This document shows, in pieces, positions 1 to 64,000 of a stretch of 64,000 nucleotides of DNA (position 1 is the stretch's first letter; each line of letters starts with the position of its first letter). Made by a program: the position numbers and the translations under genes. The DNA lies in the sequence record MZ501268.1, one strand, 5' to 3'. The notes below the pieces were generated by a model. That model had not been told where the DNA came from. It made no database searches and saw only the letters and a list, made by a program, of their open reading frames with translations.

Positions 1-212
1 TATACCTCTTGCTGACCCCAAGTATCTCTAAGGGGCAATTCCGTCGTACCGGTAAGGCATATCGCGATTATATAAACCAACGTGAACCTGAGCACTATGT
101 CACGCTTATGCAGGCGTATAACCACGTAGCCAAATGTTTGGGGTATCCGAGCTATCATGAGATGCCTCGTGTTTACCCGTTAATCAACCTCAATGCCGCT
201 GATTGGAAATGA
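1..212 (+). CDS. hypothetical protein, probably 5'-truncated by window edge
   Basis: Track ORF 9..212 starts at TTG and the frame stays open to position 3; it is followed by an RBS-led gene at 253. Confidence 0.45.
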   Translation, partial: YLLLTPSISKGQFRRTGKAYRDYINQREPEHYVTLMQAYNHVAKCLGYPSYHEMPRVYPLINLNAADWK

Positions 213-252
213 GTCAGCAAACCCATTTAATCTTAAGTGAAGGATACTCCCC

Positions 253-966
253 ATGAACAAAGAAACATACACTGAATGGTTCAAAGGTCTTAATGCGCGT
301 TTGGCTGATGGCACTTACACCAACAAAGTATATGAACGCCTCATCATTGATAATTTGCAGTCGTTAATCGTTAAGCGCTATAACGACAGACACAACCGCG
401 ATCAAATGACCTGGGCTGAGCACTACGAGCTAATTAACCATTACTTCGAAATGTTAATTGATGCGCCGCTGACCAATACTGGAGTAGTAACCCTGCTGCT
501 GTCAGTCAGGACAAACTTCAGGATGTTGCCTGCCGCGCGGGAATTGGCTGCTAAACATAAAACCACAATAATTGATCCCAACTTTTTAATGCCTGGGCGG
601 TTAATGGATAACCCTGGATTGCTGCGGAAGGTGGTTGTGCGCGGCACTGAGACAATGGTAGATCGTCCGGTGATCACACAGGTCAACGAGGCGGATGATG
701 AGATGACTATTGCACTGCCATGGAAACTGGCGCTGCACGTCTATAAGGGATTCCTGGTAAAAGAGCTGATGGCGAATCATGACTTCAGCTACCATGATGC
801 TTACAAGTATATCACTGATCATTATAGTGAGTATGATGAGTTGTTAGATAAACTCATCCAGGATATCATTACTCATAAGGAATCGCATTTAGTGTCAGTC
901 GGTGGCGGTATCACCGCAGCAGGGACGGGTCTGGTTGTGAGTGGAGTTATTAAACCGGAGGAGTAA
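253..966 (+). CDS. protein containing an RNA polymerase beta-prime-like fragment (no NADFDGD catalytic motif)
   Basis: RBS AAGGA. The C-terminal half (GLLRK..RPVI..ALPWKLALHVYKGFLVKELM..SYHDAYKY..YDELLDKLIQDII) parallels the beta-prime segment that precedes the catalytic motif. Confidence 0.6.
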   Translation: MNKETYTEWFKGLNARLADGTYTNKVYERLIIDNLQSLIVKRYNDRHNRDQMTWAEHYELINHYFEMLIDAPLTNTGVVTLLLSVRTNFRMLPAARELAAKHKTTIIDPNFLMPGRLMDNPGLLRKVVVRGTETMVDRPVITQVNEADDEMTIALPWKLALHVYKGFLVKELMANHDFSYHDAYKYITDHYSEYDELLDKLIQDIITHKESHLVSVGGGITAAGTGLVVSGVIKPEE

Positions 967-1535
967 TGGAAAAGGATATACAAACGACCTTCAAGGAACG
1001 TTACGGGGATTTAATTAAACCAGGTAACGAAATTACTGTTCCTTTATACCACATCAGTTTTCATGGTGATCGTGAAGGCATCTGGATACCTAAAGTACCG
1101 GACTCCCCTTTCGACACACCAAAGAACCCAAGCATCTCTTACGAAATGCCAATACCTCGTATTTGTGTAGCCCCTTCTATCGAGCAATGTTTCTGGGCAA
1201 TCTACCCGAACATCTCTCATTACTTTGAGGAGGAGAACTACGCTGCGATGTGCTTTACGGTGTACCGACCCATGTTAAACGCGAACAGTGCGGTGGTAGA
1301 CACTGCCGCATTAACTCAACGGCAGTTAGTGTGTGATGCGCATGTCACCGGAGAGCACTGGTTGCTTGGCGAGACCTTCATGGAGATTGTTGATCAGATT
1401 CGTATCAATAATACCTCTGCTGGGGAATTCGTCAAGTATCGTCCGTATAACTCTCAGGAAGGTTATGAGTGGGAACTTGCGCCTAAGAATGTAGTCTATA
1501 CTCAATTAACCTATTGTCCCTGCGGTAAGGAATAA
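966..1535 (+). CDS. putative ADP-ribosyltransferase-fold protein
   Basis: LYHIS ... PRICVAPSIEQC ... TGEHW pattern resembles the ART H / S-x-S-like / E arrangement; start overlaps the upstream stop (TAATG). Confidence 0.45.
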   Translation: MEKDIQTTFKERYGDLIKPGNEITVPLYHISFHGDREGIWIPKVPDSPFDTPKNPSISYEMPIPRICVAPSIEQCFWAIYPNISHYFEEENYAAMCFTVYRPMLNANSAVVDTAALTQRQLVCDAHVTGEHWLLGETFMEIVDQIRINNTSAGEFVKYRPYNSQEGYEWELAPKNVVYTQLTYCPCGKE

Positions 1536-1540
1536 AAAAT

Positions 1541-2290
1541 ATGATCAAAGCTTCTACTGATGACACGCATACTGCTTATGACATGTCAAATAACGAAATC
1601 AACGAACTGGCGTTTGAAGTCAACCGCATTGCCGGATTTGCTATTCGTCGTGAGCATATCGTGATCGCCATGTTTCATTACAAAAAGAATGATCCTGCGC
1701 ATCAACCCGACCATGCGATTACTGTAATGAATGAAGCGAGCTCCATCATCGCACGCTTCCCACAACTCGAGAAGTGGCGTAAACAGATCATGCTGGGTTG
1801 TCTCTTCCACGATACGCATTGTCATGTGGATCGTGATATGCATCATCTACTGGGGGCGAATCATGTACAACGCATACTCGGAGCCAGTGCCGATGATTAT
1901 GGGTTAAGCTTAGCAGACGTCTACCTGATCTCTCAAGCCGTTCTTGAACATCGTGCCTCTTGGAAGTACCCGCGTATTAACCCTGTATCCAACGCTGTGG
2001 CTTCTGCTGATCGTGGTTACCCTGATCTACAGAAATACATCCGGCGTGCAGTACAGTACCGTTACAAGCGCATGGCGGTGATCAACATGAATACCATCAT
2101 CTCTGAATCGATCGAACACATGATCGAGAAGTTCGGGGATGACGGGTATGCGTGGGAGTCTTACCCAGACTATGCACAAACCATGCACGGTAAGGTGATT
2201 GAAGAGATCAAAGAGACCCTACGTTCACCATCAGGTCGGGCTGCGTTGAAAGCTTACGCAGAACTCAACTACGATGAGTGGATTGAATGA
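1541..2290 (+). CDS. HD-domain phosphohydrolase
   Basis: HQPDHA ... CLFHDTH ... HHLLGA ... EHR ... ADR metal-binding motifs. Confidence 0.8.
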   Translation: MIKASTDDTHTAYDMSNNEINELAFEVNRIAGFAIRREHIVIAMFHYKKNDPAHQPDHAITVMNEASSIIARFPQLEKWRKQIMLGCLFHDTHCHVDRDMHHLLGANHVQRILGASADDYGLSLADVYLISQAVLEHRASWKYPRINPVSNAVASADRGYPDLQKYIRRAVQYRYKRMAVINMNTIISESIEHMIEKFGDDGYAWESYPDYAQTMHGKVIEEIKETLRSPSGRAALKAYAELNYDEWIE

Positions 2291-2391
2291 TCTGGCCAGT
2301 GCTTGGGATGGTGGCTTTTGCGATCATCCTATTTGTGGTAGGTCGGGCTATTGAAGCCGAAGAAATCAAACGTCTAACACGCCGACGCTAA
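2287..2391 (+). CDS. 34-aa membrane mini-protein (MIWPVLGMVAFAIILFVVGRAIEAEEIKRLTRRR)
   Basis: Hand-translated; ATGA overlaps the upstream stop; N-terminal hydrophobic helix. Confidence 0.6.
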   Translation: MIWPVLGMVAFAIILFVVGRAIEAEEIKRLTRRR

Positions 2392-2416
2392 GTCGGCTTT
2401 TTGTAAAAGGTAAGTA

Positions 2417-2530
2417 ATGAACATGTTAATCCTACTGGCTGCTGTATTAGTGGTTGTCATTGTTGTTGCCGCAGTCCTGCACAAGAAACAGCATTCCTCT
2501 CGCAAGCACAAGTTTATCCGCCGGCGCTAA
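2417..2530 (+). CDS. 37-aa membrane mini-protein (MNMLILLAAVLVVVIVVAAVLHKKQHSSRKHKFIRRR)
   Basis: Hand-translated; RBS AAGGT; TM helix plus basic tail. Confidence 0.65.
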   Translation: MNMLILLAAVLVVVIVVAAVLHKKQHSSRKHKFIRRR

Positions 2531-2663
2531 GCCGGTATTATGTTGGTTATTTTTTGTACAATTAAACAAGGTTGCCTCTTTGTTATACAAGAGGTTTAAA
2601 AGTCTCTACCCGAGCTAAGGGTAACGTGAACAGTTATGCTGATCAATAAATAAGGAACTCTCT

Positions 2664-3191
2664 ATGATTGTTGAATTCAAGCCCTTCCCCTGGATTCCTA
2701 TCCTTATCCTTCTGGGTATCGCCGTGTTGTGGTATTTACACAACCGGCAAAAGCATCTGCAGGCGATCATGGATTATCACCGTCGGATGCAAGTCCAGAC
2801 AATCCTTATCACCTCGAAGATGTTGCTGAAGACCTTTGCTGACAACATAGCGTCAGCGTGCAAGGAGGATACCTACCTGCCTGATCCCAGTCGATCTGTT
2901 GAAGCTGACCGGGGATCTGTCCGTGGAGTCGCATCGGTATTTGCGACCTGGTACAACATGGCAGTGATTCCAGCGCATAACTTTAATCCTACGTTTGGAG
3001 ATATTGTCATCACCAAAACGGATTACGTCGAGGTAGATGACGGCATCTATGTGGAGTTCTATCTGGGTGAACAGCGTAATGATGTGGTTAGGCACTTTAT
3101 ACCTGACCGGGCCTTACAGGCCTTTATTACCCGAACACGCGGCTTCAGCGTATACTTACAACAGGCCGTGAATACACCACCACCACATTGA
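2664..3191 (+). CDS. N-terminally membrane-anchored hypothetical protein
   Basis: RBS AAGGA; TM segment WIPILILLGIAVLWYL. Confidence 0.7.
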   Translation: MIVEFKPFPWIPILILLGIAVLWYLHNRQKHLQAIMDYHRRMQVQTILITSKMLLKTFADNIASACKEDTYLPDPSRSVEADRGSVRGVASVFATWYNMAVIPAHNFNPTFGDIVITKTDYVEVDDGIYVEFYLGEQRNDVVRHFIPDRALQAFITRTRGFSVYLQQAVNTPPPH

Positions 3192-3730
3192 GGTGTCTTA
3201 TGACCGAATATGGTTTCCTGCTGAATACAGTCCTTCTGGTTTTCCTGATCTTTTACGTTTGGCGTTTCCACGCGCTGGTAAACAACAATGAGAAAGCAAT
3301 CATCGCGGCAGATTACAATGCCAAGCTGCGTTTCTTAACCTACAGCAGCCGCAAGATGTTGGCTGATCTGTACTCCTCATTGGATCTCCCCACACTTACC
3401 GGTTGTGCGAAGATGTACCTTCGTGATGACGGAACCTTGGCGAACATTGAAGTCATTATGAAACGGTTTGTAAAAGAACATAATGACATCATCGACAAGT
3501 TGAGTGAAGGGGTGAAAGCCGAGCACATGAAGATCACCGGCGTAACGGTAACTGAGAATACCAAGACCAGTGAAATCTCCATCACGTTGCTCTACCCCAA
3601 TAAGTACAAAGACATTCTGGTGTTTCACCACAACCATCTAGCGCAAGCAGTCTATCAGCTGGATCGGTTGTCGCATCGATTGTCGACGTTCAATACCTCT
3701 GTGCCCAATCGGGACCTGTATCAGATGTGA
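3188..3730 (+). CDS. N-terminally membrane-anchored hypothetical protein
   Basis: TM segment FLLNTVLLVFLIFYVW; true start may be ATG at 3200. Confidence 0.7.
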   Translation: MRCLMTEYGFLLNTVLLVFLIFYVWRFHALVNNNEKAIIAADYNAKLRFLTYSSRKMLADLYSSLDLPTLTGCAKMYLRDDGTLANIEVIMKRFVKEHNDIIDKLSEGVKAEHMKITGVTVTENTKTSEISITLLYPNKYKDILVFHHNHLAQAVYQLDRLSHRLSTFNTSVPNRDLYQM

Positions 3731-3739
3731 CCATACTAC

Positions 3740-3767
3740 GGGAGGGCTTCGGTCCTCCCTTATGCCG
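3740..3767 (+). terminator. hairpin + TTATGCCG terminator
   Basis: GGGAGGGC-TTCG-GTCCTCCC, then TTATGCCG, then a T-run. Confidence 0.8.
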
Positions 3768-3849
3768 CCTATCTTTTTTTTTTGATCATTACTATGATTT
3801 GCAAGAAATCACCAGTAGTTCAATTAACCTAACCTGATAGGAGTTACCC

Positions 3850-5748
3850 ATGGCCGAAGCCACTTTAACACCACTACAACAGCTGAGTGCTGCCCAAGCA
3901 GCAGATCCAGCCAGTCGTGTTATGCTCATGAGCAAAGGCGAAATAGCTTACTTCCCACTGAGCGTCCTGACCGAACAACTGAACAGCATTATCTCCCTGG
4001 ATACGCTGAAGGTTGCTGATGGTCTGTGCCTCATTGGTCAGATCTTGTCGTTTGACGATCTGCGTAAATTAAAACCCCGGTCCGAAGGTGCACGTATTTC
4101 TTTGCGTGGCTGGAACACCAATACCTGCTATGGTGGTGGCGAGTTTATTGGCCATCTAACCAAAGGTACGGATGATGGCGGTACCATCGCTGCGGGATCT
4201 GGTTATTACTGGGAACGTGTGTGCAACGACCCTGCTGAACTTAATGTCACCCACTGGGGCGCTGTCCCAGATGGCAAGACTGACGCCGCACCGGCCATGT
4301 TGAATATGTACAACTGGTCATTTGCTAAGTTCCAGGGCGTGGGGATTCGATTCCCAGCAGGCACGTTCTTTGTTTCTCAGTTCAAGCCAGGCAAAGAACT
4401 GAACATCATCCGCATTACTGGCAACCCAACCAACTTTGGTTATCACGGTTCGACAATTCTGGTGTCGGATAATAATGATAACTTCATGATTGACTTGACT
4501 GCCCGTAAAGTGGAGTTGGCGAACTTTATCTTCCGTGGCACAACCACTGTTGCTGCACCAACGAAGAAAAGCATCTACAGCAACAACATTGCTGGCGGTC
4601 AGTATTTCAACGGCACCTGTCTGCGGTTTGAAAACATTGGCGGGAAATCCATCTGCCTGGTCGATACCTTAGACACTCACCTGAACCAGTGGTACGCATC
4701 CGGCTGTACGGGTGATGTGATTACTGCCACCTGGTCAGGGCGTGCTGCCGGGGTCTGGGATCACAGTACGGCGATTGAGCTTTCTAACTTTAACGTACAG
4801 AACGTGCGTGGAGCGAAAGTGTTCAACCTGCCACGTTGTACCCAGTCCTTCATGTATAATGGTTGGATTGAGCACTGTGATGACCCAGGCGATATCAACA
4901 ATGGCCAGTGGGTGATTACCGGTCTTAGCATCGAAGACTGTAAAGCGGCCTTGCGTGCGTCTTACTCTCGTCTGGTGGAAACTGCCCGTAGTCTGCAGTC
5001 TGGTTCGAAGATTGACTACTCCATCGACCCAACCATTGAAGAATGGCTGAGTGAATGGGAACGTGGCCGTGTTGATATTCAGAACTACGGCGTCTACACC
5101 GATGGCTCGATTGAGTTCGGTGCCATGATGTCCCGTAACAAACTGAGCAACTCTGCTGCGTCTGCGAAGTGGTTCCGTGTGGGCAAGTTCTTCTCGCCTG
5201 CTGAAGGTGACCAGATCGATGTCAACTTAATCGGTACCGGCAACTTCCTTTCGGTGGGTGCGGTCATTGAGAACGTTGACTCCGTTCGTCAAGGTGGTGG
5301 TAACACCCTGATTCGTCTGCAGTATAAGAGTAAAGCCATTGGCGCAACACTCATGCCTTTTGGTTCTTCTCCTATTCAGGCTGCGTTGTTTGTTAAAGAC
5401 GGATCGACGTTCCAGTTGTATGTGCAGCTGAAACCATATACCCGTAACGTGATCCCGGTGGTCACGGCAACAGGTATTACACACTTTGAGAAAGGAGTGT
5501 CGTTCTACTTCCGTCCTGACATCGCGGGATTAGCCGATGCTGAGATTGCTGACTTGGTTGGTGCAACTGTCATCAACGAACAGTGGTCGATTGGTCAGGC
5601 AGCAGGCGTAGGTGTAACCAATGAAGGTAACCTGGTATTGAAAGGCAAGATCGTTAACAATCACTTAGCAGTACAGGTGATGGTGAGCACGGCGGCCTAT
5701 GCAAAACCAGAGATCCGTTACCTTGAATTGAAGACTGAAGCCAAATAA
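3850..5748 (+). CDS. tailspike-like parallel beta-helix (pectate-lyase-like) protein, related to AmsF-type EPS proteins; putative depolymerase/adhesin
   Basis: GGGEFIG, DDGGTIAAG, NVTHWGAVPDGKTDAAPA and GIRFPAGTF motifs typical of tailspike/AmsF beta-helix N-terminal regions; own terminator. Confidence 0.65.
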   Translation: MAEATLTPLQQLSAAQAADPASRVMLMSKGEIAYFPLSVLTEQLNSIISLDTLKVADGLCLIGQILSFDDLRKLKPRSEGARISLRGWNTNTCYGGGEFIGHLTKGTDDGGTIAAGSGYYWERVCNDPAELNVTHWGAVPDGKTDAAPAMLNMYNWSFAKFQGVGIRFPAGTFFVSQFKPGKELNIIRITGNPTNFGYHGSTILVSDNNDNFMIDLTARKVELANFIFRGTTTVAAPTKKSIYSNNIAGGQYFNGTCLRFENIGGKSICLVDTLDTHLNQWYASGCTGDVITATWSGRAAGVWDHSTAIELSNFNVQNVRGAKVFNLPRCTQSFMYNGWIEHCDDPGDINNGQWVITGLSIEDCKAALRASYSRLVETARSLQSGSKIDYSIDPTIEEWLSEWERGRVDIQNYGVYTDGSIEFGAMMSRNKLSNSAASAKWFRVGKFFSPAEGDQIDVNLIGTGNFLSVGAVIENVDSVRQGGGNTLIRLQYKSKAIGATLMPFGSSPIQAALFVKDGSTFQLYVQLKPYTRNVIPVVTATGITHFEKGVSFYFRPDIAGLADAEIADLVGATVINEQWSIGQAAGVGVTNEGNLVLKGKIVNNHLAVQVMVSTAAYAKPEIRYLELKTEAK

Positions 5749-5772
5749 GTCTTCTGGTACCCTACTGTATAT

Positions 5773-5801
5773 GAGGAGGGGAAACCCTCCTCTTTATGCC
5801 G
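5773..5801 (+). terminator. hairpin + TTATGCCG terminator
   Basis: GAGGAGGG-GAAA-CCCTCCTC, then TTTATGCCG. Confidence 0.8.
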
Positions 5802-5828
5802 TCTTCTTTTATTAGACATTTTCTCACC

Positions 5829-5846
5829 TCTATATTACCAGGTTGC
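5829..5846 (+). promoter_or_regulatory. putative early (virion RNAP) promoter
   Basis: TCTATATTAC contains the phiKZ early consensus TATATTAC; intergenic, just after a terminator. Confidence 0.6.
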
Positions 5847-5944
5847 TAGACCGTTACAGGTCTTGTAGAAATGGACACAGAAACTAAGTTATATATCCCG
5901 CAGACCAAATAAAGTGTCTGCTAAATAAAGAAGAGGATTGCACA

Positions 5945-6655
5945 ATGAGTAAGCTGACTAAAATGGTTAATCTGGCCCGTCTGGCCGATTTTGTTAACCA
6001 GAACTTTGGTACGGATTACCATCTCCCGTTTGTGATTGAGATAGTCCGTAATGATCTTGGGCGAGGTGAAGGTCATTACCGAGTTGATCTCCATTGCCTG
6101 GCCACACCCGTGAGTAACTCTTCCGGACTAGTCTACAGCATCCCGGTTGCGTTAAGCCTGATTGATGAGACCGATCTGTTTAATCAGACTGCTGCAAGTA
6201 TTGTGGGGGCAGGTGCCGCCATCGAGATAGTGGGTCGCGTTTTGTGGTACTGGCTTGTTACACCGAGTTCTATTAAACACCGCGAAGAAGCATTGAAAGT
6301 GGTTCATCAGGCATGGGATGCGTGGACACTCGCCACCTCTATTATGGACGGGTCTAAATCACGTGAGCTGATGCAGCGACCAAACTTCATCTGTGCTGGC
6401 GTCAATATCAATCAACACGTCTTGTGCCAGACCCACAAACTCGGGGCACATTCGGCCTGGTTGAAACGCCGCACCTTCCTAAAAGAGGATACCGTGCACA
6501 TTGAGTCGCGTTGGACATTTTCTCGCAGCAGTCAAACTGAAGATGGCGGCTTGCATGAAGTCAAGCATATCTTGACCTATGTGAATCCGGCTGACGTGGC
6601 ACCAAAGCAGTATGGGGCGATCGCGTTAGAGTTTGATTTCTTTTTACGGAAGTAA
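5945..6655 (+). CDS. hypothetical protein
   Basis: 236-aa ORF with RBS GAGGA. Confidence 0.75.
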   Translation: MSKLTKMVNLARLADFVNQNFGTDYHLPFVIEIVRNDLGRGEGHYRVDLHCLATPVSNSSGLVYSIPVALSLIDETDLFNQTAASIVGAGAAIEIVGRVLWYWLVTPSSIKHREEALKVVHQAWDAWTLATSIMDGSKSRELMQRPNFICAGVNINQHVLCQTHKLGAHSAWLKRRTFLKEDTVHIESRWTFSRSSQTEDGGLHEVKHILTYVNPADVAPKQYGAIALEFDFFLRK

Positions 6656-6665
6656 CAAACGAACT

Positions 6666-6683
6666 GGGAAGCTTCGGCTTCCC
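6666..6683 (+). terminator. intrinsic terminator hairpin
   Basis: GGGAAGC-TTCG-GCTTCCC followed by T-rich sequence. Confidence 0.7.
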
Positions 6684-6726
6684 TTACTTTCCAATTCTTT
6701 TATTTTTGAATGAAAGAAATCATAAA

Positions 6727-6744
6727 CCTACATTACTACTGTGA
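6727..6744 (+). promoter_or_regulatory. putative early promoter CCTACATTAC-N4-GTGA
   Basis: Match to the motif repeated upstream of many + strand operons. Confidence 0.6.
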
Positions 6745-6781
6745 TAGGCCTGATCAACAATTTAACATAAGGAAATTTGTA

Positions 6782-7252
6782 ATGAACGAAATCACATTTA
6801 AAGATGAGCGCTATTACGACTTGATCACCAAAGAGCAGTTGACTGCGGGTCATGTTGTTTTGTTATCTGTTAAAGGCCAGCCTGCCGGAGTGATGACACC
6901 TGCTGTACAGTGGGCAAAGGATAACCTAATCAATGCGGTTGTGGTATACGGTACCACCAATGACCTGCAGGCTATCCGCGATGAAGTCATGAAAGTTACC
7001 CAGCCGATCGTAGTGGTGTTGACCGGATCAACGATGTCAATGCACGAACTCTCTCACTGGGCGCGGGATGCCAATGTGGTTGTGTTCTTGGCTGTTGACG
7101 CGAATGCGGCACTTCCCCGCTATCATGTATTACTGGCAGCCTGTATGGTTGAGTTGACGTATGACCACACCGGGCGAGTTGCTCAAGCTCGAGCTATTCG
7201 TAATATACACACTGCATCTGGCTGGGTGCTTGACTTTACCGAGGATAAATAA
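6782..7252 (+). CDS. degenerate RecA/DnaB-fold protein (Walker A lost)
   Basis: Start moved from 6710 to ATG 6782 (RBS AAGGA, downstream of the promoter motif); strand/helix order resembles DnaB/KaiC, ending ARAIRN. Confidence 0.4.
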   Translation: MNEITFKDERYYDLITKEQLTAGHVVLLSVKGQPAGVMTPAVQWAKDNLINAVVVYGTTNDLQAIRDEVMKVTQPIVVVLTGSTMSMHELSHWARDANVVVFLAVDANAALPRYHVLLAACMVELTYDHTGRVAQARAIRNIHTASGWVLDFTEDK

Positions 7253-7738
7253 ATGCCCTCTGGAAAAGAACCAGCATCACTTGAAGAACTCAAGTTGGGT
7301 TTCCTAACCATTCTTCATCGGCTCGAAGGTCTGTATATGCAGGCTTTGTATACCCCTACCCGTGTGATTGATGTCAGTGGGCGGATGGTGTTGTGGTGCA
7401 GTGAGCTGGAGGTTATCTGGGGCGAGATCATTCTGGCGTATGACCGTAAAAACAGGGATGCGATCAAAGCGGGTACTGAACGGTCTTTCAACACGCAAGT
7501 GGTTGAGCACGAACACTTTGTCAACGCCAGTAAAGGCACGGCTGTGTATGACAACTTAGCCCGACGTAACTATGCGGAAAAAGATCGTTACACACTCAAG
7601 CCCTATGTGGTTCATACCCTTCGCACCCAAGTGTTCGAAGACTTGAAACCCATCGGGATGCGTTTTGCAATACGCGAGCTGTGTAATCAGCTGTCGCGTT
7701 CAATTAATCATTTCAGTAGCATCAACCCAACCAATTAA
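7253..7738 (+). CDS. hypothetical protein
   Basis: 161-aa ORF abutting the upstream gene; RBS GAGGA. Confidence 0.7.
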   Translation: MPSGKEPASLEELKLGFLTILHRLEGLYMQALYTPTRVIDVSGRMVLWCSELEVIWGEIILAYDRKNRDAIKAGTERSFNTQVVEHEHFVNASKGTAVYDNLARRNYAEKDRYTLKPYVVHTLRTQVFEDLKPIGMRFAIRELCNQLSRSINHFSSINPTN

Positions 7739-7764
7739 CTTAACCTTTCTGTGGAGTAACTACT

Positions 7765-8373
7765 ATGCAATTAAATCAAGCCGCAGCACTTTTAATGGGC
7801 GTCGGACTTCTCAACGTTTTGATCGTGATTGGCGGTATTATGCTGATTATGCGTAACCAGTTCCGTTATGCCAGTTTCAGCAAAACGCGTTACGACAACC
7901 TGGTCAAAATGCGCATGGTTGATTTACATAACCAAATCATGTCTGATCTCAGCGACATCTTTACCCGCTATCTGCTTTTACGTAAAAGCAGTTACCACGC
8001 GCATGATATTGATCTTGAAGGTGCCGCTGGCATGATCATGTCACAGCTCCACGGTATTATGGCGCACTTTAATAGCGAACTCAGTTATAACGAGCATTAT
8101 GACCAATTGGTTGGATTAGAGTTTTTACCTGATATCAACATCCGTCATCAGAGTGATCGCATCATCTTTAGTATCCAACGCAAAGGTGAAACGTACCGCG
8201 AACTGACATTATGTAACCCGGAGTATTTCGCGCCGCTGTTAATGGCTGAGCTCCAGGCGTATCGTGAGAAGATGAAAACCCGCGTGGTGTGTAAGGTTCA
8301 TCGTAAATACGAATCCGTGCCACAAACGTATCTGTCTTACGCTGCAGCTAAAATGCACGAACAAAAAGCTTAA
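7765..8373 (+). CDS. N-terminally membrane-anchored hypothetical protein
   Basis: RBS GGAG; TM segment LLMGVGLLNVLIVIGGIMLI. Confidence 0.7.
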   Translation: MQLNQAAALLMGVGLLNVLIVIGGIMLIMRNQFRYASFSKTRYDNLVKMRMVDLHNQIMSDLSDIFTRYLLLRKSSYHAHDIDLEGAAGMIMSQLHGIMAHFNSELSYNEHYDQLVGLEFLPDINIRHQSDRIIFSIQRKGETYRELTLCNPEYFAPLLMAELQAYREKMKTRVVCKVHRKYESVPQTYLSYAAAKMHEQKA

Positions 8374-8378
8374 CTAAT

Positions 8379-8398
8379 AAGAGGGCTTCGGCCCTCTT
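8379..8398 (+). terminator. intrinsic terminator
   Basis: AAGAGGGC-TTCG-GCCCTCTT plus T-run. Confidence 0.8.
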
Positions 8399-8478
8399 TA
8401 TTTTTTGACCTAACAGTAAATCTGTACAGATTAATTAAATCCTTTAGTAACCCTTGTAATCGGGAATAAACAATAACC

Positions 8479-8775
8479 ATGTCAAATACAACTGTCCAAC
8501 ACGCTCTGAATACCATCACCAGCACTTACGCTAAAGTCGAGATTGTTTCTATTGATGGGCTGACTGCGTGCTTTGGCACTCTGAGTGACGGTAGGATTGA
8601 GACGACTTATGTTGGTAACCTTCCCCCTTTCAGTGAAGGCGCGGTCAAGCGCTTGTATAACGCCAAATGGTCACAGCGTCAGATCGGTTATCTGTATGGC
8701 ATGTCGCAACCTAAGATTGCGGCTATAATGAAATCCCGCACCACTACTGTTCCCCATACCTTAAAAGGTTATTGA
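8479..8775 (+). CDS. helix-turn-helix DNA-binding protein
   Basis: WSQRQIGYLYGMSQPKIAAIMK is a typical HTH. Confidence 0.65.
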   Translation: MSNTTVQHALNTITSTYAKVEIVSIDGLTACFGTLSDGRIETTYVGNLPPFSEGAVKRLYNAKWSQRQIGYLYGMSQPKIAAIMKSRTTTVPHTLKGY

Positions 8776-8776
8776 C

Positions 8777-9067
8777 ATGAAATGGTACGAACGATTGGTA
8801 AACAGTCCTGGCCTTCGTATATTGGGGGCCATCACCATGGCCTTCCTCTGGACTGCGTTTCTACTGCACCAATATTCACTGGGTCTTGATCTCGCACTGG
8901 GTATCATCTCATTGCTGATGGTGTTCAACCTGCGTGACTACATGAAAGACTTTAACCACGGTGTTTCCACAAAGCACGACTTCGCAGGCTGGTTGATTCT
9001 TAACCTGGCTGCTACTGCGGTGGTTGCGTCAGTGGTTAATGTGCTGTTTCTCCTGCATCAACTCTAA
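8777..9067 (+). CDS. small multi-pass membrane protein
   Basis: Three hydrophobic segments. Confidence 0.65.
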   Translation: MKWYERLVNSPGLRILGAITMAFLWTAFLLHQYSLGLDLALGIISLLMVFNLRDYMKDFNHGVSTKHDFAGWLILNLAATAVVASVVNVLFLLHQL

Positions 9068-9075
9068 GGTGACTT

Positions 9076-9657
9076 ATGTCGATCAAAAGTGAAGCAACCC
9101 GTAAGAGTATGTTCCTTTCATTAGTTCTGCGTCACCGACCTGAAGAGATCGGGATTGTGTTAGATGAGAATGGCTGGACAAAAGTGTCTGAGTTAATCTC
9201 AGGTGCTGCGATGACCGGGCGTTTCTATACTGTTCCGGAATTAGAGCAGATCGTCGCCACTGACGAGAAGCTGCGTTATCAACTCAGTGATGACAATGAA
9301 TACATCCGTGCAGTCCAAGGTCACTCGCACGAAAGTGTAATGGCGATGACCTTTGAGTTGCTAACACCGCCAGCGAAACTGTATCACGGTACTCCAGCTG
9401 CGAATGCTGAGAGCATCGAAGACAAAGGGATCCTGCGTGGTAAGCGTTTATATGTCCACCTTACGGAGGATGTTGATACGGCTTGGCGTGCAGCGGTACG
9501 CAGACGTTCTGCTGGGGTAGTTTACCAAGTAGACACTGCTAAGATGATGCGCATGGGTCACGTGTTCTATCGTGCTGAGAACGGTGTTTGGTTAACCAAA
9601 CGTGTTCCTTTCTCCGCCACTGGCTTGGTTGACTCACATGAAGAGAACGGTGCCTGA
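9076..9657 (+). CDS. kptA: RNA 2'-phosphotransferase (Tpt1/KptA)
   Basis: LSLVLRH, DENGW, KLRYQ, IRAVQGHS, LYHGT, RLYVHL, AENGVWL motifs. Confidence 0.92.
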   Translation: MSIKSEATRKSMFLSLVLRHRPEEIGIVLDENGWTKVSELISGAAMTGRFYTVPELEQIVATDEKLRYQLSDDNEYIRAVQGHSHESVMAMTFELLTPPAKLYHGTPAANAESIEDKGILRGKRLYVHLTEDVDTAWRAAVRRRSAGVVYQVDTAKMMRMGHVFYRAENGVWLTKRVPFSATGLVDSHEENGA

Positions 9658-9919
9658 ATGGTGGCATACACCGATGTTACCGATTGGTATCATGATGGTG
9701 TGGTTAGGGTATGTAATTGGTTGTCAGTATCTGCAGTTCTGGTCGAACGTTTGTGTTGCGATCATCTGCGGGGGTATTTCCTATCAGCAATGCTTGTCGT
9801 CGCTAAAACTTCGTAAAAATACCGTAAGTTGGTTTATTCGTTGGAATACTTACGGTATTGTCGCGATGTTTGGCATCGGGTTCATGCTTGCTGCAATTTA
9901 TTTAGGTGGAGTAAAATAA
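9602..9919 (+). CDS. membrane protein
   Basis: Three hydrophobic helices; true start is probably later, near the Tpt1 stop. Confidence 0.6.
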   Translation: MFLSPPLAWLTHMKRTVPEWWHTPMLPIGIMMVWLGYVIGCQYLQFWSNVCVAIICGGISYQQCLSSLKLRKNTVSWFIRWNTYGIVAMFGIGFMLAAIYLGGVK

Positions 9920-10186
9920 GTGAAAAGTAAAACAGGCGGGTCATTGACGCGGACTTTGATGGTTGCGTTTGGTGTGTACATCGCGGGAGTGTTTACCTTG
10001 ATGGTTTCTTTATCGGGGGAAGATAACACGCGGGTGATAACTGACAACTATGATAAGACGAGTATCGATAACTCGCCTGAGTTTATTTTGACAGATCGGG
10101 GTAATGGATGTAGATACGTTTATGACTCGGTCCAAAAGACTTCTCATACGGCAGCAGGTTACGATAACTGCTCGCCATTGAAATAG
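9920..10186 (+). CDS. membrane-anchored hypothetical protein
   Basis: GTG start after RBS GGAG; N-terminal TM; GNGCRY..NC motif. Confidence 0.6.
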   Translation: MKSKTGGSLTRTLMVAFGVYIAGVFTLMVSLSGEDNTRVITDNYDKTSIDNSPEFILTDRGNGCRYVYDSVQKTSHTAAGYDNCSPLK

Positions 10187-10194
10187 GTAATTTC

Positions 10195-10686
10195 ATGACT
10201 AATAATTTAACCAGCTTTATGAGAAATAACATCTGCACCTTAACCGTGGTCTGGCAACGGATGGGCGGGGCATATTGCGCGTTTCTCTCTGCCGAAGACC
10301 ATGCCGAAGCAATGGCAAGCGACGCAGGCGGTAAGTATGATGACCACGATAATCTGTCATACGGTCTGTTCCACACCGATTGGTTCCCGGTGGGATTTGG
10401 TGAAACTCCCCAGGAGGCCATTGATGCACTGGAAGAACGCATAACCAACCTCACCAATGACCCTGACGACAGTGAAGGGATTGTTTATAATCGCCTGTTT
10501 AACACGTTGGTGTGTCGTACCTACAGGGAAACAGGGACCGGGTACTTTACCTTGCAACCTGGTTTTTTCCCGGATGCTATTCCTGACTGGCTGAAGTCGT
10601 TCAGTAAGATTGATGAAGACCTTATCAGCAGCTACGCAAAACACGTGCCGATCAAACAGGACTCGGGTTGGACGCCACTAGAATAG
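10195..10686 (+). CDS. hypothetical protein
   Basis: 163-aa ORF in operon. Confidence 0.7.
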   Translation: MTNNLTSFMRNNICTLTVVWQRMGGAYCAFLSAEDHAEAMASDAGGKYDDHDNLSYGLFHTDWFPVGFGETPQEAIDALEERITNLTNDPDDSEGIVYNRLFNTLVCRTYRETGTGYFTLQPGFFPDAIPDWLKSFSKIDEDLISSYAKHVPIKQDSGWTPLE

Positions 10687-10698
10687 GTAAGCTGCCCC

Positions 10699-10800
10699 AT
10701 GAAAACTATCTGTGCGTTGGTGCTAAGTGGCGTGTTTACACTGGTAACTATCTCAGCTGCGGTGATAGCCAGAGTCGTTTACATTAATTACTTCATGTAG
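10699..10800 (+). CDS. 33-aa hydrophobic mini-protein (MKTICALVLSGVFTLVTISAAVIARVVYINYFM)
   Basis: Hand-translated; fills the gap between operon genes; AGGT upstream. Confidence 0.55.
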   Translation: MKTICALVLSGVFTLVTISAAVIARVVYINYFM

Positions 10801-10810
10801 CGGGGACGAT

Positions 10811-11080
10811 ATGAAGCCTGAAACAGTTAAACTAATGGGGGTGGTGCCTCTGGCCTTCTTCATTATCGGTATGACTTCTTTCCCGACTCATGCTGCGGAT
10901 ACTACAGTTAGCCCTCACTGTGTTGCTATTTCCAATGACAGTACAATTACTACACAATGCGACGATGGAACTGTCGTGATTACCAACACGGCGACATCGA
11001 CCGTGATGGTTTGTCATGTGAGCGAAACAACCCACGGCTTACCGCAATGTATAAAAGACCGTGTTGTCAATTCTAATTAA
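10811..11080 (+). CDS. small secreted Cys-containing protein
   Basis: Signal-peptide-like N-terminus ending THA-A; four Cys. Confidence 0.6.
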
Positions 11081-11103
11081 CGTTATTTCTCGGAGTCCCA
11101 ACC

Positions 11104-12234
11104 ATGCAGTATAGTACTTTTAACACCACCAAGAATGATCAGCTGGCAGAACCCATGTTTCTGGGGCAATCAGTTAATGTCAGCCGTTATGACCAACAAA
11201 AATACCCTATCTTTGAGCAATTGATAGAGAAACAATTGTCGTTCTTCTGGCGACCTGAAGAGGTTGACGTCTCTAAAGACCGTATTGACTTCCAGGGTTT
11301 ACCGGATCACGAGAAACATATCTTTGTTTCTAACCTGAAGTATCAAACGTTGCTGGACTCCATTCAGGGTCGTTCACCAAACGTGGCGTTGCTGCCGATC
11401 TGTTCTATCCCGGAACTCGAAACCTGGATCGAAACCTGGTCGTTCTCTGAGACCATCCACTCACGTTCGTATACCCACATCATCCGTAACATCTTTACTG
11501 ATCCAAGTATTGTGTTTGATGACATCGTGACTAACGAACACATCAAAGCCCGTGCCGAGTCAGTCACTGAGTACTACGACCAGTTGATCGAACTGACCAT
11601 GTACTACAACCTGCTGGGCGAAGGCACACACAGCGTCAACGGTAAGAAAGTTGAAGTGTCACTGCGTGCACTGAAACGTCTGCTGTATTTGTGTGTCGTG
11701 TCAGTCAACGTACTGGAAGCCATCCGCTTCTATGTCTCGTTTGCCTGCTCGTTCGCATTTGCAGAACGTGAACTGATGGAAGGTAACGCAAAGCTCATTA
11801 AGATGATCGCGCGTGATGAAGCCCTGCACTTGACTGGCACCCAACACATGATCATGCTGCTGAAGTCTGGCGCTGATGATGCCGAGATGGCCGAGATCGT
11901 TAAAGAGTGTGAAGCAGAAACATACGCACTCTTTAAAGACGCTGCAGAGCAAGAGAAAGACTGGGCGGGTTATCTGTTCCAAGATGGTTCGATGATTGGT
12001 CTGAACAAAGAGATCGTGTGCCAGTACATCGAATACATCACCAACATTCGTCTGCGCGCTATCGGTCTGGATGTTATCTATAAGACCAATGCTAACCCAA
12101 TTCCATGGATCAATTCCTGGTTGGTCTCTGACAACGTGCAACAGGCGCCTCAAGAATCTGAGATTACATCCTACCTGGTAGGTCAGATCGATTCAACGGT
12201 CGAAAAAGATGCATTCGACGATTTCCAACTGTAA
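11104..12234 (+). CDS. nrdB: class Ia ribonucleotide reductase beta subunit
   Basis: Close to enterobacterial NrdB: [62 protein letters not shown]. Confidence 0.97.
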
Positions 12235-12241
12235 TCAATGG

Positions 12242-12265
12242 GCACCCATGCTTCGGTGTGGGTGC
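12242..12265 (+). terminator. intrinsic terminator
   Basis: GCACCCAT..CTTCGG..GTGGGTGC hairpin plus TTTATT. Confidence 0.65.
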
Positions 12266-12283
12266 TTTATTAATGAGGGTGCT

Positions 12284-12880
12284 ATGGTAACAGATGAGCT
12301 GTGTATCCGGGTGTCTGATCGTGAAGAGATTGTCGGGATGTCGGGCATTAACCATTTGCCTCTACTCGAAGTAGAGGAAGGGCTGTTCCATGTTCTGTTG
12401 TGTCGACTTGATGGCATGTCAATAACCCGTTCTTTTATGCATTATAATCTGGATCTGTGTTTTACGGATCATTATGGTTTTATCAGCAGTAAGCAACCTT
12501 TTACTGAAGTTAACGGAAACTCACGTGTCAAAGAAAATTTACGGCTAAAGAAACAAGTTACCCGTGAACAACTTGAAAACATTATGGTTTCCATTAACCC
12601 TGACTTCGCCGGATTCATCCTTGATAGTGTGTCCATTGAAAACGGGCTTGTCTATGGACTGGTGAGAACGGCTGACAGCCTGGGCGGAAGAGCGCTGCTT
12701 TTAGCAATTCGTGACCCGGCTCCTGATCAAGCCGCGATTCTCTTTGGTGTGCGGTATCTCTGTACCTCAACAATCGCTGAGGGTGTAGAGTATTCCGATA
12801 TCAAAAAGATATGCGCTTATGACACGGCCATACTCAGCCGTCAAGAACTGATTAACCGACGCAATGGGAACATTGGGTAA
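12284..12880 (+). CDS. hypothetical protein
   Basis: Start moved to ATG 12284 (RBS GAGGGT, after the terminator). Confidence 0.65.
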   Translation: MVTDELCIRVSDREEIVGMSGINHLPLLEVEEGLFHVLLCRLDGMSITRSFMHYNLDLCFTDHYGFISSKQPFTEVNGNSRVKENLRLKKQVTREQLENIMVSINPDFAGFILDSVSIENGLVYGLVRTADSLGGRALLLAIRDPAPDQAAILFGVRYLCTSTIAEGVEYSDIKKICAYDTAILSRQELINRRNGNIG

Positions 12881-13498
12881 ATGAAAAGAACAAAAAATAT
12901 AAAGCACGATCGTTTTCGTAAGGCATGGAAATTTACACGGGTCTCGATGGCGTTGATGGTCGTCTCGGGTTCGTTCTACCTGGTCGGGTGTGATGAAGCA
13001 TCTGATCAGCATGTTGCAATGTATCAGAACGCGGATGATTGTTCACGGGCTAATCCATCGCAGAAAGAGCAGTGTTTTAAATCGTATCAGAATGCAGTGG
13101 CTGAAGCAGATCGCACAGGCCCTAAATACAGCAATCAGGCGGACTGTCAGAAGGACTTCAGCGATGAGCAGTGTCATCAGTCAAGTTCCTCATCTGGATC
13201 GCACTGGGTGCCGTATATGTACGGTTACATGTATGGATCAAGTGGATCCTACAGCCAACCACTGTATTCATCCAATCGTCCGGGTAGCTCGATGTATAAG
13301 CAGACCTACGATGCAGCCGGCAACAATTACGGTAGTGCGGTATCAGGTCGTTATCTCAGTACCACTCGCAGTAACCTTGCTCCGAAGCCTTCGTCCACAA
13401 CGATTACCCGTGGGGGATTTGGTGCAACGGTTGCCAGGGTTAGTAGCGCACACTTCTCGTCCAGTCACAGCAGTGGCGGACATTCATTCGGCGGATAA
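12881..13498 (+). CDS. ygiB: YgiB/DUF1190 family lipoprotein
   Basis: MKRTKNI..FRK, lipobox LVGC, YQNADDCS..NP, EA.RTGPKY...DC..F..QC, YSQPLYSS, TTTITRGGFG; recognisably like E. coli YgiB. Confidence 0.9.
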   Translation: MKRTKNIKHDRFRKAWKFTRVSMALMVVSGSFYLVGCDEASDQHVAMYQNADDCSRANPSQKEQCFKSYQNAVAEADRTGPKYSNQADCQKDFSDEQCHQSSSSSGSHWVPYMYGYMYGSSGSYSQPLYSSNRPGSSMYKQTYDAAGNNYGSAVSGRYLSTTRSNLAPKPSSTTITRGGFGATVARVSSAHFSSSHSSGGHSFGG

Positions 13499-13507
13499 GG
13501 ATCTGCA

Positions 13508-14026
13508 ATGCAAATTAAAGGCATCCCTGAAAAGTTTGAAGACCTTTGTGAACTCATTGTTAAACTTGGTTTTGTCGATGCAACGGTTGAAAAGACCACT
13601 GAACTTTTGTGGCAGTCTGTAGAAGATCACGGCTACACCCATCGGTGGGATGATCCAGATCAAGAGATGGTTTCAACGGATCGTTGGTTTGCCCGAGTGG
13701 AAGAATTGAAGATGGTGTTCAATTCTGATGTGATCGCCCTGTTAGTTGACTGGTCGATCATGACTGGGCGTATGAGCCAGTACCATGATGACATTAATTA
13801 TCAGCAACATTGTCGCAACTGGCTGGCTTCGCAAATTGGCGTTAAGCTGAAGCTTGATGATGAGGGTGTTACTGAAACGACCCTGCACCCGCCGGTCTAT
13901 CGCTATCTTCAGGGCGGTAAGATCTTTGTTATTAATACCGCTACTTCTGGGAATAGTGGTGGCATCAACTATTACACCATGTCATTAGAGGAGTTTGTCA
14001 ACGATGGACAAAAAGTACATCCCTGA
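13508..14026 (+). CDS. hypothetical protein
   Basis: 172-aa ORF with RBS AAGGA. Confidence 0.7.
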   Translation: MQIKGIPEKFEDLCELIVKLGFVDATVEKTTELLWQSVEDHGYTHRWDDPDQEMVSTDRWFARVEELKMVFNSDVIALLVDWSIMTGRMSQYHDDINYQQHCRNWLASQIGVKLKLDDEGVTETTLHPPVYRYLQGGKIFVINTATSGNSGGINYYTMSLEEFVNDGQKVHP

Positions 14027-14294
14027 TAAATTGCGGGTTGGGACTACAGGCTATGTCCTGTACCATGATTTCGTTTTAAAACAGGATCTTACCTTCGCTG
14101 AAGTTGCGCGTCGCATGGGGACTCATCCAGCAACTGTGAGCGACCTCATCGATAACTGTCGTAATATCACGGATGCGATGGCGGATAAACTTGTCACGGC
14201 ATTCCCGGAAACCACTCCGGAGTTCTGGAAAGGACATAAACCTAACAAACTACGTCACCATAAAGGCAAAGCTGAAGCTGATCGCTACTGGTGA
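13995..14294 (+). CDS. higA: HigA/VapI-like XRE HTH protein (orphan antitoxin-like)
   Basis: LTFAEVARRMGTHPATVSDLIDNCRNITDAMADKLVTAF..TPEFW; likely start ATG 14004. Confidence 0.7.
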   Translation: MSTMDKKYIPDKLRVGTTGYVLYHDFVLKQDLTFAEVARRMGTHPATVSDLIDNCRNITDAMADKLVTAFPETTPEFWKGHKPNKLRHHKGKAEADRYW

Positions 14295-14491
14295 TTCACA
14301 AACACGGGGGGGGTGCAAAGATCATGCCAACTCAACAAGAGATTAATGCCTTTTCTGATCGGGTAAAACAACGCGATCGTGAACGTATGAAAATTGTTGG
14401 TTATACATTAACCGTACTGCCACTTGACAAAGTGGAAGCAGTAAATCCATTAACGAAACAGCACAAGTTACCGGAGGTGCCTCATGGGTAA
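14291..14491 (+). CDS. small hypothetical protein
   Basis: Fills the gap between the HigA-like genes with overlapping start/stop; likely start ATG 14324. Confidence 0.55.
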   Translation: MIHKHGGGAKIMPTQQEINAFSDRVKQRDRERMKIVGYTLTVLPLDKVEAVNPLTKQHKLPEVPHG

Positions 14492-14771
14492 GGTCAAAGA
14501 GCTTCTGTATCGTAAACGTTCCACTCCAGGCGAGATCCTGAAGTTGGAATACATGGAACCACTGAACCTCAATGTGGAAGCCACGGCTAAACTACTCAAA
14601 GTCGGTAAGTCTACCGTCAGTCGGGTAGTGAATGGCCGTTGTCGTTTAAGTGCCAAGCTTGCCGGTAAGCTGGCTAAAGCGTTCGGCACCACACCAGACT
14701 TCTGGATGAACTTTGCGGATAACTGCACGAATCCGTACGATCATCTGAAGCGTCGTGGTTGGTATCGATGA
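14484..14771 (+). CDS. higA: HigA family addiction-module antidote-like protein
   Basis: TPGEILKLEYMEPLNL...AKLLKVGKSTVSRVVNGRCRLSAKLAGKLAKAFGTTPDFWMN. Confidence 0.88.
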   Translation: MGKVKELLYRKRSTPGEILKLEYMEPLNLNVEATAKLLKVGKSTVSRVVNGRCRLSAKLAGKLAKAFGTTPDFWMNFADNCTNPYDHLKRRGWYR

Positions 14772-14989
14772 ACATAGATGGTCACATCTATGAAGTGGAA
14801 GTGGGTGTTACTTACCTTTCACCTTCCGGACTTCCTTTTGAAGTTCTGTATATCGCAGCACACGGTCAAGACTGTACCGTCCCGATGATCATTTATCGTA
14901 ATCTAACAGCAACTTACGATAAACCAATCGGGCAGATCTGGACAACATCTGAGTCTTTGTTCTTAAAACAATTCCGCGTAGCTCCGTGA
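14759..14989 (+). CDS. DUF1653-like small protein
   Basis: FEVLYIAAH..MIIYRNL..IWTTSESLF pattern; likely start 14768. Confidence 0.5.
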   Translation: MVSMNIDGHIYEVEVGVTYLSPSGLPFEVLYIAAHGQDCTVPMIIYRNLTATYDKPIGQIWTTSESLFLKQFRVAP

Positions 14990-15033
14990 TGGTATGGTGG
15001 CAGACCGCCACTTAATCATGCAGAGGTAAGCGC

Positions 15034-15345
15034 ATGTCCACGAACGAACCTTTTGTTGTCTCGGATCAAGCCATTATCGATGCCATTCTTGATTACACCC
15101 GTCGTCACTCTGAATCCTGTCCGGTTGCCTATGACCCCAGCGCGTCTGAAGCAGAACGATTAGGTCAGGAAATGAGGATTGTTCGGTGGTTTCAAGACAC
15201 CCGCCATGTGGTCGACTTTGTTTGTCAGCGCCCTGGCTTTTCGGGACTTAATGTGCTGAAGCTTGCAGTCCAGGCAATGGAGGCAGAAGTCATTGCTCGG
15301 GCTGGTACTTCACCACACACCCCTAACTTAACCTGTAAAGAATAA
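15034..15345 (+). CDS. hypothetical protein
   Basis: RBS GAGGT; 103 aa. Confidence 0.65.
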   Translation: MSTNEPFVVSDQAIIDAILDYTRRHSESCPVAYDPSASEAERLGQEMRIVRWFQDTRHVVDFVCQRPGFSGLNVLKLAVQAMEAEVIARAGTSPHTPNLTCKE

Positions 15346-15358
15346 AAAGGCTACACAC

Positions 15359-15598
15359 ATGCAATTACAAGAACTGGTGAAATGCATCCGTCCTGGAGAT
15401 CAGATCACGAACGAGTCATGGCCAACTGGTCGTACTTTTACTGTGTCAACGGAATTCATGAAATTCCACACAGGTCGTGGTATTGATACTCATGAACGTA
15501 ACTCCTGTCCATCAGGTACTTACGACGGTTGGTCAGTTGCAGGTCTCTACCCGACTGCACTGAGCTTGCAAGCATCAGCCACAACCCCTGTAATGTAA
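15359..15598 (+). CDS. hypothetical protein
   Basis: RBS AAGG; 79 aa. Confidence 0.55.
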   Translation: MQLQELVKCIRPGDQITNESWPTGRTFTVSTEFMKFHTGRGIDTHERNSCPSGTYDGWSVAGLYPTALSLQASATTPVM

Positions 15599-15610
15599 AG
15601 AGGAAGTAGA

Positions 15611-16015
15611 ATGATCTCGATCAAGGATACGCAAGACGACTCGTCGTTTAATGACGAACTGAAAGCCAAGTTGGTTGAGCTGTTGCCGGAAGATAACACC
15701 GGTATTGCTCACACCTACGAATTTACCGATAACGCCGAAGAGAACCCTTTCGAAGGTTACCTGATCATTAGCTCACCAACGCTGATGTACCAGTTCATTC
15801 GCACCACGAAGAATGATGACGGCGAAACCGAACATAACTACATGGGTCAGTATGTCCCGACTGTTGATGGTGGTGTTATGCCTGAGAACGGTCTGGGTCA
15901 GAACCTCAGCGATGGTGTCGGTGATCGTGTTGCTGAATTCGAAACCGTACTGCGTTCATTCCACCGTAAGGTGTTAGAGCGTCTTGGTCAGCCTGTGCCT
16001 GGTCAAACACTGTAA
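15611..16015 (+). CDS. hypothetical acidic protein (paralog of 16918..17319)
   Basis: RBS GAGGA; PFEGYLIISSPTLMYQF. Confidence 0.7.
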   Translation: MISIKDTQDDSSFNDELKAKLVELLPEDNTGIAHTYEFTDNAEENPFEGYLIISSPTLMYQFIRTTKNDDGETEHNYMGQYVPTVDGGVMPENGLGQNLSDGVGDRVAEFETVLRSFHRKVLERLGQPVPGQTL

Positions 16016-16020
16016 TTACC

Positions 16021-16051
16021 AGCCCGGGGGAAACCTCGGGCTATTATGCCG
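16021..16051 (+). terminator. hairpin + TTATGCCG terminator
   Basis: AGCCCGGGG-GAAA-CCTCGGGCT, then ATTATGCCG, then T-rich. Confidence 0.8.
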
Positions 16052-16122
16052 TCTTTTCTTTTTGTGTTGAAGATTACATAACCCCCACTTCATATACACA
16101 CTACCCTTTAAAGGAAATCATC

Positions 16123-16914
16123 ATGTCTGAACAGCAACCTAAGATTCCAACCCGATTGAAGATCAACGTCGCGGGTAACCACCCACTGCTTGCTACAGCA
16201 GCCGCAGCTGCAATCGCTGATGTGTTCACCAAATTGAACGTAGCCGGCGAGCGTCCGAGCCAGTGGTCTATCGACGGTGATTATGCTCAGCAACTTCTGC
16301 AAGAGCTTGCTGCAGACCAAAACAACACCATCGACGTTCACGCCGACCCATTGACAGTTGCAGTCATGCAGGGTAAAACCGAAGTGTGGGATTGGCCTAT
16401 CTGGAATAATCCAGACGAGCCATGGACAGCGCTGGTTACCGACGAACTTCGTGGCCTTTGGTCTTCTTTCACTTCAGTGCAAAAACGTGCGATTTATTAT
16501 ACCCTGACCGGTATGAACATCGTGGTTGAAGATGATGAAATGACTATTGCCAAGGCACAGGACATCATCAACGAATCTGAAGTCTATGTCGACCTGCGTA
16601 ATCCGCGTGAAGACGGTAGCTTTGCATCGGTAGTGGTTGACGGCAATGTCTATGCGGATGTGTTTGCCGCCATCGTCTTCCTGTATCAGAACGCCAGGGT
16701 TGAAGAACCGCTGCCGGCTGAAGAGATCACCAAAGAAGTGGTGTCGGGTCCGGCTGTAGATGCGAATGGTAAACCGATTGACTTTACGGTAGATCCTGAT
16801 GACCTTCCGTCAGTGAGCGCTGAGCAGCCAAGCTTTGCAGCGCCACAGGAAAATAACCCGGTATCATCCGGTAGTGTTACCCCTTACCACGGCAATGACT
16901 CTGTAGAGGATTAA
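16123..16914 (+). CDS. hypothetical acidic protein
   Basis: RBS AAGGA; 263 aa. Confidence 0.75.
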   Translation: MSEQQPKIPTRLKINVAGNHPLLATAAAAAIADVFTKLNVAGERPSQWSIDGDYAQQLLQELAADQNNTIDVHADPLTVAVMQGKTEVWDWPIWNNPDEPWTALVTDELRGLWSSFTSVQKRAIYYTLTGMNIVVEDDEMTIAKAQDIINESEVYVDLRNPREDGSFASVVVDGNVYADVFAAIVFLYQNARVEEPLPAEEITKEVVSGPAVDANGKPIDFTVDPDDLPSVSAEQPSFAAPQENNPVSSGSVTPYHGNDSVED

Positions 16915-16917
16915 TCC

Positions 16918-17319
16918 ATGCTCCCACGCTCTCAGCCTATCTCCATCTTTGATGTTGCTAACGTTCGCCTGACAGAAGAGTTAGTTGAACACTTCCGTAA
17001 AGACCTGAACGAAGCCGATAAGATCCACTCGGCCTATGCATTCAAAGATGGTTCGCGGTTCATTAAGCCTTTCAATGGCTTTCTGGTGGTTACGGGCCCT
17101 ATCCTGCAGTATCAGCTGTATAGTGGCAATGAAGCGATTACGGCTGATTGGGTGGGTTCCTTTACATACGACGGCGAAGGCAATGCCATCATCCCTGATG
17201 AAATGAAAACAGTCTTCACTGATGTGGATCGCAGCCGGGTAGCCCAATGGAAAGGCCTGGCGCAAGCATTACACTACGCTGTCTTAGAAGACATTAAACG
17301 AGGTGGGTATGGTCGATAA
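16918..17319 (+). CDS. hypothetical protein (paralog of 15611..16015)
   Basis: RBS GAGGA; PFNGFLVVTGPILQYQL. Confidence 0.7.
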   Translation: MLPRSQPISIFDVANVRLTEELVEHFRKDLNEADKIHSAYAFKDGSRFIKPFNGFLVVTGPILQYQLYSGNEAITADWVGSFTYDGEGNAIIPDEMKTVFTDVDRSRVAQWKGLAQALHYAVLEDIKRGGYGR

Positions 17320-18025
17320 ATCAGCACACGGGGATTGTCGTCCTCCGTTACCGCCTTATAAAGGTGGGATCTTTCTACGGGAAGGGAAGCAGGAAGCCGA
17401 GGCATTAATCGTTTGGCACCATGTCATGTCTACCACATGGGAATTATCTGCCGATGCTATCCCGGGCGAGTGTGCATTGCTTGTTCCCGATCATCAAATC
17501 TGGGCCTTTCATGACAACCTCTGGAGCCAGGATCTGCTTGGCACTGAACATGTCGCCAGATGCCGGCGAACAGGTGAATTCAATGCATTAGGGGTTAATT
17601 ACATTGATATCCCTAACCCAACTGAAGAAGCCGGTATCGTGTTCGGTGGTGAAGATCGTCGTGAATGGACTATCGGTAACTGGATTGCTCATTTAGGCGG
17701 GCGTATCAACGGCGCTGGTTATTTGGAGTTTGGTAGTGTGTACGCTTTCCATGCGATGCTTGTACAGATGTTGCGGGCTGACTTCAAAGGGGAAGAAGAA
17801 CTCCGGGTGACCATCGATGGTGGCGATGACAGCATGAAGGTAGTTGTCGCCATGTTGCTGGGTAGTGCGATGGGTGAGGGTGAATACACCCCAGGCCCTA
17901 ACCTGTTAGCATTAAAGGCAAAACTTGATCAGTTGCCTGGTGGTCTGGATAAGATCAAAGAGCGGGTTAGTCGTCTTGGTGACACACAGGTTATCATTGA
18001 TACACTGCCGCGGCGAAAGGGGTAG
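17303..18025 (+). CDS. hypothetical protein
   Basis: 240-aa ORF overlapping the upstream stop. Confidence 0.7.
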   Translation: MGMVDKSAHGDCRPPLPPYKGGIFLREGKQEAEALIVWHHVMSTTWELSADAIPGECALLVPDHQIWAFHDNLWSQDLLGTEHVARCRRTGEFNALGVNYIDIPNPTEEAGIVFGGEDRREWTIGNWIAHLGGRINGAGYLEFGSVYAFHAMLVQMLRADFKGEEELRVTIDGGDDSMKVVVAMLLGSAMGEGEYTPGPNLLALKAKLDQLPGGLDKIKERVSRLGDTQVIIDTLPRRKG

Positions 18026-18027
18026 GT

Positions 18028-19047
18028 ATGGATGAAGATAAGAAACTGGTTGAACTTGCACCCGGTAAGGTGGGTAAGGACGCGTACACTGGCGAGCCTA
18101 CTGTCGATTATATTGCGTTTGACAGAACTGGGTACGATGAACTGCTCGCGCTTTACCCGGAGTATGTCGTATTTATCCGCGACCCTAAGGCCGTCACCGA
18201 AGGCATCTCACTAATACCCACGGTAGACCTCAACGCCAAACCATTCCCGTGGATATTATCCGCCATTGGTCCGGTTGATATTGCCTTTAAAAAGATTGTC
18301 CTGGAAGCAGCAGGGCTCGATGAAATTGATGCGTTGTCCAAGCTTCTCAAAGATAATGAAGCTAACGCACGACAAGGAAACTATTTGATGACTACCGATA
18401 ACAAAAACGTAAACTATTTCGAACTGATCCGTGACTGGGGTAAAGCCCGTAACATCATCGGCGGGGGCTCTACACCTATTGATCAGTTTATCAAAGGCCT
18501 GACGGAAGCAGCTGAACTCTGGGGCAATATCCTGGGTGGCAAAACCAATAACCTGAAAGATGACATTGGCGATACACTGGTGTGTCTGACACAGTCTTAC
18601 GGTATCATCGACAGCATCAAAATCGAAGCTGCTGCGGATGACATCGACTCCTGGTTACGTGAAGCTCGGGTTGAATACCAAAATTACGGCGAGTGGGCGG
18701 ATAAGCGTCTGGCGTTATCTGTACTGCGTACGCTCGCTAATATCTCTCTGGAAATCGAGCTGGCCCAGTTTGAACCGCTGTATCACGATCCAGAAAGCCT
18801 GCAGGAACTCACCAGCAAATTGATTGCTGATTTGGTTGTGCTGGCTGAAGCCAAAGGCTGGACACTGGAAGAGTGCCTCGCTGAAGCGTACAACGACATC
18901 AAGGACCGTAAGGGTGTGATGTTCAACGGTGGGTTTGTGAAAGAAGCGACCCTGACTGTTGACTATGCCAAAGAGATGTTGGCCTCTGGAACAGTTGGCG
19001 GTGTGGGCGCAGATTATCTGAACGGATATATTGCCGCTAACAGCTAA
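18028..19047 (+). CDS. mazG: MazG-like nucleotide pyrophosphohydrolase with N-terminal extension
   Basis: WGKARNI..QFIKGLTEAAEL...KDDIGDTLVCL and TLEECLAEAYNDIKDRKG motifs. Confidence 0.8.
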   Translation: MDEDKKLVELAPGKVGKDAYTGEPTVDYIAFDRTGYDELLALYPEYVVFIRDPKAVTEGISLIPTVDLNAKPFPWILSAIGPVDIAFKKIVLEAAGLDEIDALSKLLKDNEANARQGNYLMTTDNKNVNYFELIRDWGKARNIIGGGSTPIDQFIKGLTEAAELWGNILGGKTNNLKDDIGDTLVCLTQSYGIIDSIKIEAAADDIDSWLREARVEYQNYGEWADKRLALSVLRTLANISLEIELAQFEPLYHDPESLQELTSKLIADLVVLAEAKGWTLEECLAEAYNDIKDRKGVMFNGGFVKEATLTVDYAKEMLASGTVGGVGADYLNGYIAANS

Positions 19048-19064
19048 ATGTAAATAATGCTACA

Positions 19065-19108
19065 CCTACATTACCTAAGGGATAGTGAAAGCTATCCCTT
19101 TTATGCCA
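19065..19108 (+). terminator. early-promoter-like motif immediately followed by hairpin + TTATGCC terminator
   Basis: CCTACATTAC (19065-19074), AAGGGATAG-TGAAAG-CTATCCCTT, TTATGCCA. Confidence 0.65.
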
Positions 19109-19221
19109 ACCTTTAACTGTCATCAATAGAACAATTCGCTTCTATTCACGAACTGAAAAAGCATCTTCAGTCTAATTAATTCACCCATCCATAAATGACA
19201 ATTGTGTCATAGGAGATCAAC

Positions 19222-19920
19222 ATGTTAAACGCATCTAAAGTTACTGTCGCTGCAAAGTCCTCTAAATGCACCATTGAGTATGATGGTGCCGACGGCAGCA
19301 CGCCACGCAGCCTGCAGTTCTCATTCAGCAATGAAAACCTGCATTCGGTAGCGAGACTGATCTTCATGTATCAGTTAAAGTTTGTTAATATCCCCGCAAC
19401 CAAAGCGGTGATTCCTTTTAAACACACGTGCGGTAAAACCGTGGTGGAAAGTAAATCGCCATTTACGTGGTCACTCGACAACGGTATGGTCAACTTCAAT
19501 CTTGATACCAATGTGTTTGTTCGCCATCATTGGGCGGGTCATGCTGATTTATTGGTGCCGGTACTGACCAGCAGTTTAGGGATCAATTTCAGCTATCACT
19601 TCATGGGTACCTTAAAAGGACATCCATACATCTTCGTGTACAAGTACGTAGATGCTTCGCGTGATACTGAAATTGTCATGTTGACCGACCGCAAGTCGTT
19701 TTATGTGGCGATGGCAAACAGCATGCTGATCGAACGGGGCTGGTACTCGTTCTTTGGGTATGACAAGGATATGTTGTGTCCTGACTGGGATGTTACCACA
19801 GCAAAACAACACCGTGGCGAACAGGCTGCTTTAGGTGATCGCTATCGTCATCTGGTTAAGCAGTATAATTCTGTTGACGATCTTTTAATGAATGGTGTCA
19901 TCGCAGAGGAACGCGCATAA
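19222..19920 (+). CDS. hypothetical protein
   Basis: RBS AGGAG; 232 aa. Confidence 0.75.
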   Translation: MLNASKVTVAAKSSKCTIEYDGADGSTPRSLQFSFSNENLHSVARLIFMYQLKFVNIPATKAVIPFKHTCGKTVVESKSPFTWSLDNGMVNFNLDTNVFVRHHWAGHADLLVPVLTSSLGINFSYHFMGTLKGHPYIFVYKYVDASRDTEIVMLTDRKSFYVAMANSMLIERGWYSFFGYDKDMLCPDWDVTTAKQHRGEQAALGDRYRHLVKQYNSVDDLLMNGVIAEERA

Positions 19921-19930
19921 CCCATACTGG

Positions 19931-19950
19931 GAGAGGGTATTTGCCCTCTC
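19931..19950 (+). terminator. hairpin, putative terminator
   Basis: GAGAGGGT-ATTT-GCCCTCTC; weak U-tract. Confidence 0.5.
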
Positions 19951-19973
19951 TCATACCAATCTAATTAATCTAC

Positions 19974-20405
19974 TTGTGGAAATTAACCATGACAACGTCG
20001 CGTACTGACTTGATCACTAATCGGATCAAAGAGGCATTAAATGGGGTCCGGGTACAAACCAGTGAACTGTATCATGAATCAACAGAGGTCACATCATTCG
20101 GTGCGGTGAAAACGGTGATGTTCTTTTGGAACGTAGCTGACAATGATTTAACTGCTGAGATGGTCGAGCGTGAAATCCTGGTCCGACTACAGGCTGAGAA
20201 CATTTACGTGGCCTTCCACAAAACCCGCCGTCGTGAAGGGGAGCGTTTAGTTACCGCCAGCATTCCCTGTAATCCGAATAACCCGAATTACACCTACGGT
20301 GGCCTGCGAGGTTTTACCCAGATGTGGCTACAGAAAAGCTTCGGGGCAACGAAAGACCGCCTGCAACAAAAGCAACGTGACAGTAATTTGTTTATTCGCC
20401 GTTAA
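19974..20405 (+). CDS. hypothetical protein
   Basis: 143-aa ORF; start possibly ATG 19989. Confidence 0.6.
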   Translation: MWKLTMTTSRTDLITNRIKEALNGVRVQTSELYHESTEVTSFGAVKTVMFFWNVADNDLTAEMVEREILVRLQAENIYVAFHKTRRREGERLVTASIPCNPNNPNYTYGGLRGFTQMWLQKSFGATKDRLQQKQRDSNLFIRR

Positions 20406-20416
20406 TTAAGGAATAC

Positions 20417-21145
20417 GTGATGGATATTGACAATAAGAAAATCTTAGGTTTGTTGTTGAACGACTTCACCGATATGTACATGTTGCAGCTCAACAAGAAG
20501 AACCGGGATGTCTGCATTGACGAGTTAAACACCGGGATGTGTGGTGTGGCGGCGATGTGTGTCGGGAATGTCATGCGTGAGCGCTATGGGGTTACTGAGA
20601 TTGACTGGGAGTCCCACTGTTTGCACATGTGGTTGGTGTTAGAGGGCAAACGCTACGATACGCTATATCCAGAAGGGTACAGCGAGGCGGTGGCTGATGC
20701 GTGGTTACTGAAAACGCAGAAATACAACAGCGACGTCATGGCCGGCGGCACTGTTATTGATATTGAAGATAACAGTGGTTATGTAGCGGGTGGTTGGTGG
20801 GATTGTCTCTATCTGATCAAAGGCTGGTATGAGCGCTACGGTATGACGCCTCCGGCTTACGTTAAGCGCATGATAGCTAACTTACGGGGTAATCACCTTC
20901 ATCGTCAAGAACGTCGTGCAAAACGCCGTTACCAGCTGGTATTGAAAGCACCCCTCCCGTCACCTACTGACGAAGTCCGCACCAACAATGTCTTACCAAT
21001 GACCCACTACTGGCACGGTGAGTTTGAAGGCAGCCAAGACCGAGTGTTGGCACGTAGACCTGGTATGCCGTCAGTAAACACGTATAAAAGCCTATTGAAG
21101 TATTACCGTGAGAAAGGTGTTCCTATCACACAGTACTTCTGTTAA
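20417..21145 (+). CDS. putative papain/transglutaminase-fold protein (Cys-His-Asp)
   Basis: NTGMCGVAA ... LHMWLVLEGKRYDT; paralog of 27404..27958. Confidence 0.5.
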   Translation: MMDIDNKKILGLLLNDFTDMYMLQLNKKNRDVCIDELNTGMCGVAAMCVGNVMRERYGVTEIDWESHCLHMWLVLEGKRYDTLYPEGYSEAVADAWLLKTQKYNSDVMAGGTVIDIEDNSGYVAGGWWDCLYLIKGWYERYGMTPPAYVKRMIANLRGNHLHRQERRAKRRYQLVLKAPLPSPTDEVRTNNVLPMTHYWHGEFEGSQDRVLARRPGMPSVNTYKSLLKYYREKGVPITQYFC

Positions 21146-21174
21146 TCAACCATCTACTAAGAAGGAAACGATTC

Positions 21175-21900
21175 ATGACGCTGAAGAGTAATAAACAATT
21201 AAATGCTGAAACCCCTGAGCTGCGTGACCTGGTCATTGTTATCGACGGGTTAAATGTCCTGGACCTGAATCTGGCACCGGGTGCCCGTGCAGCGCGTTAT
21301 AGCGTCCAACTGTCAGGCGACATGGGATTGACTCCAAACAACAAACGTGCGGTGTATGGTCATGCCGCCCAGCTGTTAAATGCACTCCTGGAGAGAGGGT
21401 TCTCTGCACATGCAAACGTATCACGTGACGATCTGGATAATGACGTTGCGCGTGCAACTGAACTCATGCAGCAAGCGGTCAACCTGCTGATCGAAACCGG
21501 TGAAGACGTTATGGTGCGCTGTCACTCACTGTCTATCTCGGTGACTACTGTTGATTTCAACTTGACTGGGGTGCAGGTCATCAGCGATGAGGCGATGGAT
21601 AAAGTCGAGTTCCTGTTGGCGCAACCTGCAGAACCATCTGAAGCACTGGCCCAGCTGCTTGGGTGTAAAAACCAGAGTTGTATGATTAACAACGAGCTGC
21701 ATGTACGCCGTGAGTTCGCGAATGAATACGGCGATGTGATCATTGTGTGGATGCCGATCGATCTTAATCAAGATATCCTGCACACCGGCGATGTGGATAA
21801 AACTAAACTCAGCTTCCATGGCGACGCGTCAGACGGTAAACCAACCTTTATCATCAACCGCTATGCAGTTAAAGGTAATACCGACCAGTCACCAGTGTAG
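21175..21900 (+). CDS. hypothetical protein with an internal DUF1778/TacA-like segment
   Basis: RBS AAGGA; VISDEAMDKVEFLLAQPAEPSEALAQLL. Confidence 0.55.
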   Translation: MTLKSNKQLNAETPELRDLVIVIDGLNVLDLNLAPGARAARYSVQLSGDMGLTPNNKRAVYGHAAQLLNALLERGFSAHANVSRDDLDNDVARATELMQQAVNLLIETGEDVMVRCHSLSISVTTVDFNLTGVQVISDEAMDKVEFLLAQPAEPSEALAQLLGCKNQSCMINNELHVRREFANEYGDVIIVWMPIDLNQDILHTGDVDKTKLSFHGDASDGKPTFIINRYAVKGNTDQSPV

Positions 21901-21934
21901 TAATTAAATAATAGACAGTGTAATCATATGCGAT

Positions 21935-21975
21935 AAGGGGGTCTGGTGAAAGCCATATCCCTTTTGGTTATGCTG
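21935..21975 (+). terminator. hairpin + TTATGCTG terminator
   Basis: AAGGGG..TGG-TGAAAG-CCA..CCCTT, then GGTTATGCTGTC and a long T-run. Confidence 0.65.
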
Positions 21976-22070
21976 TCTTTTTTTTTGTTTTTAAAAACTA
22001 GCGGCCACCATTATATGCAATTTACACGACACACTTTTTCATTTGACACACTTAGCAAGAGAGATAAGCA

Positions 22071-22214
22071 ATGAGCCAACCTGAAGAATTTGATTTGGAC
22101 GCACTGGGCGAACTGGACCTGGACAGCGCTGAGAAAGCAGCAGAAGCGAAAGGTGCCCTGGGTGGCGAAGCTATCGCTGATGGCGAAGCTGACTGCGAAG
22201 GCTGCAAGATCTAA
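22071..22214 (+). CDS. 47-aa acidic peptide ending in DCEGCKI (NrdA C-terminal-tail-like)
   Basis: Hand-translated MSQPEEFDLDALGELDLDSAEKAAEAKGALGGEAIADGEADCEGCKI; purine-rich AAGAGAG upstream; highly expressed-type codons; not in the ORF track. Confidence 0.75.
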   Translation: MSQPEEFDLDALGELDLDSAEKAAEAKGALGGEAIADGEADCEGCKI

Positions 22215-22240
22215 ATGCCGTGATGTGAACCGGGTCTGAT

Positions 22241-22588
22241 ATGGGATCAGTTAACCGAGGAAACATCATGAACATTTATCTTGTCAAACGTACCGACGAA
22301 GTCATGCGCAATGAATTCAGTTCTTTTCTGGTAGTTGCACATTCTGCAACTGAGGCGAAGACTATTCACCCGCACTATCACTGGAACAGTTCAGCTAAGA
22401 AGACCGACGATGATTTCACTATTGTTGAGTGGGGTGCCGACATGGCAAAATACTGGCAACGTGAATCAATCCGTTGTTCATCTGAGTGGACACTGGATAT
22501 GGATAAAATAAATCCTATCTATTTAGGGCAGGCTGGCGTTGAATTCACACGCCCTACTATCCTTGCATGTTCGTACGAAGACTTCTAA
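22241..22588 (+). CDS. hypothetical phage protein
   Basis: Likely start ATG 22268 after RBS GAGGA; MNIYLVKRTD..FLVVAHSATEAK. Confidence 0.65.
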   Translation: MGSVNRGNIMNIYLVKRTDEVMRNEFSSFLVVAHSATEAKTIHPHYHWNSSAKKTDDDFTIVEWGADMAKYWQRESIRCSSEWTLDMDKINPIYLGQAGVEFTRPTILACSYEDF

Positions 22589-22594
22589 CATATC

Positions 22595-22623
22595 AGGCGT
22601 CCTTCGGGGCGCCTTTATGCCGG
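22595..22623 (+). terminator. hairpin + TTATGCCG terminator
   Basis: AGGCGTCC-TTCG-GGGCGCCT, then TTATGCCGG. Confidence 0.8.
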
Positions 22624-22666
22624 TCAAATTCTATAGGTAACGATATAAACAAAGACGGAGTTAAAC

Positions 22667-23152
22667 ATGTTGGAAATAATAATGCTTACCGGCGGTGCAT
22701 CTGAGCCAGCGAGCGGTAATGTGCCTTTAACTCCTACCCAACAGTGGGTGTCTACAGTAACGCGTGATGTAACCTTTACGCTACTAGGACCAGGTGGTGG
22801 TGCCGGCGGCTCTACGGGTACTTATGCCGGGGGTAGTGGTGGCAACGGCGGAAAGGTCAGTGTTGTTAAAACCGTCAAGCGGGGTGATGTGATTTCCTTT
22901 ACAGGTGGCACAGGCGGTGTTGGTGGTAGTAGTTCAAGTAACGGTGGTAACGGCACGCCGCTGGTATTGGTGATTAACAACGTTGCACAGGAATCAGCAC
23001 CCGGAGGTGGTGGCGGTAGCGGGAGTCGAAATAGCTTAGCGGGTTCTGCAGGATCAAATGGTGGGAATGGACTGGGTGCTAAAGGCGGGACAGGTTCTAA
23101 AGGGTCTGCGGGTAACAGCGGGGCCAAAGGATCAGCGACGATCACATGGTAA
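22667..23152 (+). CDS. glycine-rich putative virion/tail-fibre-like protein (MLE family)
   Basis: Starts MLEIIMLTGG; polyglycine-type GGGAGG repeats; RBS GGAG. Confidence 0.65.
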   Translation: MLEIIMLTGGASEPASGNVPLTPTQQWVSTVTRDVTFTLLGPGGGAGGSTGTYAGGSGGNGGKVSVVKTVKRGDVISFTGGTGGVGGSSSSNGGNGTPLVLVINNVAQESAPGGGGGSGSRNSLAGSAGSNGGNGLGAKGGTGSKGSAGNSGAKGSATITW

Positions 23153-23188
23153 TCTTATGACTTGTATGTAGCAGGTCTGAGGTGAATC

Positions 23189-23818
23189 ATGTTTAAACGT
23201 CTTGCGTTTTTCCTGTTCAGTAAGTTCTTTGATCATAAAGGGGAGTACACCATGTCAGAAGCAGCAAAAGATCAGAAGCCCGACGAGACACCAGTAGTTC
23301 CTTCAGTTGAGGAGCAACCGACTCCTGTGGCTGATGATACTGCTGATGCTCCGCTGGCGTCACCGAACTTGGCCTTTGCACCATCCGATGCAGTAGGTTC
23401 ACGTCCGGAAGTTCCTGAAGTGAATGAAGAAGAAGCCGTAACAGAAACTCCGGTTCCTGTTGTTGAGCCAGTAGCGGTACCTGTTGAAGAACCCGCACCA
23501 ACACCAGTCGTTGTCCCTGAGACAGCTCCGGTTGCTGAGCCAACACCTGCCCCGGCAGTAACCCCGTCGACCGACAGCACTAAGACTGAAGGCGATGCCA
23601 CACGTTTCGATCATCTGGCAAGCACACTGAAGAGTTTACTTCAGGTAGCCGGTCATGAAATTGACGAAGCGTTTGATGACGCAGTACCTTTGGCAAAACA
23701 GATCGCCTCCAGCGATGAAGACTTTGGTGACAAGCTGAAAGATATTCTGGTTGTAGTTGGCCGTGAATATGGCGAAGCTTTCCACAACTTCTTCAGCTAC
23801 GCTAAGAAGCATATCTAA
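23189..23818 (+). CDS. Pro/Glu/Thr-rich low-complexity protein with helical C-terminal domain
   Basis: EPVAVPVEEPAPTP linker; alternative start 23251 with RBS GGGAG. Confidence 0.7.
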   Translation: MFKRLAFFLFSKFFDHKGEYTMSEAAKDQKPDETPVVPSVEEQPTPVADDTADAPLASPNLAFAPSDAVGSRPEVPEVNEEEAVTETPVPVVEPVAVPVEEPAPTPVVVPETAPVAEPTPAPAVTPSTDSTKTEGDATRFDHLASTLKSLLQVAGHEIDEAFDDAVPLAKQIASSDEDFGDKLKDILVVVGREYGEAFHNFFSYAKKHI

Positions 23819-23827
23819 GTGAAAAAC

Positions 23828-23859
23828 AGGGGTAGGGTCACACCTACCCTTTATGCCGA
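23828..23859 (+). terminator. hairpin + TTATGCCG terminator
   Basis: AGGGGTAGG-GTCACA-CCTACCCT, then TTATGCCGA. Confidence 0.75.
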
Positions 23860-23898
23860 CAGAATCTTATAGACGGTGTTCTTTATTAAGGATAGGTT

Positions 23899-24504
23899 AT
23901 GTTAGAAATGATGCTTGGTGGTAAACCCGCTGCGACAGGAGGTCAACAACTCTTTACAACTGCCGGTACATTCAGTTTCATCGTACCCAATGGCGTCACC
24001 CTACTGGATACGTATAACCAGGGTGGTGGAGGTGGGGGTGGTAATGGTAACTCATCAACGTATAAAGGGTCCAACGGGATTCCCGGAAGAGTTGGTGCAC
24101 CTGCTTATGTAAACGACATCCCTGTCACACCTGGTGAGACATTAACCATTGTAGTGGGTGCAGGCGGTGCGTTGGTTACTGCAGGCGAGGCGACTCAGTT
24201 GTTACGGGGTAGTACTGTGCTAGCAACCGCCCCAGGTGGGGCTGCGGGGGCGAATTCTGGTTCTGTTGGTAGCAGTGAGAACAACGTGGGTGTCGCAGGC
24301 ACTGCCGCAACAACCATTCCTGGAAATACAACAACTTACACAGCAACAAACAAACGACCTGGATCTTCAGGAAATGGTGGAGCTGGCTATTCCAACGGCA
24401 GTGGTAAGTTAAGCGCAACTGCAGGTATTGCTGGCGGTCTACGATTGATGTGGGGTAATGGACGTGATTATCCTGCAACGGGTGTGGCTGATGTAAAGAT
24501 GTAA
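23899..24504 (+). CDS. glycine-rich putative virion/tail-fibre-like protein (MLE family)
   Basis: Starts MLEMMLGG; QQLFTTAGTFSFIVPNGVT, GGGGGGG, GGLRLMWG. Confidence 0.7.
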   Translation: MLEMMLGGKPAATGGQQLFTTAGTFSFIVPNGVTLLDTYNQGGGGGGGNGNSSTYKGSNGIPGRVGAPAYVNDIPVTPGETLTIVVGAGGALVTAGEATQLLRGSTVLATAPGGAAGANSGSVGSSENNVGVAGTAATTIPGNTTTYTATNKRPGSSGNGGAGYSNGSGKLSATAGIAGGLRLMWGNGRDYPATGVADVKM

Positions 24505-24560
24505 AAGAATAAAAGTTTGGCGTTACTTATATAACGACAACACACATTGGAAACAAGACT

Positions 24561-25139
24561 ATGGCTAAGTTATATTTCTACTATGCGTCGATGAACGCAG
24601 GTAAGTCGACTGCATTGTTGCAGGCGGCACACAACTATAAAGAACAGGGACACCATGTCTTGTTAATTAAGCCTGAAGTTGATGACCGCAGTGGTTCATC
24701 TAACATCAGTTCACGCATCGGGCTCGAGTCCTTGGCCATTCCTTTTGATGCAGAAGCTAACCTGTATGAACTTACCTTACGGGAACTGCGTAACACCAAA
24801 CTGTCTTGCGTGCTGGTTGATGAATCTCAGTTCATGACTGACGAGCAAGTACAGCAGTTATGTGACGTGGTGGATTTCAATAATATCCCGGTTGTGTGTT
24901 ATGGGCTGCGAACTGACTTCCAGGGTAACTTCTTCCCAGGGTCAGGGGCGTTGCTTGCCCGTGCTGACAAACTGATCGAACTCAAAGGCATTTGTCATTG
25001 CGGTAAGAAAGCCAACTTTGTCCTGCGTCGTGATAAAGCTGGGCGGGTGGTAAAAGAAGGTGATCAGGTTATGATTGGTGGCAACGACCGTTATGAAGCG
25101 GTGTGTCGTCATCATCACCGTCGGGCCATGCTTTCCTAA
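24561..25139 (+). CDS. tdk: thymidine kinase
   Basis: MAKLYFYYASMNAGKSTALLQ, LVDESQF, CYGLRTDF, C-H-C zinc site, IGGNDRYEAVCR. Confidence 0.97.
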   Translation: MAKLYFYYASMNAGKSTALLQAAHNYKEQGHHVLLIKPEVDDRSGSSNISSRIGLESLAIPFDAEANLYELTLRELRNTKLSCVLVDESQFMTDEQVQQLCDVVDFNNIPVVCYGLRTDFQGNFFPGSGALLARADKLIELKGICHCGKKANFVLRRDKAGRVVKEGDQVMIGGNDRYEAVCRHHHRRAMLS

Positions 25140-25142
25140 GTT

Positions 25143-25174
25143 AGAGCCAGGGGTTCGCCTCTGGCTTTATGCCG
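25143..25174 (+). terminator. hairpin + TTATGCCG terminator
   Basis: AGAGCCAGGGG-TTCG-CCTCTGGCT, then TTATGCCG. Confidence 0.8.
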
Positions 25175-25190
25175 CCCAAAGTATCTCATG

Positions 25191-25208
25191 CCTACATTAT
25201 GCTTGTGT
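25191..25208 (+). promoter_or_regulatory. putative early promoter
   Basis: CCTACATTAT-GCTT-GTGT, a variant of the repeated motif. Confidence 0.55.
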
Positions 25209-25263
25209 AGAAAGCAACATTATCAACTTAACCTATAGTGTTTTAGCCAGGAGGTATTTGGAC

Positions 25264-25626
25264 ATGAATCACTTACTGTTGGATGTAACCGAGAAAGTAT
25301 CCCCTGTTACCCGCCAGTTTATTAACACTGATTGGGATGGAATTATCCGTGATGTTAGTTTATACATCATGCGACTTTATTGTGCTTCTCAATTACTCGG
25401 ACAACACATTAACCACAACCCCGCAGACCACCTACGGGATATCCAATGGCGCTACGGTTTTGACCCACAGGACGGGCAGGTTGCTGTGCAGTTTACCAAA
25501 CTGTATAAACACCTTGGGGACGCCATCGGTCTTTATGTACAACAGACCCAGCCTAAGAAACTATTAACTGTTATCCGTGTAAGTTCGGCTAACAACATTT
25601 TCCAATTGCATTTAGGGTATGCCTAA
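25264..25626 (+). CDS. hypothetical protein
   Basis: Start moved from 25075 to ATG 25264 (RBS AGGAGG, after terminator and promoter). Confidence 0.7.
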   Translation: MNHLLLDVTEKVSPVTRQFINTDWDGIIRDVSLYIMRLYCASQLLGQHINHNPADHLRDIQWRYGFDPQDGQVAVQFTKLYKHLGDAIGLYVQQTQPKKLLTVIRVSSANNIFQLHLGYA

Positions 25627-27374
25627 TGAACACCTCATTAACGACGAATGAAGTAGTTGAACATTTAGACCAGTATGTGATTGGTCAAGTCGACGCCAAA
25701 CGTGCCATTGCATTGGCTTACCGTGAGCGTTCATTGAAAGCTGAAAACAGCGGCAACGAATGGAAGTATATCACCCCCAGTAATATCCTGATGGTCGGTC
25801 CGAGCGGAAGTGGGAAAACTGAGCTCGCCAGACAACTCGCCGATATGACCAATTCGCCTTTTGTGAAATGTGAAATCACCGAGTTCACACAAGTCGGTTA
25901 TTACGGCCGGGATGTCAAGACTATTTTGACCGACCTCATTAACGAAGCCATTCGTATCGCCCCTGAGATCTGGAAGAAAGAAAACAAACCGAAACTCAGT
26001 AAACCAAACCGTGACCTGTTGGCGTTGATGCTCAAAGACCCAGAAACGTTGGATGTCTTTGTTAAAGCACTTAACGTCACCGTCGATAAATGCACCGTGC
26101 CATTTGTGGAAGAGAAGCTCCTCAACGGAACCACACTACGTAAGCTTAATGTGCGTTATGGTTGGCGCGCGAACCCTCTGCTGGCTGCTATTGATAAAAA
26201 GGCAGATAGCCCTGAGAAGGGAGAAGAAGAACCACCGATGTCTGACGTATCGGCCTGGACACAGTGGTATGTTCGCACCAAGATGAATTTTAACAAGCTT
26301 GGTTACTCGGGCACTGAAGACAGCCTGGTGAAAGAAGCAGCCCGGGTGTTAGAAGCGATTCCTATTAAGGATAAAATTGAGCCGGTGTTGATTGAGGTCA
26401 TCGGCGAAACACTCAATGAGAAACGCAAAAAGATCATTGCTGGTCGCGGGGCCAGTCAACCAAAACTGATTCGTCTGTTACTTGATGAAAAGGACCATAA
26501 AGTCCTGTGCCGTAAATTGCTGGAAACCATGGGTGCGCATCTATGGATGAAACTCGACACCATCATTGACATCAGTGATGCACTGAATCAAAGCAAGAAC
26601 CCGCCTTCTGACTTCATCGTCCGTCTGGTTGAAGAACGTGGTATCGTGTTCATTGATGAATTCGACAAGATCTTCTTAGACAGTCGGGGTAGTAACGTCG
26701 GTAACATGGGGGTGGTGCGTGATCTGATGCCTTACCTGGATGGGATTACCACCGAAGTCTCTACCAAGACAGAACGTGAATCTCATTCGATGTTTGGTGG
26801 GCGTGAGGAAAAGTACTCCATCAATACTGCTAATATTCTCTGGATCGCCTCAGGTGCGTTTCATCTGGCAAAAGTGAATGATGTACCGGCTGAGATCTTA
26901 GGGCGCCTCCCAGTGCATGTGAAGCTGTTACAGTTGACTGCTGATGATCTGGAACGGGTGCTGATTAAACCGCACGGTTCTATCATCAGTATCGTAACCA
27001 CAGTGATGCAGGCCGAAGGAGCCGAGTTCACCATTGACCCGGGTGCCATCAAAGCGATTGCTCAGCTGGCTTATGAATGTAACACCCACGGGGAAGACAC
27101 CGGCGCGCGTCGTTTGAAAGGGGTTTGTTTCGAACTCTTTAAAGCGATGCTCTATGGTGCGTCTAACCTGTTACCAGAAGAACGCAAGATTCGTTTCACC
27201 GAAGCGCAAGTATTGGCTGAACGTGATCGGATACTGGCAACCATCGAACCGCGTAAGCGTAAGCTTAATCCCACTACACCGTTTACCACAGACGATAAAG
27301 AAACCGACCCTAGCAAACGCTTAACCAATGCAATTGCTGAGATTGGTCGTCTGGTGAACATCACCAACGAATAA
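25626..27374 (+). CDS. hslU: HslU/ClpY-like AAA+ ATPase
   Basis: LDQYVIGQVDAKRA, TPSNILMVGPSGSGKTELAR, GYYG pore loop, IVFIDEFDK, GVVRDLMP, EILGRLP, TGARRL. Confidence 0.9.
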   Translation: MNTSLTTNEVVEHLDQYVIGQVDAKRAIALAYRERSLKAENSGNEWKYITPSNILMVGPSGSGKTELARQLADMTNSPFVKCEITEFTQVGYYGRDVKTILTDLINEAIRIAPEIWKKENKPKLSKPNRDLLALMLKDPETLDVFVKALNVTVDKCTVPFVEEKLLNGTTLRKLNVRYGWRANPLLAAIDKKADSPEKGEEEPPMSDVSAWTQWYVRTKMNFNKLGYSGTEDSLVKEAARVLEAIPIKDKIEPVLIEVIGETLNEKRKKIIAGRGASQPKLIRLLLDEKDHKVLCRKLLETMGAHLWMKLDTIIDISDALNQSKNPPSDFIVRLVEERGIVFIDEFDKIFLDSRGSNVGNMGVVRDLMPYLDGITTEVSTKTERESHSMFGGREEKYSINTANILWIASGAFHLAKVNDVPAEILGRLPVHVKLLQLTADDLERVLIKPHGSIISIVTTVMQAEGAEFTIDPGAIKAIAQLAYECNTHGEDTGARRLKGVCFELFKAMLYGASNLLPEERKIRFTEAQVLAERDRILATIEPRKRKLNPTTPFTTDDKETDPSKRLTNAIAEIGRLVNITNE

Positions 27375-27381
27375 TTAACCC

Positions 27382-27407
27382 GGGGAGGGAAACCTCCCCT
27401 TATGTGC
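27382..27407 (+). terminator. hairpin + TTATG terminator
   Basis: GGGGAGG-GAAA-CCTCCCC, then TTATGTGC. Confidence 0.7.
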
Positions 27408-27958
27408 TTGGAGCTGTCATGAACCGCAATACCGAAATCTGTACACTGAACGCAAGAGTATTAATTCAGAGTGAGCTGTATCGCTTCATTCGTTTGTATG
27501 CTTTGTTTAACGACATAGATGTTAATGACATTGGCGCAATTACTAAGGAGATCAATTCTGGTGATTGTGGTCTGGCAGCAATTACAGTACACCACATCTT
27601 GAAAGAGAAGTACAACCTTGACACCGACATTCTAATCTGTCGTAACCACTGCTGGCTGGCCTACCGTGAAGGTGAGTATGACACCGCCTTCCCCGGCGGT
27701 TATACCAAACCGGTCGTGGAGGTATGGCAAGGCCATCAGAACGAACCTGCGCAGTATCTGACCTTTCAAGATGCCTGTGATGGATGGATGCCGTATGACA
27801 CAAAAGGAGCTTATATGGTAAAAGCCTTCTGTGCCGTGACTTGGGTGAGCTTCCCAAAAGAACTCCAGCATTGCTTAGACAATGCGGATGAATACGAAAT
27901 GCCGGGTATTGCAGAGCAGTACGAGGCGAAATGTAAACTTGTGACTGAAAACATGTAA
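27404..27958 (+). CDS. putative papain/transglutaminase-fold protein (Cys-His-Asp)
   Basis: NSGDCGLAA ... NHCWLAYREGEYDT; likely start ATG 27419. Confidence 0.5.
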   Translation: MLGAVMNRNTEICTLNARVLIQSELYRFIRLYALFNDIDVNDIGAITKEINSGDCGLAAITVHHILKEKYNLDTDILICRNHCWLAYREGEYDTAFPGGYTKPVVEVWQGHQNEPAQYLTFQDACDGWMPYDTKGAYMVKAFCAVTWVSFPKELQHCLDNADEYEMPGIAEQYEAKCKLVTENM

Positions 27959-27967
27959 GGTGGTTTT

Positions 27968-28495
27968 ATGTCTAGCGCTATTCCTCGTTTGAAAGTTGTA
28001 AAGGGCGGTTCTTATCAGCAGGTCTCTGGCGGGGTGTTGGCCAAACTGCGGGAGCTGTTATCGCCTGAGATTCGTAATGTAGTATTGCATGGCGCCCAGC
28101 GTGCACACTGTAAGCTCCTGGTAGCTTCTCTGCGGGCCGAGTACGAATCATTCGGTGTAACCCTGCAGTTTAATGCTAAACCGCTGTATGACACGGTAGA
28201 CATCTCCTGGCCAGGAAGTGATGCAGTGACGGTGTTGACGCTGCGTCCAGAAGACTTCGCAATAAACGAGGCCCTGCACCTGAGCCACGATACCCACATC
28301 ATCGCCATTACCGCAAAACCGATCCTGACCACTGAGTTGTTGAATCTCTACGATCATGCGTCGGCCAGCGGGGTGCATGTCGAGATCTTTACCACCGGGT
28401 ATGTACCACAGGGAATCGTGTTGCTTGAGCAGCTCAATGACTTTGTGTATGTCCCGATGGTTGACAAGATCGCCCGAACTCCCTCGATGGCATAA
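27968..28495 (+). CDS. hypothetical protein
   Basis: 175-aa ORF with RBS AAGG. Confidence 0.65.
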   Translation: MSSAIPRLKVVKGGSYQQVSGGVLAKLRELLSPEIRNVVLHGAQRAHCKLLVASLRAEYESFGVTLQFNAKPLYDTVDISWPGSDAVTVLTLRPEDFAINEALHLSHDTHIIAITAKPILTTELLNLYDHASASGVHVEIFTTGYVPQGIVLLEQLNDFVYVPMVDKIARTPSMA

Positions 28496-28594
28496 CTGTA
28501 ATACCTGACATAAATCACTGTTTATATGTTAACCGGCCTCCTGGTTAATTCCGGGAGGCTTTTATAACCGTACGCTTTTTTATCGAGGGTTAGC

Positions 28595-28945
28595 ATGATT
28601 GGTATTGGTGTGTCAGTTTGCTTTCGATTGCGAGCAGACGCAGTAGACCCGTTCTTGGTAGGGGTGTGTAATTACGACATCCTGGTAACTGAGGAACGGA
28701 TTGCTGGATTATTAAAAGAACTTGAAGGTATGTATAAGCGGGTGATGTTTCGTTACCATCATCAATGCGAATACAAGTTAGACGGGAAAGTATTGGAAAT
28801 CGTGATGCCGTTTATTCCCAATGCTTTTGAAGGAAAGCTTGCCCCAGCGATTACGGTGAGGATTCCTAAAGATGTGAACTACGCCGTTAATGGGTGTATG
28901 AAGGAAACCCACGAGGTATTGTATCCATTAACAAAAGTAGCTTAA
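28595..28945 (+). CDS. hypothetical protein
   Basis: RBS GAGGG; 116 aa. Confidence 0.6.
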   Translation: MIGIGVSVCFRLRADAVDPFLVGVCNYDILVTEERIAGLLKELEGMYKRVMFRYHHQCEYKLDGKVLEIVMPFIPNAFEGKLAPAITVRIPKDVNYAVNGCMKETHEVLYPLTKVA

Positions 28946-28957
28946 AGAATTTACATA

Positions 28958-28975
28958 CCTACATTACTCTCGTGA
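28958..28975 (+). promoter_or_regulatory. putative early promoter CCTACATTAC-N4-GTGA
   Basis: Exact motif match in an intergenic region. Confidence 0.65.
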
Positions 28976-29004
28976 TGTAAGATAATTAACTAAGTGGGTG
29001 CATT

Positions 29005-29607
29005 ATGGCCTGGAAAGGTTATTTCTTAGAATTCCTTCATACGCCTGAACCACACATCTACTTTGGCTATACCTTTGAAGATGACGTGCGTAAAGCGGTA
29101 GAGGATCTATTAGCCCTGGCGCGAAATAAAGACCCGAAGGTTCCAAATAAGTTTGTTGAGTTCTGTGCGTATAACGCCGAACAAGACAAATTGATTTATC
29201 AGGTTGTTGAGTACACCGATATTGATGAAGTCGATCCTGAGGCATGGGTCGATAAACTGATTCGCAGCTATACCGTTCTTGGGGCGACAAATCAATGCAT
29301 CAACAGCGACCATATCCTGCGTACAATACGCCGTAAGCGATCTGCCTTGACCGTCAATGCGGGATTGTATTACGAACTGTGGCATGGCCTACAGCCGGTA
29401 ATGACAGACAACCAATGGGATACGTTAGCAAAAGAACTGGTTAGCCTACAGACGCGTTATGCGTTCCTCTTACCGTGCGTGAACTTCTTTGATGATCACT
29501 TCAATGATTTCACAGATGACACCGGGATGTTGTTACCGTATCGCGATGACTATTTCGTAAGTATCCTTGAACAACTGCGTCGTGATCCAACGATGCCCAA
29601 AGTGTAA
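29005..29607 (+). CDS. GIY-YIG-like domain fused to an NAD-dependent DNA ligase subdomain-Ia-like domain
   Basis: N-terminal GYFLEF..HIYFGYT..R; C-terminal RRKR..LYYEL..PVMTDNQWDTLAKELVSLQ. Confidence 0.5.
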   Translation: MAWKGYFLEFLHTPEPHIYFGYTFEDDVRKAVEDLLALARNKDPKVPNKFVEFCAYNAEQDKLIYQVVEYTDIDEVDPEAWVDKLIRSYTVLGATNQCINSDHILRTIRRKRSALTVNAGLYYELWHGLQPVMTDNQWDTLAKELVSLQTRYAFLLPCVNFFDDHFNDFTDDTGMLLPYRDDYFVSILEQLRRDPTMPKV

Positions 29608-29649
29608 TTCCCCTTTATTCATTTAACCTTTCTAATTAGAGAAACCGTT

Positions 29650-31269
29650 ATGTACATTCAAGATATGACTTTTCGCATTCACACATCTATAAGTTCACGT
29701 GACGATCTGACTAACGTTATTCGCCTGCTCAATCAAAATGATGAAGTGATTATTGAACACACACTTCATGACGCCATGCTGTCTGTCATTTATCAAAATG
29801 ATAAACTGGCTGCTGCGTATTTGGCGGTGGTTTACATGTACACCCGTGACATGCCAGAAGGACAAGGTGCAGCAACGTATGACTTCCATCGTACGGCTGG
29901 CATTATCCTGGATCAGTTTGTAGAAGACAGTAACCTGGGTGAGTTCGAAGCAGATGACTGGGGGGAGGTTGAAGTGATGGTACCCAACCTGCCAGAAGGG
30001 GTGCGTGCCTTTGTACATACCACCGATGGATCTGATGTGAACATCCGTATCTATCGCAACAATGGCCCGTTGGTTGATGATCGTCTGTGGACTTTCACTG
30101 ACGAAGACGTTGTACCCGCCATCACGACATTGCTGGAAGGCTGGGATGCAGATCTGGCGTCTAATACTCTTCCATCTGACACGCAGGATAACTCGGCGAC
30201 TCTGAGCTACGGTGATGTGCACTTCGTCTATGCACTCGACATGACAACCGAAGGGCGTACACAACGTCGTGCGATCATGCAGATCATCATCGGCGAGCGT
30301 CTGGTTGCTGAACAACGCATCCATGAAAACACCCAACCCCTCATGTACTTTGTGATGGAAGTGTTTAACATGTTGGCGCTGCGCTTTAACGTTGGTCAGG
30401 TTGCAGGAATCAATGCCGAAGATCGCGTGACCTTACTGAACGCCATCAGTGCGTTCATTGGTGGGCATCTGGCAATGCCTGATCAGGTACAGATCGCAGC
30501 CGGCATGCAGTACATGCACGAAGGCTCAGTGACTGATGAAGTCACCTATGTGCTTTCTCATCAGCTGCTGGAAAACAACCAACTGCGTGCAACCTACCAG
30601 TTTAACGTCATGGTTGATGAAACGATGCGTCGCTCTATTACCATGGTGGACACGGTAGACTATCTGCAAAACCCAATGACCCCACTGGAGTTCTTCAATA
30701 ACTTCCAGGAAGATCTGCGTCGTGAATTGCAGCTCAAACGCAGTTTCGATATTGCTATGATTGCAGCAATTGACACGGCTAACGGCCTGGGTAAAGACGG
30801 TGATCTGTTGTTCCGTATTAATGAAGATCTGCAGTACTTCAAATCACAGACTGAATACAACCCAATCATCATGGGGCGTAAGACGTATGAGTCACTCCCT
30901 CACCCATTACCAAATCGCTTGAACATCGTACTGACCACCAATCCTGTTGAGAAACACACCACCATGTCCGGGGTACGTTTTGTCAACAGTAAAGAAGATG
31001 CCCTGGCTGCGGCAGTGGGTTATCTGTCAGAGTCCGGTGGCGATAAGATCTGGATCATTGGTGGTGCGTCGGTTTATGAGCTGTTCTTGCAGGATGCGAA
31101 AGAGATCCACCTGACAACGATTGCGGCTGACCGTGAAGATGCTGATACTTTCTTCCCAGCAATGTCGATGAGTGGTTGGACGCCGGAGCGCATGTTCGAT
31201 GAAGATCAGTTCTTTACCCGCGAAGGTGAAGAGATCAGCTACAACCGCTACATCATGAAACGTAACTAA
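29650..31269 (+). CDS. folA: dihydrofolate reductase fused to a ~365-aa acidic N-terminal region
   Basis: C-terminal IAMIAAIDTANGLGKDGDL..EDLQYFK..IIMGRKTYESL..PLPNRLNIVLT..IIGGASVY..DTFFP. Confidence 0.9.
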   Translation: MYIQDMTFRIHTSISSRDDLTNVIRLLNQNDEVIIEHTLHDAMLSVIYQNDKLAAAYLAVVYMYTRDMPEGQGAATYDFHRTAGIILDQFVEDSNLGEFEADDWGEVEVMVPNLPEGVRAFVHTTDGSDVNIRIYRNNGPLVDDRLWTFTDEDVVPAITTLLEGWDADLASNTLPSDTQDNSATLSYGDVHFVYALDMTTEGRTQRRAIMQIIIGERLVAEQRIHENTQPLMYFVMEVFNMLALRFNVGQVAGINAEDRVTLLNAISAFIGGHLAMPDQVQIAAGMQYMHEGSVTDEVTYVLSHQLLENNQLRATYQFNVMVDETMRRSITMVDTVDYLQNPMTPLEFFNNFQEDLRRELQLKRSFDIAMIAAIDTANGLGKDGDLLFRINEDLQYFKSQTEYNPIIMGRKTYESLPHPLPNRLNIVLTTNPVEKHTTMSGVRFVNSKEDALAAAVGYLSESGGDKIWIIGGASVYELFLQDAKEIHLTTIAADREDADTFFPAMSMSGWTPERMFDEDQFFTREGEEISYNRYIMKRN

Positions 31270-31280
31270 TTTAACCCTCT

Positions 31281-31296
31281 GGGGGTGAAAACCCCC
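31281..31296 (+). terminator. hairpin, putative terminator
   Basis: GGGGGT-GAAA-ACCCCC plus TTCTT. Confidence 0.55.
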
Positions 31297-31323
31297 TTCT
31301 TGTTATTAAAGGATATTAAGATC

Positions 31324-31932
31324 ATGACAACCGAAAAAGCAGCAGTACCCGCCATTGTAAATGTTATCACCGGTAAAACTCTGTCAGAAGTAACCGACAG
31401 TATCCCGAATGCTATCATGTTGTTAGACAGCAATACCGTTGATGTACGTTATACCCCAGCATTCTCAGAACTGCCTGTTGATTTACAGCATGTGATCTTA
31501 ACGGCTCAAACCAGCAACCCAATCATTTCATTAGAGCGTCCGCTGGCTGCTGACGGTAAAGTGGATGCAACCAATCCTAACATGGTGATTGCTGCGGCGG
31601 TGCAAGGCAATGGACAGAACCTCGGGATCTATCATCCGGCCATGATGGGTAAGTTGCGTCAGATCCCAAAAGGTTATTTGATCTACACCCATTATCATAC
31701 CAGCGTGAGATGTGATTTCAGCTACCGTGTGTTTGAAAAGGCACTGGCGGAGTATTGCATGATTGCTGTGGCATTGGGTACTAAAGATCAGCCAGTGGTG
31801 ATTAACCTCCCAGGACTGCAGTGTGCGGGTGTGTTGGATGGTGCGGTACCTTCTGCGCGTCATATCGAACGAGTGAAAGACATCATCGCTAACACCATGT
31901 TCGCTAACCTGACGGTTTATCTGGTAGTCTGA
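31324..31932 (+). CDS. possible degenerate macrodomain protein
   Basis: Start moved to ATG 31324 (RBS AAGGA); C-terminal YRVFEKAL..INLPGLQCAG..VKDII..VYLV echoes the macro fold. Confidence 0.4.
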   Translation: MTTEKAAVPAIVNVITGKTLSEVTDSIPNAIMLLDSNTVDVRYTPAFSELPVDLQHVILTAQTSNPIISLERPLAADGKVDATNPNMVIAAAVQGNGQNLGIYHPAMMGKLRQIPKGYLIYTHYHTSVRCDFSYRVFEKALAEYCMIAVALGTKDQPVVINLPGLQCAGVLDGAVPSARHIERVKDIIANTMFANLTVYLVV

Positions 31933-31934
31933 CT

Positions 31935-32378
31935 ATGATTAGACTCGATGCAACAGTAGGGTTCACAAGCGCCTTTTCTGTACTGCCATTCATACAGAGC
32001 CTGGATGTGTTCTATCCCGATATCAGTCACTGGTACATCAACACGGTGATTCCGGGATTGTGTTTGGGTAATGATAAACTGATCATTGCCAGGGATAACA
32101 ATGTGATTGCTGGTATTGCACTTGGTAAGATGGGTGATGAAACCAAACTTCGGTGTATTCGGGTTCATCCTAACTATCAAAGCACCGGGCTCGGCATTCG
32201 TCTAATTGACGACATGCTAGAGCTCATCGAAGACGGCAAACCTGCGGTGACAGTGTCTGAAGAGATGCTACATCTATACAGTCGTCCGTTTGTGAAGCGT
32301 TATGGTTTTGAACTCAGTGATGTAAGTAAGGGTCGCTACCGTCGCGGTAAACTTGAATACGGATTTAATGGAGCCTGA
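31935..32378 (+). CDS. GNAT family N-acetyltransferase
   Basis: KLRCIRVHPNYQSTGLGIRL acetyl-CoA motif; YGF. Confidence 0.85.
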   Translation: MIRLDATVGFTSAFSVLPFIQSLDVFYPDISHWYINTVIPGLCLGNDKLIIARDNNVIAGIALGKMGDETKLRCIRVHPNYQSTGLGIRLIDDMLELIEDGKPAVTVSEEMLHLYSRPFVKRYGFELSDVSKGRYRRGKLEYGFNGA

Positions 32379-32595
32379 CATGACAATTAAACCATGTCCG
32401 TTATGTGCTTCTTCAGCTAAGACCTTTCGTTTTGCTTTGGTCTTTTGGGGCGTGCGTTGTACTGGCTGTATGTTATACCTCAAAGACATGAACACGTCTG
32501 AGCAATCTGCGATGAATCAATGGGATACTCGCATTACTCCTGAGGAGCGGGCATTAGCTCGGAGTAAAAAGAAAGGTAAAAAGGAGGCAACATGA
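32353..32595 (+). CDS. Lar-like (restriction alleviation) zinc-ribbon protein
   Basis: IKPCPLC..VRCTGC..SEQSAMNQWDTR. Confidence 0.65.
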   Translation: MNTDLMEPDMTIKPCPLCASSAKTFRFALVFWGVRCTGCMLYLKDMNTSEQSAMNQWDTRITPEERALARSKKKGKKEAT

Positions 32596-32906
32596 TAAAA
32601 ACTGCTTTGGTCGGACTGATCGCCTGTGTGACCTTAACCGGTTGTAAACTTACAGACCCAGATGAGGTACCTGTAAAGTCGGTTACGGGCACGGTGATTA
32701 GTAGTGAGGTATGTCAAGCTGGCCATAAGTGCGAAGCCGTAATTGCACGTGACCCAGATAACTGGACGTACCAAATCGCAGAAGGGCCTTTTAAGAAAGG
32801 TGACGCCCTCTACAAAGCCTGTGCGTATTATCCAACGTATGAGCGTTGCAGTTCGGTATGGTCTTCTCGACCCGATCAATTCATCCCCCCTGAATCAAAG
32901 AAATAA
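32592..32906 (+). CDS. putative lipoprotein
   Basis: Lipobox LTGC after a hydrophobic N-terminus; several Cys. Confidence 0.65.
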   Translation: MIKTALVGLIACVTLTGCKLTDPDEVPVKSVTGTVISSEVCQAGHKCEAVIARDPDNWTYQIAEGPFKKGDALYKACAYYPTYERCSSVWSSRPDQFIPPESKK

Positions 32907-32965
32907 CAGACGACTGACGGCGTGTCATGCGCCGTTATTAATTTAAGCAAATGTAGAGGTTTATC

Positions 32966-34120
32966 ATGGAATCATCAGAACAACACAAAAGCACAATTGA
33001 TAACAGCACGTCTTACTCCCAGGAACTTGCTGAACTCATTGAAGACTTTGTTGCAGTCCGTTTCACCGACATGGATGATTCGGTGCTGGCATCGCTTTAT
33101 GCCGACTTGCCTGATGTTCATTATTTGAAAGGTGTGGTGAAAGGTCTGCGTCGAAACCTGATGCGTCAAGCACAACAGATCAATGTCGAAGAAGCGTATC
33201 CTCAGACGTGGACAGTTGCAGAGGTATCTGTTGCTCAACTGGCTAGCGAAATCATTCAGGAAGAAAACCCTGATATGCCGGCTGATGAAGTGGCGCAAAC
33301 TGTGGCCGAGATCGTTACTGCGTCTGCTGAAGAACCTGACGATGATGAAGTGGATAACAGCGAAGCCCTGCGTTTTCGTCAGACCGCAGTACCATCCTTA
33401 TCCGAACTGACGCGCGGTACTGATAAAGGCTGGCCAACGGAACTCACCAAGAAAGACGTGCAACAGATGACGGTCAGTAAGAGTGACTTACGTCAGATGG
33501 TTGTGACTAAGGAAGATCTTGAACGGGTGGGGATGGTCGGTAACACACCTCGATTCATGTCACGCGCCGAACGCTTTGGTACCACTCAGGTGGCTTTGAG
33601 TAACCTGTTGTCTGAAGCCAAACCAGGAAGTGTGTTCTCTGCTGATAACATCACCGCTTCGAAGAACCAAAGTCTACAGTTGGTTAAATCACCAGAATCA
33701 TTCGGTGGTTATCGTCCTGCCAAGATGTTGCTTGAAGCAACGGACCCGCAGTACTACCAATACATGTGGCCTACCTTATTCGAAGCTATAGATGCGCTGG
33801 CCAGAGATAACACCATCCCTGCATCCAACATGCGCCGCCTTGATGACGAGAGCATTCTTGAACGTTTAGGTGAAGGTGCCGCGGCGGCTGCCAGAACGAT
33901 TATCAGTATCGGTAATCGTGATTTGCTGATTAAAGAGAATGTCACCTATTTCATGTCACAGGTTGAGATTCTGGGGGTTGATGTAAAACTGTATTTGGGT
34001 GAGAAGCTGTATCAGGGCAGTTCGTGGACAGGGCGTTGGAAGGATGCTTCCCTGCAGACACGCAAAGGGAAGTTTGTGTTCGGTAAGGTAGAGGCTGATG
34101 TCGTATGGCGAACGAACTAA
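32966..34120 (+). CDS. hypothetical acidic protein
   Basis: RBS GAGGT; 384 aa. Confidence 0.75.
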   Translation: MESSEQHKSTIDNSTSYSQELAELIEDFVAVRFTDMDDSVLASLYADLPDVHYLKGVVKGLRRNLMRQAQQINVEEAYPQTWTVAEVSVAQLASEIIQEENPDMPADEVAQTVAEIVTASAEEPDDDEVDNSEALRFRQTAVPSLSELTRGTDKGWPTELTKKDVQQMTVSKSDLRQMVVTKEDLERVGMVGNTPRFMSRAERFGTTQVALSNLLSEAKPGSVFSADNITASKNQSLQLVKSPESFGGYRPAKMLLEATDPQYYQYMWPTLFEAIDALARDNTIPASNMRRLDDESILERLGEGAAAAARTIISIGNRDLLIKENVTYFMSQVEILGVDVKLYLGEKLYQGSSWTGRWKDASLQTRKGKFVFGKVEADVVWRTN

Positions 34121-34431
34121 TTCGTTGGGATGTATTAATGAGGGCGTTAGAGTCAGTGGCTAATACTGATACTTTCCCTGCGGACAGAAAACGTAATCTG
34201 TCTAATCCCGTATTGCAGCGTCGGATGAAGTCATGTGTAAAGCGATCGGTTGAACGTATTGCGAACATCCTTGGGAGTGAGTTCAAGACCCCTGAAGATT
34301 TCGATCAGTTTACAGAGAAAGCATTGGCGGCTGAAATCGTCATTCGCTTTACGCAATACACCACGGTCGCTGGTCGCACCACCCTTCATGGTTTACTCCA
34401 CACAACCAAAGGCTTTATTGTTTATGGGTAA
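34105..34431 (+). CDS. hypothetical protein
   Basis: Overlaps the neighbouring genes in operon fashion. Confidence 0.6.
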   Translation: MANELIRWDVLMRALESVANTDTFPADRKRNLSNPVLQRRMKSCVKRSVERIANILGSEFKTPEDFDQFTEKALAAEIVIRFTQYTTVAGRTTLHGLLHTTKGFIVYG

Positions 34432-34741
34432 CAACATCTTTCAATTGGTTCAACGACCTTCGATTAAACAAAGCGTCACATTAGCACAAAAGTTTGTGCT
34501 GGAATTAGAAAATGCTTTTGTCACATTACAGCTGACTGCGGCATCCGCGAAGTACGATAACTTGGTTTATGGTTATCCAGCACGCGATGAAGTGAAAGCT
34601 GTTCAACAATGTGCACGCATCTTATTAACGAAAGCCAACTTCAAACCGGTGGTAGATCTGTTAAAGAATGTAACAGTCCATGATGACCCCATTAACATGG
34701 TGAAGGCAAGACAAGCAGAGTATCATCAATTAATGCAGTAA
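34424..34741 (+). CDS. hypothetical protein
   Basis: Start moved to ATG 34424, overlapping the upstream stop. Confidence 0.6.
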   Translation: MGNNIFQLVQRPSIKQSVTLAQKFVLELENAFVTLQLTAASAKYDNLVYGYPARDEVKAVQQCARILLTKANFKPVVDLLKNVTVHDDPINMVKARQAEYHQLMQ

Positions 34742-34750
34742 CAACATAAT

Positions 34751-34792
34751 CGGCATAAGAGAAGAGGCGTTTGCCTCTTCTCTGATTATGCG
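34751..34792. terminator. bidirectional terminator flanked by TTATGC on both strands
   Basis: CGGCATAA + AGAGAAGAGGC-GTTT-GCCTCTTCTCT + GATTATGCG, between convergent genes. Confidence 0.85.
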
Positions 34793-34802
34793 CTCTTTTT
34801 TT

Positions 34803-35120
34803 TTAACTTGAGGTAGGTTGGTCGGCAGTTAACGTAGAAGGGAAGCTTCTGTCTTTACCCCAGATAAGACGTATTCCGCCTGTACCTGGTGAATAGGCAC
34901 TCCCCATTCCGCCACCACCGCCATAATTACCACCGGTCCCACCGCTTGCGGTTTTGCCGCCAGATCCACCTTTACCAAACTGGGCAAATGCCCCCGCACT
35001 ACCGGATGTACTGCCGGTGGTAGCAAATAACTTCTGACCTACCACGGTAGTATCGCTATCCGGCAACGAACCTCCTCCAGAACCTGGCCGATAGCTTGAG
35101 TTTAGTAACAGTTCTAGCAC
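34803..35120 (-). CDS. short glycine-rich MLE-family protein (internally shortened relative of 23899..24504)
   Basis: MLELLL.., VGQKLFATTG, GGIRLIWGKDRSFP. Confidence 0.65.
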   Translation of the reverse strand: MLELLLNSSYRPGSGGGSLPDSDTTVVGQKLFATTGSTSGSAGAFAQFGKGGSGGKTASGGTGGNYGGGGGMGSAYSPGTGGIRLIWGKDRSFPSTLTADQPTSS

Positions 35121-35129
35121 GGTGGCTCC

Positions 35130-37253
35130 TTACCAGCTAAACGCTTTATTGGCACGTGGCATAACAACTTCCATTGGAATGTCTTCGGTGACCAGTTCTT
35201 GAGACTCCATGTCATCAAGCCACGCTTCCATCCCAGCTGACAGGAACTGGTGTTCATGATCTTTCTCTTCGAACGATTCCATACCAGCAGCCTCAGCGAT
35301 CTCTTCCACATCAACAGTTGACCCGTAACGATCCAGACCCATCAACTGATCTACCTGGGATTTAGACCAAGCCATGATGTCTTCTGAGCGGGTAGAGATG
35401 TTTGGCATAGAACCGGTGTCCAACACGAAGTTGAAGATGTAGACATCGTCTTCCTGGCCAATACGGTGCATGCGGGAAACCGCCTGCTCGTAATGGTGGA
35501 AACGGAAGGGTTTGTTCAACATCAATCCACAGTTCGCTTCAGTCAAGGGTACTGCCTCAGCCAGTGAACGGAAGGTAGCAATCCCTGGGTTAACATCTTC
35601 AGAAGCACGGAATGACTTCACCATCTCAACCAGGTCTTTGTTGGTATCGCCGTAAACCACTACCGGCTTATACCCCAGACCGCGACAGATGAGTGCCATG
35701 GTTTCCAATGCTGGGACGAAGTCTGTAAAGATCAGGGTCTTCTTCTTGGCGTTGTCGATGTACGTTCCAAACGGAATGGCTTCAGCAAGCTCGACATGAC
35801 ACATGGTGCGCTCTTTACCCAGCACGCGACCTAAGCACTCACCTTTGATCTTCAGGTCAACATACTTGATCACTGACCGAGCATCTTTGAAAGGCTTGCG
35901 CATGTGGTCAGGGATTACCGGGATGATGCGTTTGAGTTCGTAGTCATTACAGTACTGACTGTACGGACCCATCCATTCTGCCTGGTACCCTTGCTTGATG
36001 AACATCTCCACGTAGTCGTTGTACTTCTTGAAGTCCTCTTTCTCTTTTGGAGAATGCAGGGTCTTCTCATACCACGCTAAAGCGTCATCGTAGATCTTCT
36101 GGTAGGTGGCTTTGTTTTCCGTGTAGAACTTAAAGCGTTCCTGGATAAAGGCCATCATGATCCGTTGGATGTTGTCCAAGGTATAATGCGCGCCATTCTT
36201 GATCTTCACCTTGACCGTGGCTTCAATCGGTTTGGTTGACATGAACTTCGACTTGGGTACAGAGAAGCTCACAATCCCCAGACGGTTAGCGAGGATATCG
36301 TTAGCCTTCGTCGCTGTCTTACCCCAGATCTTACGCATAGCCAATTCTACGTCCGCTGTGAAGCCTGGGATCAACGTACGGAATAAAGGCACAGCTTCGG
36401 TACCCATTGCCGTCAACGCCGTTCCTGAGGCCCACACGATGTCCTGTGCGCCTGATACCTGACAGAGCTCCACAAACAAACCGGTACGGGTAGACTCTTT
36501 CGTCTTCTGGTTAAGGTTGTGTGACTCGTCAAGGATAATCCCGACATTCGGTAAGCGGTGCTCTTTTACCAGCTTCACGATCTCATCGAGTTTCTCATAG
36601 TGGGCAACAATCCACTTAGTGCCTTTGCGATACGGCTGACCGTATTCGGCAACCCACACATCTTGCTCAGTGGTGAGTTCAGTGGTAATGGTGCGTTCCC
36701 AGACATCACGGGTGGCTTTCTTAGGCGCGATCACAATCACGAAGTCTTTCTTACGACAGAGCATCGTCATGATGCTGCACAGGGTTTTACCGGCACCCGG
36801 TGCTGCGGACAGTAATGCACCCCGTAGGCTGTAACGTGGCACTGCGGTATTGTAATAGTTCAGCCAGTTACGTTGTTCCGGTAATGGCGATTTCTTTACC
36901 AGTTTCAACTGACTGAGATCGATGATGTCTTCGTACTGTTCATCAAGGTTACGCATCCAGGTGTTCTTACGCAACAGATCCAGGATCTTTCCAATTCCCC
37001 GGCGGTCAGTCCAGGTCTTGTCGTGGTCCAGTAACTGTTTGAAGATGTACTCGACCTCAATGGCAAAGAAGCTGTTAAAGCTGATCTTGTTCTGGGTCAC
37101 CTCACGGAAAAGGTAACCTGCTACCTTACTGGTTTTCCAGACCTTTAGAATGTCACGAGTCGCTAACGGAGCATTAAAACCGGTAATGGTAATAACATCA
37201 TTCTTTTCTTCAACATTAATAAAGCCTAACGCACGGCGGAGATAATCAAACAT
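35130..37253 (-). CDS. SNF2/SWI2-family helicase (conserved in phiKZ-like phages)
   Basis: SAAPGAGKT, ILDESH, WASGT, QAVSRMHRIGQ. Confidence 0.9.
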   Translation of the reverse strand: MFDYLRRALGFINVEEKNDVITITGFNAPLATRDILKVWKTSKVAGYLFREVTQNKISFNSFFAIEVEYIFKQLLDHDKTWTDRRGIGKILDLLRKNTWMRNLDEQYEDIIDLSQLKLVKKSPLPEQRNWLNYYNTAVPRYSLRGALLSAAPGAGKTLCSIMTMLCRKKDFVIVIAPKKATRDVWERTITTELTTEQDVWVAEYGQPYRKGTKWIVAHYEKLDEIVKLVKEHRLPNVGIILDESHNLNQKTKESTRTGLFVELCQVSGAQDIVWASGTALTAMGTEAVPLFRTLIPGFTADVELAMRKIWGKTATKANDILANRLGIVSFSVPKSKFMSTKPIEATVKVKIKNGAHYTLDNIQRIMMAFIQERFKFYTENKATYQKIYDDALAWYEKTLHSPKEKEDFKKYNDYVEMFIKQGYQAEWMGPYSQYCNDYELKRIIPVIPDHMRKPFKDARSVIKYVDLKIKGECLGRVLGKERTMCHVELAEAIPFGTYIDNAKKKTLIFTDFVPALETMALICRGLGYKPVVVYGDTNKDLVEMVKSFRASEDVNPGIATFRSLAEAVPLTEANCGLMLNKPFRFHHYEQAVSRMHRIGQEDDVYIFNFVLDTGSMPNISTRSEDIMAWSKSQVDQLMGLDRYGSTVDVEEIAEAAGMESFEEKDHEHQFLSAGMEAWLDDMESQELVTEDIPMEVVMPRANKAFSW

Positions 37254-37332
37254 AAATGCCCCTTAGGAAAGTTAAATCATACTAAACTGATCTATAAAAT
37301 AACGTACGATGTCAAATCCACATTTTTATATA

Positions 37333-37350
37333 CCTACATTACAGTGGTGA
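37333..37350 (+). promoter_or_regulatory. putative early promoter CCTACATTAC-N4-GTGA
   Basis: Exact motif match in a divergent intergenic region. Confidence 0.65.
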
Positions 37351-37453
37351 TATGTTGTACAATATAAGACATATTCGTTGCGCCTACTAAAGTTTTATTC
37401 CACACTAAATTATAATAGTGCTTTAGTATACGTCCAACGCAAGGGGATCTATT

Positions 37454-37525
37454 ATGGATCGTTTAATTATTTTCATCGGGGTAGTTGTCATGTTTGTTAT
37501 TACGATGGTAACACACGTGACATAA
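37454..37525 (+). CDS. 23-aa hydrophobic mini-protein (MDRLIIFIGVVVMFVITMVTHVT)
   Basis: Hand-translated; RBS AAGGGGA; first ORF after the promoter. Confidence 0.5.
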   Translation: MDRLIIFIGVVVMFVITMVTHVT

Positions 37526-37543
37526 TGTACGAAGGAGAGGGTT

Positions 37544-37957
37544 ATGAATCGCCCTACAGTAACTGTACGTAGTATGGTTGAGGATTTGTTAGCAATGGCA
37601 CAACAGCAGCACCCAGACGTATCTCGACTCGCTATAAAAGTCGCTTATATTCAGAATGAACAAAATAAATACATTGTGAATATTACCACGGCAGCAGGAG
37701 TGGTACCGTTCACTGATGAAAGTCAGGTGGATGTTATGGGAGTTGTTGAGCGTGAGGTGGCGAAGATCACTGAACGCGAACGCAACAAACCTAACGTAGG
37801 CGAATTAGACATAGCCAGTAACACCACAATAAATCTGTATACGAAGTTTAGGCGCATCTTTGGGCCTCGACCCATTATCACAGTGAAATTGGGTTATCTT
37901 GATCCACTCAATCCTAGCGTAAACAGGTTGACCGTGGAATTAGACTACACTTACTAA
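37544..37957 (+). CDS. hypothetical protein
   Basis: RBS AAGGAG; 137 aa. Confidence 0.7.
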   Translation: MNRPTVTVRSMVEDLLAMAQQQHPDVSRLAIKVAYIQNEQNKYIVNITTAAGVVPFTDESQVDVMGVVEREVAKITERERNKPNVGELDIASNTTINLYTKFRRIFGPRPIITVKLGYLDPLNPSVNRLTVELDYTY

Positions 37958-37961
37958 GGGT

Positions 37962-38546
37962 TTGACAACAATGTTAAACAAAATTATCTCTGACAATGTC
38001 GGCCGTGTATCGGTAAAGATCTGGGACAACTGCGAAGATTATTTACTTCGCATTACCCAGGGCATCAAACGTGACATCATGCGTGAAATCAAAACGCACG
38101 GCGGCAGGAATCATTTCCGCATTGTCGTTCGTAACTCGCTGGGTTACAACAAAGTTGAAGGCGTGTTCCATGATCTCCAAGTGGTCGTCACCTGTACGAG
38201 AAACACAAACGAGATGAAAGAAACTGTGCGCCTGCCGGTGAGCAAGGATAACCCACTGGCGATCGTGCAAGGCACGTTAATGCACGCAGCGATCAAAGCT
38301 AACACCGTGCGCACCTACACCTCTGTGAATGTACAGGCGGATGCAGTGCGTTCTTCACTTAAAGCGCAGTTGGATGATATCCTGAAGACACACAGCTCAG
38401 TGATCTCTATTCATCAACACAAATCTGGCCATCCTGAAATTGTTGCAGAATTCATTCAGACTGACGGGCCTTCCATTGCCGCGTTGTTTGATAAACTTGC
38501 GCAACACAACTCTATGGGCGGTCTGTCCACACAGCCCTCGATGTAA
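37962..38546 (+). CDS. hypothetical protein
   Basis: 194-aa ORF; TTG or ATG 37971 start. Confidence 0.7.
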   Translation: MTTMLNKIISDNVGRVSVKIWDNCEDYLLRITQGIKRDIMREIKTHGGRNHFRIVVRNSLGYNKVEGVFHDLQVVVTCTRNTNEMKETVRLPVSKDNPLAIVQGTLMHAAIKANTVRTYTSVNVQADAVRSSLKAQLDDILKTHSSVISIHQHKSGHPEIVAEFIQTDGPSIAALFDKLAQHNSMGGLSTQPSM

Positions 38547-38603
38547 GCTCTCGTAATCCAGTCAGGCGGGTGTGTTTCACCGCCTGACTTTTAGGAGTCT
38601 ATT

Positions 38604-39104
38604 ATGAGCTCACTCCCCACTGACTTATTTTTTGGTCCCACCATACCACTCGGTCTGGCAATCGGCACCCTTGGTTGGTTATTGTACGTGAAGCAGTCAA
38701 ACAAGTCACATCAACACATGATCAATGTTGTCGGTCATCAGTTGGTCAATGACATCGAACACCTGTGTCGGGAACTAGCCAGCCCGTCGGATCATCGGCG
38801 CTACATTAAGACCGATCTTCCAGTAGAAGGTGATCAGAGTAACTACCTGTGTAAACATATCGAGTCGTATCTAAAGCGTCGTGTAACTAAATACATCGAT
38901 GCCGCTTTTTATAGCGACCGGTCTGTAGGACGTGTCAAAGTCACGATTAAAGTTGCCGCGGTTAACATCGCGCACATGGGTGAAGTCATTAAGATAAGTT
39001 TTAAACTAGGCAGGGGATTCTTCATGGATCACGTCACCTATTTTAAACCGTCTACCTTCGCACATGCCACCGACTTTTTTAAACATGAAGTTCTTTCCAA
39101 ATAA
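38604..39104 (+). CDS. N-terminally membrane-anchored hypothetical protein
   Basis: RBS AGGAG; TM segment IPLGLAIGTLGWLLYV. Confidence 0.7.
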   Translation: MSSLPTDLFFGPTIPLGLAIGTLGWLLYVKQSNKSHQHMINVVGHQLVNDIEHLCRELASPSDHRRYIKTDLPVEGDQSNYLCKHIESYLKRRVTKYIDAAFYSDRSVGRVKVTIKVAAVNIAHMGEVIKISFKLGRGFFMDHVTYFKPSTFAHATDFFKHEVLSK

Positions 39105-39116
39105 AGGATCGCAGTT

Positions 39117-40454
39117 ATGTCAAGCAAGAAAGCAGCCAAACAGAATCCAAAGAAGCAGCATAAGCAAGCGCTTGCACAGCAGATGCAAGAAGTGAGCACC
39201 GACCTGCAGTGGGCTCAGCAGATCTTCCCACACATCGACCAGTACTTTGTTGACCTGGTTGGTAACGACGTTCATCGCCGCTATAAAGGCGCAACCGAAT
39301 ACCCGAAACATTTTGGCGCCCGTGTTGAGATCAATGAAAAACACAGTCGCTTCGATGTCATGAAGTTCGTCACCTTCAATGAAGAAGGTGTCTTGGCCAA
39401 AGATGGCGATATTAATGAAGGCGAATACGAAATGGGTTATGTCCATTTCCACACGCTGAAACAGATCGCTGAAGATGCACACAAAAAGCAACGTCCTGTT
39501 GATATCGGCTGGGCCTATGTACCTCACATCAACTTCGACTACTCTGTTGATGCCGCACTGCGTGCTGCTGAGAAACACGAGCATTTCGAAGCGGCTGTGA
39601 AAGCACACCTGGGCAAAGCGCTGGTTATCTACAATAACGTGGTTGAAGAACTGAAGCAGGAATACGCCGCAGAGAACGATGACGGTCTCTATATCGGTGT
39701 GTGCTTCTACTACAACCCGGAAACCAACATGCTGGAATATGTCATGCAGAAACACGGCGTGACTGACCTGATTGACGGCAAAGCATCAGAACGTGATTTC
39801 CGTGACCTGCCTGCAACGAACGGTGAAACCTCACCAATCGTAGTAGACGGTGACGAGTCGTTCCGTAACTATGCGTCATGCATGCTGCGACTGGTAGCTG
39901 ATGTCGCGAAGTGGGAACGTATCAGTAAGCCAAGCAAAGCCCGTATGGAAGCTGCCGCTGATGACCTGGTTGACCGTATGATCAGTAATGCAGAGTCCGT
40001 CTTTGACAACGCGAAAACCAAAGCCAAAGAAGACGGCATCACTGCAGAGCTCGGCATGCGTTACAACGGCCTGCGCGGTATGTTGGAAGTGGTTTACTTC
40101 GATGACCACAACAATGTCTGTCAGATCGACCTGGGAATGGATGCAGCCGCTGTGCTGTTGATCATGACCCGTATCGAACCTGACCTGCAGTTGCATGTCA
40201 CTCCACGTTTCAACAAAGCTTTCGTCGAACGTTTTGGTTCTGGTGACCGTACGGTAATTTCTGCAGATGGCACCACCATCGCGACAGAAATCAAACCAGG
40301 TCTGCAGATCATCGACGACTTGCCATTCATCCCTGAGACTGCCTCGTACCCACGCGGTCAAACTCCGGACCTTCTGGTAGTCGATGAATTCGGTGCTACA
40401 GAAGAAGCGGATGATGAAGTGGCTGCTGATGAAAATTACGCACTGAAGTCGTAA
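39117..40454 (+). CDS. hypothetical acidic protein
   Basis: 445 aa; RBS AAGGA; strong codon bias. Confidence 0.8.
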   Translation: MSSKKAAKQNPKKQHKQALAQQMQEVSTDLQWAQQIFPHIDQYFVDLVGNDVHRRYKGATEYPKHFGARVEINEKHSRFDVMKFVTFNEEGVLAKDGDINEGEYEMGYVHFHTLKQIAEDAHKKQRPVDIGWAYVPHINFDYSVDAALRAAEKHEHFEAAVKAHLGKALVIYNNVVEELKQEYAAENDDGLYIGVCFYYNPETNMLEYVMQKHGVTDLIDGKASERDFRDLPATNGETSPIVVDGDESFRNYASCMLRLVADVAKWERISKPSKARMEAAADDLVDRMISNAESVFDNAKTKAKEDGITAELGMRYNGLRGMLEVVYFDDHNNVCQIDLGMDAAAVLLIMTRIEPDLQLHVTPRFNKAFVERFGSGDRTVISADGTTIATEIKPGLQIIDDLPFIPETASYPRGQTPDLLVVDEFGATEEADDEVAADENYALKS

Positions 40455-40464
40455 TACTGCTGTA

Positions 40465-40486
40465 GGGGGAGGGCTTCGGCTCTCCC
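40465..40486 (+). terminator. intrinsic terminator
   Basis: GGGGGAGGGC-TTCG-GCTCTCCC plus TTTT. Confidence 0.75.
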
Positions 40487-40525
40487 TTTTGAGGGATTGC
40501 TTTTATTTTTGTTTATTTTTTGAGT

Positions 40526-40565
40526 TGCAGAAAATTTCAGACCTATATGACGTAAGTGAATAGAG
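40526..40565 (+). promoter_or_regulatory. extended early promoter, copy 1
   Basis: TGCAGAAAATTTCAGACCTATATGACGTAAGTGAATAGAG; near-duplicate at 42184. Confidence 0.7.
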
Positions 40566-40613
40566 CCAGTAGTCACTGACTCGACAACTTTAATCACTTA
40601 CGAGGTATAGACT

Positions 40614-41051
40614 ATGAAACTGAATAAACTGCGTTATGTTCTTTCTAAGGGATTCATTTCTCTTTGTGTTGACAACATCGAGAAGATGGGTATGGCAACT
40701 GTTATCCGTATGGCTGAACGTCGCTATGCATTCGCTAACCCAAAAGCTGATGAAATTGAAATCAATGAATCAGATGTTGAACGCGCACTTAGCATCGCTA
40801 AGCACAAAGATGCACGTTATGACCGCATCGCTAACCTGTACTCTTGGTTGGCTCGCAACATCAACGGTGTTCGTAACAACGCTGCGCTGAACAGCGAAGT
40901 AATGAAAAGCCTGTGGATGAGCTACCGCGGTTATATCACTGCAAACGCTCTGGAAGGACTGTGGGTGGTTACTAAGGTGTATGACAATGGTGCTGATCAC
41001 GAACTTGAGTTCAGCGAAGTGTGTACCCTGATTACCAACAGCGAAGTATAA
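40614..41051 (+). CDS. hypothetical protein
   Basis: RBS GAGGT; strong codon bias. Confidence 0.75.
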   Translation: MKLNKLRYVLSKGFISLCVDNIEKMGMATVIRMAERRYAFANPKADEIEINESDVERALSIAKHKDARYDRIANLYSWLARNINGVRNNAALNSEVMKSLWMSYRGYITANALEGLWVVTKVYDNGADHELEFSEVCTLITNSEV

Positions 41052-41061
41052 GGAGCACATT

Positions 41062-41547
41062 ATGTCGAATGGGGTAATGTGGATGATATTGGCAGGGCTG
41101 ATAGCGATTGGCTTTAAAATAATCGGTACGGCTTTGTCATCCCCGGCATCGACTGTTGCAGATCTAAAACGCTGGGCTTCTATGAAGACACCAGATTTCA
41201 TTGATGCGGCGTTCACCGGGAACGCGATGTACTGCATCACCGAACGTACTGCAAGACGTCATTTGGAGTTGTATGGTCCAAATGGTATTGTGGGAATGTA
41301 CAGTGATGTGTTTGATGAACTACGACAATGTACCACTATGGACGGGTGGGTTATCGACGGTAAGATTGTCGACAATAGAAAAGGGGCTGTACTGATCACC
41401 TTATCATTGCATCGCAATGACGTGGAGACCAGACGTGAGTATACGGTCCCATACTTGCAAATCTTGCGAGTTACCGATACGTTCTCACCTGAAATCCTGC
41501 GTCGTTCTGTTCGCGATGTTCAGGTTATTAATGAACAAGTTATTTAA
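41062..41547 (+). CDS. N-terminally membrane-anchored hypothetical protein
   Basis: RBS AAGGAG; TM segment VMWMILAGLIAIGF. Confidence 0.7.
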   Translation: MSNGVMWMILAGLIAIGFKIIGTALSSPASTVADLKRWASMKTPDFIDAAFTGNAMYCITERTARRHLELYGPNGIVGMYSDVFDELRQCTTMDGWVIDGKIVDNRKGAVLITLSLHRNDVETRREYTVPYLQILRVTDTFSPEILRRSVRDVQVINEQVI

Positions 41548-41561
41548 TCCCTCCGAATTTT

Positions 41562-41592
41562 AGGCCAGGTGCAAACCTGGCCTTTATGCCGG
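41562..41592 (+). terminator. hairpin + TTATGCCG terminator
   Basis: AGGCCAGG-TGCAAA-CCTGGCCT, then TTATGCCGG. Confidence 0.8.
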
Positions 41593-41751
41593 TTTAGGGA
41601 ATGGTACCCGTTATGCCACTATCAATTAACCAAAACGTAGAAATGGTAGATTGGCCTAACGTAGGGCCAATTACCTAACCGACATACTGCGCTGGGGATC
41701 CAAGTGGTCCCCGGGCAACCAATTCAATTTAACCGAATGTAAGGCACCATT

Positions 41752-41934
41752 ATGAACTTAGTAAAATTAGCTGTCAACGTAGTGGAATTAGTGTTAGTCG
41801 TAAAACAAGAGAAACGCCGTGCGGCACGTCAGGCTCAAGACCGTGCATTCTTGGCAGCCGCTAATGCAATTATTGCAGAACAGCAGCGCCAGCTTAAGAT
41901 CTTGTCTCGTGTTAACCGTTCTATTAAGCGTTAA
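41752..41934 (+). CDS. small basic helical protein
   Basis: RBS AAGG; 60 aa, Arg-rich. Confidence 0.6.
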   Translation: MNLVKLAVNVVELVLVVKQEKRRAARQAQDRAFLAAANAIIAEQQRQLKILSRVNRSIKR

Positions 41935-41996
41935 GTTTCACCCATAAAACAATAAACCTTTTTCTTCACTTTTATCTTCACCAGGAATTTATTAAC

Positions 41997-42152
41997 ATGT
42001 CATTCTTAAAATCACTGTTCAAAACTACGCCCGTTGCTGCTCTCTCTGTTATCGAAGCCGAGCCGAAAGCACGCACTGAACTGTTAGCCCGCATCGCTCA
42101 CCGCGAAGCCAATAATGCCCGCACTATCCGGATGCGTGAAATCATTCGTTAA
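41997..42152 (+). CDS. 51-aa basic peptide (MSFLKSLFKTTPVAALSVIEAEPKARTELLARIAHREANNARTIRMREIIR)
   Basis: Hand-translated; RBS AGGA; amphipathic N-terminus. Confidence 0.6.
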   Translation: MSFLKSLFKTTPVAALSVIEAEPKARTELLARIAHREANNARTIRMREIIR

Positions 42153-42183
42153 GCACAACGCAGTAAAGTAACAAAATATTGAA

Positions 42184-42223
42184 TGTAGAAAATCTTACAC
42201 CTATATGACCTAGGTGATAAAGA
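42184..42223 (+). promoter_or_regulatory. extended early promoter, copy 2
   Basis: TGTAGAAAATCTTACACCTATATGACCTAGGTGATAAGAG. Confidence 0.7.
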
Positions 42224-42282
42224 GTAGTAAAAGAAGTTCCCGTCGTATCCAATTTAACCTAATCGTCTTGTGAGGTATTACC

Positions 42283-42909
42283 ATGTCAAACATTCATTCT
42301 CTGAATCAAACTCCTACTAACCCGGCTATGGCTGAAGCTTTCTTACAAGCGGCGACCAAGAACAAATCGCCGGAGATCGGTGGTGACACCTTACAAGCCG
42401 AATTAGCCAACATGGAACAGGTGAAACCTGAGCCAGACACCACCGCAAGCCGCCTGGCCAAATCTCTGGCCTCCATGAACGCTGGTGTGAAGAACGTCAG
42501 CGACAAAGTCAACGAAGTGAAGGAAGAGATCATGCATCACACCGATGGTTCTGACAACATGTTTGCAGAAGTAGAAGAGATCATGGAACCGGAATTCACC
42601 GGAAGCCATAGTCGTGTTAAAGCGATGGCCCTGATGGTCGCAGGTTCTGGTTTGGCAGCCACTGCAGTCGGCGCACTGTTTACCCGTGATGGCAAGACCA
42701 TCAAGAACATGGCGATCAGCAGTCTGGTATCCGGCAGTGCGTTGGTCGGGATGGAAGCCATTAAAGCCAAATGTGCGCCGTCTATTGCTGACCGCATGAC
42801 CATGGGTAAAAAGCGTAGTGCTAAGTTACTGGGTGGTGGGATGCTCATCGGCGCAGTAACCACAACGATCTGCCTGTCTGTAGCCCGCATCTTTAACTCT
42901 GGAGAATAA
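42283..42909 (+). CDS. membrane-associated protein, FxxxxxxxEP family member 1
   Basis: MFAEVEEIMEP followed by Gly/Ala-rich hydrophobic helices; RBS GAGGT. Confidence 0.7.
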   Translation: MSNIHSLNQTPTNPAMAEAFLQAATKNKSPEIGGDTLQAELANMEQVKPEPDTTASRLAKSLASMNAGVKNVSDKVNEVKEEIMHHTDGSDNMFAEVEEIMEPEFTGSHSRVKAMALMVAGSGLAATAVGALFTRDGKTIKNMAISSLVSGSALVGMEAIKAKCAPSIADRMTMGKKRSAKLLGGGMLIGAVTTTICLSVARIFNSGE

Positions 42910-42910
42910 C

Positions 42911-43291
42911 ATGAGTAACTTATTCGACACTATCGAAGAAGTGCAAGAACCTGTAGTGGATCTGGCAGTATCAAGACGCACTATCATGATGGCTTCCTGT
43001 ATTCGTGCAGCAGCGCTGTCTACCGGGGTTGTAGTGGGTGCGATGGCAATGAAGATCAAGCCCAGCACCATCGCGAAAGCTGCGGTGATTCCAGCAGTGA
43101 TTGAGCTGGCTACAACTTATGCCCAAGTACACCGCGCTGATGAAGACATCGTGGTACTGGAGGCTGCGGCAACCAACAGCAAAACACACTTCAATAACGC
43201 CGCGATGAACTTCGTCGGTGGTGCAGTCGCAATCGTCGGTGGTGCAGTTATTGCCCGCTGGCTCAAAGGTCCGGATCTCCCGGCTGAATAA
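42911..43291 (+). CDS. membrane-associated protein, FxxxxxxxEP family member 2
   Basis: LFDTIEEVQEP plus hydrophobic helices; RBS GGAG. Confidence 0.7.
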   Translation: MSNLFDTIEEVQEPVVDLAVSRRTIMMASCIRAAALSTGVVVGAMAMKIKPSTIAKAAVIPAVIELATTYAQVHRADEDIVVLEAAATNSKTHFNNAAMNFVGGAVAIVGGAVIARWLKGPDLPAE

Positions 43292-43309
43292 ATCCCTTTA
43301 ATAAGGAAC

Positions 43310-43504
43310 ATGGCGATGTTCAATAAATCAGATAAAGTTCAAGAACCAACTTGCGAAATAACCGTAAACGTAAACCTGCAAATCGTTGGCATGGCCATGG
43401 GCTGTGTACTTGCACAAAGCGAGAACACTTTAGTCAAAGCAAGCGGTGTCGGTCTGGTGACTGCATCGTTCCTGCGCATGGTAAACAAACTGGCTAAGAT
43501 TTAA
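43310..43504 (+). CDS. membrane-associated protein, FxxxxxxxEP family member 3
   Basis: MFNKSDKVQEP plus hydrophobic helices; RBS AAGGA. Confidence 0.65.
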   Translation: MAMFNKSDKVQEPTCEITVNVNLQIVGMAMGCVLAQSENTLVKASGVGLVTASFLRMVNKLAKI

Positions 43505-43574
43505 GAACACCCCTGTAGTAAACAAACCCAATCCAAACAACTGTAATTAACCTAACTGTATAAGAGAGATTCCC

Positions 43575-43874
43575 ATGAAAGATACTAACGTAAACGCAAT
43601 CAACGAAACTGCACGTACCGCTGGCGAAACTGTTGAAGCAGCAGTAAAAGAAACCATGTTCGCTAAAGTGACTGAAGTGACTGAACCATCAGTTGCGAAG
43701 AAAGTGGCTAAGCGCACCCTGATCGCCGGTGGTGTGCTGGCGCTGTGTGGTCTGGGTTACTTCGGTTACCGTGCAGTGAAGAAAACCAAAGCGATCGTCA
43801 TCGTGGCGGAAGGTGATGCGGCAAACGAAGCAACTGCTGAAGAACCTGCAGCTACTGACGACGCAGCTGCGTAA
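43575..43874 (+). CDS. membrane-associated protein, FxxxxxxxEP family member 4
   Basis: MFAKVTEVTEP plus TM segment LIAGGVLALCGLGYFGY. Confidence 0.7.
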   Translation: MKDTNVNAINETARTAGETVEAAVKETMFAKVTEVTEPSVAKKVAKRTLIAGGVLALCGLGYFGYRAVKKTKAIVIVAEGDAANEATAEEPAATDDAAA

Positions 43875-43880
43875 TTTTGT

Positions 43881-43904
43881 GAGGGCTAGGATATCCTAGC
43901 CCTT
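43881..43904 (+). terminator. intrinsic terminator
   Basis: GAGGGCTAGG-ATAT-CCTAGCCCTT, then a T-run. Confidence 0.75.
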
Positions 43905-43924
43905 ATCTATTCATTCTTTTTTTT

Positions 43925-44410
43925 TTGCTTGAGGTGTCTATGCACGTGATCACGATCGGTGCCGTTGCTATTCTGATCTTCATTATTTTCTTGTGCATAT
44001 CAGAGTGGCGTTTAAAAGTCAGCAAGAACCTTATCTTCCGCGAAGTCACCCGGATTGCGTATTCCATTATCCGCTACACAGAAGTGAAACAGATCACCCC
44101 CGAGATCTATTTGATCGCAGCAGAGCTTCAGGGGAGAATGGTGAAAGTAGGGAACTTCTCCATTACCCAGAAAGACCGTGAAGTCAACATGACTATTGCC
44201 AAGTACATTTCAATCTTTGGTAATCAGCGTGTGCGTGACCCAGTGATCTTACTGCATGTCATCGCCAGACGGTTAAATGAGTTCGATGGGATATCAGCTA
44301 AATCCCTGGTATCGACAAACGGACGCCTGGAGCTCGTTATAGGGCGTGATGATGCAACAGACTATGATCGTGTCATCTATCGCTTCAACTCACCCCAGAC
44401 GTTGTTTTAG
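43925..44410 (+). CDS. N-terminally membrane-anchored hypothetical protein
   Basis: TM segment VITIGAVAILIFIIFLCI; likely start ATG 43940 (RBS GAGGT). Confidence 0.7.
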   Translation: MLEVSMHVITIGAVAILIFIIFLCISEWRLKVSKNLIFREVTRIAYSIIRYTEVKQITPEIYLIAAELQGRMVKVGNFSITQKDREVNMTIAKYISIFGNQRVRDPVILLHVIARRLNEFDGISAKSLVSTNGRLELVIGRDDATDYDRVIYRFNSPQTLF

Positions 44411-44411
44411 G

Positions 44412-44445
44412 CGGCATAAGGGGCAGGGTTTCCCCCGCCCGCTTA
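44412..44445 (-). terminator. terminator for the convergent - strand operon with TTATGCCG on the - strand
   Basis: CGGCATAA followed by a GC-rich imperfect hairpin. Confidence 0.65.
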
Positions 44446-45096
44446 TTAGGTTGTTGTCTGATTGGTCAAACGGGTTTCGTAGTCTGCAATGATTGCCCGG
44501 AGTTGAGCAATCGTTGTCTGCGCTGCTAACAACTGAGCATGCTCTGTCGTTCTGCGTTTGATCGCATTCTTTCGATTCTCTTCAGCCAAACGATACTGTT
44601 CAGCACTGACGGCATTAGTCGACGGTGCAATTGCAATCGCAATCGTTGGTTCCACACCCGTCAGATCACTGATCGCTGCTTTCACTACATCTTCAGTTTG
44701 TTGTAACTGATCGATAATAGATGAAGGTAACGCACCCAGTGAACACGACATTACCACGTACTGATACTGGATTGCACTGTCATCAGGAAACTTCGTGATG
44801 TAGGTGCTTGGGATGTAAATAGGACTACGCCCAACTGACGATAACGTAATGACGTTAGCGGCGAGTAATACATCTGCATCCATGTTGGCTTGCGTTAACC
44901 CGACCGGGGTGTATACACGACCAAGGATATCCACACCCAATGCCTGAAGCTCAGGGAAGGTACGGATGGCCTCAACCTGGTAAATCACCCCAGGATCAAT
45001 CTTGGTATAGTCAGCAACCCCAGCGCTACCCATGTAGGGTTCAGCAACTGTGAATAACCCTTTGGTTAGGATGGGTGGTGTTAATGACGTTGCCAT
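44446..45096 (-). CDS. putative virion structural protein (phiKZ-like core)
   Basis: 216 aa; operonic with 45107..46420; C-terminal coiled coil. Confidence 0.55.
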   Translation of the reverse strand: MATSLTPPILTKGLFTVAEPYMGSAGVADYTKIDPGVIYQVEAIRTFPELQALGVDILGRVYTPVGLTQANMDADVLLAANVITLSSVGRSPIYIPSTYITKFPDDSAIQYQYVVMSCSLGALPSSIIDQLQQTEDVVKAAISDLTGVEPTIAIAIAPSTNAVSAEQYRLAEENRKNAIKRRTTEHAQLLAAQTTIAQLRAIIADYETRLTNQTTT

Positions 45097-45106
45097 GTAC
45101 TACTCC

Positions 45107-46420
45107 TTATGCGTACAGTGACTCAACATAAGGTTTCGCCACTACCAGGAACTTGATACCATTAACTGATTTCGCGGCACAGATCACACCATCACGAACC
45201 ACACGTGAGATCTCCGCTGGCAGCTCACTGAACTCGGTCATGGTCTCGGCTGCAATCAACATCGTTTGCATGTCGTAGATCCATTCCTGGGTATCAGGAG
45301 AGAGGCGGTCGAATTCAGTGTCGTCTGACGGGATCAGGGCGTAGTCAGGGTACAGTTCTTTTAACTTGATCTGACCATCACGGTTCGTTGGCTTAGCCAC
45401 GGCGTAAAGATCGAGTGACTTGTGCAATGCCGGGAAGACTTGCAGTGACGCTTTGATGTGGTCAGCTTCATACCACTTCATGACTTTGGTCGGCATTTCT
45501 AACATGGTTTCGTAGTCGACTACCGGTGAATTGGTACCCGCTTCTGTTGTTTTGTTAGGAATGCTATAGGACAACCAATCCGGTGCGATAACGTACTCGA
45601 TCGGGTTGAATAGGTCCGGGATAACCAGCGCCCACTCATCTTCACTGAACTGGGAATTTGCCAGAATATCGGCTTTCAACAGTTCATAAATAGCATCGTC
45701 GTTATTGCCATTCTTGCCGTAACCGACAATGGTGAAATAACCCACTTGCCACTTAGACGTATTTTCTTTATCGTAGATCTTAAACGAGATCTCACGAATA
45801 AACGTCGGTGGGTTAATACCCATGATGGTGTTGATATTCTTGGCGACGTCACCTTTCGTCACCGAGTCAATCGCCGTCTTCGCTGTATTGTAATCTTCAT
45901 GCAGCACGTCAATTTGACTTAAAGGGACAGGATAGTCAGCAAAGAGTTCGTAGCGCGGATAGCTGAGTTCAAATGACTCATCCGATAACCAGATTTTAAT
46001 GAGGTTATCATCACTGCCACTCAGCTTACCGGAAACCCATTCAGGGGCCCAGTATTTACCGTCAGTGACCATATCCCCGATGGCCAGGTTTTCCCAGGAC
46101 GTATCGAAATCTGCTTTGATCTGTTGTAAAGCGATTGTCTTGTCGTTGGTAAAGCGCCCATCAGCAATACGCACAAGCATCCACGCTTGTAAGTTAAGGA
46201 TAGCTAAACTGTAAGTACTGGATAACTGGAACGCTACATCGTTCTCATCAGTTGCTGTAAAAACAAGCAGAGCAGTACCTGGTTTGTCCGTGTTAGTGTA
46301 CGTCCCAATATCCCGTGAAAATGACACTGAGAGTTGCGACAGTTCGCCAATGGGGTTGGTAACACCTTTCTGGTTGTTATTCAGTGACGGATACACTGAA
46401 AACCCTAGAATCGTTTTCAT
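45107..46420 (-). CDS. putative virion structural protein (phiKZ-like core)
   Basis: Start moved to ATG 46420 (MKTILGF, RBS AAGGG); GELS..S.SFSRD motif; position divergent from RNase H as in phiKZ-like genomes. Confidence 0.55.
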   Translation of the reverse strand: MKTILGFSVYPSLNNNQKGVTNPIGELSQLSVSFSRDIGTYTNTDKPGTALLVFTATDENDVAFQLSSTYSLAILNLQAWMLVRIADGRFTNDKTIALQQIKADFDTSWENLAIGDMVTDGKYWAPEWVSGKLSGSDDNLIKIWLSDESFELSYPRYELFADYPVPLSQIDVLHEDYNTAKTAIDSVTKGDVAKNINTIMGINPPTFIREISFKIYDKENTSKWQVGYFTIVGYGKNGNNDDAIYELLKADILANSQFSEDEWALVIPDLFNPIEYVIAPDWLSYSIPNKTTEAGTNSPVVDYETMLEMPTKVMKWYEADHIKASLQVFPALHKSLDLYAVAKPTNRDGQIKLKELYPDYALIPSDDTEFDRLSPDTQEWIYDMQTMLIAAETMTEFSELPAEISRVVRDGVICAAKSVNGIKFLVVAKPYVESLYA

Positions 46421-46498
46421 AGCTCGCCCTTTACATGGGATGGGATTAAAATACATAACATTTAACACAGCGTACGAGGGCCTGTAGGGAGACGAGAC

Positions 46499-46906
46499 GT
46501 GTTATTCTTAAAGTTATTCTTTTGGAGTCTTCCCTTTATAAAGAAACGGTCTAAAACTTTTATGGCCGATGGGGCGACTCGTTATAATGCATCGAAGAAA
46601 GCACGCGGGTGGTTTTACGCAATATCGATGGCATTCTTTTTATTCCTTGGTATTATCACCTGGGGCTATCGTCAATACGACTATCTGTCTAAACAGAACC
46701 GTCATATGACCGAAGAGATCTCCCAGCTTAAAGGCCGCATCAACATCTACCCTACTTTATCAGACACTATCGAGCAAAATAGATTACTGCTGAGTCAAAA
46801 CCACGATCTTGCAGAGGAACTCATTAAAACTCGTCAAACTAATAGCGAGCTGTATAAAGAGAACCAAAAGCTGCAACTTCAAGTGGAAAACCGCAAAGCG
46901 AAGTGA
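46499..46906 (+). CDS. TM + coiled-coil protein
   Basis: TM segment ISMAFFLFLGIITWGY, then heptad repeats. Confidence 0.65.
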   Translation: MLFLKLFFWSLPFIKKRSKTFMADGATRYNASKKARGWFYAISMAFFLFLGIITWGYRQYDYLSKQNRHMTEEISQLKGRINIYPTLSDTIEQNRLLLSQNHDLAEELIKTRQTNSELYKENQKLQLQVENRKAK

Positions 46907-46980
46907 TTAACGCCCGTTTTGGTAATTTATTACGTAGTTGACCAATTATAAGAGAGATATTATTTATTCGAGGGCGTTTC

Positions 46981-48495
46981 ATGGATAAGTTACCAAGCAC
47001 GGCACTTCCCAAGGTGTCGATGGTTTTATACACCGATGGTGGTTGTCGTCAGAACATCGGTGGCTGGGGTATCCACGGATACAGCTGGTTGATGGAAGAC
47101 GACGACAAGAAAAAGAAAAAGAAGCCTGCGCGTGATGTTCCATCCACGACCGGGTATATTGTCAAAGACGATCCGAAGATCGACATTCGCGAAGTGGTCA
47201 GGCCCCACGAAGTGATTGAAGGGTTCGGTGGTATTTTGCCAAACACAACCAATAACGTTGCAGAGTTAACCGCGACGATTAATGGTATTGATCTTGCACT
47301 ACAGCAGAACACAGAAAGTCTCATCATCATCTCTGATTCCAAATACGTTGGCGACAACGCAAAGAACCAGCTGCATCGTTGGATGAAAGCTGGCTGGAAG
47401 AAAGCCGATGGTGGTGATGTTGCAAACAAAGAGCTGTGGGAAAACCTCAGTACCAAACTGGAGGAGCTGAAGTTCCGTGGCATCTCCTTTGATATTGAGT
47501 GGCTCAAAGGTCACGCGGGCCATCGTGGTAATCAGTTCGCTGACTACATGGCAACCCGTGGGGTGTTTAAAGGTCGTGCTGGTGATGCACAGCCTTATTA
47601 CCAGATCCAAGATGCTAACGAGTATGAGAAGTACAAAACTGAACGTCCACGTTTTGTGACTCACTCTCGCTGGTACTTTACCTTGCAGGCTGAGAAGCTC
47701 ATGAACAAGAACGATCATGGCTTCTATGAATACTGTTTCGGGCACCCTAGTAAAGGCGATGCTGATCAACAGTACCTCGGGAAGGCTTTGGCGGATACTG
47801 CATTTAGCGTGGTCTGGTTAAAGGCTCCAGAGGAGTGCCTGGATCTGGTGTACACCCGCACCAAAGAAATTGCGACTGAAGTGTACGGTAATGCACTCAT
47901 CGGTCGTTTAGACAACATTTACAATCCATTTATTCACAAAGAGATCATGGACTACGGCGGGTCGTTATTGCAACGTGCTAACAAGTACAACAATGACATC
48001 ACCAACTGTACCGATGCTCAAGTGGTGCGTGAATGTAATCCGCCAGGTATCTCTTACCGTGCTCTGTCTAATTTGGAGTACTTAAGCCGTACTTTGAATG
48101 AGTTTGTCAGCGAAGGTTTGCCTACTACAACCAGGGTGGTAGACATTACTGACAAAATCTACGAGACGGTAAAGGGTAAGAAAGAAGATAAGCTGGCGTT
48201 GGTTGGTTCGATTCGTCAAACCGACAAAGCGCTCAAGTTCAGTGTACCGTGTGATGTGATTGACAAAGCAATTGAAGTTGAAGTCACCGCAACACTCGGG
48301 TTGACCTTACCTAACCGTAATACCTTAAATGGCATCACGGAACTAAACCCGAAGGTATACCTGTTCTTGATCAAAGAGTCCGACATTGCATTTCGCTACG
48401 GATCGATTGTGGTATGCGATGAAGGTTATTGCATTATGGCTAATGTCTATGCTGATCTGCGTACGCTATCGAAAAAGGATCTGGAGCGTTGTTGA
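46981..48495 (+). CDS. rnhA: ribonuclease HI with C-terminal extension (phiKZ gp155-like)
   Basis: LYTDGGC, TTNNVAELTA, ISDSKYV, NKELW, WLKGHAGHRGNQFADYMA. Confidence 0.92.
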   Translation: MDKLPSTALPKVSMVLYTDGGCRQNIGGWGIHGYSWLMEDDDKKKKKKPARDVPSTTGYIVKDDPKIDIREVVRPHEVIEGFGGILPNTTNNVAELTATINGIDLALQQNTESLIIISDSKYVGDNAKNQLHRWMKAGWKKADGGDVANKELWENLSTKLEELKFRGISFDIEWLKGHAGHRGNQFADYMATRGVFKGRAGDAQPYYQIQDANEYEKYKTERPRFVTHSRWYFTLQAEKLMNKNDHGFYEYCFGHPSKGDADQQYLGKALADTAFSVVWLKAPEECLDLVYTRTKEIATEVYGNALIGRLDNIYNPFIHKEIMDYGGSLLQRANKYNNDITNCTDAQVVRECNPPGISYRALSNLEYLSRTLNEFVSEGLPTTTRVVDITDKIYETVKGKKEDKLALVGSIRQTDKALKFSVPCDVIDKAIEVEVTATLGLTLPNRNTLNGITELNPKVYLFLIKESDIAFRYGSIVVCDEGYCIMANVYADLRTLSKKDLERC

Positions 48496-48510
48496 CAGTA
48501 GGGGTGATAT

Positions 48511-48867
48511 GTGACCACGTTATTTGCCGGTGCACCAACTAAGCTTCCAATGATGGACTTATCTGCAATCATGGATCCCGATAAGGATCTGGAGTCTCGG
48601 CTGAAACGGAAGTTGCTGTTGACTTTCGTTTGCCATCGCCGGAAACCTCGGGCCAGTGCTGATGAACTTAATCGTGCACATGACCTGTGTGAGGATTCGG
48701 CTGATGTTGAGCAATGCCTTGATTATATTACTCGCATGAGTCCTGAATTCAATGAAGCTTACGATGGTGTTGATATTGAGTGTGTAATGGAAGTCATCGG
48801 GCACACGCCTGAATGGTTACGTTACGGCTCAGCTATCGAAATGTGGACTGATCTCAAGCAGTTGTAG
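48511..48867 (+). CDS. hypothetical protein
   Basis: 118-aa ORF in operon. Confidence 0.6.
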   Translation: MTTLFAGAPTKLPMMDLSAIMDPDKDLESRLKRKLLLTFVCHRRKPRASADELNRAHDLCEDSADVEQCLDYITRMSPEFNEAYDGVDIECVMEVIGHTPEWLRYGSAIEMWTDLKQL

Positions 48868-48906
48868 GGCATAAGAGGAGGGCTAGTGCCCTCCTCTACT
48901 TTATGC
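48868..48906. terminator. bidirectional terminator flanked by TTATGC on both strands
   Basis: GGCATAA + AGAGGAGGGC-TAGT-GCCCTCCTCT + ACTTTATGC. Confidence 0.85.
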
Positions 48907-48915
48907 TCATTTTTT

Positions 48916-49713
48916 TTAATTGAGCTCTTTTGCCAACTTCAACGCAGAGTTGTTCAGTGCAGTACCCGTGGTAATAAAGAGGGTATGACACACACTGTAC
49001 AGGTCTGCTGCACGTGCTGTATCCAGCATGACCTTCGCCAACTGATCCAGTTCACCTTTATTAACGGTGAGGTCACCAGACTCAATCTGGGTGAAGATCA
49101 AGTCAGACAGTTCGGCCACACGTTGTACCGCGGCGTTAAAGTCACGAATCTGACCGCGCTTAAGCATGCCGATCAGTTTGTTGAAATCGTCGTACACGGT
49201 GGTGAATTCAGTCAGGTTCTGGAAGCGAGCAGCGAAGCTAACCTCAGTAACATCTTTTCCACCCAGGGACTTGCCGAGGACAGATTCAACTTTACCCAGA
49301 ATCGCTTTGTCGACATTTGGCGCGTAGGCCACACTGGCTTTCTTAGAAGCAACCTGGGCCAGCCAAGTCTGCAGCTTATTAATGTGGTCAGACTCAACCA
49401 TGGTGCAGAACGCCCGTGCGGTAGCCAGGTTATCAACCCATTCGCGGTAGGTGATGTTCAGACGAGCTGGCTGTGAAATCGTGCGATCCATGAAGTCAGC
49501 GTAGTTACGCGTCTTTAATGCTTTCGCCAATGGGCTCAGGTCAGCCATGATCAGTTCTTTCGTGGTACCGTAAGCACGGTCTTGGAAGAACTTCTTGACA
49601 CCATCAAAAAAGTTACGAATCGGAGCGATGATGTTCAGTGCTTCGAGGCCGGCACCAGATGACTCACGCAGTCCTTGGTAATCGGCTTCTAGGTTTTCAA
49701 TGTTGTACGACAT
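48916..49713 (-). CDS. putative virion head protein (phiKZ gp153-like position)
   Basis: AGLEA cleavage-type site near the N-terminus (phiKZ-like head protease cleaves after A-x-E); located between RNase H and UvsX. Confidence 0.55.
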   Translation of the reverse strand: MSYNIENLEADYQGLRESSGAGLEALNIIAPIRNFFDGVKKFFQDRAYGTTKELIMADLSPLAKALKTRNYADFMDRTISQPARLNITYREWVDNLATARAFCTMVESDHINKLQTWLAQVASKKASVAYAPNVDKAILGKVESVLGKSLGGKDVTEVSFAARFQNLTEFTTVYDDFNKLIGMLKRGQIRDFNAAVQRVAELSDLIFTQIESGDLTVNKGELDQLAKVMLDTARAADLYSVCHTLFITTGTALNNSALKLAKELN

Positions 49714-49794
49714 ATGTACTCCGTGAGTTAAAAGTAATCTATTACATAAGATGACTTATTATGAAGGTATTATTAATTAAAAGGACCGCACACA

Positions 49795-51180
49795 ATGTTG
49801 TCATTCGGTGAATTTGTTGAGAAGTCACGCCCTATTCGTCCTTTCTTGAATATTGGCGCTGGCTTCGATATCCCGACCGGAAGCTACCGTTTCGGTAAGC
49901 ACGGCGAATCTATTCTTAATGGTGGTCTTGCACCGTTCATTGCCATCGTAGGTAAAGGTAACACCTTTAAGACAGCGATTGGTTGTTTCATGATGACCCG
50001 CGTCCTGGAGCGCTACAGCAACTCTAACGGCCTGCACTACGATACCGAGTGTACGTTCAGTGCTGATCGTTTAACCAGCCTGACAAGTCGCCTGGGGCCT
50101 GATGCTGCTGCAGACTGGCTGGCAGCCGACCGCATCTATTTAACTGACGACTCGGTTATTAAAGGTAACCAGTGGTTTAAGAAGTCGGTACAGGAATATG
50201 CAGAAGCCAAGAAGAAGGCCAAGCAAGGTACCTTACCGTTCGTGGATAAAGATGGGAACCTGATTCCTTATCCGTTCCCGACAGTGAACTTCGGCGACTC
50301 CATGTCTGAGATGAAATTCGACGACCTGGAAAAGAACTACGCCAAGATGGAAATCGGCCAGGGTGAAATGCAAACCGAAGCCATGCGTGTGTCAAACGCC
50401 AAACGCATGTTAATCGAGAAGACCCAGGGCTATGCGAATGCCGGCGGGATGTATGTCATCATGACAGCACATCTCGGTAAAGAACTGAACATGGACGGGA
50501 AACCTCAAGAGAAGAAAACCACCTTTATGAAACAAGGTGACAAAATCTCTAAGGTTCCTTCTCAGATTCTGTCTCTACCAAACAACGCCTGGGAAATCTC
50601 CACCGGTACGGTTCTGATTGACAAGAACACCAAAGAGTGGCTGTACCCGAAACAGGGTCGTAATGACGTGGATACCAATGGTAACCCGGACATGATCACT
50701 CTGGTGGCGAAGAACCTGCGTGGTAAGAACGGGCCTTCTGGGGTACCGTGGGAGTTCGTGATGTCACAGTCTGAGGGTCTGCTTCCTTCCTTGACTGAGT
50801 TCCATTACATCAAGAACAACGGACGTTACGGCCTGGGCGGCAATGACCGTAATTATTATGTTGAGTTGTGCCCGGACATCAAATTGCAGCGCACCACTGT
50901 GCGTGATCGCATCGACAGTCACCCCGAGTTACGTCGTGCATTAGAGATCACCATGGAAATGTGTCAGATGCGTTTCTTGTGGCATACCCGCGATCCGAAG
51001 TACAACATGACTCCTCAGGAACTTCGTGAAGGTCTGGAGAAGAAAGGGTACAACTGGGAGCAGTTACTTAACACCCGTGGGTTCTGGACGTTTGAAGAAG
51101 ACAAGCATCCATTACCATTCTTAAGCACAATGGATCTACTCCGCATGTATCATGATGAGTACCGCCCATACTGGCTGTAA
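49795..51180 (+). CDS. uvsX: RecA/UvsX-like recombinase (phiKZ gp152-like)
   Basis: NIGAGFDIPTG, Walker A GKGNTFKT, YDTE, FGDSMS, AKNLRGKNG. Confidence 0.85.
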   Translation: MLSFGEFVEKSRPIRPFLNIGAGFDIPTGSYRFGKHGESILNGGLAPFIAIVGKGNTFKTAIGCFMMTRVLERYSNSNGLHYDTECTFSADRLTSLTSRLGPDAAADWLAADRIYLTDDSVIKGNQWFKKSVQEYAEAKKKAKQGTLPFVDKDGNLIPYPFPTVNFGDSMSEMKFDDLEKNYAKMEIGQGEMQTEAMRVSNAKRMLIEKTQGYANAGGMYVIMTAHLGKELNMDGKPQEKKTTFMKQGDKISKVPSQILSLPNNAWEISTGTVLIDKNTKEWLYPKQGRNDVDTNGNPDMITLVAKNLRGKNGPSGVPWEFVMSQSEGLLPSLTEFHYIKNNGRYGLGGNDRNYYVELCPDIKLQRTTVRDRIDSHPELRRALEITMEMCQMRFLWHTRDPKYNMTPQELREGLEKKGYNWEQLLNTRGFWTFEEDKHPLPFLSTMDLLRMYHDEYRPYWL

Positions 51181-51194
51181 GTGTACCCGCTGTG

Positions 51195-51214
51195 GGAGAG
51201 GGATAACCCTCTCC
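51195..51214 (+). terminator. hairpin terminator with variant tail (TTATACCG)
   Basis: GGAGAGGG-ATAA-CCCTCTCC, then TTCTTATACCGTC. Confidence 0.65.
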
Positions 51215-51259
51215 TTCTTATACCGTCAGTAGAGGGAAATAAGCTAAATAGGAAGCAGT

Positions 51260-51679
51260 ATGCTTAATAAAGAAATACGCATTGTCGTTGCGTCAGTTAA
51301 AGGCTTCACTGATGCAGAGCGTTTAAAAATGACTATTGACGAGTTCCTCGATGACATCTACTACCTCAACGAAGGCATTGGTGAAGACGACGAAGAATTG
51401 ATCACTGACGCGAAGATTGTCTTTATCACCAACGGCGAACACCGCACAGCTGCTGAGCTCTTGCGTACTGCACTCGGTGACCGAGACATCGACATTGAAG
51501 AGATCCGTGTCGATTGGTCTAAAGGTAAGAAAGCCTTTTACGATAACTGTGCCGTCTTGGGTGCTAAATCTACCCACGGTATCATTTTTACGGATCACAA
51601 AGATGAAGGGATGCAGACGCTGTTGAAAGCGTGTCTGGATGCTGGTTCCCGTGTTCGTAGTTATAGCTCTGCTATTTAA
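51260..51679 (+). CDS. divergent SLOG (DUF2493/YAcAr-like) protein
   Basis: IRIVVASVKGFTD..IVFITNG..DWSKGKKA..HGIIFTDHKDEGMQTLL parallels the SLOG pattern. Confidence 0.55.
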   Translation: MLNKEIRIVVASVKGFTDAERLKMTIDEFLDDIYYLNEGIGEDDEELITDAKIVFITNGEHRTAAELLRTALGDRDIDIEEIRVDWSKGKKAFYDNCAVLGAKSTHGIIFTDHKDEGMQTLLKACLDAGSRVRSYSSAI

Positions 51680-51688
51680 GGTAACCCC

Positions 51689-52132
51689 ATGATAGCCTCA
51701 GAAGCCAAAGTCGGTATATTAGACATCCACACCACCCACGTAATATGCACTGTGAACTGCCAGGGTCATATGGGTCGTGGCATTGCTTTATACCTGCGTA
51801 AGTGCGTTCCGGGGCTATACGAGCGCTATAAGCACTTGTGTGACTTAGGCCTCCTCACGGTAGACAAACTCTGGATCTACCACGCACATCCCCGTCATAT
51901 TCTCTGCTTTCCCACCAAGGACCGAACCTGGGAAGACAGTAAGCTGGAATGGATCGAAGCTAACCTGATTAAGCTTCGTGATACCTACAAAGCGAAAGGC
52001 ATTGTCTCGGTTGCAATGCCTCCTCTCGGTTGTGGGAATGGTAATCTAAAGTGGGATGAGGTGCGGAACCTCATTTATGCCATCTTGGGCGATTGTGACC
52101 TGGAAGTACATATCTGTTTGGGCAGACAATAA
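51689..52132 (+). CDS. DarG/TARG1-like macrodomain (ADP-ribose hydrolase)
   Basis: TVNCQGHMGRGIAL, ILCFPTK, SKLEWIE, VAMPPLGCGNGNLKW. Confidence 0.9.
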   Translation: MIASEAKVGILDIHTTHVICTVNCQGHMGRGIALYLRKCVPGLYERYKHLCDLGLLTVDKLWIYHAHPRHILCFPTKDRTWEDSKLEWIEANLIKLRDTYKAKGIVSVAMPPLGCGNGNLKWDEVRNLIYAILGDCDLEVHICLGRQ

Positions 52133-52143
52133 TTGAGGGTACG

Positions 52144-52494
52144 TTGATGATTAATACGTTGTTCTTCCTTTACATTCTAAATACCGGGGGTCAACACGAC
52201 CTCAAAAAGATGCCGTCCTACGACGCCTGTAATGCGGCAAAGATCACTTTATTGAAAGCGGCTGAGCAACACAAGGATGTTGCACCACCCCCGTTGGTTG
52301 TGGACTGTTACAGTGTTAACGGTGTTACTGACATCGCATTCAGTGTACATACGTTCCAGGATATTCAAGACATGATCACCGAACAACGTATTCATGAACT
52401 GACCGAACGATCAAAAGAGATCAAAGACGTCAACCCGAGCGAAGCCATTAAGTATCAGCAGTTCTTAGACAACAAGGAAAAATCCCATGAGTGA
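52144..52494 (+). CDS. hypothetical protein
   Basis: 116-aa ORF in operon. Confidence 0.6.
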   Translation: MMINTLFFLYILNTGGQHDLKKMPSYDACNAAKITLLKAAEQHKDVAPPPLVVDCYSVNGVTDIAFSVHTFQDIQDMITEQRIHELTERSKEIKDVNPSEAIKYQQFLDNKEKSHE

Positions 52495-53365
52495 TGTACG
52501 GGTACTCCCCGATCCACGGGAAGATGGTAAAAGCCACATGAACGTCTACAGCCGTGGCGCAACCTGGCTTGGCCAGCAACTCTCCAATATGGCGTACTAT
52601 AACTTCGCACATCCTAAGTACGGTGTGTTCGCCTCGTTGGAAGGTTTCTGGTATTGGCTGGCAACTGGCAAGCAACATGAAGAGCTGCGTAACCTGGCGG
52701 GTGTAAAAGCCAAGATGGTGGGGCGCGACTTTGAAGCCATCCCTCTCGATACCTTTGAAGAAGAGTTCAAAGAAGCCATGCGCTTGCGCCTGGAGCAACA
52801 CCCGATCATTGCCAATGCGTTGGCCGAATCTATATTACCGCTGGAGCACTACTATTGCTACGGTGGCAAAGTCATTGATCTGTACGAACGGCATAAATGG
52901 CAGATGGAGTTTTACGAGCAATGGCGTAAAGAGAACGCACCGGAAGACCACTCCATTGTGTTATTAATCTCAGGCTCACGTAAAGAGAAAGACTACGATT
53001 CATTTAAGAACATCGTGATGACTTATCTCCAACCGTACATTGAGCGTAACAAAGACACGTACAAGATCACACTGCTGTCAGGATTGGCTTGGGAAGGTCC
53101 AGATGACATGGCGATTCGTTTATGCCGTGAAGAAGGCTTTATGTTGGTTGGTCTGCCAGCGAAATGGAAAGAGCAAGGCAAAGCGGCGGGAATGATTCGT
53201 AACGGGGCGATGGGGCGGTTGTGTAACAAAGCTCTGGTGTTCTGGGACGGGGAATCACCGGGGACAAAAGGGATGATTGATTACCTGAAGAAAAATACTA
53301 TAGACCATCTTGTGTATATGCACGGTAAACATGAACCTGACTGGAAAGCGCCGGAAGCGGCATAG
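52487..53365 (+). CDS. NADAR-like domain fused to a SLOG (YAcAr/DUF2493) domain
   Basis: N-terminal LSNM..FASLEGFW..AKMVGR..EQHPIIANAL; C-terminal LLISGSR..LLSG..W..GKAAGMIRNGAM..ALVFWDGESPGTKGMI. Confidence 0.75.
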   Translation: MSDVRVLPDPREDGKSHMNVYSRGATWLGQQLSNMAYYNFAHPKYGVFASLEGFWYWLATGKQHEELRNLAGVKAKMVGRDFEAIPLDTFEEEFKEAMRLRLEQHPIIANALAESILPLEHYYCYGGKVIDLYERHKWQMEFYEQWRKENAPEDHSIVLLISGSRKEKDYDSFKNIVMTYLQPYIERNKDTYKITLLSGLAWEGPDDMAIRLCREEGFMLVGLPAKWKEQGKAAGMIRNGAMGRLCNKALVFWDGESPGTKGMIDYLKKNTIDHLVYMHGKHEPDWKAPEAA

Positions 53366-53378
53366 AGGAGTGTAATAG

Positions 53379-53663
53379 ATGTCGACGTTGCAACTTGCTG
53401 TAAACGGTGAATATTTCGACGCCATGAAAGACGGCAGTAAAGTGGAAGAGTTTCGCTTGACAACCCCTTATTGGGAGAAGCGTTTACTCAACCGCGATTA
53501 CGATCGTCTGATTATTACACGGGGGTATCCAAGTCGTGATGATCAGTCTCGGCGTATTGATATCCCTTATAATGGTTACGAAGTAAAAACCATTACTCAT
53601 CCGCATTTTGGTGACCAGCCAGTGAATGTTTTCGCCATTAAAGTTAATCTGGAGAAATCATGA
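53379..53663 (+). CDS. ASCH-domain protein
   Basis: LQLAVNGEYFDAMKDGSKVEEFRL..YWEKRL. Confidence 0.85.
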   Translation: MSTLQLAVNGEYFDAMKDGSKVEEFRLTTPYWEKRLLNRDYDRLIITRGYPSRDDQSRRIDIPYNGYEVKTITHPHFGDQPVNVFAIKVNLEKS

Positions 53664-54334
53664 CACCTGCCCGCCAACAGACTCAGCAATTTGTGATGGA
53701 CGCAATTGCTGAAATACTCCCCGGCTCTAAGAACCGGGAGATCTACGCTGACTTCTTCTCACGCCAGACCGATGAGAGCTTCGATGCGTTAATGCAGCGT
53801 ATGGATGAGGATCAGGAGATCTTCCCGTTCTATCATCCTAACTTCACCGGTAAAGTGATTGATGTTGAGCACGTGATCAAACTCATTGAGAAACATGGGG
53901 ATACCATCATGGAGCAGCTTAATGACATCGACCCAGAAACCGGCATGCAGTATCTGACCCCGTTGAAATACCCGGTGCTGTTGTTACCGCTGCGTATTCA
54001 GCAGCAGAAACTGCAGAAGAAGATGTCGATTCCAAAAGACAACAATCACATCGATGACCTGACCAACCAACCGACCACAGAATCTAAAGGTGCGTCTTTA
54101 TCCTACCCTGAAGTGCAGATCATCTATGCAATGGGTGGCGATAAGATCCTGGAAGAAACCATGAAGGTCCGTGGTGGCGATGAGAAAGCGTTCCGTGATT
54201 ATAACAACGAAATTATTGCCAACGGCGGTGTGACTATTGCGGCGATCAGCAGCAGCAAGACCAAGGTGAAGTCCACCAAGACCGTCGCAGTAATTCTTGA
54301 AGCCATGCACTTGAGCAACAACTTGGCGAGTTAA
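53660..54334 (+). CDS. virion RNA polymerase beta subunit, C-terminal part (phiKZ gp149-like)
   Basis: LNDIDPETG, LRIQQQKLQKK, DDLTNQP..SKGASLSYPEVQI..LEETMKVRGGD parallels the beta C-terminal GQRFGEME..QEMLTVKSDD region. Confidence 0.8.
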   Translation: MTPARQQTQQFVMDAIAEILPGSKNREIYADFFSRQTDESFDALMQRMDEDQEIFPFYHPNFTGKVIDVEHVIKLIEKHGDTIMEQLNDIDPETGMQYLTPLKYPVLLLPLRIQQQKLQKKMSIPKDNNHIDDLTNQPTTESKGASLSYPEVQIIYAMGGDKILEETMKVRGGDEKAFRDYNNEIIANGGVTIAAISSSKTKVKSTKTVAVILEAMHLSNNLAS

Positions 54335-54343
54335 GGATGCACC

Positions 54344-54913
54344 ATGAGTAATATATTCCAATCCATGACCGGGAAGGGGAAAGTCGAGCTCTCCCCGGTT
54401 GAGCTGGATGCAGAAGTTCAGAGCATCGTTTCTGAATATGTCGGTACTTACTTACGCAACCGCATCTTCTTAGCTGTGCAGGGTAACAAGCCGGTAAAAG
54501 AAGATGAAGGCTACATGGCGATCGTGAGCTTCCTGGCGCTGGTGAATAACGAATTCAACCATATGCGCATGTGGTCGACAGCCGACATGACTACCGTGGT
54601 TTGGCCACAGATTGCTGCAGATGACCATGTTCTACGGTTTGTGTTCAAGGGCACCACGTATGTCAGTGTGCGCGCCTTTAATGGCGATGAACCTTTTCAC
54701 AAGTTGGTTGAACATGTCGCAGGGTCGTTGAGTTGTATGTCGCATACCAACAACCCAATCATCTCTGGCGACTTGGTATCGGTGTTACCGCGTAATGATG
54801 AACTGACAGAACTCTTTATGGGTAATCAGTGGTCATTGTTCATTTACTATCTGACGCGCATCAACCTCGTTGAGATTGTAACCGCATCGAAAGTCGGAGG
54901 AGTTGCATCATGA
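54344..54913 (+). CDS. conserved phiKZ-like hypothetical protein
   Basis: 189 aa, operonic after the vRNAP subunit. Confidence 0.65.
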   Translation: MSNIFQSMTGKGKVELSPVELDAEVQSIVSEYVGTYLRNRIFLAVQGNKPVKEDEGYMAIVSFLALVNNEFNHMRMWSTADMTTVVWPQIAADDHVLRFVFKGTTYVSVRAFNGDEPFHKLVEHVAGSLSCMSHTNNPIISGDLVSVLPRNDELTELFMGNQWSLFIYYLTRINLVEIVTASKVGGVAS

Positions 54914-55641
54914 TTGGTGGTGACCGCATTGGGTGTTATGTCCCATTAGATGCCTTGCTGGATACCCGCATCGGTGTCATTGACCAAATCGCCGGCGAGA
55001 ACGGATTGGCGTTAGTGGAGTCCTGGTACCATACCCGCACCACTGATCGCTTTGACCGTAAAGGTACCGCACTCACTCAGACGGCATATAAGGCAGCCTG
55101 GGCCGCCCGTGATGAAGAGACGTTAAAGCGCACACGGATGACGTTTGTGCCGATGTATCTGATGAACTTAATCAGTCGGTACAACACCGCTCATGGGATG
55201 CCGATCATGGCGGCAACGTACACGGTGACCGTGAATACGTATCCGTACAAACTGCCTGATGAACGCAAAGCACAACTGCAGCAGATCATTGAGACCTACA
55301 CGTCAGGTATTGCTGAAGTCGTGATTGACTACATCGACCCTGCTGACTTGACTGTCGAGTACATCAAAGCAAACTACTCGGTTTGTCTGATGTATGAGTT
55401 CGATGACTGGCTGATGAAACACAAGGATGAGTTTGCGAAAGTGCAGATGCCAGGGACAGTGATCATTGCCCCGAAGCTGTATCTGTCAGATGTGTCGGAT
55501 GAAGTGATTAAACGTGCGGAGAGCGGGGATGGGTTTGCCGGGTTGTCACTGGCGCTGTGTGCATTGGTGACGACGGTGTTCCTGGATGTAAGGTTGTTCT
55601 CTTATGTCACAGACACACCGCCGAACCTGGATGACGAATAA
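54910..55641 (+). CDS. conserved phiKZ-like hypothetical protein
   Basis: YVPLDALLDTRIG motif; ATGA overlap. Confidence 0.7.
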   Translation: MIGGDRIGCYVPLDALLDTRIGVIDQIAGENGLALVESWYHTRTTDRFDRKGTALTQTAYKAAWAARDEETLKRTRMTFVPMYLMNLISRYNTAHGMPIMAATYTVTVNTYPYKLPDERKAQLQQIIETYTSGIAEVVIDYIDPADLTVEYIKANYSVCLMYEFDDWLMKHKDEFAKVQMPGTVIIAPKLYLSDVSDEVIKRAESGDGFAGLSLALCALVTTVFLDVRLFSYVTDTPPNLDDE

Positions 55642-55643
55642 CC

Positions 55644-56096
55644 TTACTTTGGTTTATTCGGTGTCATGATGTCTTCGTACTCGATGTGCTCACTCCCCTG
55701 ACGGGTTTCGCCATCTTTAAAGTTAGGGGCAGGAAGCTGATTAGCATCGGGCGCTGGGGTGGAGATCGGTGCATGGGAGCGATCGTCTTTCCCACGCAGT
55801 GCAAAGCCCCCGGCTGCCAGGACTTCTTTTACGGCACCAATGATCAGTGCGCCTTGAGTCTCGTCGTTGTCCTGGGCTTTCTGTTCCAAGTCAAGACGCT
55901 GACGGTTGATAATGGACTTGTCAATGTCACCCATCGCAGTCAGGGCGATCTTCAACATCTTCGGATCTTGGTTACTGGCTTTAATTGGTGCACCAGACTC
56001 ACCGTCTTTCTCATCAAGGATATCATCGACAATACCCAATCGACGCATTTGCATACGACGCATTAAGGCCGCATCGTCTAATTCATAATCAGCCAT
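55644..56096 (-). CDS. hypothetical protein
   Basis: Start moved to ATG 56096 (RBS GGAGG). Confidence 0.65.
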   Translation of the reverse strand: MADYELDDAALMRRMQMRRLGIVDDILDEKDGESGAPIKASNQDPKMLKIALTAMGDIDKSIINRQRLDLEQKAQDNDETQGALIIGAVKEVLAAGGFALRGKDDRSHAPISTPAPDANQLPAPNFKDGETRQGSEHIEYEDIMTPNKPK

Positions 56097-56118
56097 GAGG
56101 CCTCCAGAATAAGTCACA

Positions 56119-56136
56119 CCTACATTATCTAGGTGA
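56119..56136 (+). promoter_or_regulatory. putative early promoter CCTACATTAT-N4-GTGA
   Basis: Motif match in a divergent intergenic region. Confidence 0.6.
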
Positions 56137-56693
56137 TCGTAAGTGTATTAAAAGGAATCGTTATGCGCTTTTTTAAAAAGCTGGCACTCAAACGCTGCAT
56201 GGCGATGTTGCGTGAAGCAAGGGGTGATACCTTTACTGCGCAAGAAAGCATGAACGTTCTTCAAGTGCTTGATACCGTGATTTCTACGGACGGCATCATA
56301 AAATATTTCGATGTTCGAGTTTCATTGTCAATCATGATGGAAACGCAGCTTCCAAATGCCATTGCGATGATCGACCTGATCACCGAAATAAATCGCCATA
56401 TCCAAAAAGATATTGATTCAACTCTTCCCGATCACGGTGCGTTGTTCTCGGAGTTTCGTGACATCCGACGCATCACGTTGTATGACTGGTTATCTGATAA
56501 TCAGGGGAATGTCGTAGATGCTCCACAATTTTATCAACTGTTTATTAATCAGTTGAATCAATTAATTACCGTTATTGTGAACTGTGAAGACCAACCAACT
56601 CAACAGTACTATCTGCGTAGATTGCAGCCGATCTATAATGAATTACTGGAAACAGTGTATGCGGCGTTACACTGCGGGTTGTTAAGTCTCTAA
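56133..56693 (+). CDS. hypothetical protein
   Basis: Likely start ATG 56163 (RBS AAGGA). Confidence 0.65.
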   Translation: MIVSVLKGIVMRFFKKLALKRCMAMLREARGDTFTAQESMNVLQVLDTVISTDGIIKYFDVRVSLSIMMETQLPNAIAMIDLITEINRHIQKDIDSTLPDHGALFSEFRDIRRITLYDWLSDNQGNVVDAPQFYQLFINQLNQLITVIVNCEDQPTQQYYLRRLQPIYNELLETVYAALHCGLLSL

Positions 56694-56704
56694 GGGGTTA
56701 TCAG

Positions 56705-57169
56705 GTGTCCGAAAAGAAAAAGCCAAAGGATCAACTCACGGAGATGTTGACCGACCCAACGAAACAGATGCGTCAAACCGCTGATCCGTTGGTAAGACTC
56801 TGGCGACAATTCATGGCACGGGAGCTTGTCACTCCCTCTAAGTGGGGTGCCTTGATTGCTGAACACATCACCCGACTACGACGCTTTAAAGAAATGGATG
56901 TACAAGCAGTCGGTACTGAACGGGGTAATTTAAAGAAAGCGTTTATTGAAAAGAATAAAATGTCTTTCTCGGCGTTCCAACGTGGTTTACGTTTCCTGGG
57001 ATTTATGAAGGTTACGATCATCATCATTGCAGAGCGACCTTCTGGAGAGAAAGTCGAAGAGCGTGTTGAGATCGAGTTAATTAAGCGGATGTTTACACCA
57101 GGAAAACCGCCGACCACACCGCCTACTGAGAAAGACAAGCCCGACCCGAACAAACCGCCTGAGAAGTAA
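56705..57169 (+). CDS. hypothetical protein
   Basis: GTG start after RBS AAGGGG; basic. Confidence 0.65.
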   Translation: MSEKKKPKDQLTEMLTDPTKQMRQTADPLVRLWRQFMARELVTPSKWGALIAEHITRLRRFKEMDVQAVGTERGNLKKAFIEKNKMSFSAFQRGLRFLGFMKVTIIIIAERPSGEKVEERVEIELIKRMFTPGKPPTTPPTEKDKPDPNKPPEK

Positions 57170-57184
57170 CGCGATACTATAGAA

Positions 57185-57204
57185 GATGGGACTTCGGTCC
57201 CATC
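57185..57204 (+). terminator. hairpin terminator
   Basis: GATGGGAC-TTCG-GTCCCATC with a displaced T-run. Confidence 0.7.
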
Positions 57205-57235
57205 GCTATTATTCACTCTTTTTTTTTGTTGAGGA

Positions 57236-58312
57236 TTGATCATGGCAGGAGTGGACATCGGACAATCGATCTCAAACTCGATTAAGTCAGCAAACTCGGT
57301 AACACAAAATGCCGTGAACAAAGTACAGTCTACGTTTGTTGGCGGCATTAAAGAAGATCTCGCATTAGTCGATGCCAAAACCAAATCGGCAGTGCAAACC
57401 CTGAACTCTTATAAGGATACTGCGATCGGTGCAGTAGATGGGTTCATTAAGAAGGTCTCTAACGGCGCTCTAAGCATCTCTGAGCTGTCTAGCATCATCG
57501 ATGTACGTAATGGCATCACTGTTGACTACAACAGGCTCTACAGGCGTTTAGGAGACGCTGCTGGCTTCCCTATGGATTCGATCATTGGGATGACTGCTGA
57601 GATTAAGTTGGAAGTGGCTAACGTATTAGACGCTTACTCCAGCAAGAACTATACCTACCTGCTCAATAAAGCCGGGATCAAGATTGGGGTCAATGACGCC
57701 AGCTACCAGGCGATGCAATTGATCTCCAGTGTGATCAGTAAGATGTCGGACAGTGATTCTGATTTCAGTAACATTGTCGATGAAGCCGCGCAGCTTGCTT
57801 TACTCAATGTCATGGTGCGTAATGCCGTGCAAGTTGGGTTGTGGTCTGGCATTGATACCTTGCTTGCTCAGTATACCGACAAAGCAGCGGGAATCACTAA
57901 TCTGGCGAACTGTGCGCAGATTGCAATTCGTGCAGGGGATGTGTACACCACCAAGTACATCGTCGATACCGTTGGCATTGCCCGAGTAACAGCATTGAAC
58001 ACGGACTTCTTGTCTGACATGCTGCGTTACTTCAAATTCAAATCGGATGTCACAACGTCACAGTACGCCGACTACCTGAACACGATGGTCTACTCATTAC
58101 AGCAAGCTGACAGTGATTGGGCGTACATCCAGTTTGGGACGGTCAGGGCATTACGATTAAAACCGTTCACCCAAGCCTCTACTGATGCAATCACCTTGTT
58201 TGAGAATACTGATGAGTATCGCCAGCATGTGATGATCGCTCGGACATACCCGTCAAAAGACTTGATGGATCTGTTAAAGCAAAGTTATCCCAACATGGCA
58301 TTGGTACAATAA
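57236..58312 (+). CDS. putative virion structural protein
   Basis: 358 aa; RBS GAGGA; convergent with the baseplate/tail genes as in phiKZ-like genomes. Confidence 0.55.
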   Translation: MIMAGVDIGQSISNSIKSANSVTQNAVNKVQSTFVGGIKEDLALVDAKTKSAVQTLNSYKDTAIGAVDGFIKKVSNGALSISELSSIIDVRNGITVDYNRLYRRLGDAAGFPMDSIIGMTAEIKLEVANVLDAYSSKNYTYLLNKAGIKIGVNDASYQAMQLISSVISKMSDSDSDFSNIVDEAAQLALLNVMVRNAVQVGLWSGIDTLLAQYTDKAAGITNLANCAQIAIRAGDVYTTKYIVDTVGIARVTALNTDFLSDMLRYFKFKSDVTTSQYADYLNTMVYSLQQADSDWAYIQFGTVRALRLKPFTQASTDAITLFENTDEYRQHVMIARTYPSKDLMDLLKQSYPNMALVQ

Positions 58313-58314
58313 AC

Positions 58315-58353
58315 CGACATAGAGGAGAGGGCAAACGCCCTCTCCTTATGCTG
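58315..58353. terminator. bidirectional terminator
   Basis: CGACATA + GGAGAGGGC-AAAC-GCCCTCTCC + TTATGCTG. Confidence 0.8.
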
Positions 58354-58379
58354 GTCTTTTTTTTTGTGTGCAGAGAACC

Positions 58380-60368
58380 CTAATTGCGGTAGGTGCCCTG
58401 GACAAATGCCGAGATCGCTTGCCCAACCAGTGACGACGAGAACGTTGCCGCCATCTGTGTCGGTGATACCCACTGCTTCACATCCAACTGTGTCTTCGCT
58501 AACACACGGGCCAGTTTGTCTGAACGGTAGATCTGCTCATTCAATCCCATCCCTGATAACACCGCCAGGTAGTCTGAGTAGTTGTTATCGTCGGTCATGA
58601 GTTTCGATGCAGCACGAGCAGGGTTAGTTAAATCCCCTGGGTTCAGTGCTGGGTCGATTGGCGCATGAAGCATCGGTGACATGTCAGCAACCGAGAAGGT
58701 TACATCAATCCCCAGTGGGTGTTTGTCTTTGTTCCAACCAACGTTACCGACACCACGCTGAATACTCATTGAGTCGATCATCCCTAAACGGGTTTGTGAA
58801 CGACCTTTTGAATATGCTTCCACTAAGAATGGTGAGGTATAGGCCTGAGCGCCCACAGAACGCGGTAGGACCATGTTTAACAGACAAACCAAGGGAATGA
58901 TCAGGTTCTGGATACGTGCCACTGGATGGCCGTATGGAGAGCGTAGGTTGATCGTGTACGTTTCCCGTGGGAGAGACGCGGTCGACCCAGTCCAGTGTTG
59001 TGGGATCTCGATATAGCCCTGACCCAACATCAGGTTAACAATCCCGCCTAAGCTGGTACCCGATGCGTATCCCTGCACAACCTGCATACTGGAATCGATC
59101 AAGGAGTCAATCGGACCAAACCCTGTCTTACCACCCCCTGCCATGAAACGTGCATCCTGAGCGGCAGTAGATGCACCATTCAGAATCCCAGTCAACTGGT
59201 TCTCACCAAATGAACTCTGGAAGGATTCCCCGATAGCGCCATTGTGGTTAACCTTAAACCCAATGAAGGAACCACCATCACGCAATTCGGATTCCATGTG
59301 ATCCAACACACTGTTAAAGAACCCAGTGGATTTCTCAACATCCGTGACTGCTGCTGTATCGCCATTAGAGGTCGGAACCGTAATCCCGTTATCACCATCC
59401 GCATCCGTAGTGTAGCTCCCTGCCGTTTCCATTGCGGTACCAGAAGCATCCTTCACCTGACCTAAGCCGGCATTGAAGTACGATTCAAGATACGTTGATA
59501 GATTAGACTCAGGGCTATCACCCGCGGGGTCAGTCCAGGTATTGCCGTGGTTGTTGATGGCTTTGATCGCACTATCACGATCGTTAACCGTGGACGACTC
59601 AATACGTTGGGCTAGCGCTTTCTGCCAACGAATGTGTTTACGGTTAGCGCGGTTAGCAAGATAGAAAAGGTCAACAGAACCATCAGCACGCCAAAGGCCA
59701 GGCAACATGTTCGCAAGCAGTTTACGCTCATTGGGTGTGTAAGCTGAGAAGTCAAACGTCTGCTCCTTTATTGTCGAGTGACGTGTACGGAAAGCCGGTG
59801 GAATAATCCCCATGTTGATCATGATGGCGTTCAACATGTTGGTACAGGATTTCCAATACAACGGCATGGCATTCTTCGAATAATAGAACTTCGATTTAGG
59901 AATACCCATCAACCACGTTACGGTGGTATACGTCACAGAGATCGCTTGGATTGGCCAGTGAATAATAGCCGAGACTGCTTCAGCGAAATGGAACAACCAG
60001 CCTGGTGCACGACCTGTACGAGCAAGGTAAGCTGCGTTCGAATCAAACATGTTGGCCAAGAAACTGAAGATCCCGTTAAACTCAGGCACCCCCATACGGA
60101 AATACACCACGTCGGCGTTGTCATCGATCGCGGCACTGTAGTCTGACCCCATGCCACCGAACTGATCATTCCACCAACGACTGGCACGGATATCACAGCT
60201 TGGCGCCCACTGCGGCGGTGGGTTAATCCAGAAGTTACCACCCGGGGTTGTGTCTGTGAATTTGTTTCGGGCTTTCTGGAATTGCCTGCGGTCTTTTAAC
60301 CCGTCATCAATATTTACCCCAGAGAGCATAAATGCCTGTTGTAAATAATCATGGTCTTTAATGTTCAT
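58380..60368 (-). CDS. putative baseplate/tail protein (phiKZ gp182-like)
   Basis: 662 aa; TDTTPGGNFWINPPPQW, GMGSDYSAAIDDN, LGMIDSMSIQRG; directly follows the giant lytic tail gene. Confidence 0.65.
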   Translation of the reverse strand: MNIKDHDYLQQAFMLSGVNIDDGLKDRRQFQKARNKFTDTTPGGNFWINPPPQWAPSCDIRASRWWNDQFGGMGSDYSAAIDDNADVVYFRMGVPEFNGIFSFLANMFDSNAAYLARTGRAPGWLFHFAEAVSAIIHWPIQAISVTYTTVTWLMGIPKSKFYYSKNAMPLYWKSCTNMLNAIMINMGIIPPAFRTRHSTIKEQTFDFSAYTPNERKLLANMLPGLWRADGSVDLFYLANRANRKHIRWQKALAQRIESSTVNDRDSAIKAINNHGNTWTDPAGDSPESNLSTYLESYFNAGLGQVKDASGTAMETAGSYTTDADGDNGITVPTSNGDTAAVTDVEKSTGFFNSVLDHMESELRDGGSFIGFKVNHNGAIGESFQSSFGENQLTGILNGASTAAQDARFMAGGGKTGFGPIDSLIDSSMQVVQGYASGTSLGGIVNLMLGQGYIEIPQHWTGSTASLPRETYTINLRSPYGHPVARIQNLIIPLVCLLNMVLPRSVGAQAYTSPFLVEAYSKGRSQTRLGMIDSMSIQRGVGNVGWNKDKHPLGIDVTFSVADMSPMLHAPIDPALNPGDLTNPARAASKLMTDDNNYSDYLAVLSGMGLNEQIYRSDKLARVLAKTQLDVKQWVSPTQMAATFSSSLVGQAISAFVQGTYRN

Positions 60369-60397
60369 TCACCAACTCCGAATGATTAAGAATAAGA

Positions 60398-60419
60398 AGG
60401 CGGGGGATTAACCCCGCCT
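60398..60419 (-). terminator. hairpin between the tail and baseplate genes
   Basis: AGGCGGGG-GATTAA-CCCCGCCT. Confidence 0.55.
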
Positions 60420-60423
60420 GGTG

Positions 60424-63400
60424 TTACTGATTACCGTACTTACGACGGAAGTCTACGGCAGGTGCGCCTGTCCCGCTAGCCGGTTGTTGTGTTGCTGCTG
60501 CAGGCTTACTCATTGCCTGCATTTGCATTTCAATGAATTGCCTCAACACATCAACCAAAGAAGTCATCTTATCATCAATGGACGACAGATGGTCCTTGCT
60601 ACCAGACAGGGCAGCCACAGACTCTTTCGGCATGACCGGTTGAGCTGGAGCAGGGGTAGCTGCAACAACCTGAGGGGCATTAGGAACTTGCGCCTGGGTC
60701 GGTTGCATCTGTGGTGGGGTATTCAGGGTTGGTGTCGTTGCTGCACCCGGAGGTGGTGTCGTCGATGCCTGATTGTCGATTGCCGATGCGGTGGAGTCTT
60801 TTGCATTCGGTGTACTTGATCCTGCACTGACGGTCGCGCTAACACTTGGTCCTGTGGTACTCTTCAGAGCCGGTGCATCACCCTGACCTGACGGCGGGGT
60901 AACCGGAGCCGCTGCCGCAGCGTTAGCTGCAGAGGCACCTGGTGCAGTGAGTTCAGCTGCCGTCTTCGCCCCGGACAACGCAGGTGAATCTGGACCGCCT
61001 TGCTGCACACTCGTTTGAGCAGTTGACGCATCATCCGTTTGTGCCCCGGCAGAGGTATCCTTACCAGAGATGATGTCATCAAACTTACCTGTCCCAACCA
61101 GATCCGTATACTGTTTAAACAACTGACCGCGTTCAGCAAGACCGTGTGTCCCGCCATTGATCAGTTTGGTAACCGTATTCAGATCCCCTTTCTTCGCTGC
61201 ATCTTCAATCCCGCCACGGGACTTCCAATACCACAATGCCGACTTGGCAGCCATCTCAGGATCTGTTGAGAGCTTATCTGGATCAGAGACCAGGTCGACC
61301 CCCATTCCTTTACTGGCTGCGGCGTAGTTGGCTTTACCGGTCAGCTGCATGAAGCCACGCCCACGGTACTTCCAACCATCCCCCGGTTTATCATTCCCCA
61401 TGCGTCCGCCGTAGATGGCATTCGCAATTGCGACAGGACCCGCTGTTGCCAGCTGTTGTGCTGCTGCAAGACTTGGGAAACGATTCGGCCAGAGTTTCAT
61501 GAGGGTCTCTGCTTTGTAACGCAGGTTCTCCTCAAGCTTACTAAAGCCACCGGACTCCAAGTGGGTTTGTGCCAAGAGCATGGCAATCTCGTTCTTATCC
61601 GTTATCCCCGCTTTCACAGCCTGACGGATTAAGATACGCGCACCCTCTTGTGCACCTGGTCCTAACTTGATTGGACCGACCTTACCGGTATTGTCAACCC
61701 CTCCGCTTGCTCCGCCAGCACCTTGACCCGCACCACCACCGTACGCTGTTTCAATACGGCCTGTTTCTGGGTTGTAGGTAGTGACCTGTCGCTGAGAGGT
61801 ATAGACTTGACCAGTACTCGTCTTCACTTGGTTATTCACCATGTTACCTGACGAGTCTTTACGCCACTCTTTCTCAGTGGTGCCGTCTTTGTTTTGCTGA
61901 ACACCGCCTTTCACTGCTTCAGCCGAATACTGCGCTTGCTTCACCTGGGCTTTCAAGTTATTCAGATGGTTTTGAATAATTGAAGCATCATCATTCATCT
62001 CACCCGTAGACCACGGAGATGTCTTGATAGTCCAGACAGAGATCGCATTAACCCCATCAGTGTACTTCGCATTTGCCATTGCAGTTGCAGCAGCAAACTT
62101 CAGTTCCGGTGGCATCTTCGGCACAGCTAAGGTTGGTCGGGTATCGCCCGTTTGCGTGTAGACTGTTCCTGCAAAGGACAAGTACGCTGGCAAGAAGCGA
62201 CGAGTGAACCACGGCTCCCAGGATTTGTACGACCACTGACTGGATGGATTCAATCCAAAGGAAGCAGCCACTAAACGGTAGATGTCAGATGCTTTACCAT
62301 CAAACGTCGCACCGCTGTCCGTGAACTTCACTTTGTTCGCCATCACCAGTTCTAACTGCAGGAGCGTTGAAACACGATCCACGTCAAGCGTAGGCAAGCC
62401 ATAGACTTTCATACGCAAGGCAGTCAGGTCATCCATCGGTTGACCAGACTTCGGTAACAACCCGCCTAAGATGTCTCCTGCACTAACCACGGTTCGATCA
62501 CCAGTGAACCACGATGACTCTTTGTGCCCCACGGTGTTCAACCCAGGGATGTCACCGGTTGGGTTGATCGCTTTGACCATGTCGCCACTAAGCTCACGCT
62601 TAGACGCCACTTCACTCATCCCAGTGGCAAACACTGAGGTGGATTTACCCGTCGTCATCTTCGAGGCTTTCACCCGTAAACGATCGACCACATCTTTTAC
62701 CAGTGCTTCGGTCTGTTTGCGATCAGTTGCATTCAGGTCCGGGAACACACGTCCGGTAAAGGTGTATGGGTGGTCAGCAGAATCATCGAACTGTTGTGCG
62801 CGTTTAGCAATCTCATACTTCGCAGCCTCATCCGTTGACTTATCAAGGTCCATGAATGATTGGCTTGGTAGAACTTGCTTGGCCACGGCTTTGTGTGTCA
62901 GGAAGACCGGTTTGAAACGATGGAGGAACCAACCTGCGAATGACTCCACCTGATCACGGTCATTAGGATCATCAACGAAGCCAGATGCCAGTTTCGCAAT
63001 CGGGGCCTTTGGATCCAATGAGGCGTAACCATCATCAGTAGTCTTGACATACGGTTCTAATGCTGCTTCAAGTTTCAGGATAGCCGAGACATGATCGGTA
63101 TCATTGTCTGGTACACCGTACTGACGAAGACGCATTTGCTGGAGTAACCCAGGGTCATTGAACCAGCCGTATAAGGAACGACCAATCGCACCACCACCGA
63201 GCGCACCAATCGCACCCCCGGCAACAGCACCGATGGCGGTTCCGACAACCGGCACAACTGAACCGATAGCCGCACCCATTGCAGCGCCACCCAGAATACC
63301 GCCAACACCTGAACCTACTGCTTCAGCTGCACCGGCATCGTCTCCTTCTTTATAAGCACTGTAAGCCTCAAAAGCAGAAAGACCGGCTGTGACAATTCCG

Positions 63401-64000
63401 CCACCTTTGACCAAGGTTTTCAAATTACCGCCGACACCTGCACGCAATGCACCTGCAGTACGACGACCAATCCCAGCACCCAGTCTTTTGACACCGCGAG
63501 CAGTCCCGCCAGCCAGACGACGAATCAACCCACCACGACCACGGCCGCCACGCCCACCGGTACGGCGACCCCGTCGACGACTGCGACGATCATCACCTTC
63601 ATCTCCATCGCCGAGATCATCCATGATGTCTGAGGCCGCATCAATGGCTTTCTTACCGGCCAAGATTTTACCCAGACCACCAATCAGATCACCGACCCAA
63701 CCAAGACCCAAGAACTTAGCCAATCCCCCGAGGATCCCAAACTCCTTAATCCCCGAGACCAACCCAGTCACGGACGAGAACAGTCCTGCCACTAACCCAA
63801 ACAGGGTGGTAGGTTTCTCTTTCTCTTTTCCGTTGTCATCTGCGTTGTGTGCACGCTTGGCTTCGTCTTGTTCCAGCTTCTGTTGCTTACGGCGACGCAG
63901 GAGATCGAACACCGAGTTGTTACGCACACCATCATGATCAGGATCAGCAGCATCACCACGTTTCTTATCACGCAGCATGTTCCACAATCCACGGGTTGCT
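60424..64000 (-). CDS. giant tail-associated lytic protein (phiKZ gp181-like) with a GH19 lysozyme/chitinase domain; 5' end lies beyond the window
   Basis: Frame open to the window edge; glycine-zipper GGILGGAAMGAAIG; AMLLAQTHLESGGF..EENL, GDGWKYRGRGFMQLTGKANY, VTKLINGG. Confidence 0.85.
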   Translation of the reverse strand, partial: ATRGLWNMLRDKKRGDAADPDHDGVRNNSVFDLLRRRKQQKLEQDEAKRAHNADDNGKEKEKPTTLFGLVAGLFSSVTGLVSGIKEFGILGGLAKFLGLGWVGDLIGGLGKILAGKKAIDAASDIMDDLGDGDEGDDRRSRRRGRRTGGRGGRGRGGLIRRLAGGTARGVKRLGAGIGRRTAGALRAGVGGNLKTLVKGGGIVTAGLSAFEAYSAYKEGDDAGAAEAVGSGVGGILGGAAMGAAIGSVVPVVGTAIGAVAGGAIGALGGGAIGRSLYGWFNDPGLLQQMRLRQYGVPDNDTDHVSAILKLEAALEPYVKTTDDGYASLDPKAPIAKLASGFVDDPNDRDQVESFAGWFLHRFKPVFLTHKAVAKQVLPSQSFMDLDKSTDEAAKYEIAKRAQQFDDSADHPYTFTGRVFPDLNATDRKQTEALVKDVVDRLRVKASKMTTGKSTSVFATGMSEVASKRELSGDMVKAINPTGDIPGLNTVGHKESSWFTGDRTVVSAGDILGGLLPKSGQPMDDLTALRMKVYGLPTLDVDRVSTLLQLELVMANKVKFTDSGATFDGKASDIYRLVAASFGLNPSSQWSYKSWEPWFTRRFLPAYLSFAGTVYTQTGDTRPTLAVPKMPPELKFAAATAMANAKYTDGVNAISVWTIKTSPWSTGEMNDDASIIQNHLNNLKAQVKQAQYSAEAVKGGVQQNKDGTTEKEWRKDSSGNMVNNQVKTSTGQVYTSQRQVTTYNPETGRIETAYGGGAGQGAGGASGGVDNTGKVGPIKLGPGAQEGARILIRQAVKAGITDKNEIAMLLAQTHLESGGFSKLEENLRYKAETLMKLWPNRFPSLAAAQQLATAGPVAIANAIYGGRMGNDKPGDGWKYRGRGFMQLTGKANYAAASKGMGVDLVSDPDKLSTDPEMAAKSALWYWKSRGGIEDAAKKGDLNTVTKLINGGTHGLAERGQLFKQYTDLVGTGKFDDIISGKDTSAGAQTDDASTAQTSVQQGGPDSPALSGAKTAAELTAPGASAANAAAAAPVTPPSGQGDAPALKSTTGPSVSATVSAGSSTPNAKDSTASAIDNQASTTPPPGAATTPTLNTPPQMQPTQAQVPNAPQVVAATPAPAQPVMPKESVAALSGSKDHLSSIDDKMTSLVDVLRQFIEMQMQAMSKPAAATQQPASGTGAPAVDFRRKYGNQ

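Follow-up and report, generated by a model that had tools for sequence, protein, structure and literature searches.

The GC-rich hairpins followed by TTATGCCG that recur in the genome of Erwinia phage AH06 are very probably transcription terminators of the kind known from phiKZ and the other Chimalliviridae, a finding that is solid, although not new in kind. The hairpin and TTATGCCG signals themselves are real and far from chance. The DNA analysed here (the window, 64,000 nt) corresponds to bases 62001-126000 of AH06 (MZ501268.1; 100% identity), a jumbo phage of the Agricanvirus group that is related to phiKZ. Split beta and beta' genes of the phiKZ-type virion and non-virion multisubunit RNA polymerases (vRNAP and nvRNAP) are annotated in AH06, and the beta-like protein of its nvRNAP shares 31% identity with phiKZ gp71-73 across 98% of its length. 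A preliminary description of the window had treated the layout as unrecognized; a hairpin followed by such a box had in fact been described for phiKZ in 2024.

RESULTS

Hairpins followed by a conserved box

All 17 positions given in the preliminary description were verified to hold a GC-rich hairpin and then the box or a close variant. The exact box, TTATGCCG or TTATGCTG, lies at 3760, 5794, 16044, 21968, 22615, 23851, 25167, 41584 and 58346, and close variants at 19101 (TTATGCCA), 27400 (TTATGTGC), 34786 (TTATGCGC) and 48901 (TTATGCTC). The reverse complement is found across the same hairpin, as a minus-strand box, at 34751-34758, 44412-44419, 48867-48874 (TTATGCCC) and 58315 (CTATGTCG). Two variant sites listed in Table 1, those with TTTATAACCG and TCTTATACCG, were absent from the earlier list.

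Table 1. Predicted terminators and related hairpin elements in the window (energies in kcal/mol; T-run entries give length and position)
Position	Strand	Location	Hairpin and box	T-run	Fold	Other features
3740..3783	+	after AH06_83	8-bp GC stem, UUCG loop, TTATGCCG	T10, 3774, 5 nt after box (T-run subclass)	-16.1, z = -2.6	Ea35-70 orthologue retains hairpin and TTATGCC
5773..5801	+	after tail spike gene AH06_84	hairpin, TTATGCCG			early-promoter-like CTATATTAC next at 5830
16021..16051	+	after AH06_106	GAAA-loop hairpin, TTATGCCG		-18.6	Ea35-70: loop and stem altered, box unchanged
19077..19108	+	2 nt past early-promoter-like CTACATTAC (19066-19074)	hairpin, TTATGCCA			Ea35-70 sequence identical
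21937..21986	+	after AH06_114	imperfect hairpin, TTATGCTG	T9, 21978 (T-run subclass)
22595..22622	+	after AH06_116	UUCG-loop hairpin, TTATGCCG
23828..23858	+	after AH06_118	hairpin, TTATGCCG			Ea35-70 orthologue: other stem, same box
25144..25174	+	after thymidine kinase gene	hairpin, TTATGCCG		-18.9	early-promoter-like CTACATTAT next at 25192
27382..27407	+	after protease gene AH06_122	hairpin, variant TTATGTGC			annotated AH06_123 GTG start (27404) within box
28535..28569	+	after AH06_124	hairpin, variant TTTATAACCG
34751..34804	both (two-way)	convergent AH06_134 (+)/AH06_135 (-)	single hairpin; minus TTATGCCG (34751-34758); plus TTATGCGC and T-run (34786-34804)	T9, 34796		three compensatory stem-pair differences from Ea35-70
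41562..41591	+	after AH06_142	hairpin, TTATGCCG			conserved in Ea35-70
43879..43926	+	upstream of AH06_149	hairpin, degenerate TAT box	T10, 43917, ~10 nt past stem		T-run subclass without TATG
44412..44443	-	end of minus-strand AH06_150, convergent junction	hairpin, TTATGCCG		-22.5, z = -3.7
48867..48917	both (two-way)	convergent AH06_154 (+)/AH06_155 (-)	minus TTATGCCC; plus TTTATGCTC	T8, 48910		Ea35-70: loop differs, box retained
51192..51225	+	after RecA-like gene AH06_156	hairpin, variant TCTTATACCG			Ea35-70 identical
57186..57227	+	just 5' of AH06_168 ribosome-binding site	hairpin, TTATTCACTC	T9, 57219		T-run subclass, box reduced to TTAT
58315..58365	both (two-way)	convergent AH06_168 (+)/AH06_169 (-)	plus TTATGCTG; minus variant CTATGTCG	T9, 58357	-22.4, z = -4.5	one copy of a palindromic cassette

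Counted against dinucleotide shuffles, a control that had been proposed with the preliminary description, TTATGCYG is strongly in excess of chance, with 18 occurrences in the window versus 3.58 +/- 1.84 expected and none of 100 shuffles reaching 18. TTATGC alone is barely enriched (42 versus 32), so that the signal resides in the longer box and in its linkage to the hairpin. An unbiased count of the 5-mers that follow perfect compact GC hairpins in the whole AH06 genome gave 54 TATGC (1.63 expected) and 57 TTATG (2.0 expected); hairpins followed by TATG number 64, versus 5.9 expected. As in phiKZ-type terminators, the stem-loops are GC-rich, with stems of ~6-12 bp and short loops (tetraloops in 64 of 101 candidates), and the box lies directly 3' of the stem, at a stem-to-TATG offset of 0-4 nt. 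Folding energies of the elements range from -13 to -22 kcal/mol; for the hairpins with z-scores the energies are -16 to -22 kcal/mol and z lies between -2.6 and -4.5. The stems of most copies are unrelated to one another in sequence. Over 48 sites the box positions read T 43, T 48, A 48, T 48, G 45, C 48, C 37 or T 9, and G 39, followed by W-Y-Y.

The related phage Ea35-70 (~82% identical DNA) offers 48 orthologous sites that can be anchored on the box, and every one of them has a folding energy of -9 kcal/mol or lower. On either side of the TATGC anchor the two phages agree at 88-94%, versus 45-65% in the spacer around, while 46% of the loop positions have changed and several stems carry two to four compensatory pair changes. 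Judging from this comparison, the box is under selection, and the stems vary by compensatory substitutions that retain pairing rather than sequence.

Placement relative to genes and T-runs

Genome-wide, ~58 elements lie past genes in sense orientation, again as in phiKZ, here 24-75 nt beyond the stop codon. Tandem plus-strand regions hold 30 sense elements versus ~3 antisense, and at no fewer than 10 of the 19 convergent junctions a single hairpin is boxed on both sides. This bears out the earlier proposal of a strand-specific box located 3' of the stem, and its link to gene ends. About 25 of the ~58 elements are at convergent gene ends, with no gene downstream, and at least five junctions in the genome share a near-identical palindromic cassette. 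Some 10 tandem elements are placed merely 19-26 nt before the next start codon. The box was also looked for in the divergent, promoter-bearing spacers of AH06 and was absent from them.

The displaced T-run proved equally real, mostly 10-15 nt after a GC hairpin. Runs of eight or more T fall on the plus strand in 21 of 23 cases in the genome, and 19 of these 21 are 16 nt or less past a GC hairpin. They mark a conserved and less well described subclass, with a T8-11 run ~10 nt past the hairpin, that is confined to the main coding strand. The layout is non-canonical, as had been claimed: a scan for a hairpin plus five T in eight bases missed all eight hairpins with a box between 16000 and 35999, and overall found 19 sites versus 16.9 expected.

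The same element in other phages

In the phiKZ study of Putzeys et al. (2024, microLife, PMC10914365), the terminator consensus from ONT-cappable-seq, present at 61 sites, is a hairpin followed by TTATKYYGT, and ARNold classes these motif terminators as intrinsic. A similar motif, terminator motif A (n = 59), is known from 201phi2-1 (PMC11512511), and eight 201phi2-1 elements of the hairpin-box type all terminated in a reporter assay. The assay used Pseudomonas chlororaphis without infection, so that the host RNAP was at work, and the elements reduced downstream reporter expression no less than lambda T0 did (PMC11512511). When the published 201phi2-1 termination sites were placed on EU197055.1, eight of eight fell on position 7 of the post-hairpin TTATGN[Y], although 3' ends from ONT-cappable-seq are accurate to a nucleotide or two and do not separate termination from processing.

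The motif could be re-derived in the phiKZ and 201phi2-1 genomes. Hairpins followed by TATG are enriched over expectation in phiKZ (84 versus 9.9), 201phi2-1 (76 versus 7.3), Ralstonia phage RP12 (112 versus 10.5), Serratia phage Moabite (59 versus 4.8), Klebsiella phage FBKp24 (35 versus 5.5) and Erwinia phage RisingSun (13 versus 3.6). Enrichment is weak or unclear in Vibrio phage USC-1 (8 versus 3.1), and hairpin-TATG counts gave no signal in the Seoulvirus SPFM17 (6 versus 5.2) and Bacillus phage AR9 (2 versus 1.8). In every lineage with the box, TATG is its sole invariant part.

DISCUSSION

The AH06 elements resemble those of phiKZ and 201phi2-1 in most respects: a GC-rich stem-loop leads directly into TTAT-K-Y-Y-G-T, the sites lie in spacers past genes, two-way forms separate convergent genes, dozens of copies occur per genome, and the phages belong to one family with virion and non-virion multisubunit RNAPs. 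They differ in that AH06 has a more sharply defined box with more G and C (TTATGCCG versus TTATG-N-Y in phiKZ) and in the purine-rich arm, which in AH06 is mostly on the 5' side and in the published phiKZ consensus on the 3' side. The host genus also differs. A search of RNA sequencing runs found none that contains the AH06 sequence, and we infer the 3' ends of AH06 RNAs from relatives with ~30% RNAP protein identity. What stands of the preliminary description is a termination signal in place of a U-tract, by homology to the mapped 3' ends of 201phi2-1 and the phiKZ consensus; its alternative, a promoter as the main role, does not. Its assignment of the signal to the phage RNAPs is a supposition, the eight 201phi2-1 elements having worked with host RNAP.

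In host intrinsic terminators the U-tract directly follows the stem. The AH06 elements share with bacterial intrinsic terminators the GC hairpin, U residues near the stem, a predicted release point fixed 7-9 nt past the stem and a predicted pyrimidine 3' end; moreover, elements of the relative 201phi2-1 function with host RNAP. In contrast to a canonical tract of ~7 U straight after the stem, the AH06 box offers 3 U in 8 nt and a G/C-rich distal half (GCCG), the long T-run, where present, begins ~10 nt past the stem, and a simple U-tract rule misses these elements. The bacterial process has been modelled as a hairpin, a U-tract and a bubble-edge rule (HUB; bioRxiv 10.64898/2026.05.29.728758). 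If RNAs end at position 7, AH06 has C at position -2, a mismatch to the R-2 of the bubble-edge rule.

These features suggest how termination may proceed. A GC-rich stem of 6-12 bp, usually with a tetraloop and with the box T-TATG-C-Y-G within 0-4 nt, would form as an RNA hairpin behind the polymerase, and the polymerase would let go of the transcript inside the box, with the position-7 pyrimidine as the likeliest end. The box would then occupy the 7-8 nt stem-to-release stretch of the bacterial U-tract. The stem-adjacent U-U-A-U may make the upstream hybrid weak enough for invasion by the hairpin, and the pyrimidine-then-G at positions 7/8 may act as a stop resembling the elemental pause. The long T-run, starting ~10 nt past the stem, is probably outside the released RNA. 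We put forward as a conjecture, and a rather doubtful one, that the TATG core is read during elongation by the RNAP beta-like non-template-strand pocket that recognizes late promoters, such that a polymerase-specific, promoter-like pause replaces the U-tract; the T-run ~10 nt on would be a second conserved component, either a signal to the virion RNAP or an easily melted downstream duplex that aids forward translocation. If true, this would tie promoter and terminator specificity together in a non-canonical multisubunit RNAP. A literature search found no paper addressing the termination mechanism of these phage-encoded multisubunit RNAPs.

A point against termination as the best explanation is that genes downstream of the ~10 close tandem elements could be transcribed only by read-through or re-initiation, neither of which follows from a simple strong terminator. 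An element with two functions could account for it, the hairpin terminating and the TATG of the box (G = +1) restarting nvRNAP so as to reset transcription of the next gene. The phiKZ late promoter is indeed TATG with G as +1 (Yakunina et al. 2015, PMC4666361; IUCrJ 2026, PMC12809450), the identical tetranucleotide is present in 45 of 48 AH06 boxes and is what the box has in common between lineages, and the ~10 tandem elements, with a ribosome-binding site and start codon in 19-26 nt, leave no space for a separate promoter. The late-type start sites of phiKZ (66) are also about as many as its motif terminators (61). We nevertheless consider this unlikely, and reject a terminator-coupled promoter as the main role, though a side role at tandem genes is conceivable. 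Whereas phiKZ late promoters need no hairpin (the model late promoter p119L has none upstream) and depend on downstream sequence, AH06 boxes mark gene ends, and the ~25 of ~58 that run into an opposing gene from its 3' side, with nothing to transcribe, retain the box equally well. Divergent spacers, which necessarily bear promoters, are without it. In addition, TATG alone is insufficient for nvRNAP initiation, TATG upstream of genes shows no sense-strand excess once the terminators are masked (63 versus 58), and the phiKZ and 201phi2-1 transcriptome papers, in the passages searched, report no start sites coinciding with terminators.

It is more improbable still that the elements serve 3'-end processing or stability, single-stranded UUAUGCCG being cut by a host or phage endoribonuclease while transcription continues and the hairpin shields the new 3' end. 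A conserved single-stranded sequence adjoining a protective hairpin would suit a nuclease site, read-through into close downstream genes would be natural, and sequenced 3' ends fit cleavage as they fit termination. Against this, the 3' end lies ~7 nt from the stem, a distance typical of hairpin-driven release, elements of this type reduce downstream reporter expression in uninfected cells, and ARNold assigns those of phiKZ to the intrinsic class. The box is found in phages of Pseudomonas, Ralstonia, Erwinia, Serratia and Klebsiella and is missing from the Salmonella Seoulvirus phages; it thus tracks phage lineage, not host RNases. That the elements are DNA-level features, namely dispersed palindromic repeats (REP- or MITE-like) or protein-binding sites merely located in spacers, is scarcely credible: the nearly identical cassettes at several convergent junctions and the fixed genome polarity of the long T-runs would fit, but one-way elements carry the box on the 3' side of the transcript (30 sense versus ~3 antisense), most copies have unrelated stems, and stem divergence preserves pairing, not sequence.

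T4-type phages carry PeSL cassettes, in which an early promoter and a stem-loop occur together in dispersed repeated copies. At 5773-5838 and 25144-25200 of the window a terminator-like stem-loop similarly lies 20-35 nt from an early-promoter-like sequence, although order, motifs and polymerase differ from those of PeSL, and the AH06 analysis gave no evidence for a recombination role. The reverse order at 19066-19108 looks like a promoter-terminator pair, from which a very short RNA would be expected.

Read as phiKZ-type terminators, the elements would supply ~58 predicted transcription-unit ends for AH06 and other Agricanvirus phages, and the three annotated gene starts that fall inside a box look wrong. 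The simple rule of a GC hairpin followed by TTATGCCG catches ends that standard terminator finders miss. Nucleus-forming jumbo phages that infect at least five host genera (those named above for the box) have the box in common, and the combination of a shared box, the late-promoter core TATG and a strand-specific T-run turns termination by phage-encoded multisubunit RNAPs into a testable question.

Results

The preliminary description of this DNA had claimed a recurrent non-canonical layout, in which GC-rich hairpins are followed directly by a TTATGCYG-type sequence (the box; hairpin and box together form the element) and then by a displaced U-tract. The window contains 18 copies of TTATGCYG, as compared with 3.58 ± 1.84 in dinucleotide shuffles, none of 100 shuffles reaching 18; enrichment of the 6-mer TTATGC is only marginal (42 versus 32). 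In twelve of the 18 copies a GC stem of 6–10 bp, capped by a tetraloop, stands directly 5′ of the box; the remaining six are within coding sequence or have no hairpin. The element hairpins have folding energies of −16 to −22 kcal/mol (z = −2.6 to −4.5). Every coordinate listed in that description holds an element or a variant differing by one or two bases. A generic hairpin-plus-T-tail scan of window 16000–35999 flagged none of the eight box-bearing hairpins and found no excess of canonical terminators (19 versus 16.9). The layout is thus real, non-random and non-canonical. Sigma-70-like promoter matches in the same interval are, if anything, depleted (19 versus 28.5 ± 5.5 in shuffles), in keeping with a phage that makes no use of the host RNA polymerase.

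By megablast, window 20000–28000 matches Erwinia phage AH06 (MZ501268.1, 275,293 bp, genus Agricanvirus, host Erwinia billingiae) at 100%, the next relatives (RAY, Simmy50, Ea35-70 and others) standing at ~82% identity. The window corresponds to record positions 62001–126000. In a search of sequencing runs, AH06 sequence turned up in DNA runs only, probably those of the source samples. The annotation of the record lists split β and β′ genes for two multisubunit RNA polymerases of the phiKZ type, and phiKZ gp71–73 share 31% identity with the AH06 non-virion β-like protein. Rfam returned no family match within the window. Across the whole genome, a motif-free count of over-represented 5-mers behind perfect compact GC hairpins yielded TATGC 54 times (1.63 expected) and TTATG 57 times (2.0 expected). 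When TAT[G/A]C was used as anchor and a strong hairpin was required ahead of it, 65 candidates emerged, ~58 of them convincing, with the box 0–4 nt from the stem; base counts by position over 48 sites were T(43) T A T G(45) C C(37)/T(9) G(39) W Y Y.

Gene ends were defined by ORF stop codons and by the 19 minus-strand gene blocks of the record annotation, which create 19 convergent junctions. The box lies 24–75 nt downstream of a co-oriented stop codon. In tandem plus-strand regions 30 elements are sense and ~3 antisense. In total, ~25 elements are directed at the 3′ end of a gene on the other strand, and at ≥10 of the 19 convergent junctions a single hairpin carries boxes on both flanks (GCATA–hairpin–TATGC), so that the box is, as had been proposed, strand-specific and 3′ of the stem. 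TTATGCCG is absent from all 19 divergent spacers, which must hold promoters. This placement is that of a transcript-end signal, not of a promoter.

Several further features were seen around these elements (listed below). Three annotated start codons fall inside boxes, and better starts bearing a ribosome-binding site occur ~16–20 nt 3′ of them. A near-identical palindromic cassette (GGAGAGGGC, a 4-nt loop, GCCCTCTCC, boxes on both flanks) is found in at least five places and a second cassette also recurs; such repeats are possible recombination substrates. One minus-strand hairpin in a plus-strand-only gene region is possibly a terminator facing antisense transcription, or else a remnant. In divergent spacers, a conserved TTAAAAGGA-type stretch (e.g. 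TTAAAAGGAATCGTTATG) stands ahead of many start codons and resembles an extended context for ribosome binding. Finally, the early-promoter-like motif CTAYATTAY, similar to the phiKZ early TATATTAC, has 26 plus-strand and three minus-strand copies in the genome, often 20–35 nt past a hairpin–TTATGCCG terminator. In one case, identical in Ea35-70, an early-promoter-like CTACATTAC is separated by 2 nt from a terminator hairpin and TTATGCCA; this pair would produce a very short transcript or work as an attenuator, and it is reminiscent of the promoter-proximal terminators reported in phiKZ.

Positions of individual features in AH06
Feature	Position	Detail
Annotated start inside box	window 27404	AH06_123, GTG
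Annotated start inside box	record 51017 (outside window)	AH06_60, ATG
Annotated start inside box	record 140140 (outside window)	AH06_179, ATG
Better start, example	window 27420	ATG after GGAG
Palindromic cassette	window 58315–58365; record 59430/59458, 156538/156564, 232429/232457, 255943/255969	
Second cassette	record 5937/5966, 175902/175931	
Minus-strand hairpin + TATGTCG	window 41680–41717	between AH06_142 and AH06_143
TTAAAAGGA-type stretch, divergent spacers (examples)	window 56096–56163, 49713–49795	
CTAYATTAY	window 5830, 6728, 19066, 25192, 28959, 37334, 56120	
CTAYATTAY	record 208578	ahead of non-virion RNA polymerase β gene
Early-promoter-like motif and terminator	window 19066–19108	
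Stems with compensatory changes (examples)	record 5966, 27527, 78045, 96787, 145444	four swapped pairs in the last

Every element was aligned to its syntenic location in Ea35-70. All 48 box-anchored orthologues fold at −9 kcal/mol or better. Box flanks (−1, +5, +6) are 88–94% identical and the outer spacer 45–65%, a position comparison onto which a few minus-strand sites (e.g. record 5937, 106418, 255943) were not projected, their alignments showing the box kept. Loop positions differ in 46%, and several stems carry two to four compensatory pair changes; stem changes were judged from aligned examples, and ungapped pair counts inflate ‘broken’ pairs through indels. Across these alignments, selection keeps stem pairing rather than stem sequence, and the box as sequence.

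Hairpins followed by TATG were counted in further genomes and compared with expectation. In SPFM17, USC-1 and AR9, the words after hairpins are T-rich or TTAT(T/A) instead. The box consensus varies with lineage (TTATGCyG, TTATGyyG, TTATGny, TATGny), TATG and a pyrimidine two bases later being all that is common.

Hairpin–TATG counts and T≥8 runs per genome
Genome	Hairpin–TATG observed	Expected	T≥8 runs, plus	T≥8 runs, minus
AH06	64	5.9	21	2
Ea35-70	64	6.0	19	3
phiKZ	84	9.9	15	3
201phi2-1	76	7.3		
Ralstonia RP12	112	10.5	0	6 (one strand only)
Serratia Moabite	59	4.8		
Klebsiella FBKp24	35	5.5		
Erwinia RisingSun	13	3.6		
Salmonella SPFM17 (Seoulvirus)	6	5.2	13	0
Vibrio USC-1	8	3.1		
Bacillus AR9	2	1.8		

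The displaced T-run is likewise borne out: ~90% of the plus-strand T≥8 runs of AH06, Ea35-70 and phiKZ lie ≤16 nt past a GC hairpin, mostly at 10–15 nt. The usual order is hairpin, TTATGC, 2–8 further bases (typically ending in C) and T8–11, and nine of ten AH06 runs are kept in Ea35-70. These runs show a strong strand bias in the five genomes tabulated. In AH06, a run of T≥6 no more than 20 nt from the box accompanies 10 of 41 plus-strand elements and none of 24 minus-strand elements; at convergent junctions, a polymerase making the minus-strand transcript would therefore meet the T-run before the hairpin. No association of T-run terminators with the ends of early transcription units was seen: in lists read by hand, the nearest terminator downstream of 19 early-promoter-like sites was of the T-run type in ~7 cases and plain in ~8, the rest being other.

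Discussion

Putzeys et al. (2024; PMC10914365), who mapped phiKZ transcript 3′ ends by ONT-cappable-seq, describe a stem–loop followed by a TTAT region as common to 61 terminators, with the consensus BCCYCCCCHWWDGGGRRGGBYTTATKYYGT. According to a study of 201phi2-1 (PMC11512511), motif A of that phage (n = 59) ‘strongly resembles’ the phiKZ motif. The AH06 box, TTATGCCG(T), conforms to TTATKYYGT, and the AH06 elements are therefore the Agricanvirus member of this class, that is, terminators of a described jumbo-phage type. The 201phi2-1 study gives coordinates for eight termination sites that were also assayed with a two-colour reporter in uninfected P. chlororaphis. Termination occurred at every one, surpassing that of lambda T0 at four and equalling it at two. 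Since the host was uninfected, this element type needs no phage polymerase or phage factor. When placed on EU197055.1, each of the eight sites shows a GC hairpin with TTATG, TTATA or ATATG behind it. The published 3′ base, mapped with a precision of a base or two, is the pyrimidine at box position 7 in all eight (RNA end ...UUAUGN-Y), with G next in seven. The box thus spans the interval from stem to release point and occupies the position of the U-tract.

It may be that U-U-A-U beside the stem forms a weak upstream hybrid open to hairpin invasion, and the conserved 3′-terminal pyrimidine, with G as the next base, would resemble the elemental pause signal, which a recent preprint reports to be necessary at bacterial intrinsic terminators (bioRxiv 10.64898/2026.05.29.728758). 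The fit is only partial: AH06 has C at position −2, not a purine.

The preliminary description had proposed a sequence-specific termination or 3′-processing signal for the phage RNA polymerases, or a terminator-coupled promoter. That proposal is borne out in part: gene-end position, orientation, conservation and the match to mapped terminators support termination, and boxes at convergent ends argue against a promoter as the main function. The box core is nevertheless the phiKZ late-promoter motif, TATG, which may capture the elongating phage polymerase in a promoter-like manner; as our literature search found no paper linking the two TATG motifs, this is not our main reading. The box may also double as a restart promoter at tandem genes: ~10 elements leave just 19–26 nt to the next start codon, and those genes therefore rely on read-through or re-initiation. 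Restart is unlikely to be the main function, given the good preservation of boxes at convergent ends, their absence from divergent spacers and the hairpin-less p119L promoter; free TATG upstream of genes, with terminators masked, is balanced (63 sense versus 58 antisense), a count that is uninformative for a 4-mer.

If release occurs at box position 7, the T-run is downstream DNA and no part of the released transcript. Its role could be to facilitate forward translocation or to affect polymerases that have read through, or it could be specific to one of the two phage polymerases. In the literature, as far as its text was accessible, we found no description of this T-run subclass or of its strand bias. 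The AH06 elements pose a mechanistic question: why TATG, and why a T-run.

Follow-up and report, generated by a model that had tools for sequence, protein, structure and literature searches.

Of the class I ribonucleotide reductase (RNR) cycle, the step carried out by the C-terminal Cys-pair tail is understood least, and this flexible tail is rarely seen in structures. From work by Zhang et al. in 2007 the NrdA tail is said to act between subunits, and every description of the Cys-pair tail that we are aware of has it within the alpha subunit. The tail is reduced by thioredoxin or glutaredoxin and in turn reduces the active-site disulfide (PMC9669993, PMC6382339). CXXC is the commonest arrangement of its cysteines among class I RNRs, and CXXXXC, as in E. 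coli, is found in a minority (PMC9669993). RNR function can also be divided between separate polypeptides, as in the split class II enzyme NrdJa/NrdJb and other split RNR genes (PMC9669993). The RNR alpha redox tail itself and split RNRs are already known; what appears to be new from the sequence comparisons below is the tail motif as a separate gene product, in a family without a described function. Small regulators of RNR are represented by yeast Sml1 and by Spd1/Hug1-type proteins, which are largely disordered and act on the large subunit; Sml1 is eukaryotic and its function has been shown experimentally. To our knowledge, Sml1 itself carries no Cys-pair tail. According to PMC6382339, which cites Zhang et al. 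2007 on this point, Sml1 interferes with the regeneration of the active site by the C-terminal CX2C tail of R1.

The stretch of DNA analysed here (the window, 64 kb) comprises bases 62001-126000 of MZ501268.1, the 275,293-bp genome of Erwinia phage AH06 (genus Agricanvirus; host Erwinia billingiae), to which positions 21900-22600 were 100% identical. AH06 encodes chimallin (Pfam PF25677), a phiKZ-type major capsid protein and a tubulin-like protein, which together indicated a nucleus-forming jumbo phage. An initial annotation of the window had described a 47-aa acidic ORF with optimal codons that ends in ...DGEADCEGCKI, and had compared it to the redox tail of NrdA. The ORF was present as described, starts with ATG and is annotated in MZ501268.1 as gene 115 (AH06_115), a hypothetical protein. 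Its predicted product has a pI of 4.05, with 14 Asp and Glu residues against 3 Lys and Arg. The remark on its codons also held, since the codon adaptation of AH06_115 to the long ORFs of the phage was above that of 36 of the 37 long ORFs of the window. In an AlphaFold2 model, which is indicative as it was built on a shallow alignment of four sequences (mean pLDDT 63), residues 9-30 were predicted to form a helix, and residues 31-47 were non-helical, without secondary structure and of low confidence, with pLDDT below 50 over residues 31-40. No match to AH06_115 was obtained in Pfam, NCBIfam or the PDB sequences. The features of the locus and of related fused proteins were collected in Table 1.

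Table 1. Features at and around AH06_115, and phage proteins that carry the same module at their C-terminal end
Feature	Position	Strand	Remark
Hairpin and T-run after gene 114	hairpin ~21935-21964; T-run 21978-21992	+	terminator-like; kept in relatives
Upstream block with TATG (22014-22017)	21997-22024	+	candidate phiKZ-type phage RNA polymerase promoter
Purine-rich Shine-Dalgarno-like tract	22057-22064	+	7-14 nt 5' of the ATG; read from the sequence
AH06_115 (gene 115)	22071-22214, including stop	+	47-aa acidic protein; phrog_10239 member
AH06_115 residues 1-30	22071-22160	+	acidic N-terminal part; predicted helix over 9-30
AH06_115 residues 31-47	22161-22211	+	Gly-rich linker, then low-confidence acidic tail
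DCEGCKI, last seven residues, with Cys42/Cys45	22191-22211	+	same as some class Ia NrdA ends
nrdB, class Ia, host-like	11104-12234	+	Pfam Ribonuc_red_sm, E 6e-52; only RNR gene of AH06
Fused module, Erwinia phage Yoloswag	L019 9680-10120		146 aa; N-terminal part without Pfam match
Fused module, Erwinia phage pEa_SNUABM_5	L240 7498-8124		208 aa; N-terminal part without Pfam match
Fused module, Wellington	L239 5901-6128		75 aa; N-terminal part without Pfam match

The conservation of AH06_115 was evaluated in related phages. A full-length copy of 47 codons was found by tblastn in all 16 other Agricanvirus records with 74.5% identity (17 of 17 records with AH06), and the copy of Ea35-70 is annotated with a later start as a 39-aa protein. 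AH06_115 matched phrog_10239, a PHROG to which no function is assigned, at E 8.7e-21, with residues 1-47 on profile positions 1-47. The constraint was distributed unevenly along the protein. When 11 phage copies were compared, the final 7 codons showed synonymous differences only, and the N-terminal half was variable, with F7, L12, L15, E21 and K27 kept among relatives. When 21 phage and bacterial members were aligned, six columns were invariant (M1, D41, C42, G44, C45 and I47), and F7, E21, E43 and K46 were kept in at least 90% of the members. As judged from these alignments, the tail is the most constrained part of AH06_115, and the pattern of substitutions showed AH06_115 to be a real gene under protein-level constraint.

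The C-terminal end was then compared with the ends of NrdA proteins. E. coli NrdA ends in ...DDGCESGACKI, and the same end was found in five Erwinia NrdA and in most of 120 enterobacterial NrdA. AH06_115 has the Cys-Glu start and the Cys-Lys-Ile end in common with it, with 2 residues between the cysteines instead of 4. The seven residues DCEGCKI are the exact end of the annotated NrdA of Pantoea phage Phynn and Citrobacter phage Margaery and also of NrdA ORFs on five viral contigs (L020, L062, L070, L081 and L107), which bore out the proposed resemblance, and close variants end the NrdA of Erwinia phage pEa_SNUABM_47, Shigella phage Sf25 and Cronobacter phage 009. Cys spacings of 2 and 4 both occur among NrdA tails. 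The family variants P0014 and P0016 have 3 or 4 residues between the cysteines and keep the Lys/Ser-Ile end. The similarity is limited to about 7-15 residues, and neither BLASTP against E. coli NrdA nor phmmer detected the likeness of the tail.

The seven terminal residues were back-translated, followed by a stop codon, and this pattern was scanned in a viral collection and in the genomes of 185,579 species. A total of 92 viral matches were obtained and classified: 5 C-terminal ends of true NrdA genes, whose products align with E. coli NrdA up to residue 761 at 47-60% identity and which have nrdB after them, about 21 members of the peptide family, 7 ends of Gp49_66-type proteins (two of them confirmed against PF13876), 2 other fusions and 57 copies of one repeated ORF. 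This last, non-acidic ORF (L023 6839-7240 (+) and 56 similar viral loci) was rejected as a family member; the copy examined, in L023, lies antisense to a prophage gene with a KilA-N domain, so that it was regarded as a chance match multiplied by the copies of one prophage gene. Among the first 120 matches listed from the species genomes, about 115 were family genes and 1 was NrdA, against about 6 expected by chance, which is our own rough estimate for seven residues and a stop codon. DCEGCKI is, on this comparison of ends, a genuine variant of the NrdA tail beyond a loose resemblance, since NrdA proteins with identical ends exist and CXXC is the commonest arrangement among class I RNRs. AH06_115 and the NrdA redox tail have in common an acidic flexible segment, two cysteines that are spaced by 2-4 residues and lie in the final ten positions (Cys42 and Cys45 of 47 in AH06_115) and Lys-Ile at the carboxyl end. 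In contrast to NrdA, AH06_115 is a separate, free-standing gene product in a genome without nrdA, with no attached RNR catalytic barrel (Ribonuc_red_lgC) and no Pfam domain, and was not filed as NrdA for this reason. It also has an acidic helical N-terminal part of its own with a conserved Phe/Leu pattern, to which no part of NrdA corresponds. A thioredoxin fold, as in Trx, Grx or NrdH, was not recognised in AH06_115 either, which at 47 aa consists of the predicted helix and the low-confidence tail and matched no Pfam family. The C-terminal tails of E. coli and phage NrdB were read against the N-terminal part of AH06_115 as well; few residues were shared and no likeness is claimed.

The module is not confined to Agricanvirus. 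A profile search of 1.84 billion representatives recovered free-standing peptides of 44-64 aa and proteins of 90-221 aa in which the module forms the C-terminal end. A profile of the family detected 198 clusters, including one from E. amylovora, and found AH06_115 at E 3.4e-12. A chromosomal homologue of about 43 aa was detected, among the matches listed, in at least about 115 genomes with one gene per genome, in Erwinia, Pantoea, Serratia, Rahnella, Hafnia, Budvicia, Sodalis, Tatumella and relatives (Enterobacterales). The bacterial genes and the phage peptides align over their whole length, and the 21 aligned members, AH06_115 among them, have the same architecture of an N-terminal acidic Phe/Leu motif, an Ala/Glu/Lys helix, a linker and the invariant tail. 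The linker differs, being Gly-Gly-Gly-Glu in phage copies and Pro-containing in bacterial copies. With the same N-terminal motif, linker and tail, phrog_10239, the bacterial 43-aa proteins and AH06_115 were considered a true family, which spans plant-associated Enterobacterales and at least six phage lineages. One entry, P0201, a 715-aa protein amid a cluster of 43-aa proteins, was discarded as a clustering artefact.

The usual annotation of bacterial members is "hypothetical protein". A few carry the name "Conjugal transfer protein TraD" in UniRef, which no Pfam or NCBIfam match supports. A family name or function was not found in the libraries and literature searched, and a full-text literature search for the six-letter tail motif returned no paper. 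The gene follows yedI (DUF808) in 62 of the 120 bacterial loci listed (L112-L231; e.g. L165 5082-5210 (-)). E. coli yodC, which takes the same position downstream of yedI, and E. coli ypaB, which adjoins nrdA, were both tried as homologues and proved unrelated. When 5,426 E. coli genomes were searched by blastn with the ORF, only a chance match of 24 nt was obtained and no copy at the DNA level. The sampled NrdA of Erwinia, Pantoea and Serratia, genera with the chromosomal homologue, keep their tail. Among phages, Pantoea phage PSKM (49.9 kb) carries a 41-aa member and no RNR gene. Some N4 Gp49/Sf6 gp66-type phage proteins have an acidic stretch and the same seven-residue tail; L056 1913-2266 (-) and L047 1753-2106 (+) are the two that were checked against PF13876, a family of unknown function, and further examples lie on L075, L087, L096, L097 and L101.

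The peptide gene is located amid nucleotide-metabolism genes in four jumbo-phage lineages. The neighbours are nrdB, MazG, thymidine kinase and DHFR in AH06, thymidylate synthase and MazG in Wellington, dCMP deaminase and thymidylate synthase in pEa_SNUABM_5, and thymidine kinase on contig L010. As a link to RNR these neighbourhoods are suggestive only, because jumbo genomes cluster such genes among many unknowns. In the annotation of AH06, thymidylate synthase is divided into two CDS that flank an HNH homing endonuclease gene (L005 45027-47021; genome 57027-59021), a locus outside the window.

Given the likeness of the tail, the reading that we favour, at a confidence somewhat short of even, is that AH06_115 may be a trans-acting analogue of the NrdA tail which engages the thioredoxin/glutaredoxin–NrdA reduction chain of the host. 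The initial annotation had offered this as its second idea, in the form of a diffusible peptide that acts on host NrdA or on thioredoxin. The end DCEGCKI with its stop codon is the same as that of real NrdA proteins which align with E. coli NrdA to the last residue and are followed by nrdB; the host NrdA tail CESGACKI is close to it, and the variants in Cys spacing retain the Lys/Ser-Ile end. The tail is the most constrained part of the protein and was predicted to be non-helical with low confidence, as expected of a flexible arm. The excess of family and NrdA matches over the chance expectation among the matches listed, and the nucleotide-metabolism neighbours in the four jumbo-phage lineages, also speak for this reading. 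No thioredoxin or glutaredoxin motif was recognised in the annotated genes of AH06, so that any redox partner would be the host's; a redoxin encoded by the phage was rejected, as the motif scan matched only two short ORFs on the strand opposite to annotated genes. AH06_115 would combine a helical, acidic N-terminal half with a flexible tail that copies the redox tail of the class Ia RNR alpha subunit. The dithiol of the Cys pair would be recognised by the partners of the NrdA tail, both the host thioredoxin or glutaredoxin and the active-site cysteine pair of the host NrdA. In a phage that has NrdB only and relies on the host NrdA, AH06_115 may then tune RNR turnover during infection, and an activating effect, an inhibitory effect and a decoy effect on the redoxins would all be compatible with the proposal. 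We infer every step of this mechanism from the comparisons above.

Several results speak against this reading. The similarity to NrdA is short and was missed by BLASTP and phmmer, nothing in NrdA corresponds to the N-terminal motif, and the bacterial homologue lies away from nrd genes, downstream of yedI in about half of the listed loci. As the NrdA of the hosts keep their own tail, it is not evident why another should be needed, and a general docking tag would account just as well for the fusion of the module to unrelated domains (Gp49_66). A wider proposal, which we regard as possible but doubtful, is that the Erwinia-Pantoea-Serratia group and many phages use a dedicated trans-acting copy of the RNR alpha tail, as a protein or as a tag, that would compete with or substitute for the NrdA tail and set the rate of class Ia re-reduction, and that NrdB-only or RNR-less phages would use it to take over the dNTP synthesis of the host. 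If true, this would constitute a layer of RNR control in bacteria and viruses with a logic comparable to that of eukaryotic Sml1. AH06_115 resembles Sml1 in being small and largely disordered, and action on the large subunit is proposed here for AH06_115 as well; the two differ in that no sequence relationship was recognised (no Pfam hit).

A conserved, separately encoded copy of the tail would offer an unexpected handle on the control of active-site re-reduction and would bear on how NrdB-only or RNR-less phages exploit the host enzyme. It also offers a name and a testable idea for a PHROG and for "hypothetical proteins" that currently have neither. Even if the link to RNR fails, there is a clear seven-residue C-terminal motif common to an essential enzyme and small phage proteins.

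Two alternatives keep the Cys pair as the functional site. AH06_115 might be a general thiol-disulfide small protein or a thioredoxin/glutaredoxin decoy, that is, a mimic of redoxin substrates that diverts or senses reducing power with no action on NrdA. The NrdA-identical end would serve such a protein just as it serves the favoured reading, the acidic composition is like that of redoxin substrates, and members are found in an RNR-less phage and, in bacteria, away from nrd genes; the neighbourhoods in the four jumbo-phage lineages point more to RNR, and we judge this alternative rather unlikely.

Similarly improbable in our judgement is that the CxxC forms a metal-binding or structural site, for example for Zn or Fe shared by two chains, and that the likeness to NrdA is convergent. 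The protein has no cysteines beyond these two, their CxxC arrangement is typical of metal ligands, a strongly acidic protein could bind cations, and the module is fused to unrelated N-terminal domains, all of which would suit such a site. However, convergence would have to yield the whole run of seven residues at the extreme C-terminus, Glu, Gly, Lys and Ile among them, together with the NrdA-like spread of Cys spacings, and the number of motif occurrences found is far above the chance expectation.

The module might also be a short linear motif that serves as a portable docking tag at the C-terminus and would bring different cargo domains to some other host hub which also reads the C-terminus of NrdA, such as a chaperone or protease adaptor. 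The module ends proteins of 44-221 aa with unrelated N-terminal parts, and the seven Gp49_66-type tails, two of them checked by Pfam, belong here too. Most family members, however, are the module alone with no cargo, and we know of no such host hub for NrdA tails, so that we consider a docking tag quite improbable. A RiPP precursor, with an acidic leader ending in Gly-Gly and a Cys-containing core, would be in keeping with the small size, the acidic N-terminal part, the GG before the C-terminal segment and the two cysteines. Its conservation would be opposite to that of most RiPPs, with an invariant "core" and a variable "leader", no maturase-like domain was found in the neighbouring genes, which are themselves not conserved, and the bacterial copies lack GG and adjoin yedI; a RiPP is therefore very improbable.

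The main idea of the initial annotation was a split RNR, in which AH06_115 supplies the tail to a tail-less phage NrdA, and it did not survive the search for that subunit. It drew on the tail motif and on the nrdB reported at 11104, which proved genuine. A tblastn search of the whole AH06 genome with the NrdA of E. coli, Phynn and Margaery gave no nrdA (best E 0.2, with NrdB found at 77%), and the annotation of AH06 lists the beta subunit only. In split RNRs such as NrdJa/NrdJb both alpha pieces are present, whereas AH06 has no alpha piece. With no phage NrdA the idea is refuted for AH06, and the occurrence of the family in RNR-less PSKM and in bacterial genera whose sampled NrdA keep the tail further reduces its probability to practically nothing. 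The nrdB of AH06 is 77% identical to E. coli nrdB at the protein level and 73.5% at the DNA level, and neither nrdA nor yfaE is present in the phage genome. Equally host-like NrdB genes were observed in jumbo phages OBP, PCH45, Kc263, pEt-SU, AH04 and others, and also in 52-kb phiEcoM-GJ1-like phages.

That AH06_115 is a chance open frame and no gene, as its shortness and the simple scans, which gave no same-strand promoter and no terminator, might suggest, is already refuted at the level of sequence evidence and virtually without probability, for 17 of 17 Agricanvirus records keep the ORF, its tail codons change only synonymously, its homologues fill 198 clusters and its codon adaptation is high.

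The signals upstream of AH06_115 were examined in the same way. A terminator had been claimed before the ORF, and this was sustained in part: a conserved hairpin of 12 bp followed by a T-run is present after gene 114 (folding z = -2.1; 7 of 200 shuffles folded equally well), and a simple terminator scan made no call there, so that the hairpin and T-run are a plausible terminator. The claimed TATG was found at its place, and the block around it did not vary in five relatives. Late promoters of the phiKZ non-virion RNA polymerase contain TATG, the G of which is the start site, and this motif is necessary and not sufficient (PMC4666361). The upstream motif was not repeated in the window and TATATG was not enriched there, for which reason the promoter class cannot be claimed; a phiKZ-type promoter upstream of AH06_115 is a candidate by way of suggestion only. 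A sigma-70 scan of the upstream region gave nothing on the + strand.

The C-terminal part of gene 114 varies among relatives and gene 116 has no counterpart in them, which excluded gene 116 as a conserved downstream partner. With neither flank conserved, the conserved unit consists of the hairpin, the upstream block and the peptide gene, and from this comparison it behaves like a self-contained cassette. Over positions 21900-22290, the hairpin, the upstream block, AH06_115 and about 75 nt downstream were about 86% identical in relatives. Just downstream, two glycine-rich proteins are encoded at 22667-23152 and 23899-24504 (+), both of which match minor-tail-protein PHROGs. The first of them also matches Pfam Gly_rich_2 (PF21722), and a 209-aa Pro/Ala/Glu-rich protein is encoded between the two.

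What the first reader, a model, noticed from the sequence alone, without database searches (positions are those of the whole stretch)
42283..43874. Four tandem early membrane proteins share a hidden 11-residue motif before their hydrophobic helices
Seen: otherwise dissimilar proteins contain MFAEVEEIMEP (42283), LFDTIEEVQEP (42911), MFNKSDKVQEP (43310) and MFAKVTEVTEP (43575). The consensus is [ML]F-x-x-[VIS]-[ETD]-[EK]-[IV]-x-E-P, each followed ~10 residues later by Gly/Ala-rich hydrophobic helices. They follow the duplicated promoter and have strong RBS and codon bias. Inference: a shared targeting, docking or cleavage signal in a family of membrane-active proteins acting together. Possible roles are building or remodelling the early phage membrane compartment known for phiKZ-like phages, or a hetero-oligomeric pore or exclusion complex.
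Basis: partly seen in the sequence, partly recalled or inferred. Interest (0 to 1): 0.7.

Follow-up and report, generated by a model that had tools for sequence, protein, structure and literature searches.

The report
Shared docking-like motif in phage membrane proteins
Four neighbouring genes of a giant Erwinia phage encode related small membrane proteins that all carry the same short, conserved, disordered peptide just before their first membrane helix; the peptide has changed in step across these genes in related phages, so it probably binds a shared partner, but its function is untested.

Summary
The window is Erwinia jumbo phage AH06 (Agricanvirus, the genus of the nucleus-forming phage RAY). 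Genes AH06_145-148 (RAY gp139-142) form one unit with a phiKZ-type early-promoter-like element upstream and a hairpin terminator downstream. Each protein carries [M/L]F-x7-EP 6-10 residues before its first hydrophobic helix.

- **Uniqueness:** in the annotated genes of the 275-kb genome the motif occurs only in these four. The MF form gives the same result in RAY.
- **Conservation:** F, E and P are invariant in all 24 orthologues tabulated (35-70% identity), while their codons vary.
- **Not "otherwise dissimilar":** profile comparison shows that A, B and D are paralogues. C shares only the motif.
- **Structure:** AlphaFold2 puts the motif in a disordered segment ahead of a confident helical bundle.
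- **Sister clade:** pEa_SNUABM_48, Salmonella SA002 and metagenomic relatives keep the A-B-C cassette with a different shared form, Q-[IVT]-E-x-[VI]-x-[IVM]-[P/T]. The motif has therefore changed in concert across paralogues.

My best reading is a short linear docking peptide for a common partner. That partner and the biological role are unknown. The roles I considered are an early membrane complex, superinfection exclusion and vesicle handling. There are no Pfam, PDB or fold matches. The complex prediction gave no answer.

The parts
42184..42217 (+). phiKZ-type early-promoter-like element (core CCTATATGAC followed by GGTGA), about 66 nt upstream of gene A
   Evidence: It repeats 40526-40559. 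The genome holds four copies, each ahead of a + strand gene. It is conserved at the same place in all clade-1 relatives, and an EL-like CCTACATTAC form sits there in clade 2. It resembles the predicted promoters of 201phi2-1, OBP and phiKZ listed in PMC7058600 Table 2. No expression data.
42283..42909 (+). Gene A (AH06_145, 208 aa; RAY gp139; phrog_11650). A low-confidence N-terminal half, the motif, then three hydrophobic helices.
   Evidence: AlphaFold2 gives helices 109-133, 137-164 and 176-205 at pLDDT about 85, with residues 77-106 below 50.
42559..42591 (+). Motif copy in A: MFAEVEEIMEP (residues 93-103)
42911..43291 (+). Gene B (AH06_146, 126 aa; RAY gp140; phrog_11484). Its start lies 1 nt after the stop of A.
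   Evidence: AlphaFold2 mean pLDDT 80.9, helices 18-46, 51-75, 78-87 and 90-119.
42920..42952 (+). Motif copy in B: LFDTIEEVQEP (residues 4-14)
   Evidence: No secondary structure; pLDDT below 50 at residues 7-10 and 66 on average over 11-20.
43316..43504 (+). Gene C (AH06_147, 62 aa from the annotated ATG; an in-frame ATG at 43310 would add 2 residues; RAY gp141; phrog_10939)
   Evidence: All orthologues start MFN.
43316..43348 (+). Motif copy in C: MFNKSDKVQEP (residues 1-11; the initiator Met is motif position 1)
43575..43874 (+). Gene D (AH06_148, 99 aa; RAY gp142; phrog_11081). One hydrophobic helix and an acidic tail. Highest codon adaptation in the genome.
43656..43688 (+). Motif copy in D: MFAKVTEVTEP (residues 28-38)
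43879..43925 (+). Intrinsic-terminator-like hairpin (12-bp stem) followed by a T run, closing the four-gene unit
   Evidence: The hairpin and T run are conserved after gene D in RAY and four metagenomic relatives.

Best explanation
AH06_145-148 form a small operon. It is probably expressed early, and it encodes paralogous small inner-membrane proteins. Each presents the same short peptide of about 11 residues just before its first membrane helix. The peptide is acidic, has three hydrophobic positions (2, 5 and 8: F, V/I, V/I) and ends in Pro. I read it as a short linear docking motif: disordered on its own, and binding one common partner at the membrane so that all four proteins are tied to the same hub. 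The partner could be a phage or a host protein. The membrane-anchored neighbours AH06_142 and AH06_149 are candidates.

Shown: the motif exists, is unique, conserved and predicted to be disordered, the proteins are paralogues, they form one operon, and the motif evolves in concert. Inferred: that the motif binds a partner, which partner, that the motif faces the cytoplasm, that expression is early, and the biological role. For the role, my guess is an early membrane complex, for example one that excludes superinfecting phages or handles the membrane at the entry site.
For: - **Uniqueness and non-randomness:**
- **Protein-level selection:** F, E and P are invariant in 24 of 24 sequences of the four families, while their codons vary (TTC/TTT, GAA/GAG, four Pro codons). 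All further D and A orthologues keep them.
- **Disorder:** AlphaFold2 gives the motif no secondary structure and low confidence. In B, residues 1-4 and 7-10 are below 50. In A, residues 77-106 are below 50. The helices that follow are confident.
- **Common origin but selective retention:** every pairwise profile alignment is anchored on the motif, and between C and the other three it is the only thing left.
- **Concerted change:** in the sister clade (7 cassettes), A', B' and C' share a different form, Q-[IVT]-E-x-[VI]-x-[IVM]-[P/T]. Motif position 10 is E in every clade-1 paralogue, and hydrophobic in A' 7 of 7 and B' 7 of 7. F2 is absent from all of them. The hydrophobic triad moves from positions 2, 5, 8 to 5, 8, 10.
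- **Fixed gene order and tight spacing:** the order is the same everywhere and B starts 1 nt after A ends.
- **Likely high expression:** codon adaptation is high.
Against: No partner has been identified. The four-chain complex prediction gave no answer, so it counts neither way. Topology is unresolved. Loop 2 of A is strongly basic, which argues that its N-terminus and motif are cytoplasmic, but charge counts for B and D are ambiguous (my reading of the sequences). If the motif faces different sides of the membrane in different paralogues, a single partner is unlikely. The concerted change rests on a single split between two clades, and short-tract gene conversion between paralogues could also produce it. 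Early expression is inferred from promoter similarity only.
Confidence: 0.45

Rival explanations
1. The motif is an assembly element within the set. The four peptides bind each other, or the membrane domain of the neighbouring subunit, and so build a hetero-oligomeric membrane complex such as a pore, a scaffold or an exclusion complex.
For: The four proteins are paralogues, always co-occur in fixed order and share one operon. Concerted change of the motif across paralogues is also what mutually contacting elements would show.
Against: The complex prediction gave no answer, which is not evidence either way. In clade 2 the fourth member varies or is missing while A', B' and C' keep their shared form. 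Disordered acidic peptides are unlikely to pack against one another without a basic or hydrophobic receptor.
Confidence: 0.2
2. The motif is a processing or degradation signal. It could be a protease cleavage site next to Glu-Pro, or a tag read by an adaptor and unfoldase so that early membrane proteins are removed on schedule. The phage's own SspB-like AH06_38 with the AAA+ protein AH06_122 would be one such pair.
For: The last four positions, hydrophobic-x-E-P, recall the hydrophobic/x/Glu sites of phage prohead proteases (T4 L/I-x-E; phiKZ S/A/G-x-E; from my own knowledge). AH06 encodes an SspB homologue (PF04386, E 2.3e-11) that ends in LSIVK, which resembles the ClpX-binding tail of E. 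coli SspB (that comparison is from memory). It also encodes an AAA+ ATPase. Both are present in RAY and absent from the two clade-2 phage records that lack the F...EP form.
Against: Pro directly after the scissile Glu is unusual for such proteases (my own knowledge). The genes carry an early-type promoter, and their RAY orthologues are not annotated as virion proteins or listed in the crude-lysate proteome, although that proteome is shallow. The SspB co-occurrence rests on one clade split, and many genes differ between these genera. The motif does not resemble the SspB-bound peptides I know of (from memory).
Confidence: 0.12
3. The motif determines membrane insertion or topology. It would be an acidic N-terminal tail translocated or positioned by YidC or the proton-motive force, as in the Pf3 and M13 coat proteins.
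For: The motif is acidic, lies directly before the first hydrophobic helix in all four, and is at the very N-terminus in B and C.
Against: In A the motif follows 92 hydrophilic residues with no signal sequence, and basic residues sit between the motif and the helix. A general insertion signal would not need invariant F, E and P, nor a clade-specific form. It would also be expected in the other small proteins of the genome that have hydrophobic segments, and it is absent from them.
Confidence: 0.1
4. The motif has no separate function. It is simply the slowest-evolving remnant of a tandem duplication.
For: A, B and D are paralogues.
Against: The motif is better conserved between paralogues than the membrane helices. 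It is invariant at three positions across 24 sequences despite synonymous turnover. It also switches form in parallel in separate paralogues. A passive relic would decay independently in each copy.
Confidence: 0.08
5. The cassette is a lysis module (holin, antiholin or spanin-like proteins), and the motif is a regulatory cytoplasmic tail.
For: It is a cluster of small membrane proteins. I recognised no holin in AH06, and no membrane protein stands in the five genes after endolysin AH06_28, which has a signal-like N-terminus. The phiKZ holin binds a cytoplasmic regulator through its cytoplasmic domain (PMC12894885).
Against: There is no adjacent endolysin and I saw no lipoprotein-type N-terminus or spanin-like pair in the four proteins. 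The unit has an early-type promoter and its own terminator. No similarity to any holin family appears in Pfam, NCBIfam or PHROGs.
Confidence: 0.05

Closest known systems
Short linear docking motifs shared by several clients of one hub (for example sliding-clamp-binding peptides, the eukaryotic FFAT 'phenylalanines in an acidic tract' motif, SspB-bound tags)
   Same: It is about 10 residues long and predicted to be disordered. It has a few invariant hydrophobic and acidic anchor positions. It is present in several proteins that otherwise differ, and its consensus shifts between lineages.
   Different: The consensus matches none of the motifs I know (comparison from memory, not a database test). 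The partner is unknown and binding is not shown.
Small early membrane proteins of phages that act at the envelope (T4 Imm and Sp, and other superinfection-exclusion proteins)
   Same: They are small phage-encoded proteins with one to three hydrophobic helices, here under an early-type promoter.
   Different: No sequence or profile similarity. Those proteins are not known to share a common peptide. No exclusion phenotype has been tested here.
phiKZ lysis cassette (holin, endolysin, i-spanin, o-spanin, regulator gp143; PMC12894885)
   Same: A cluster of small membrane proteins in a chimallivirus, in which a cytoplasmic tail of a membrane protein is proposed to bind a soluble regulator.
   Different: There is no endolysin or spanin in or next to this cassette, the promoter is of the early type, and there is no homology.
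Prohead-protease cleavage motifs of giant phages (phiKZ S/A/G-x-E, T4 L/I-x-E)
   Same: A hydrophobic residue, any residue, then Glu at the end of the motif.
   Different: Pro follows the Glu. The proteins are membrane proteins under an early-type promoter and are not among the annotated or detected virion proteins of RAY. Cleavage was not tested.
PHROG families phrog_11650, phrog_11484, phrog_10939 and phrog_11081 (all of unknown function)
   Same: Each of the four proteins matches one of these families over its full length, with E-values from 2e-31 to 6e-89.
   Different: PHROGs treats them as four unrelated families of unknown function. The shared motif and the relationship among A, B and D are not recorded there.

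Membership tests
PHROG families 11650 / 11484 / 10939 / 11081 (unknown function) | Full-length profile match | tested here: met
   E 5.9e-89, 1.8e-48, 2.4e-31 and 3.2e-44, each over essentially the whole profile
One paralogous family comprising A, B, C and D | Significant profile-profile similarity that extends beyond the 11-residue motif | tested here: inconclusive
   Met for B-D (43 columns, probability 89%, E 2.4e-6), A-B (112 columns, E 5e-4) and A-D (25 columns, E 1.3e-4). For C only the motif aligns (E 0.009-0.06). HMM cross-hits among all AH06 ORFs agree.
Short linear (docking) motif | Lies in an intrinsically disordered segment | tested here: met
   AlphaFold2 gives no secondary structure and pLDDT below 50-66 over the motif in B and below 50 in A
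Short linear (docking) motif | A few invariant positions under purifying selection amid variable flanks | tested here: met
   F, E and P are invariant in 24 of 24 sequences with synonymous codon variation. The flanks vary.
Short linear (docking) motif | Demonstrated binding to a defined partner domain | not testable with these tools
   No partner is known.
Holin / lysis cassette | Adjacent to endolysin and spanin genes, late expression, membership of a holin family | tested here: not met
   No endolysin or spanin among the neighbours. Early-type promoter. No holin family hit in Pfam, PHROGs or NCBIfam. Lethality on expression was not tested.
Twin-arginine (Tat) signal peptide (considered because of SRR before helix 1 of B) | Conserved S/T-R-R-x-F-L-K ahead of a mildly hydrophobic region | tested here: not met
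   The RR pair is not conserved. The orthologues have KR, TR, TR, TR and RR.
Type IV prepilin-like leader (considered because of F-x-x-[IV]-E) | Gly at position -1 and a hydrophobic helix directly after F-T-L-I-E | tested here: not met
   Position -1 is M, L or Q, and an acidic stretch plus 6-10 further residues separate the F from the hydrophobic helix
Prohead-protease substrates of giant phages | Virion or prohead protein cleaved after Glu | tested here: inconclusive
   RAY gp139-142 are annotated as hypothetical while nearby gp145 is 'virion structural'. They are not in the RAY and Deimos-Minion lysate proteome table, which is shallow. Cleavage itself cannot be tested here.
Chimalliviridae core genome | Conserved across nucleus-forming phages | tested here: not met
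   tblastn finds A and B only in Agricanvirus. The B profile finds only its own cluster among 1.84 billion representatives. The neighbouring DUF7194 gene is found in 286 phage records, but the cassette is absent from the syntenic place in Serratia phage KpHz_2. It is not mentioned in the core-genome paper.

The most novel reading that the evidence does not exclude
The four proteins, and A', B' and C' in the sister clade, are subunits or clients of a previously unrecognised early membrane machine of a chimallivirus sub-lineage. Their co-evolving juxtamembrane peptide is the handle by which one hub protein gathers or removes them. That hub could be one of the conserved membrane-anchored neighbours AH06_142 or AH06_149, or the phage's own SspB-like adaptor acting with its AAA+ ATPase. 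The machine would control the host inner membrane at the phage entry site, for example in formation or opening of the early infection vesicle, or in exclusion of superinfecting phages.
Probability: 0.12. Interest if true: 0.8.

Novelty: new variant of a known kind. Interest (0 to 1): 0.5.

Why it matters
Nucleus-forming jumbo phages begin infection inside a host-membrane-derived vesicle. The papers I read name no phage-encoded membrane protein made early in infection. This cassette gives a concrete and compact target: four small, probably highly expressed membrane proteins under an early-type promoter, with one three-residue handle (F, E, P) that can be mutated in all of them. RAY, a phage of the same genus, is already used for cell biology (PMC10299810).

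The finding also gives a clean natural example of a linear motif that evolves in concert across paralogues, with two lineage-specific forms. That pattern predicts a co-evolving partner that can be searched for. The scope is limited: the cassette occurs in one sub-lineage (Agricanvirus, pEa_SNUABM_48 and SA002-like phages and metagenomic relatives), not in all chimalliviruses.

Tried and rejected
- **Complex prediction.** The four-chain job (A residues 85-208, B, C, D, with my own shallow alignments) scored 0.00 with chain pLDDT about 40. The verdict was 'no answer', so it counts neither for nor against binding.
- **Remote homology and fold.**
  - Pfam, NCBIfam and PHROGs gave no functional hit.
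  - The B profile found only its own cluster among 1.84 billion representatives.
  - The PDB sequence search gave 0 hits.
  - Foldseek against PDB and AFDB clusters gave nothing below E 0.6.
  - ESM Atlas features scored 0.81 or less and the structural neighbours were generic membrane helices.
- **Expression data.** The sequencing-run search found DNA holders only, so I did not use read laying.
- **Nucleotide-level signal.** Rejected, because the motif codons differ at synonymous sites between paralogues and between orthologues.
- **Internal translation starts at the motif Met in A and D.** Rejected: I see no Shine-Dalgarno-like sequence upstream, and position 1 is Leu (CTG) in some D orthologues and Gln or Leu in B.
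- **Tat signal and prepilin leader.** Both rejected (see the membership tests).
- **A weak 'EP' in AH06_144 (SVIEAEP).** It is not conserved in the orthologues.
- **The relaxed pattern F-x2-[VILMST]-x2-[VILMAQ]-x-EP.** It hits one further annotated gene, the RNA polymerase beta-prime subunit AH06_268. I take that as chance.
- **Local excess of membrane proteins.** About 56 of 338 genes have a hydrophobic segment at a loose threshold and several other clusters exist, so the local cluster is not exceptional.
- **Literature.** Neither the RAY core-genome paper, nor the Agricanvirus proteomics paper, nor the vesicle and review papers mention gp139-142 or phage early membrane proteins. 'gp140' in the proteomics table appears to be Deimos-Minion numbering, which would correspond to about RAY gp135.
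Full report
**Identity of the window.** The window is bases 62001-126000 of Erwinia phage AH06 (MZ501268.1; 275,293 bp; genus Agricanvirus; host Erwinia billingiae). The same genus contains phage RAY, which has been shown to form a phage nucleus (PMC10299810). The four ORFs are listed below. GenBank annotates all four as hypothetical.

| Label | Gene | Window coordinates | Length | RAY orthologue | PHROG |
|---|---|---|---|---|---|
| A | AH06_145 | 42283-42909 | 208 aa | gp139 | 11650 |
| B | AH06_146 | 42911-43291 | 126 aa | gp140 | 11484 |
| C | AH06_147 | 43316-43504 | 62 aa | gp141 | 10939 |
| D | AH06_148 | 43575-43874 | 99 aa | gp142 | 11081 |

I rebuilt the whole genome from six annotated stretches and scanned every six-frame ORF of at least 40 aa (2946 ORFs, 256,663 residues).
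- [ML]F-x7-EP occurs 7 times against 2.1 expected from composition. Four hits are the four adjacent genes. The other three lie in unannotated or antisense frames, which is about the background number.
- The probability that these four proteins each carry it by chance is about 5e-13.
- Because the motif was defined after it was seen, I ran a control that did not assume it. For every window of four adjacent genes totalling 700 aa or less (121 windows), I asked whether the four share any pattern of 5 fixed positions within 11 residues in a 10-class alphabet. Only one window does, and it is this one.
- A 13-residue HMM of the motif recovers only these four proteins in the genome.
- In the complete RAY genome the DNA pattern for MF-x7-EP matches three times on both strands: gp139, gp141 and gp142. 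gp140 has the LF form.

**Conservation.** I looked for relatives in four ways.
- tblastn finds A and B only in the 17 Agricanvirus records.
- The large protein collection adds metagenomic relatives at 35-48% identity for A and 54-62% for D.
- I fetched their contigs, and the viral-contig scan adds one more.
- Every one has A, B, C and D in the same order, and every protein keeps the motif.

In the 24 sequences tabulated, F2, E10 and P11 are invariant while their codons vary (TTC/TTT, GAA/GAG, CCA/CCT/CCG/CCC). Selection is therefore on the peptide and not on the DNA or RNA. Position 1 is M, L or Q. Positions 5 and 8 are mostly V or I.

**Are the proteins otherwise dissimilar?** Not entirely.
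- Profile-profile comparison of the four families puts the best local alignment on the motif for every pair.
- It extends to 43 columns for B-D (probability 89%, E 2.4e-6), 112 columns for A-B (E 5e-4) and 25 columns for A-D (E 1.3e-4). For C only the motif aligns.
- When family HMMs are searched against all 2946 AH06 ORFs, A, B and D are each other's best non-self hits.
- AlphaFold2 gives B a confident helical bundle (mean pLDDT 80.9; helices 18-46, 51-75, 78-87 and 90-119).
- It gives the C-terminal half of A a matching set of three long helices (109-133, 137-164 and 176-205; pLDDT about 85).
- In both models the motif lies just ahead of helix 1, in a segment with no secondary structure and low confidence.

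So A is a B-like module with a long, poorly modelled N-terminal extension. D resembles the motif plus first helix of B. C is a small hairpin.

The hydrophobic segments are Gly/Ala-rich and only moderately hydrophobic, with Kyte-Doolittle 19-residue maxima of 1.5-2.3. Membrane insertion is likely but has not been shown.

**Transcription unit.**
- A 34-nt element at 42184-42217 has the core CCTATATGAC followed by GGTGA. It repeats one at 40526-40559, and two more copies lie elsewhere in the genome, each ahead of a + strand gene.
- It resembles the promoter consensus predicted for phiKZ (TATATTAC), 201phi2-1 and OBP (PMC7058600 Table 2).
- It is conserved at the same distance upstream of A in all clade-1 relatives. 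In the sister clade an EL-like CCTACATTAC version takes its place.
- A 12-bp hairpin with a T run follows D, and it is conserved too.
- B starts 1 nt after A stops.
- Codon adaptation, measured against the phage's long genes, is the highest in the genome for D, 92nd percentile for A, 82nd for B and average for C.

'Early' is an inference from the promoter type. I found no RNA data.

**A wider family with a second form of the motif.**
- The phage next closest by the neighbouring DUF7194 gene, pEa_SNUABM_48, has syntenic genes that the A, B and C HMMs recognise (E 2.7e-6, 3.5e-3 and 8e-11). These genes lack F...EP. Salmonella phage SA002 is similar.
- A profile of the C family then found about 18 further metagenomic clusters, and I fetched five more cassettes.
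- In these seven 'clade 2' cassettes, A', B' and C' again share a juxtamembrane peptide, but a different one: Q-[IVT]-E-x-[VI]-x-[IVM]-[P/T]. Examples are QVETVSIT in A', QIEKVAIP in B' and QVEEVRVP in C'.
- Aligned to clade 1, positions 5, 8 and 11 correspond.
- Position 10 is Glu in every clade-1 paralogue. It is Ile, Val, Met or Leu in A' (7 of 7) and Ile or Val in B' (7 of 7).
- The Phe at position 2 is absent from clade 2.
- The three hydrophobic anchor positions thus move from 2, 5, 8 to 5, 8, 10.
- The fourth gene varies in clade 2: 148-149 aa with a C-terminal helix, 40 aa, or absent.

Since A/A', B/B' and C/C' are orthologous pairs, the same motif positions changed in parallel in separate genes along one branch. 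That is what co-evolution with a shared ligand, or with each other, would produce. Gene conversion between paralogues is the alternative. Today's codons show no sign of recent conversion. The weakness of the argument is that it rests on one split between two clades.

**What it is not.**
- It belongs to no described family: Pfam, NCBIfam, PDB sequences, Foldseek on PDB and AFDB, and the ESM Atlas all gave nothing. The B profile finds only its own cluster among 1.84 billion representatives.
- It is not a chimallivirus core feature. It is absent at the syntenic place in Serratia phage KpHz_2 and is not mentioned in the core-genome study.
- It does not look like a lysis cassette. There is no endolysin or spanin nearby, and the promoter is of the early type.
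- It is not a Tat or prepilin signal.
- It is not among the annotated or detected virion or lysate proteins of RAY, although that proteome is shallow.

**Mechanism.** The best-supported reading is a short linear docking peptide. It is disordered on its own, has three hydrophobic anchors on an acidic background, is closed by Pro, and sits a few residues from the membrane surface. It is presented by several paralogous membrane proteins and changes in step among them. I put this at about 0.45.

The rivals are:
- mutual assembly of the four proteins (0.2);
- a cleavage site or degron (0.12), noting that the phage encodes an SspB-like adaptor ending in LSIVK and an AAA+ ATPase, and that both are absent from the two clade-2 phage records, which is a weak correlation;
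- an insertion or topology signal (0.1);
- a passive relic (0.08);
- a lysis module (0.05).

Topology is not settled. The very basic second loop of A argues that its N-terminus and motif are cytoplasmic, but charge counts for B and D are ambiguous (my reading). The biological role is a guess: an early membrane complex, exclusion, or vesicle handling.

**Verdict.** The motif is genuine, statistically robust and conserved, and as far as I could find it has not been described. The specific roles it proposed are untested. Interest is moderate: the lead is clean and testable in a phage group under active study, but it is limited to one sub-lineage and no function is known.

Noticed in passing
AH06 record 39460-39927 (outside the window; locus L003) and 87626-89374 (window 25626-27374; locus L004 38626-40374): The phage encodes an SspB-family adaptor (PF04386, E 2.3e-11) whose C-terminus, ...PSLSIVK, resembles the ClpX-binding tail of E. 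coli SspB (that comparison is from memory). It also encodes a 582-aa AAA+ ATPase annotated 'ATP-dependent protease' (AAA_2 and AAA domains). Both are present in RAY and absent from pEa_SNUABM_48 and Salmonella SA002. This may be a phage-run proteolysis or remodelling system.
   Followed up: partly
window 40526-40559 and 42184-42217; AH06 record 59505 and 197205 (outside the window): Four copies of a roughly 34-45 nt promoter-like element with core CCTATATGAC. The copy at record 197205 is nearly identical to the one before gene A for about 55 nt. It precedes AH06_252-255, another run of small genes, two of which have an N-terminal hydrophobic helix. Several TATATTAC variants with an upstream A tract occur elsewhere. 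All are on the + strand.
   Followed up: partly
window 42218-42282: The roughly 65-nt leader between the promoter-like core and the start of A is highly conserved among the clade-1 relatives, more so than many coding positions. A regulatory RNA or protein-binding role is possible. I did not fold it.
   Followed up: no
window 41062-41547 (AH06_142) and 43940-44410 (AH06_149): The genes on either side of the cassette encode proteins with one N-terminal hydrophobic helix and a soluble domain of about 130 residues. AH06_149 homologues (154-156 aa) follow the cassette in 11 of the 12 related cassettes seen (not L022). Genes the size of AH06_142 (157-167 aa) precede it wherever that flank was read. 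They are candidate partners for the motif.
   Followed up: no
L010 6202-6471 (same as L018 3702-3971): One metagenomic relative has an extra 89-aa, very basic ORF inserted between C and D. It is absent from all the other cassettes.
   Followed up: no
AH06 record 34451-35215 (outside the window; locus L003): The annotated lytic-transglycosylase endolysin AH06_28 has a signal-peptide-like or SAR-like hydrophobic N-terminus. None of the five genes after it looks like a membrane protein. I recognised no holin or spanin genes in AH06.
   Followed up: partly
window 42283-42420 (N-terminus of A): A second highly conserved stretch in A (residues about 11-44, NPAMAEAF...SP.IGGDTLQAE..NM) lies in a low-confidence region of the model. 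It is partly kept in clade 2 (ETLTCE.N.M). It may be another interaction site.
   Followed up: no
window 43575-43874: Gene D has the highest codon-adaptation score of all 338 predicted genes when scored against the phage's long genes. This suggests very high expression for a 99-residue protein of unknown function.
   Followed up: partly
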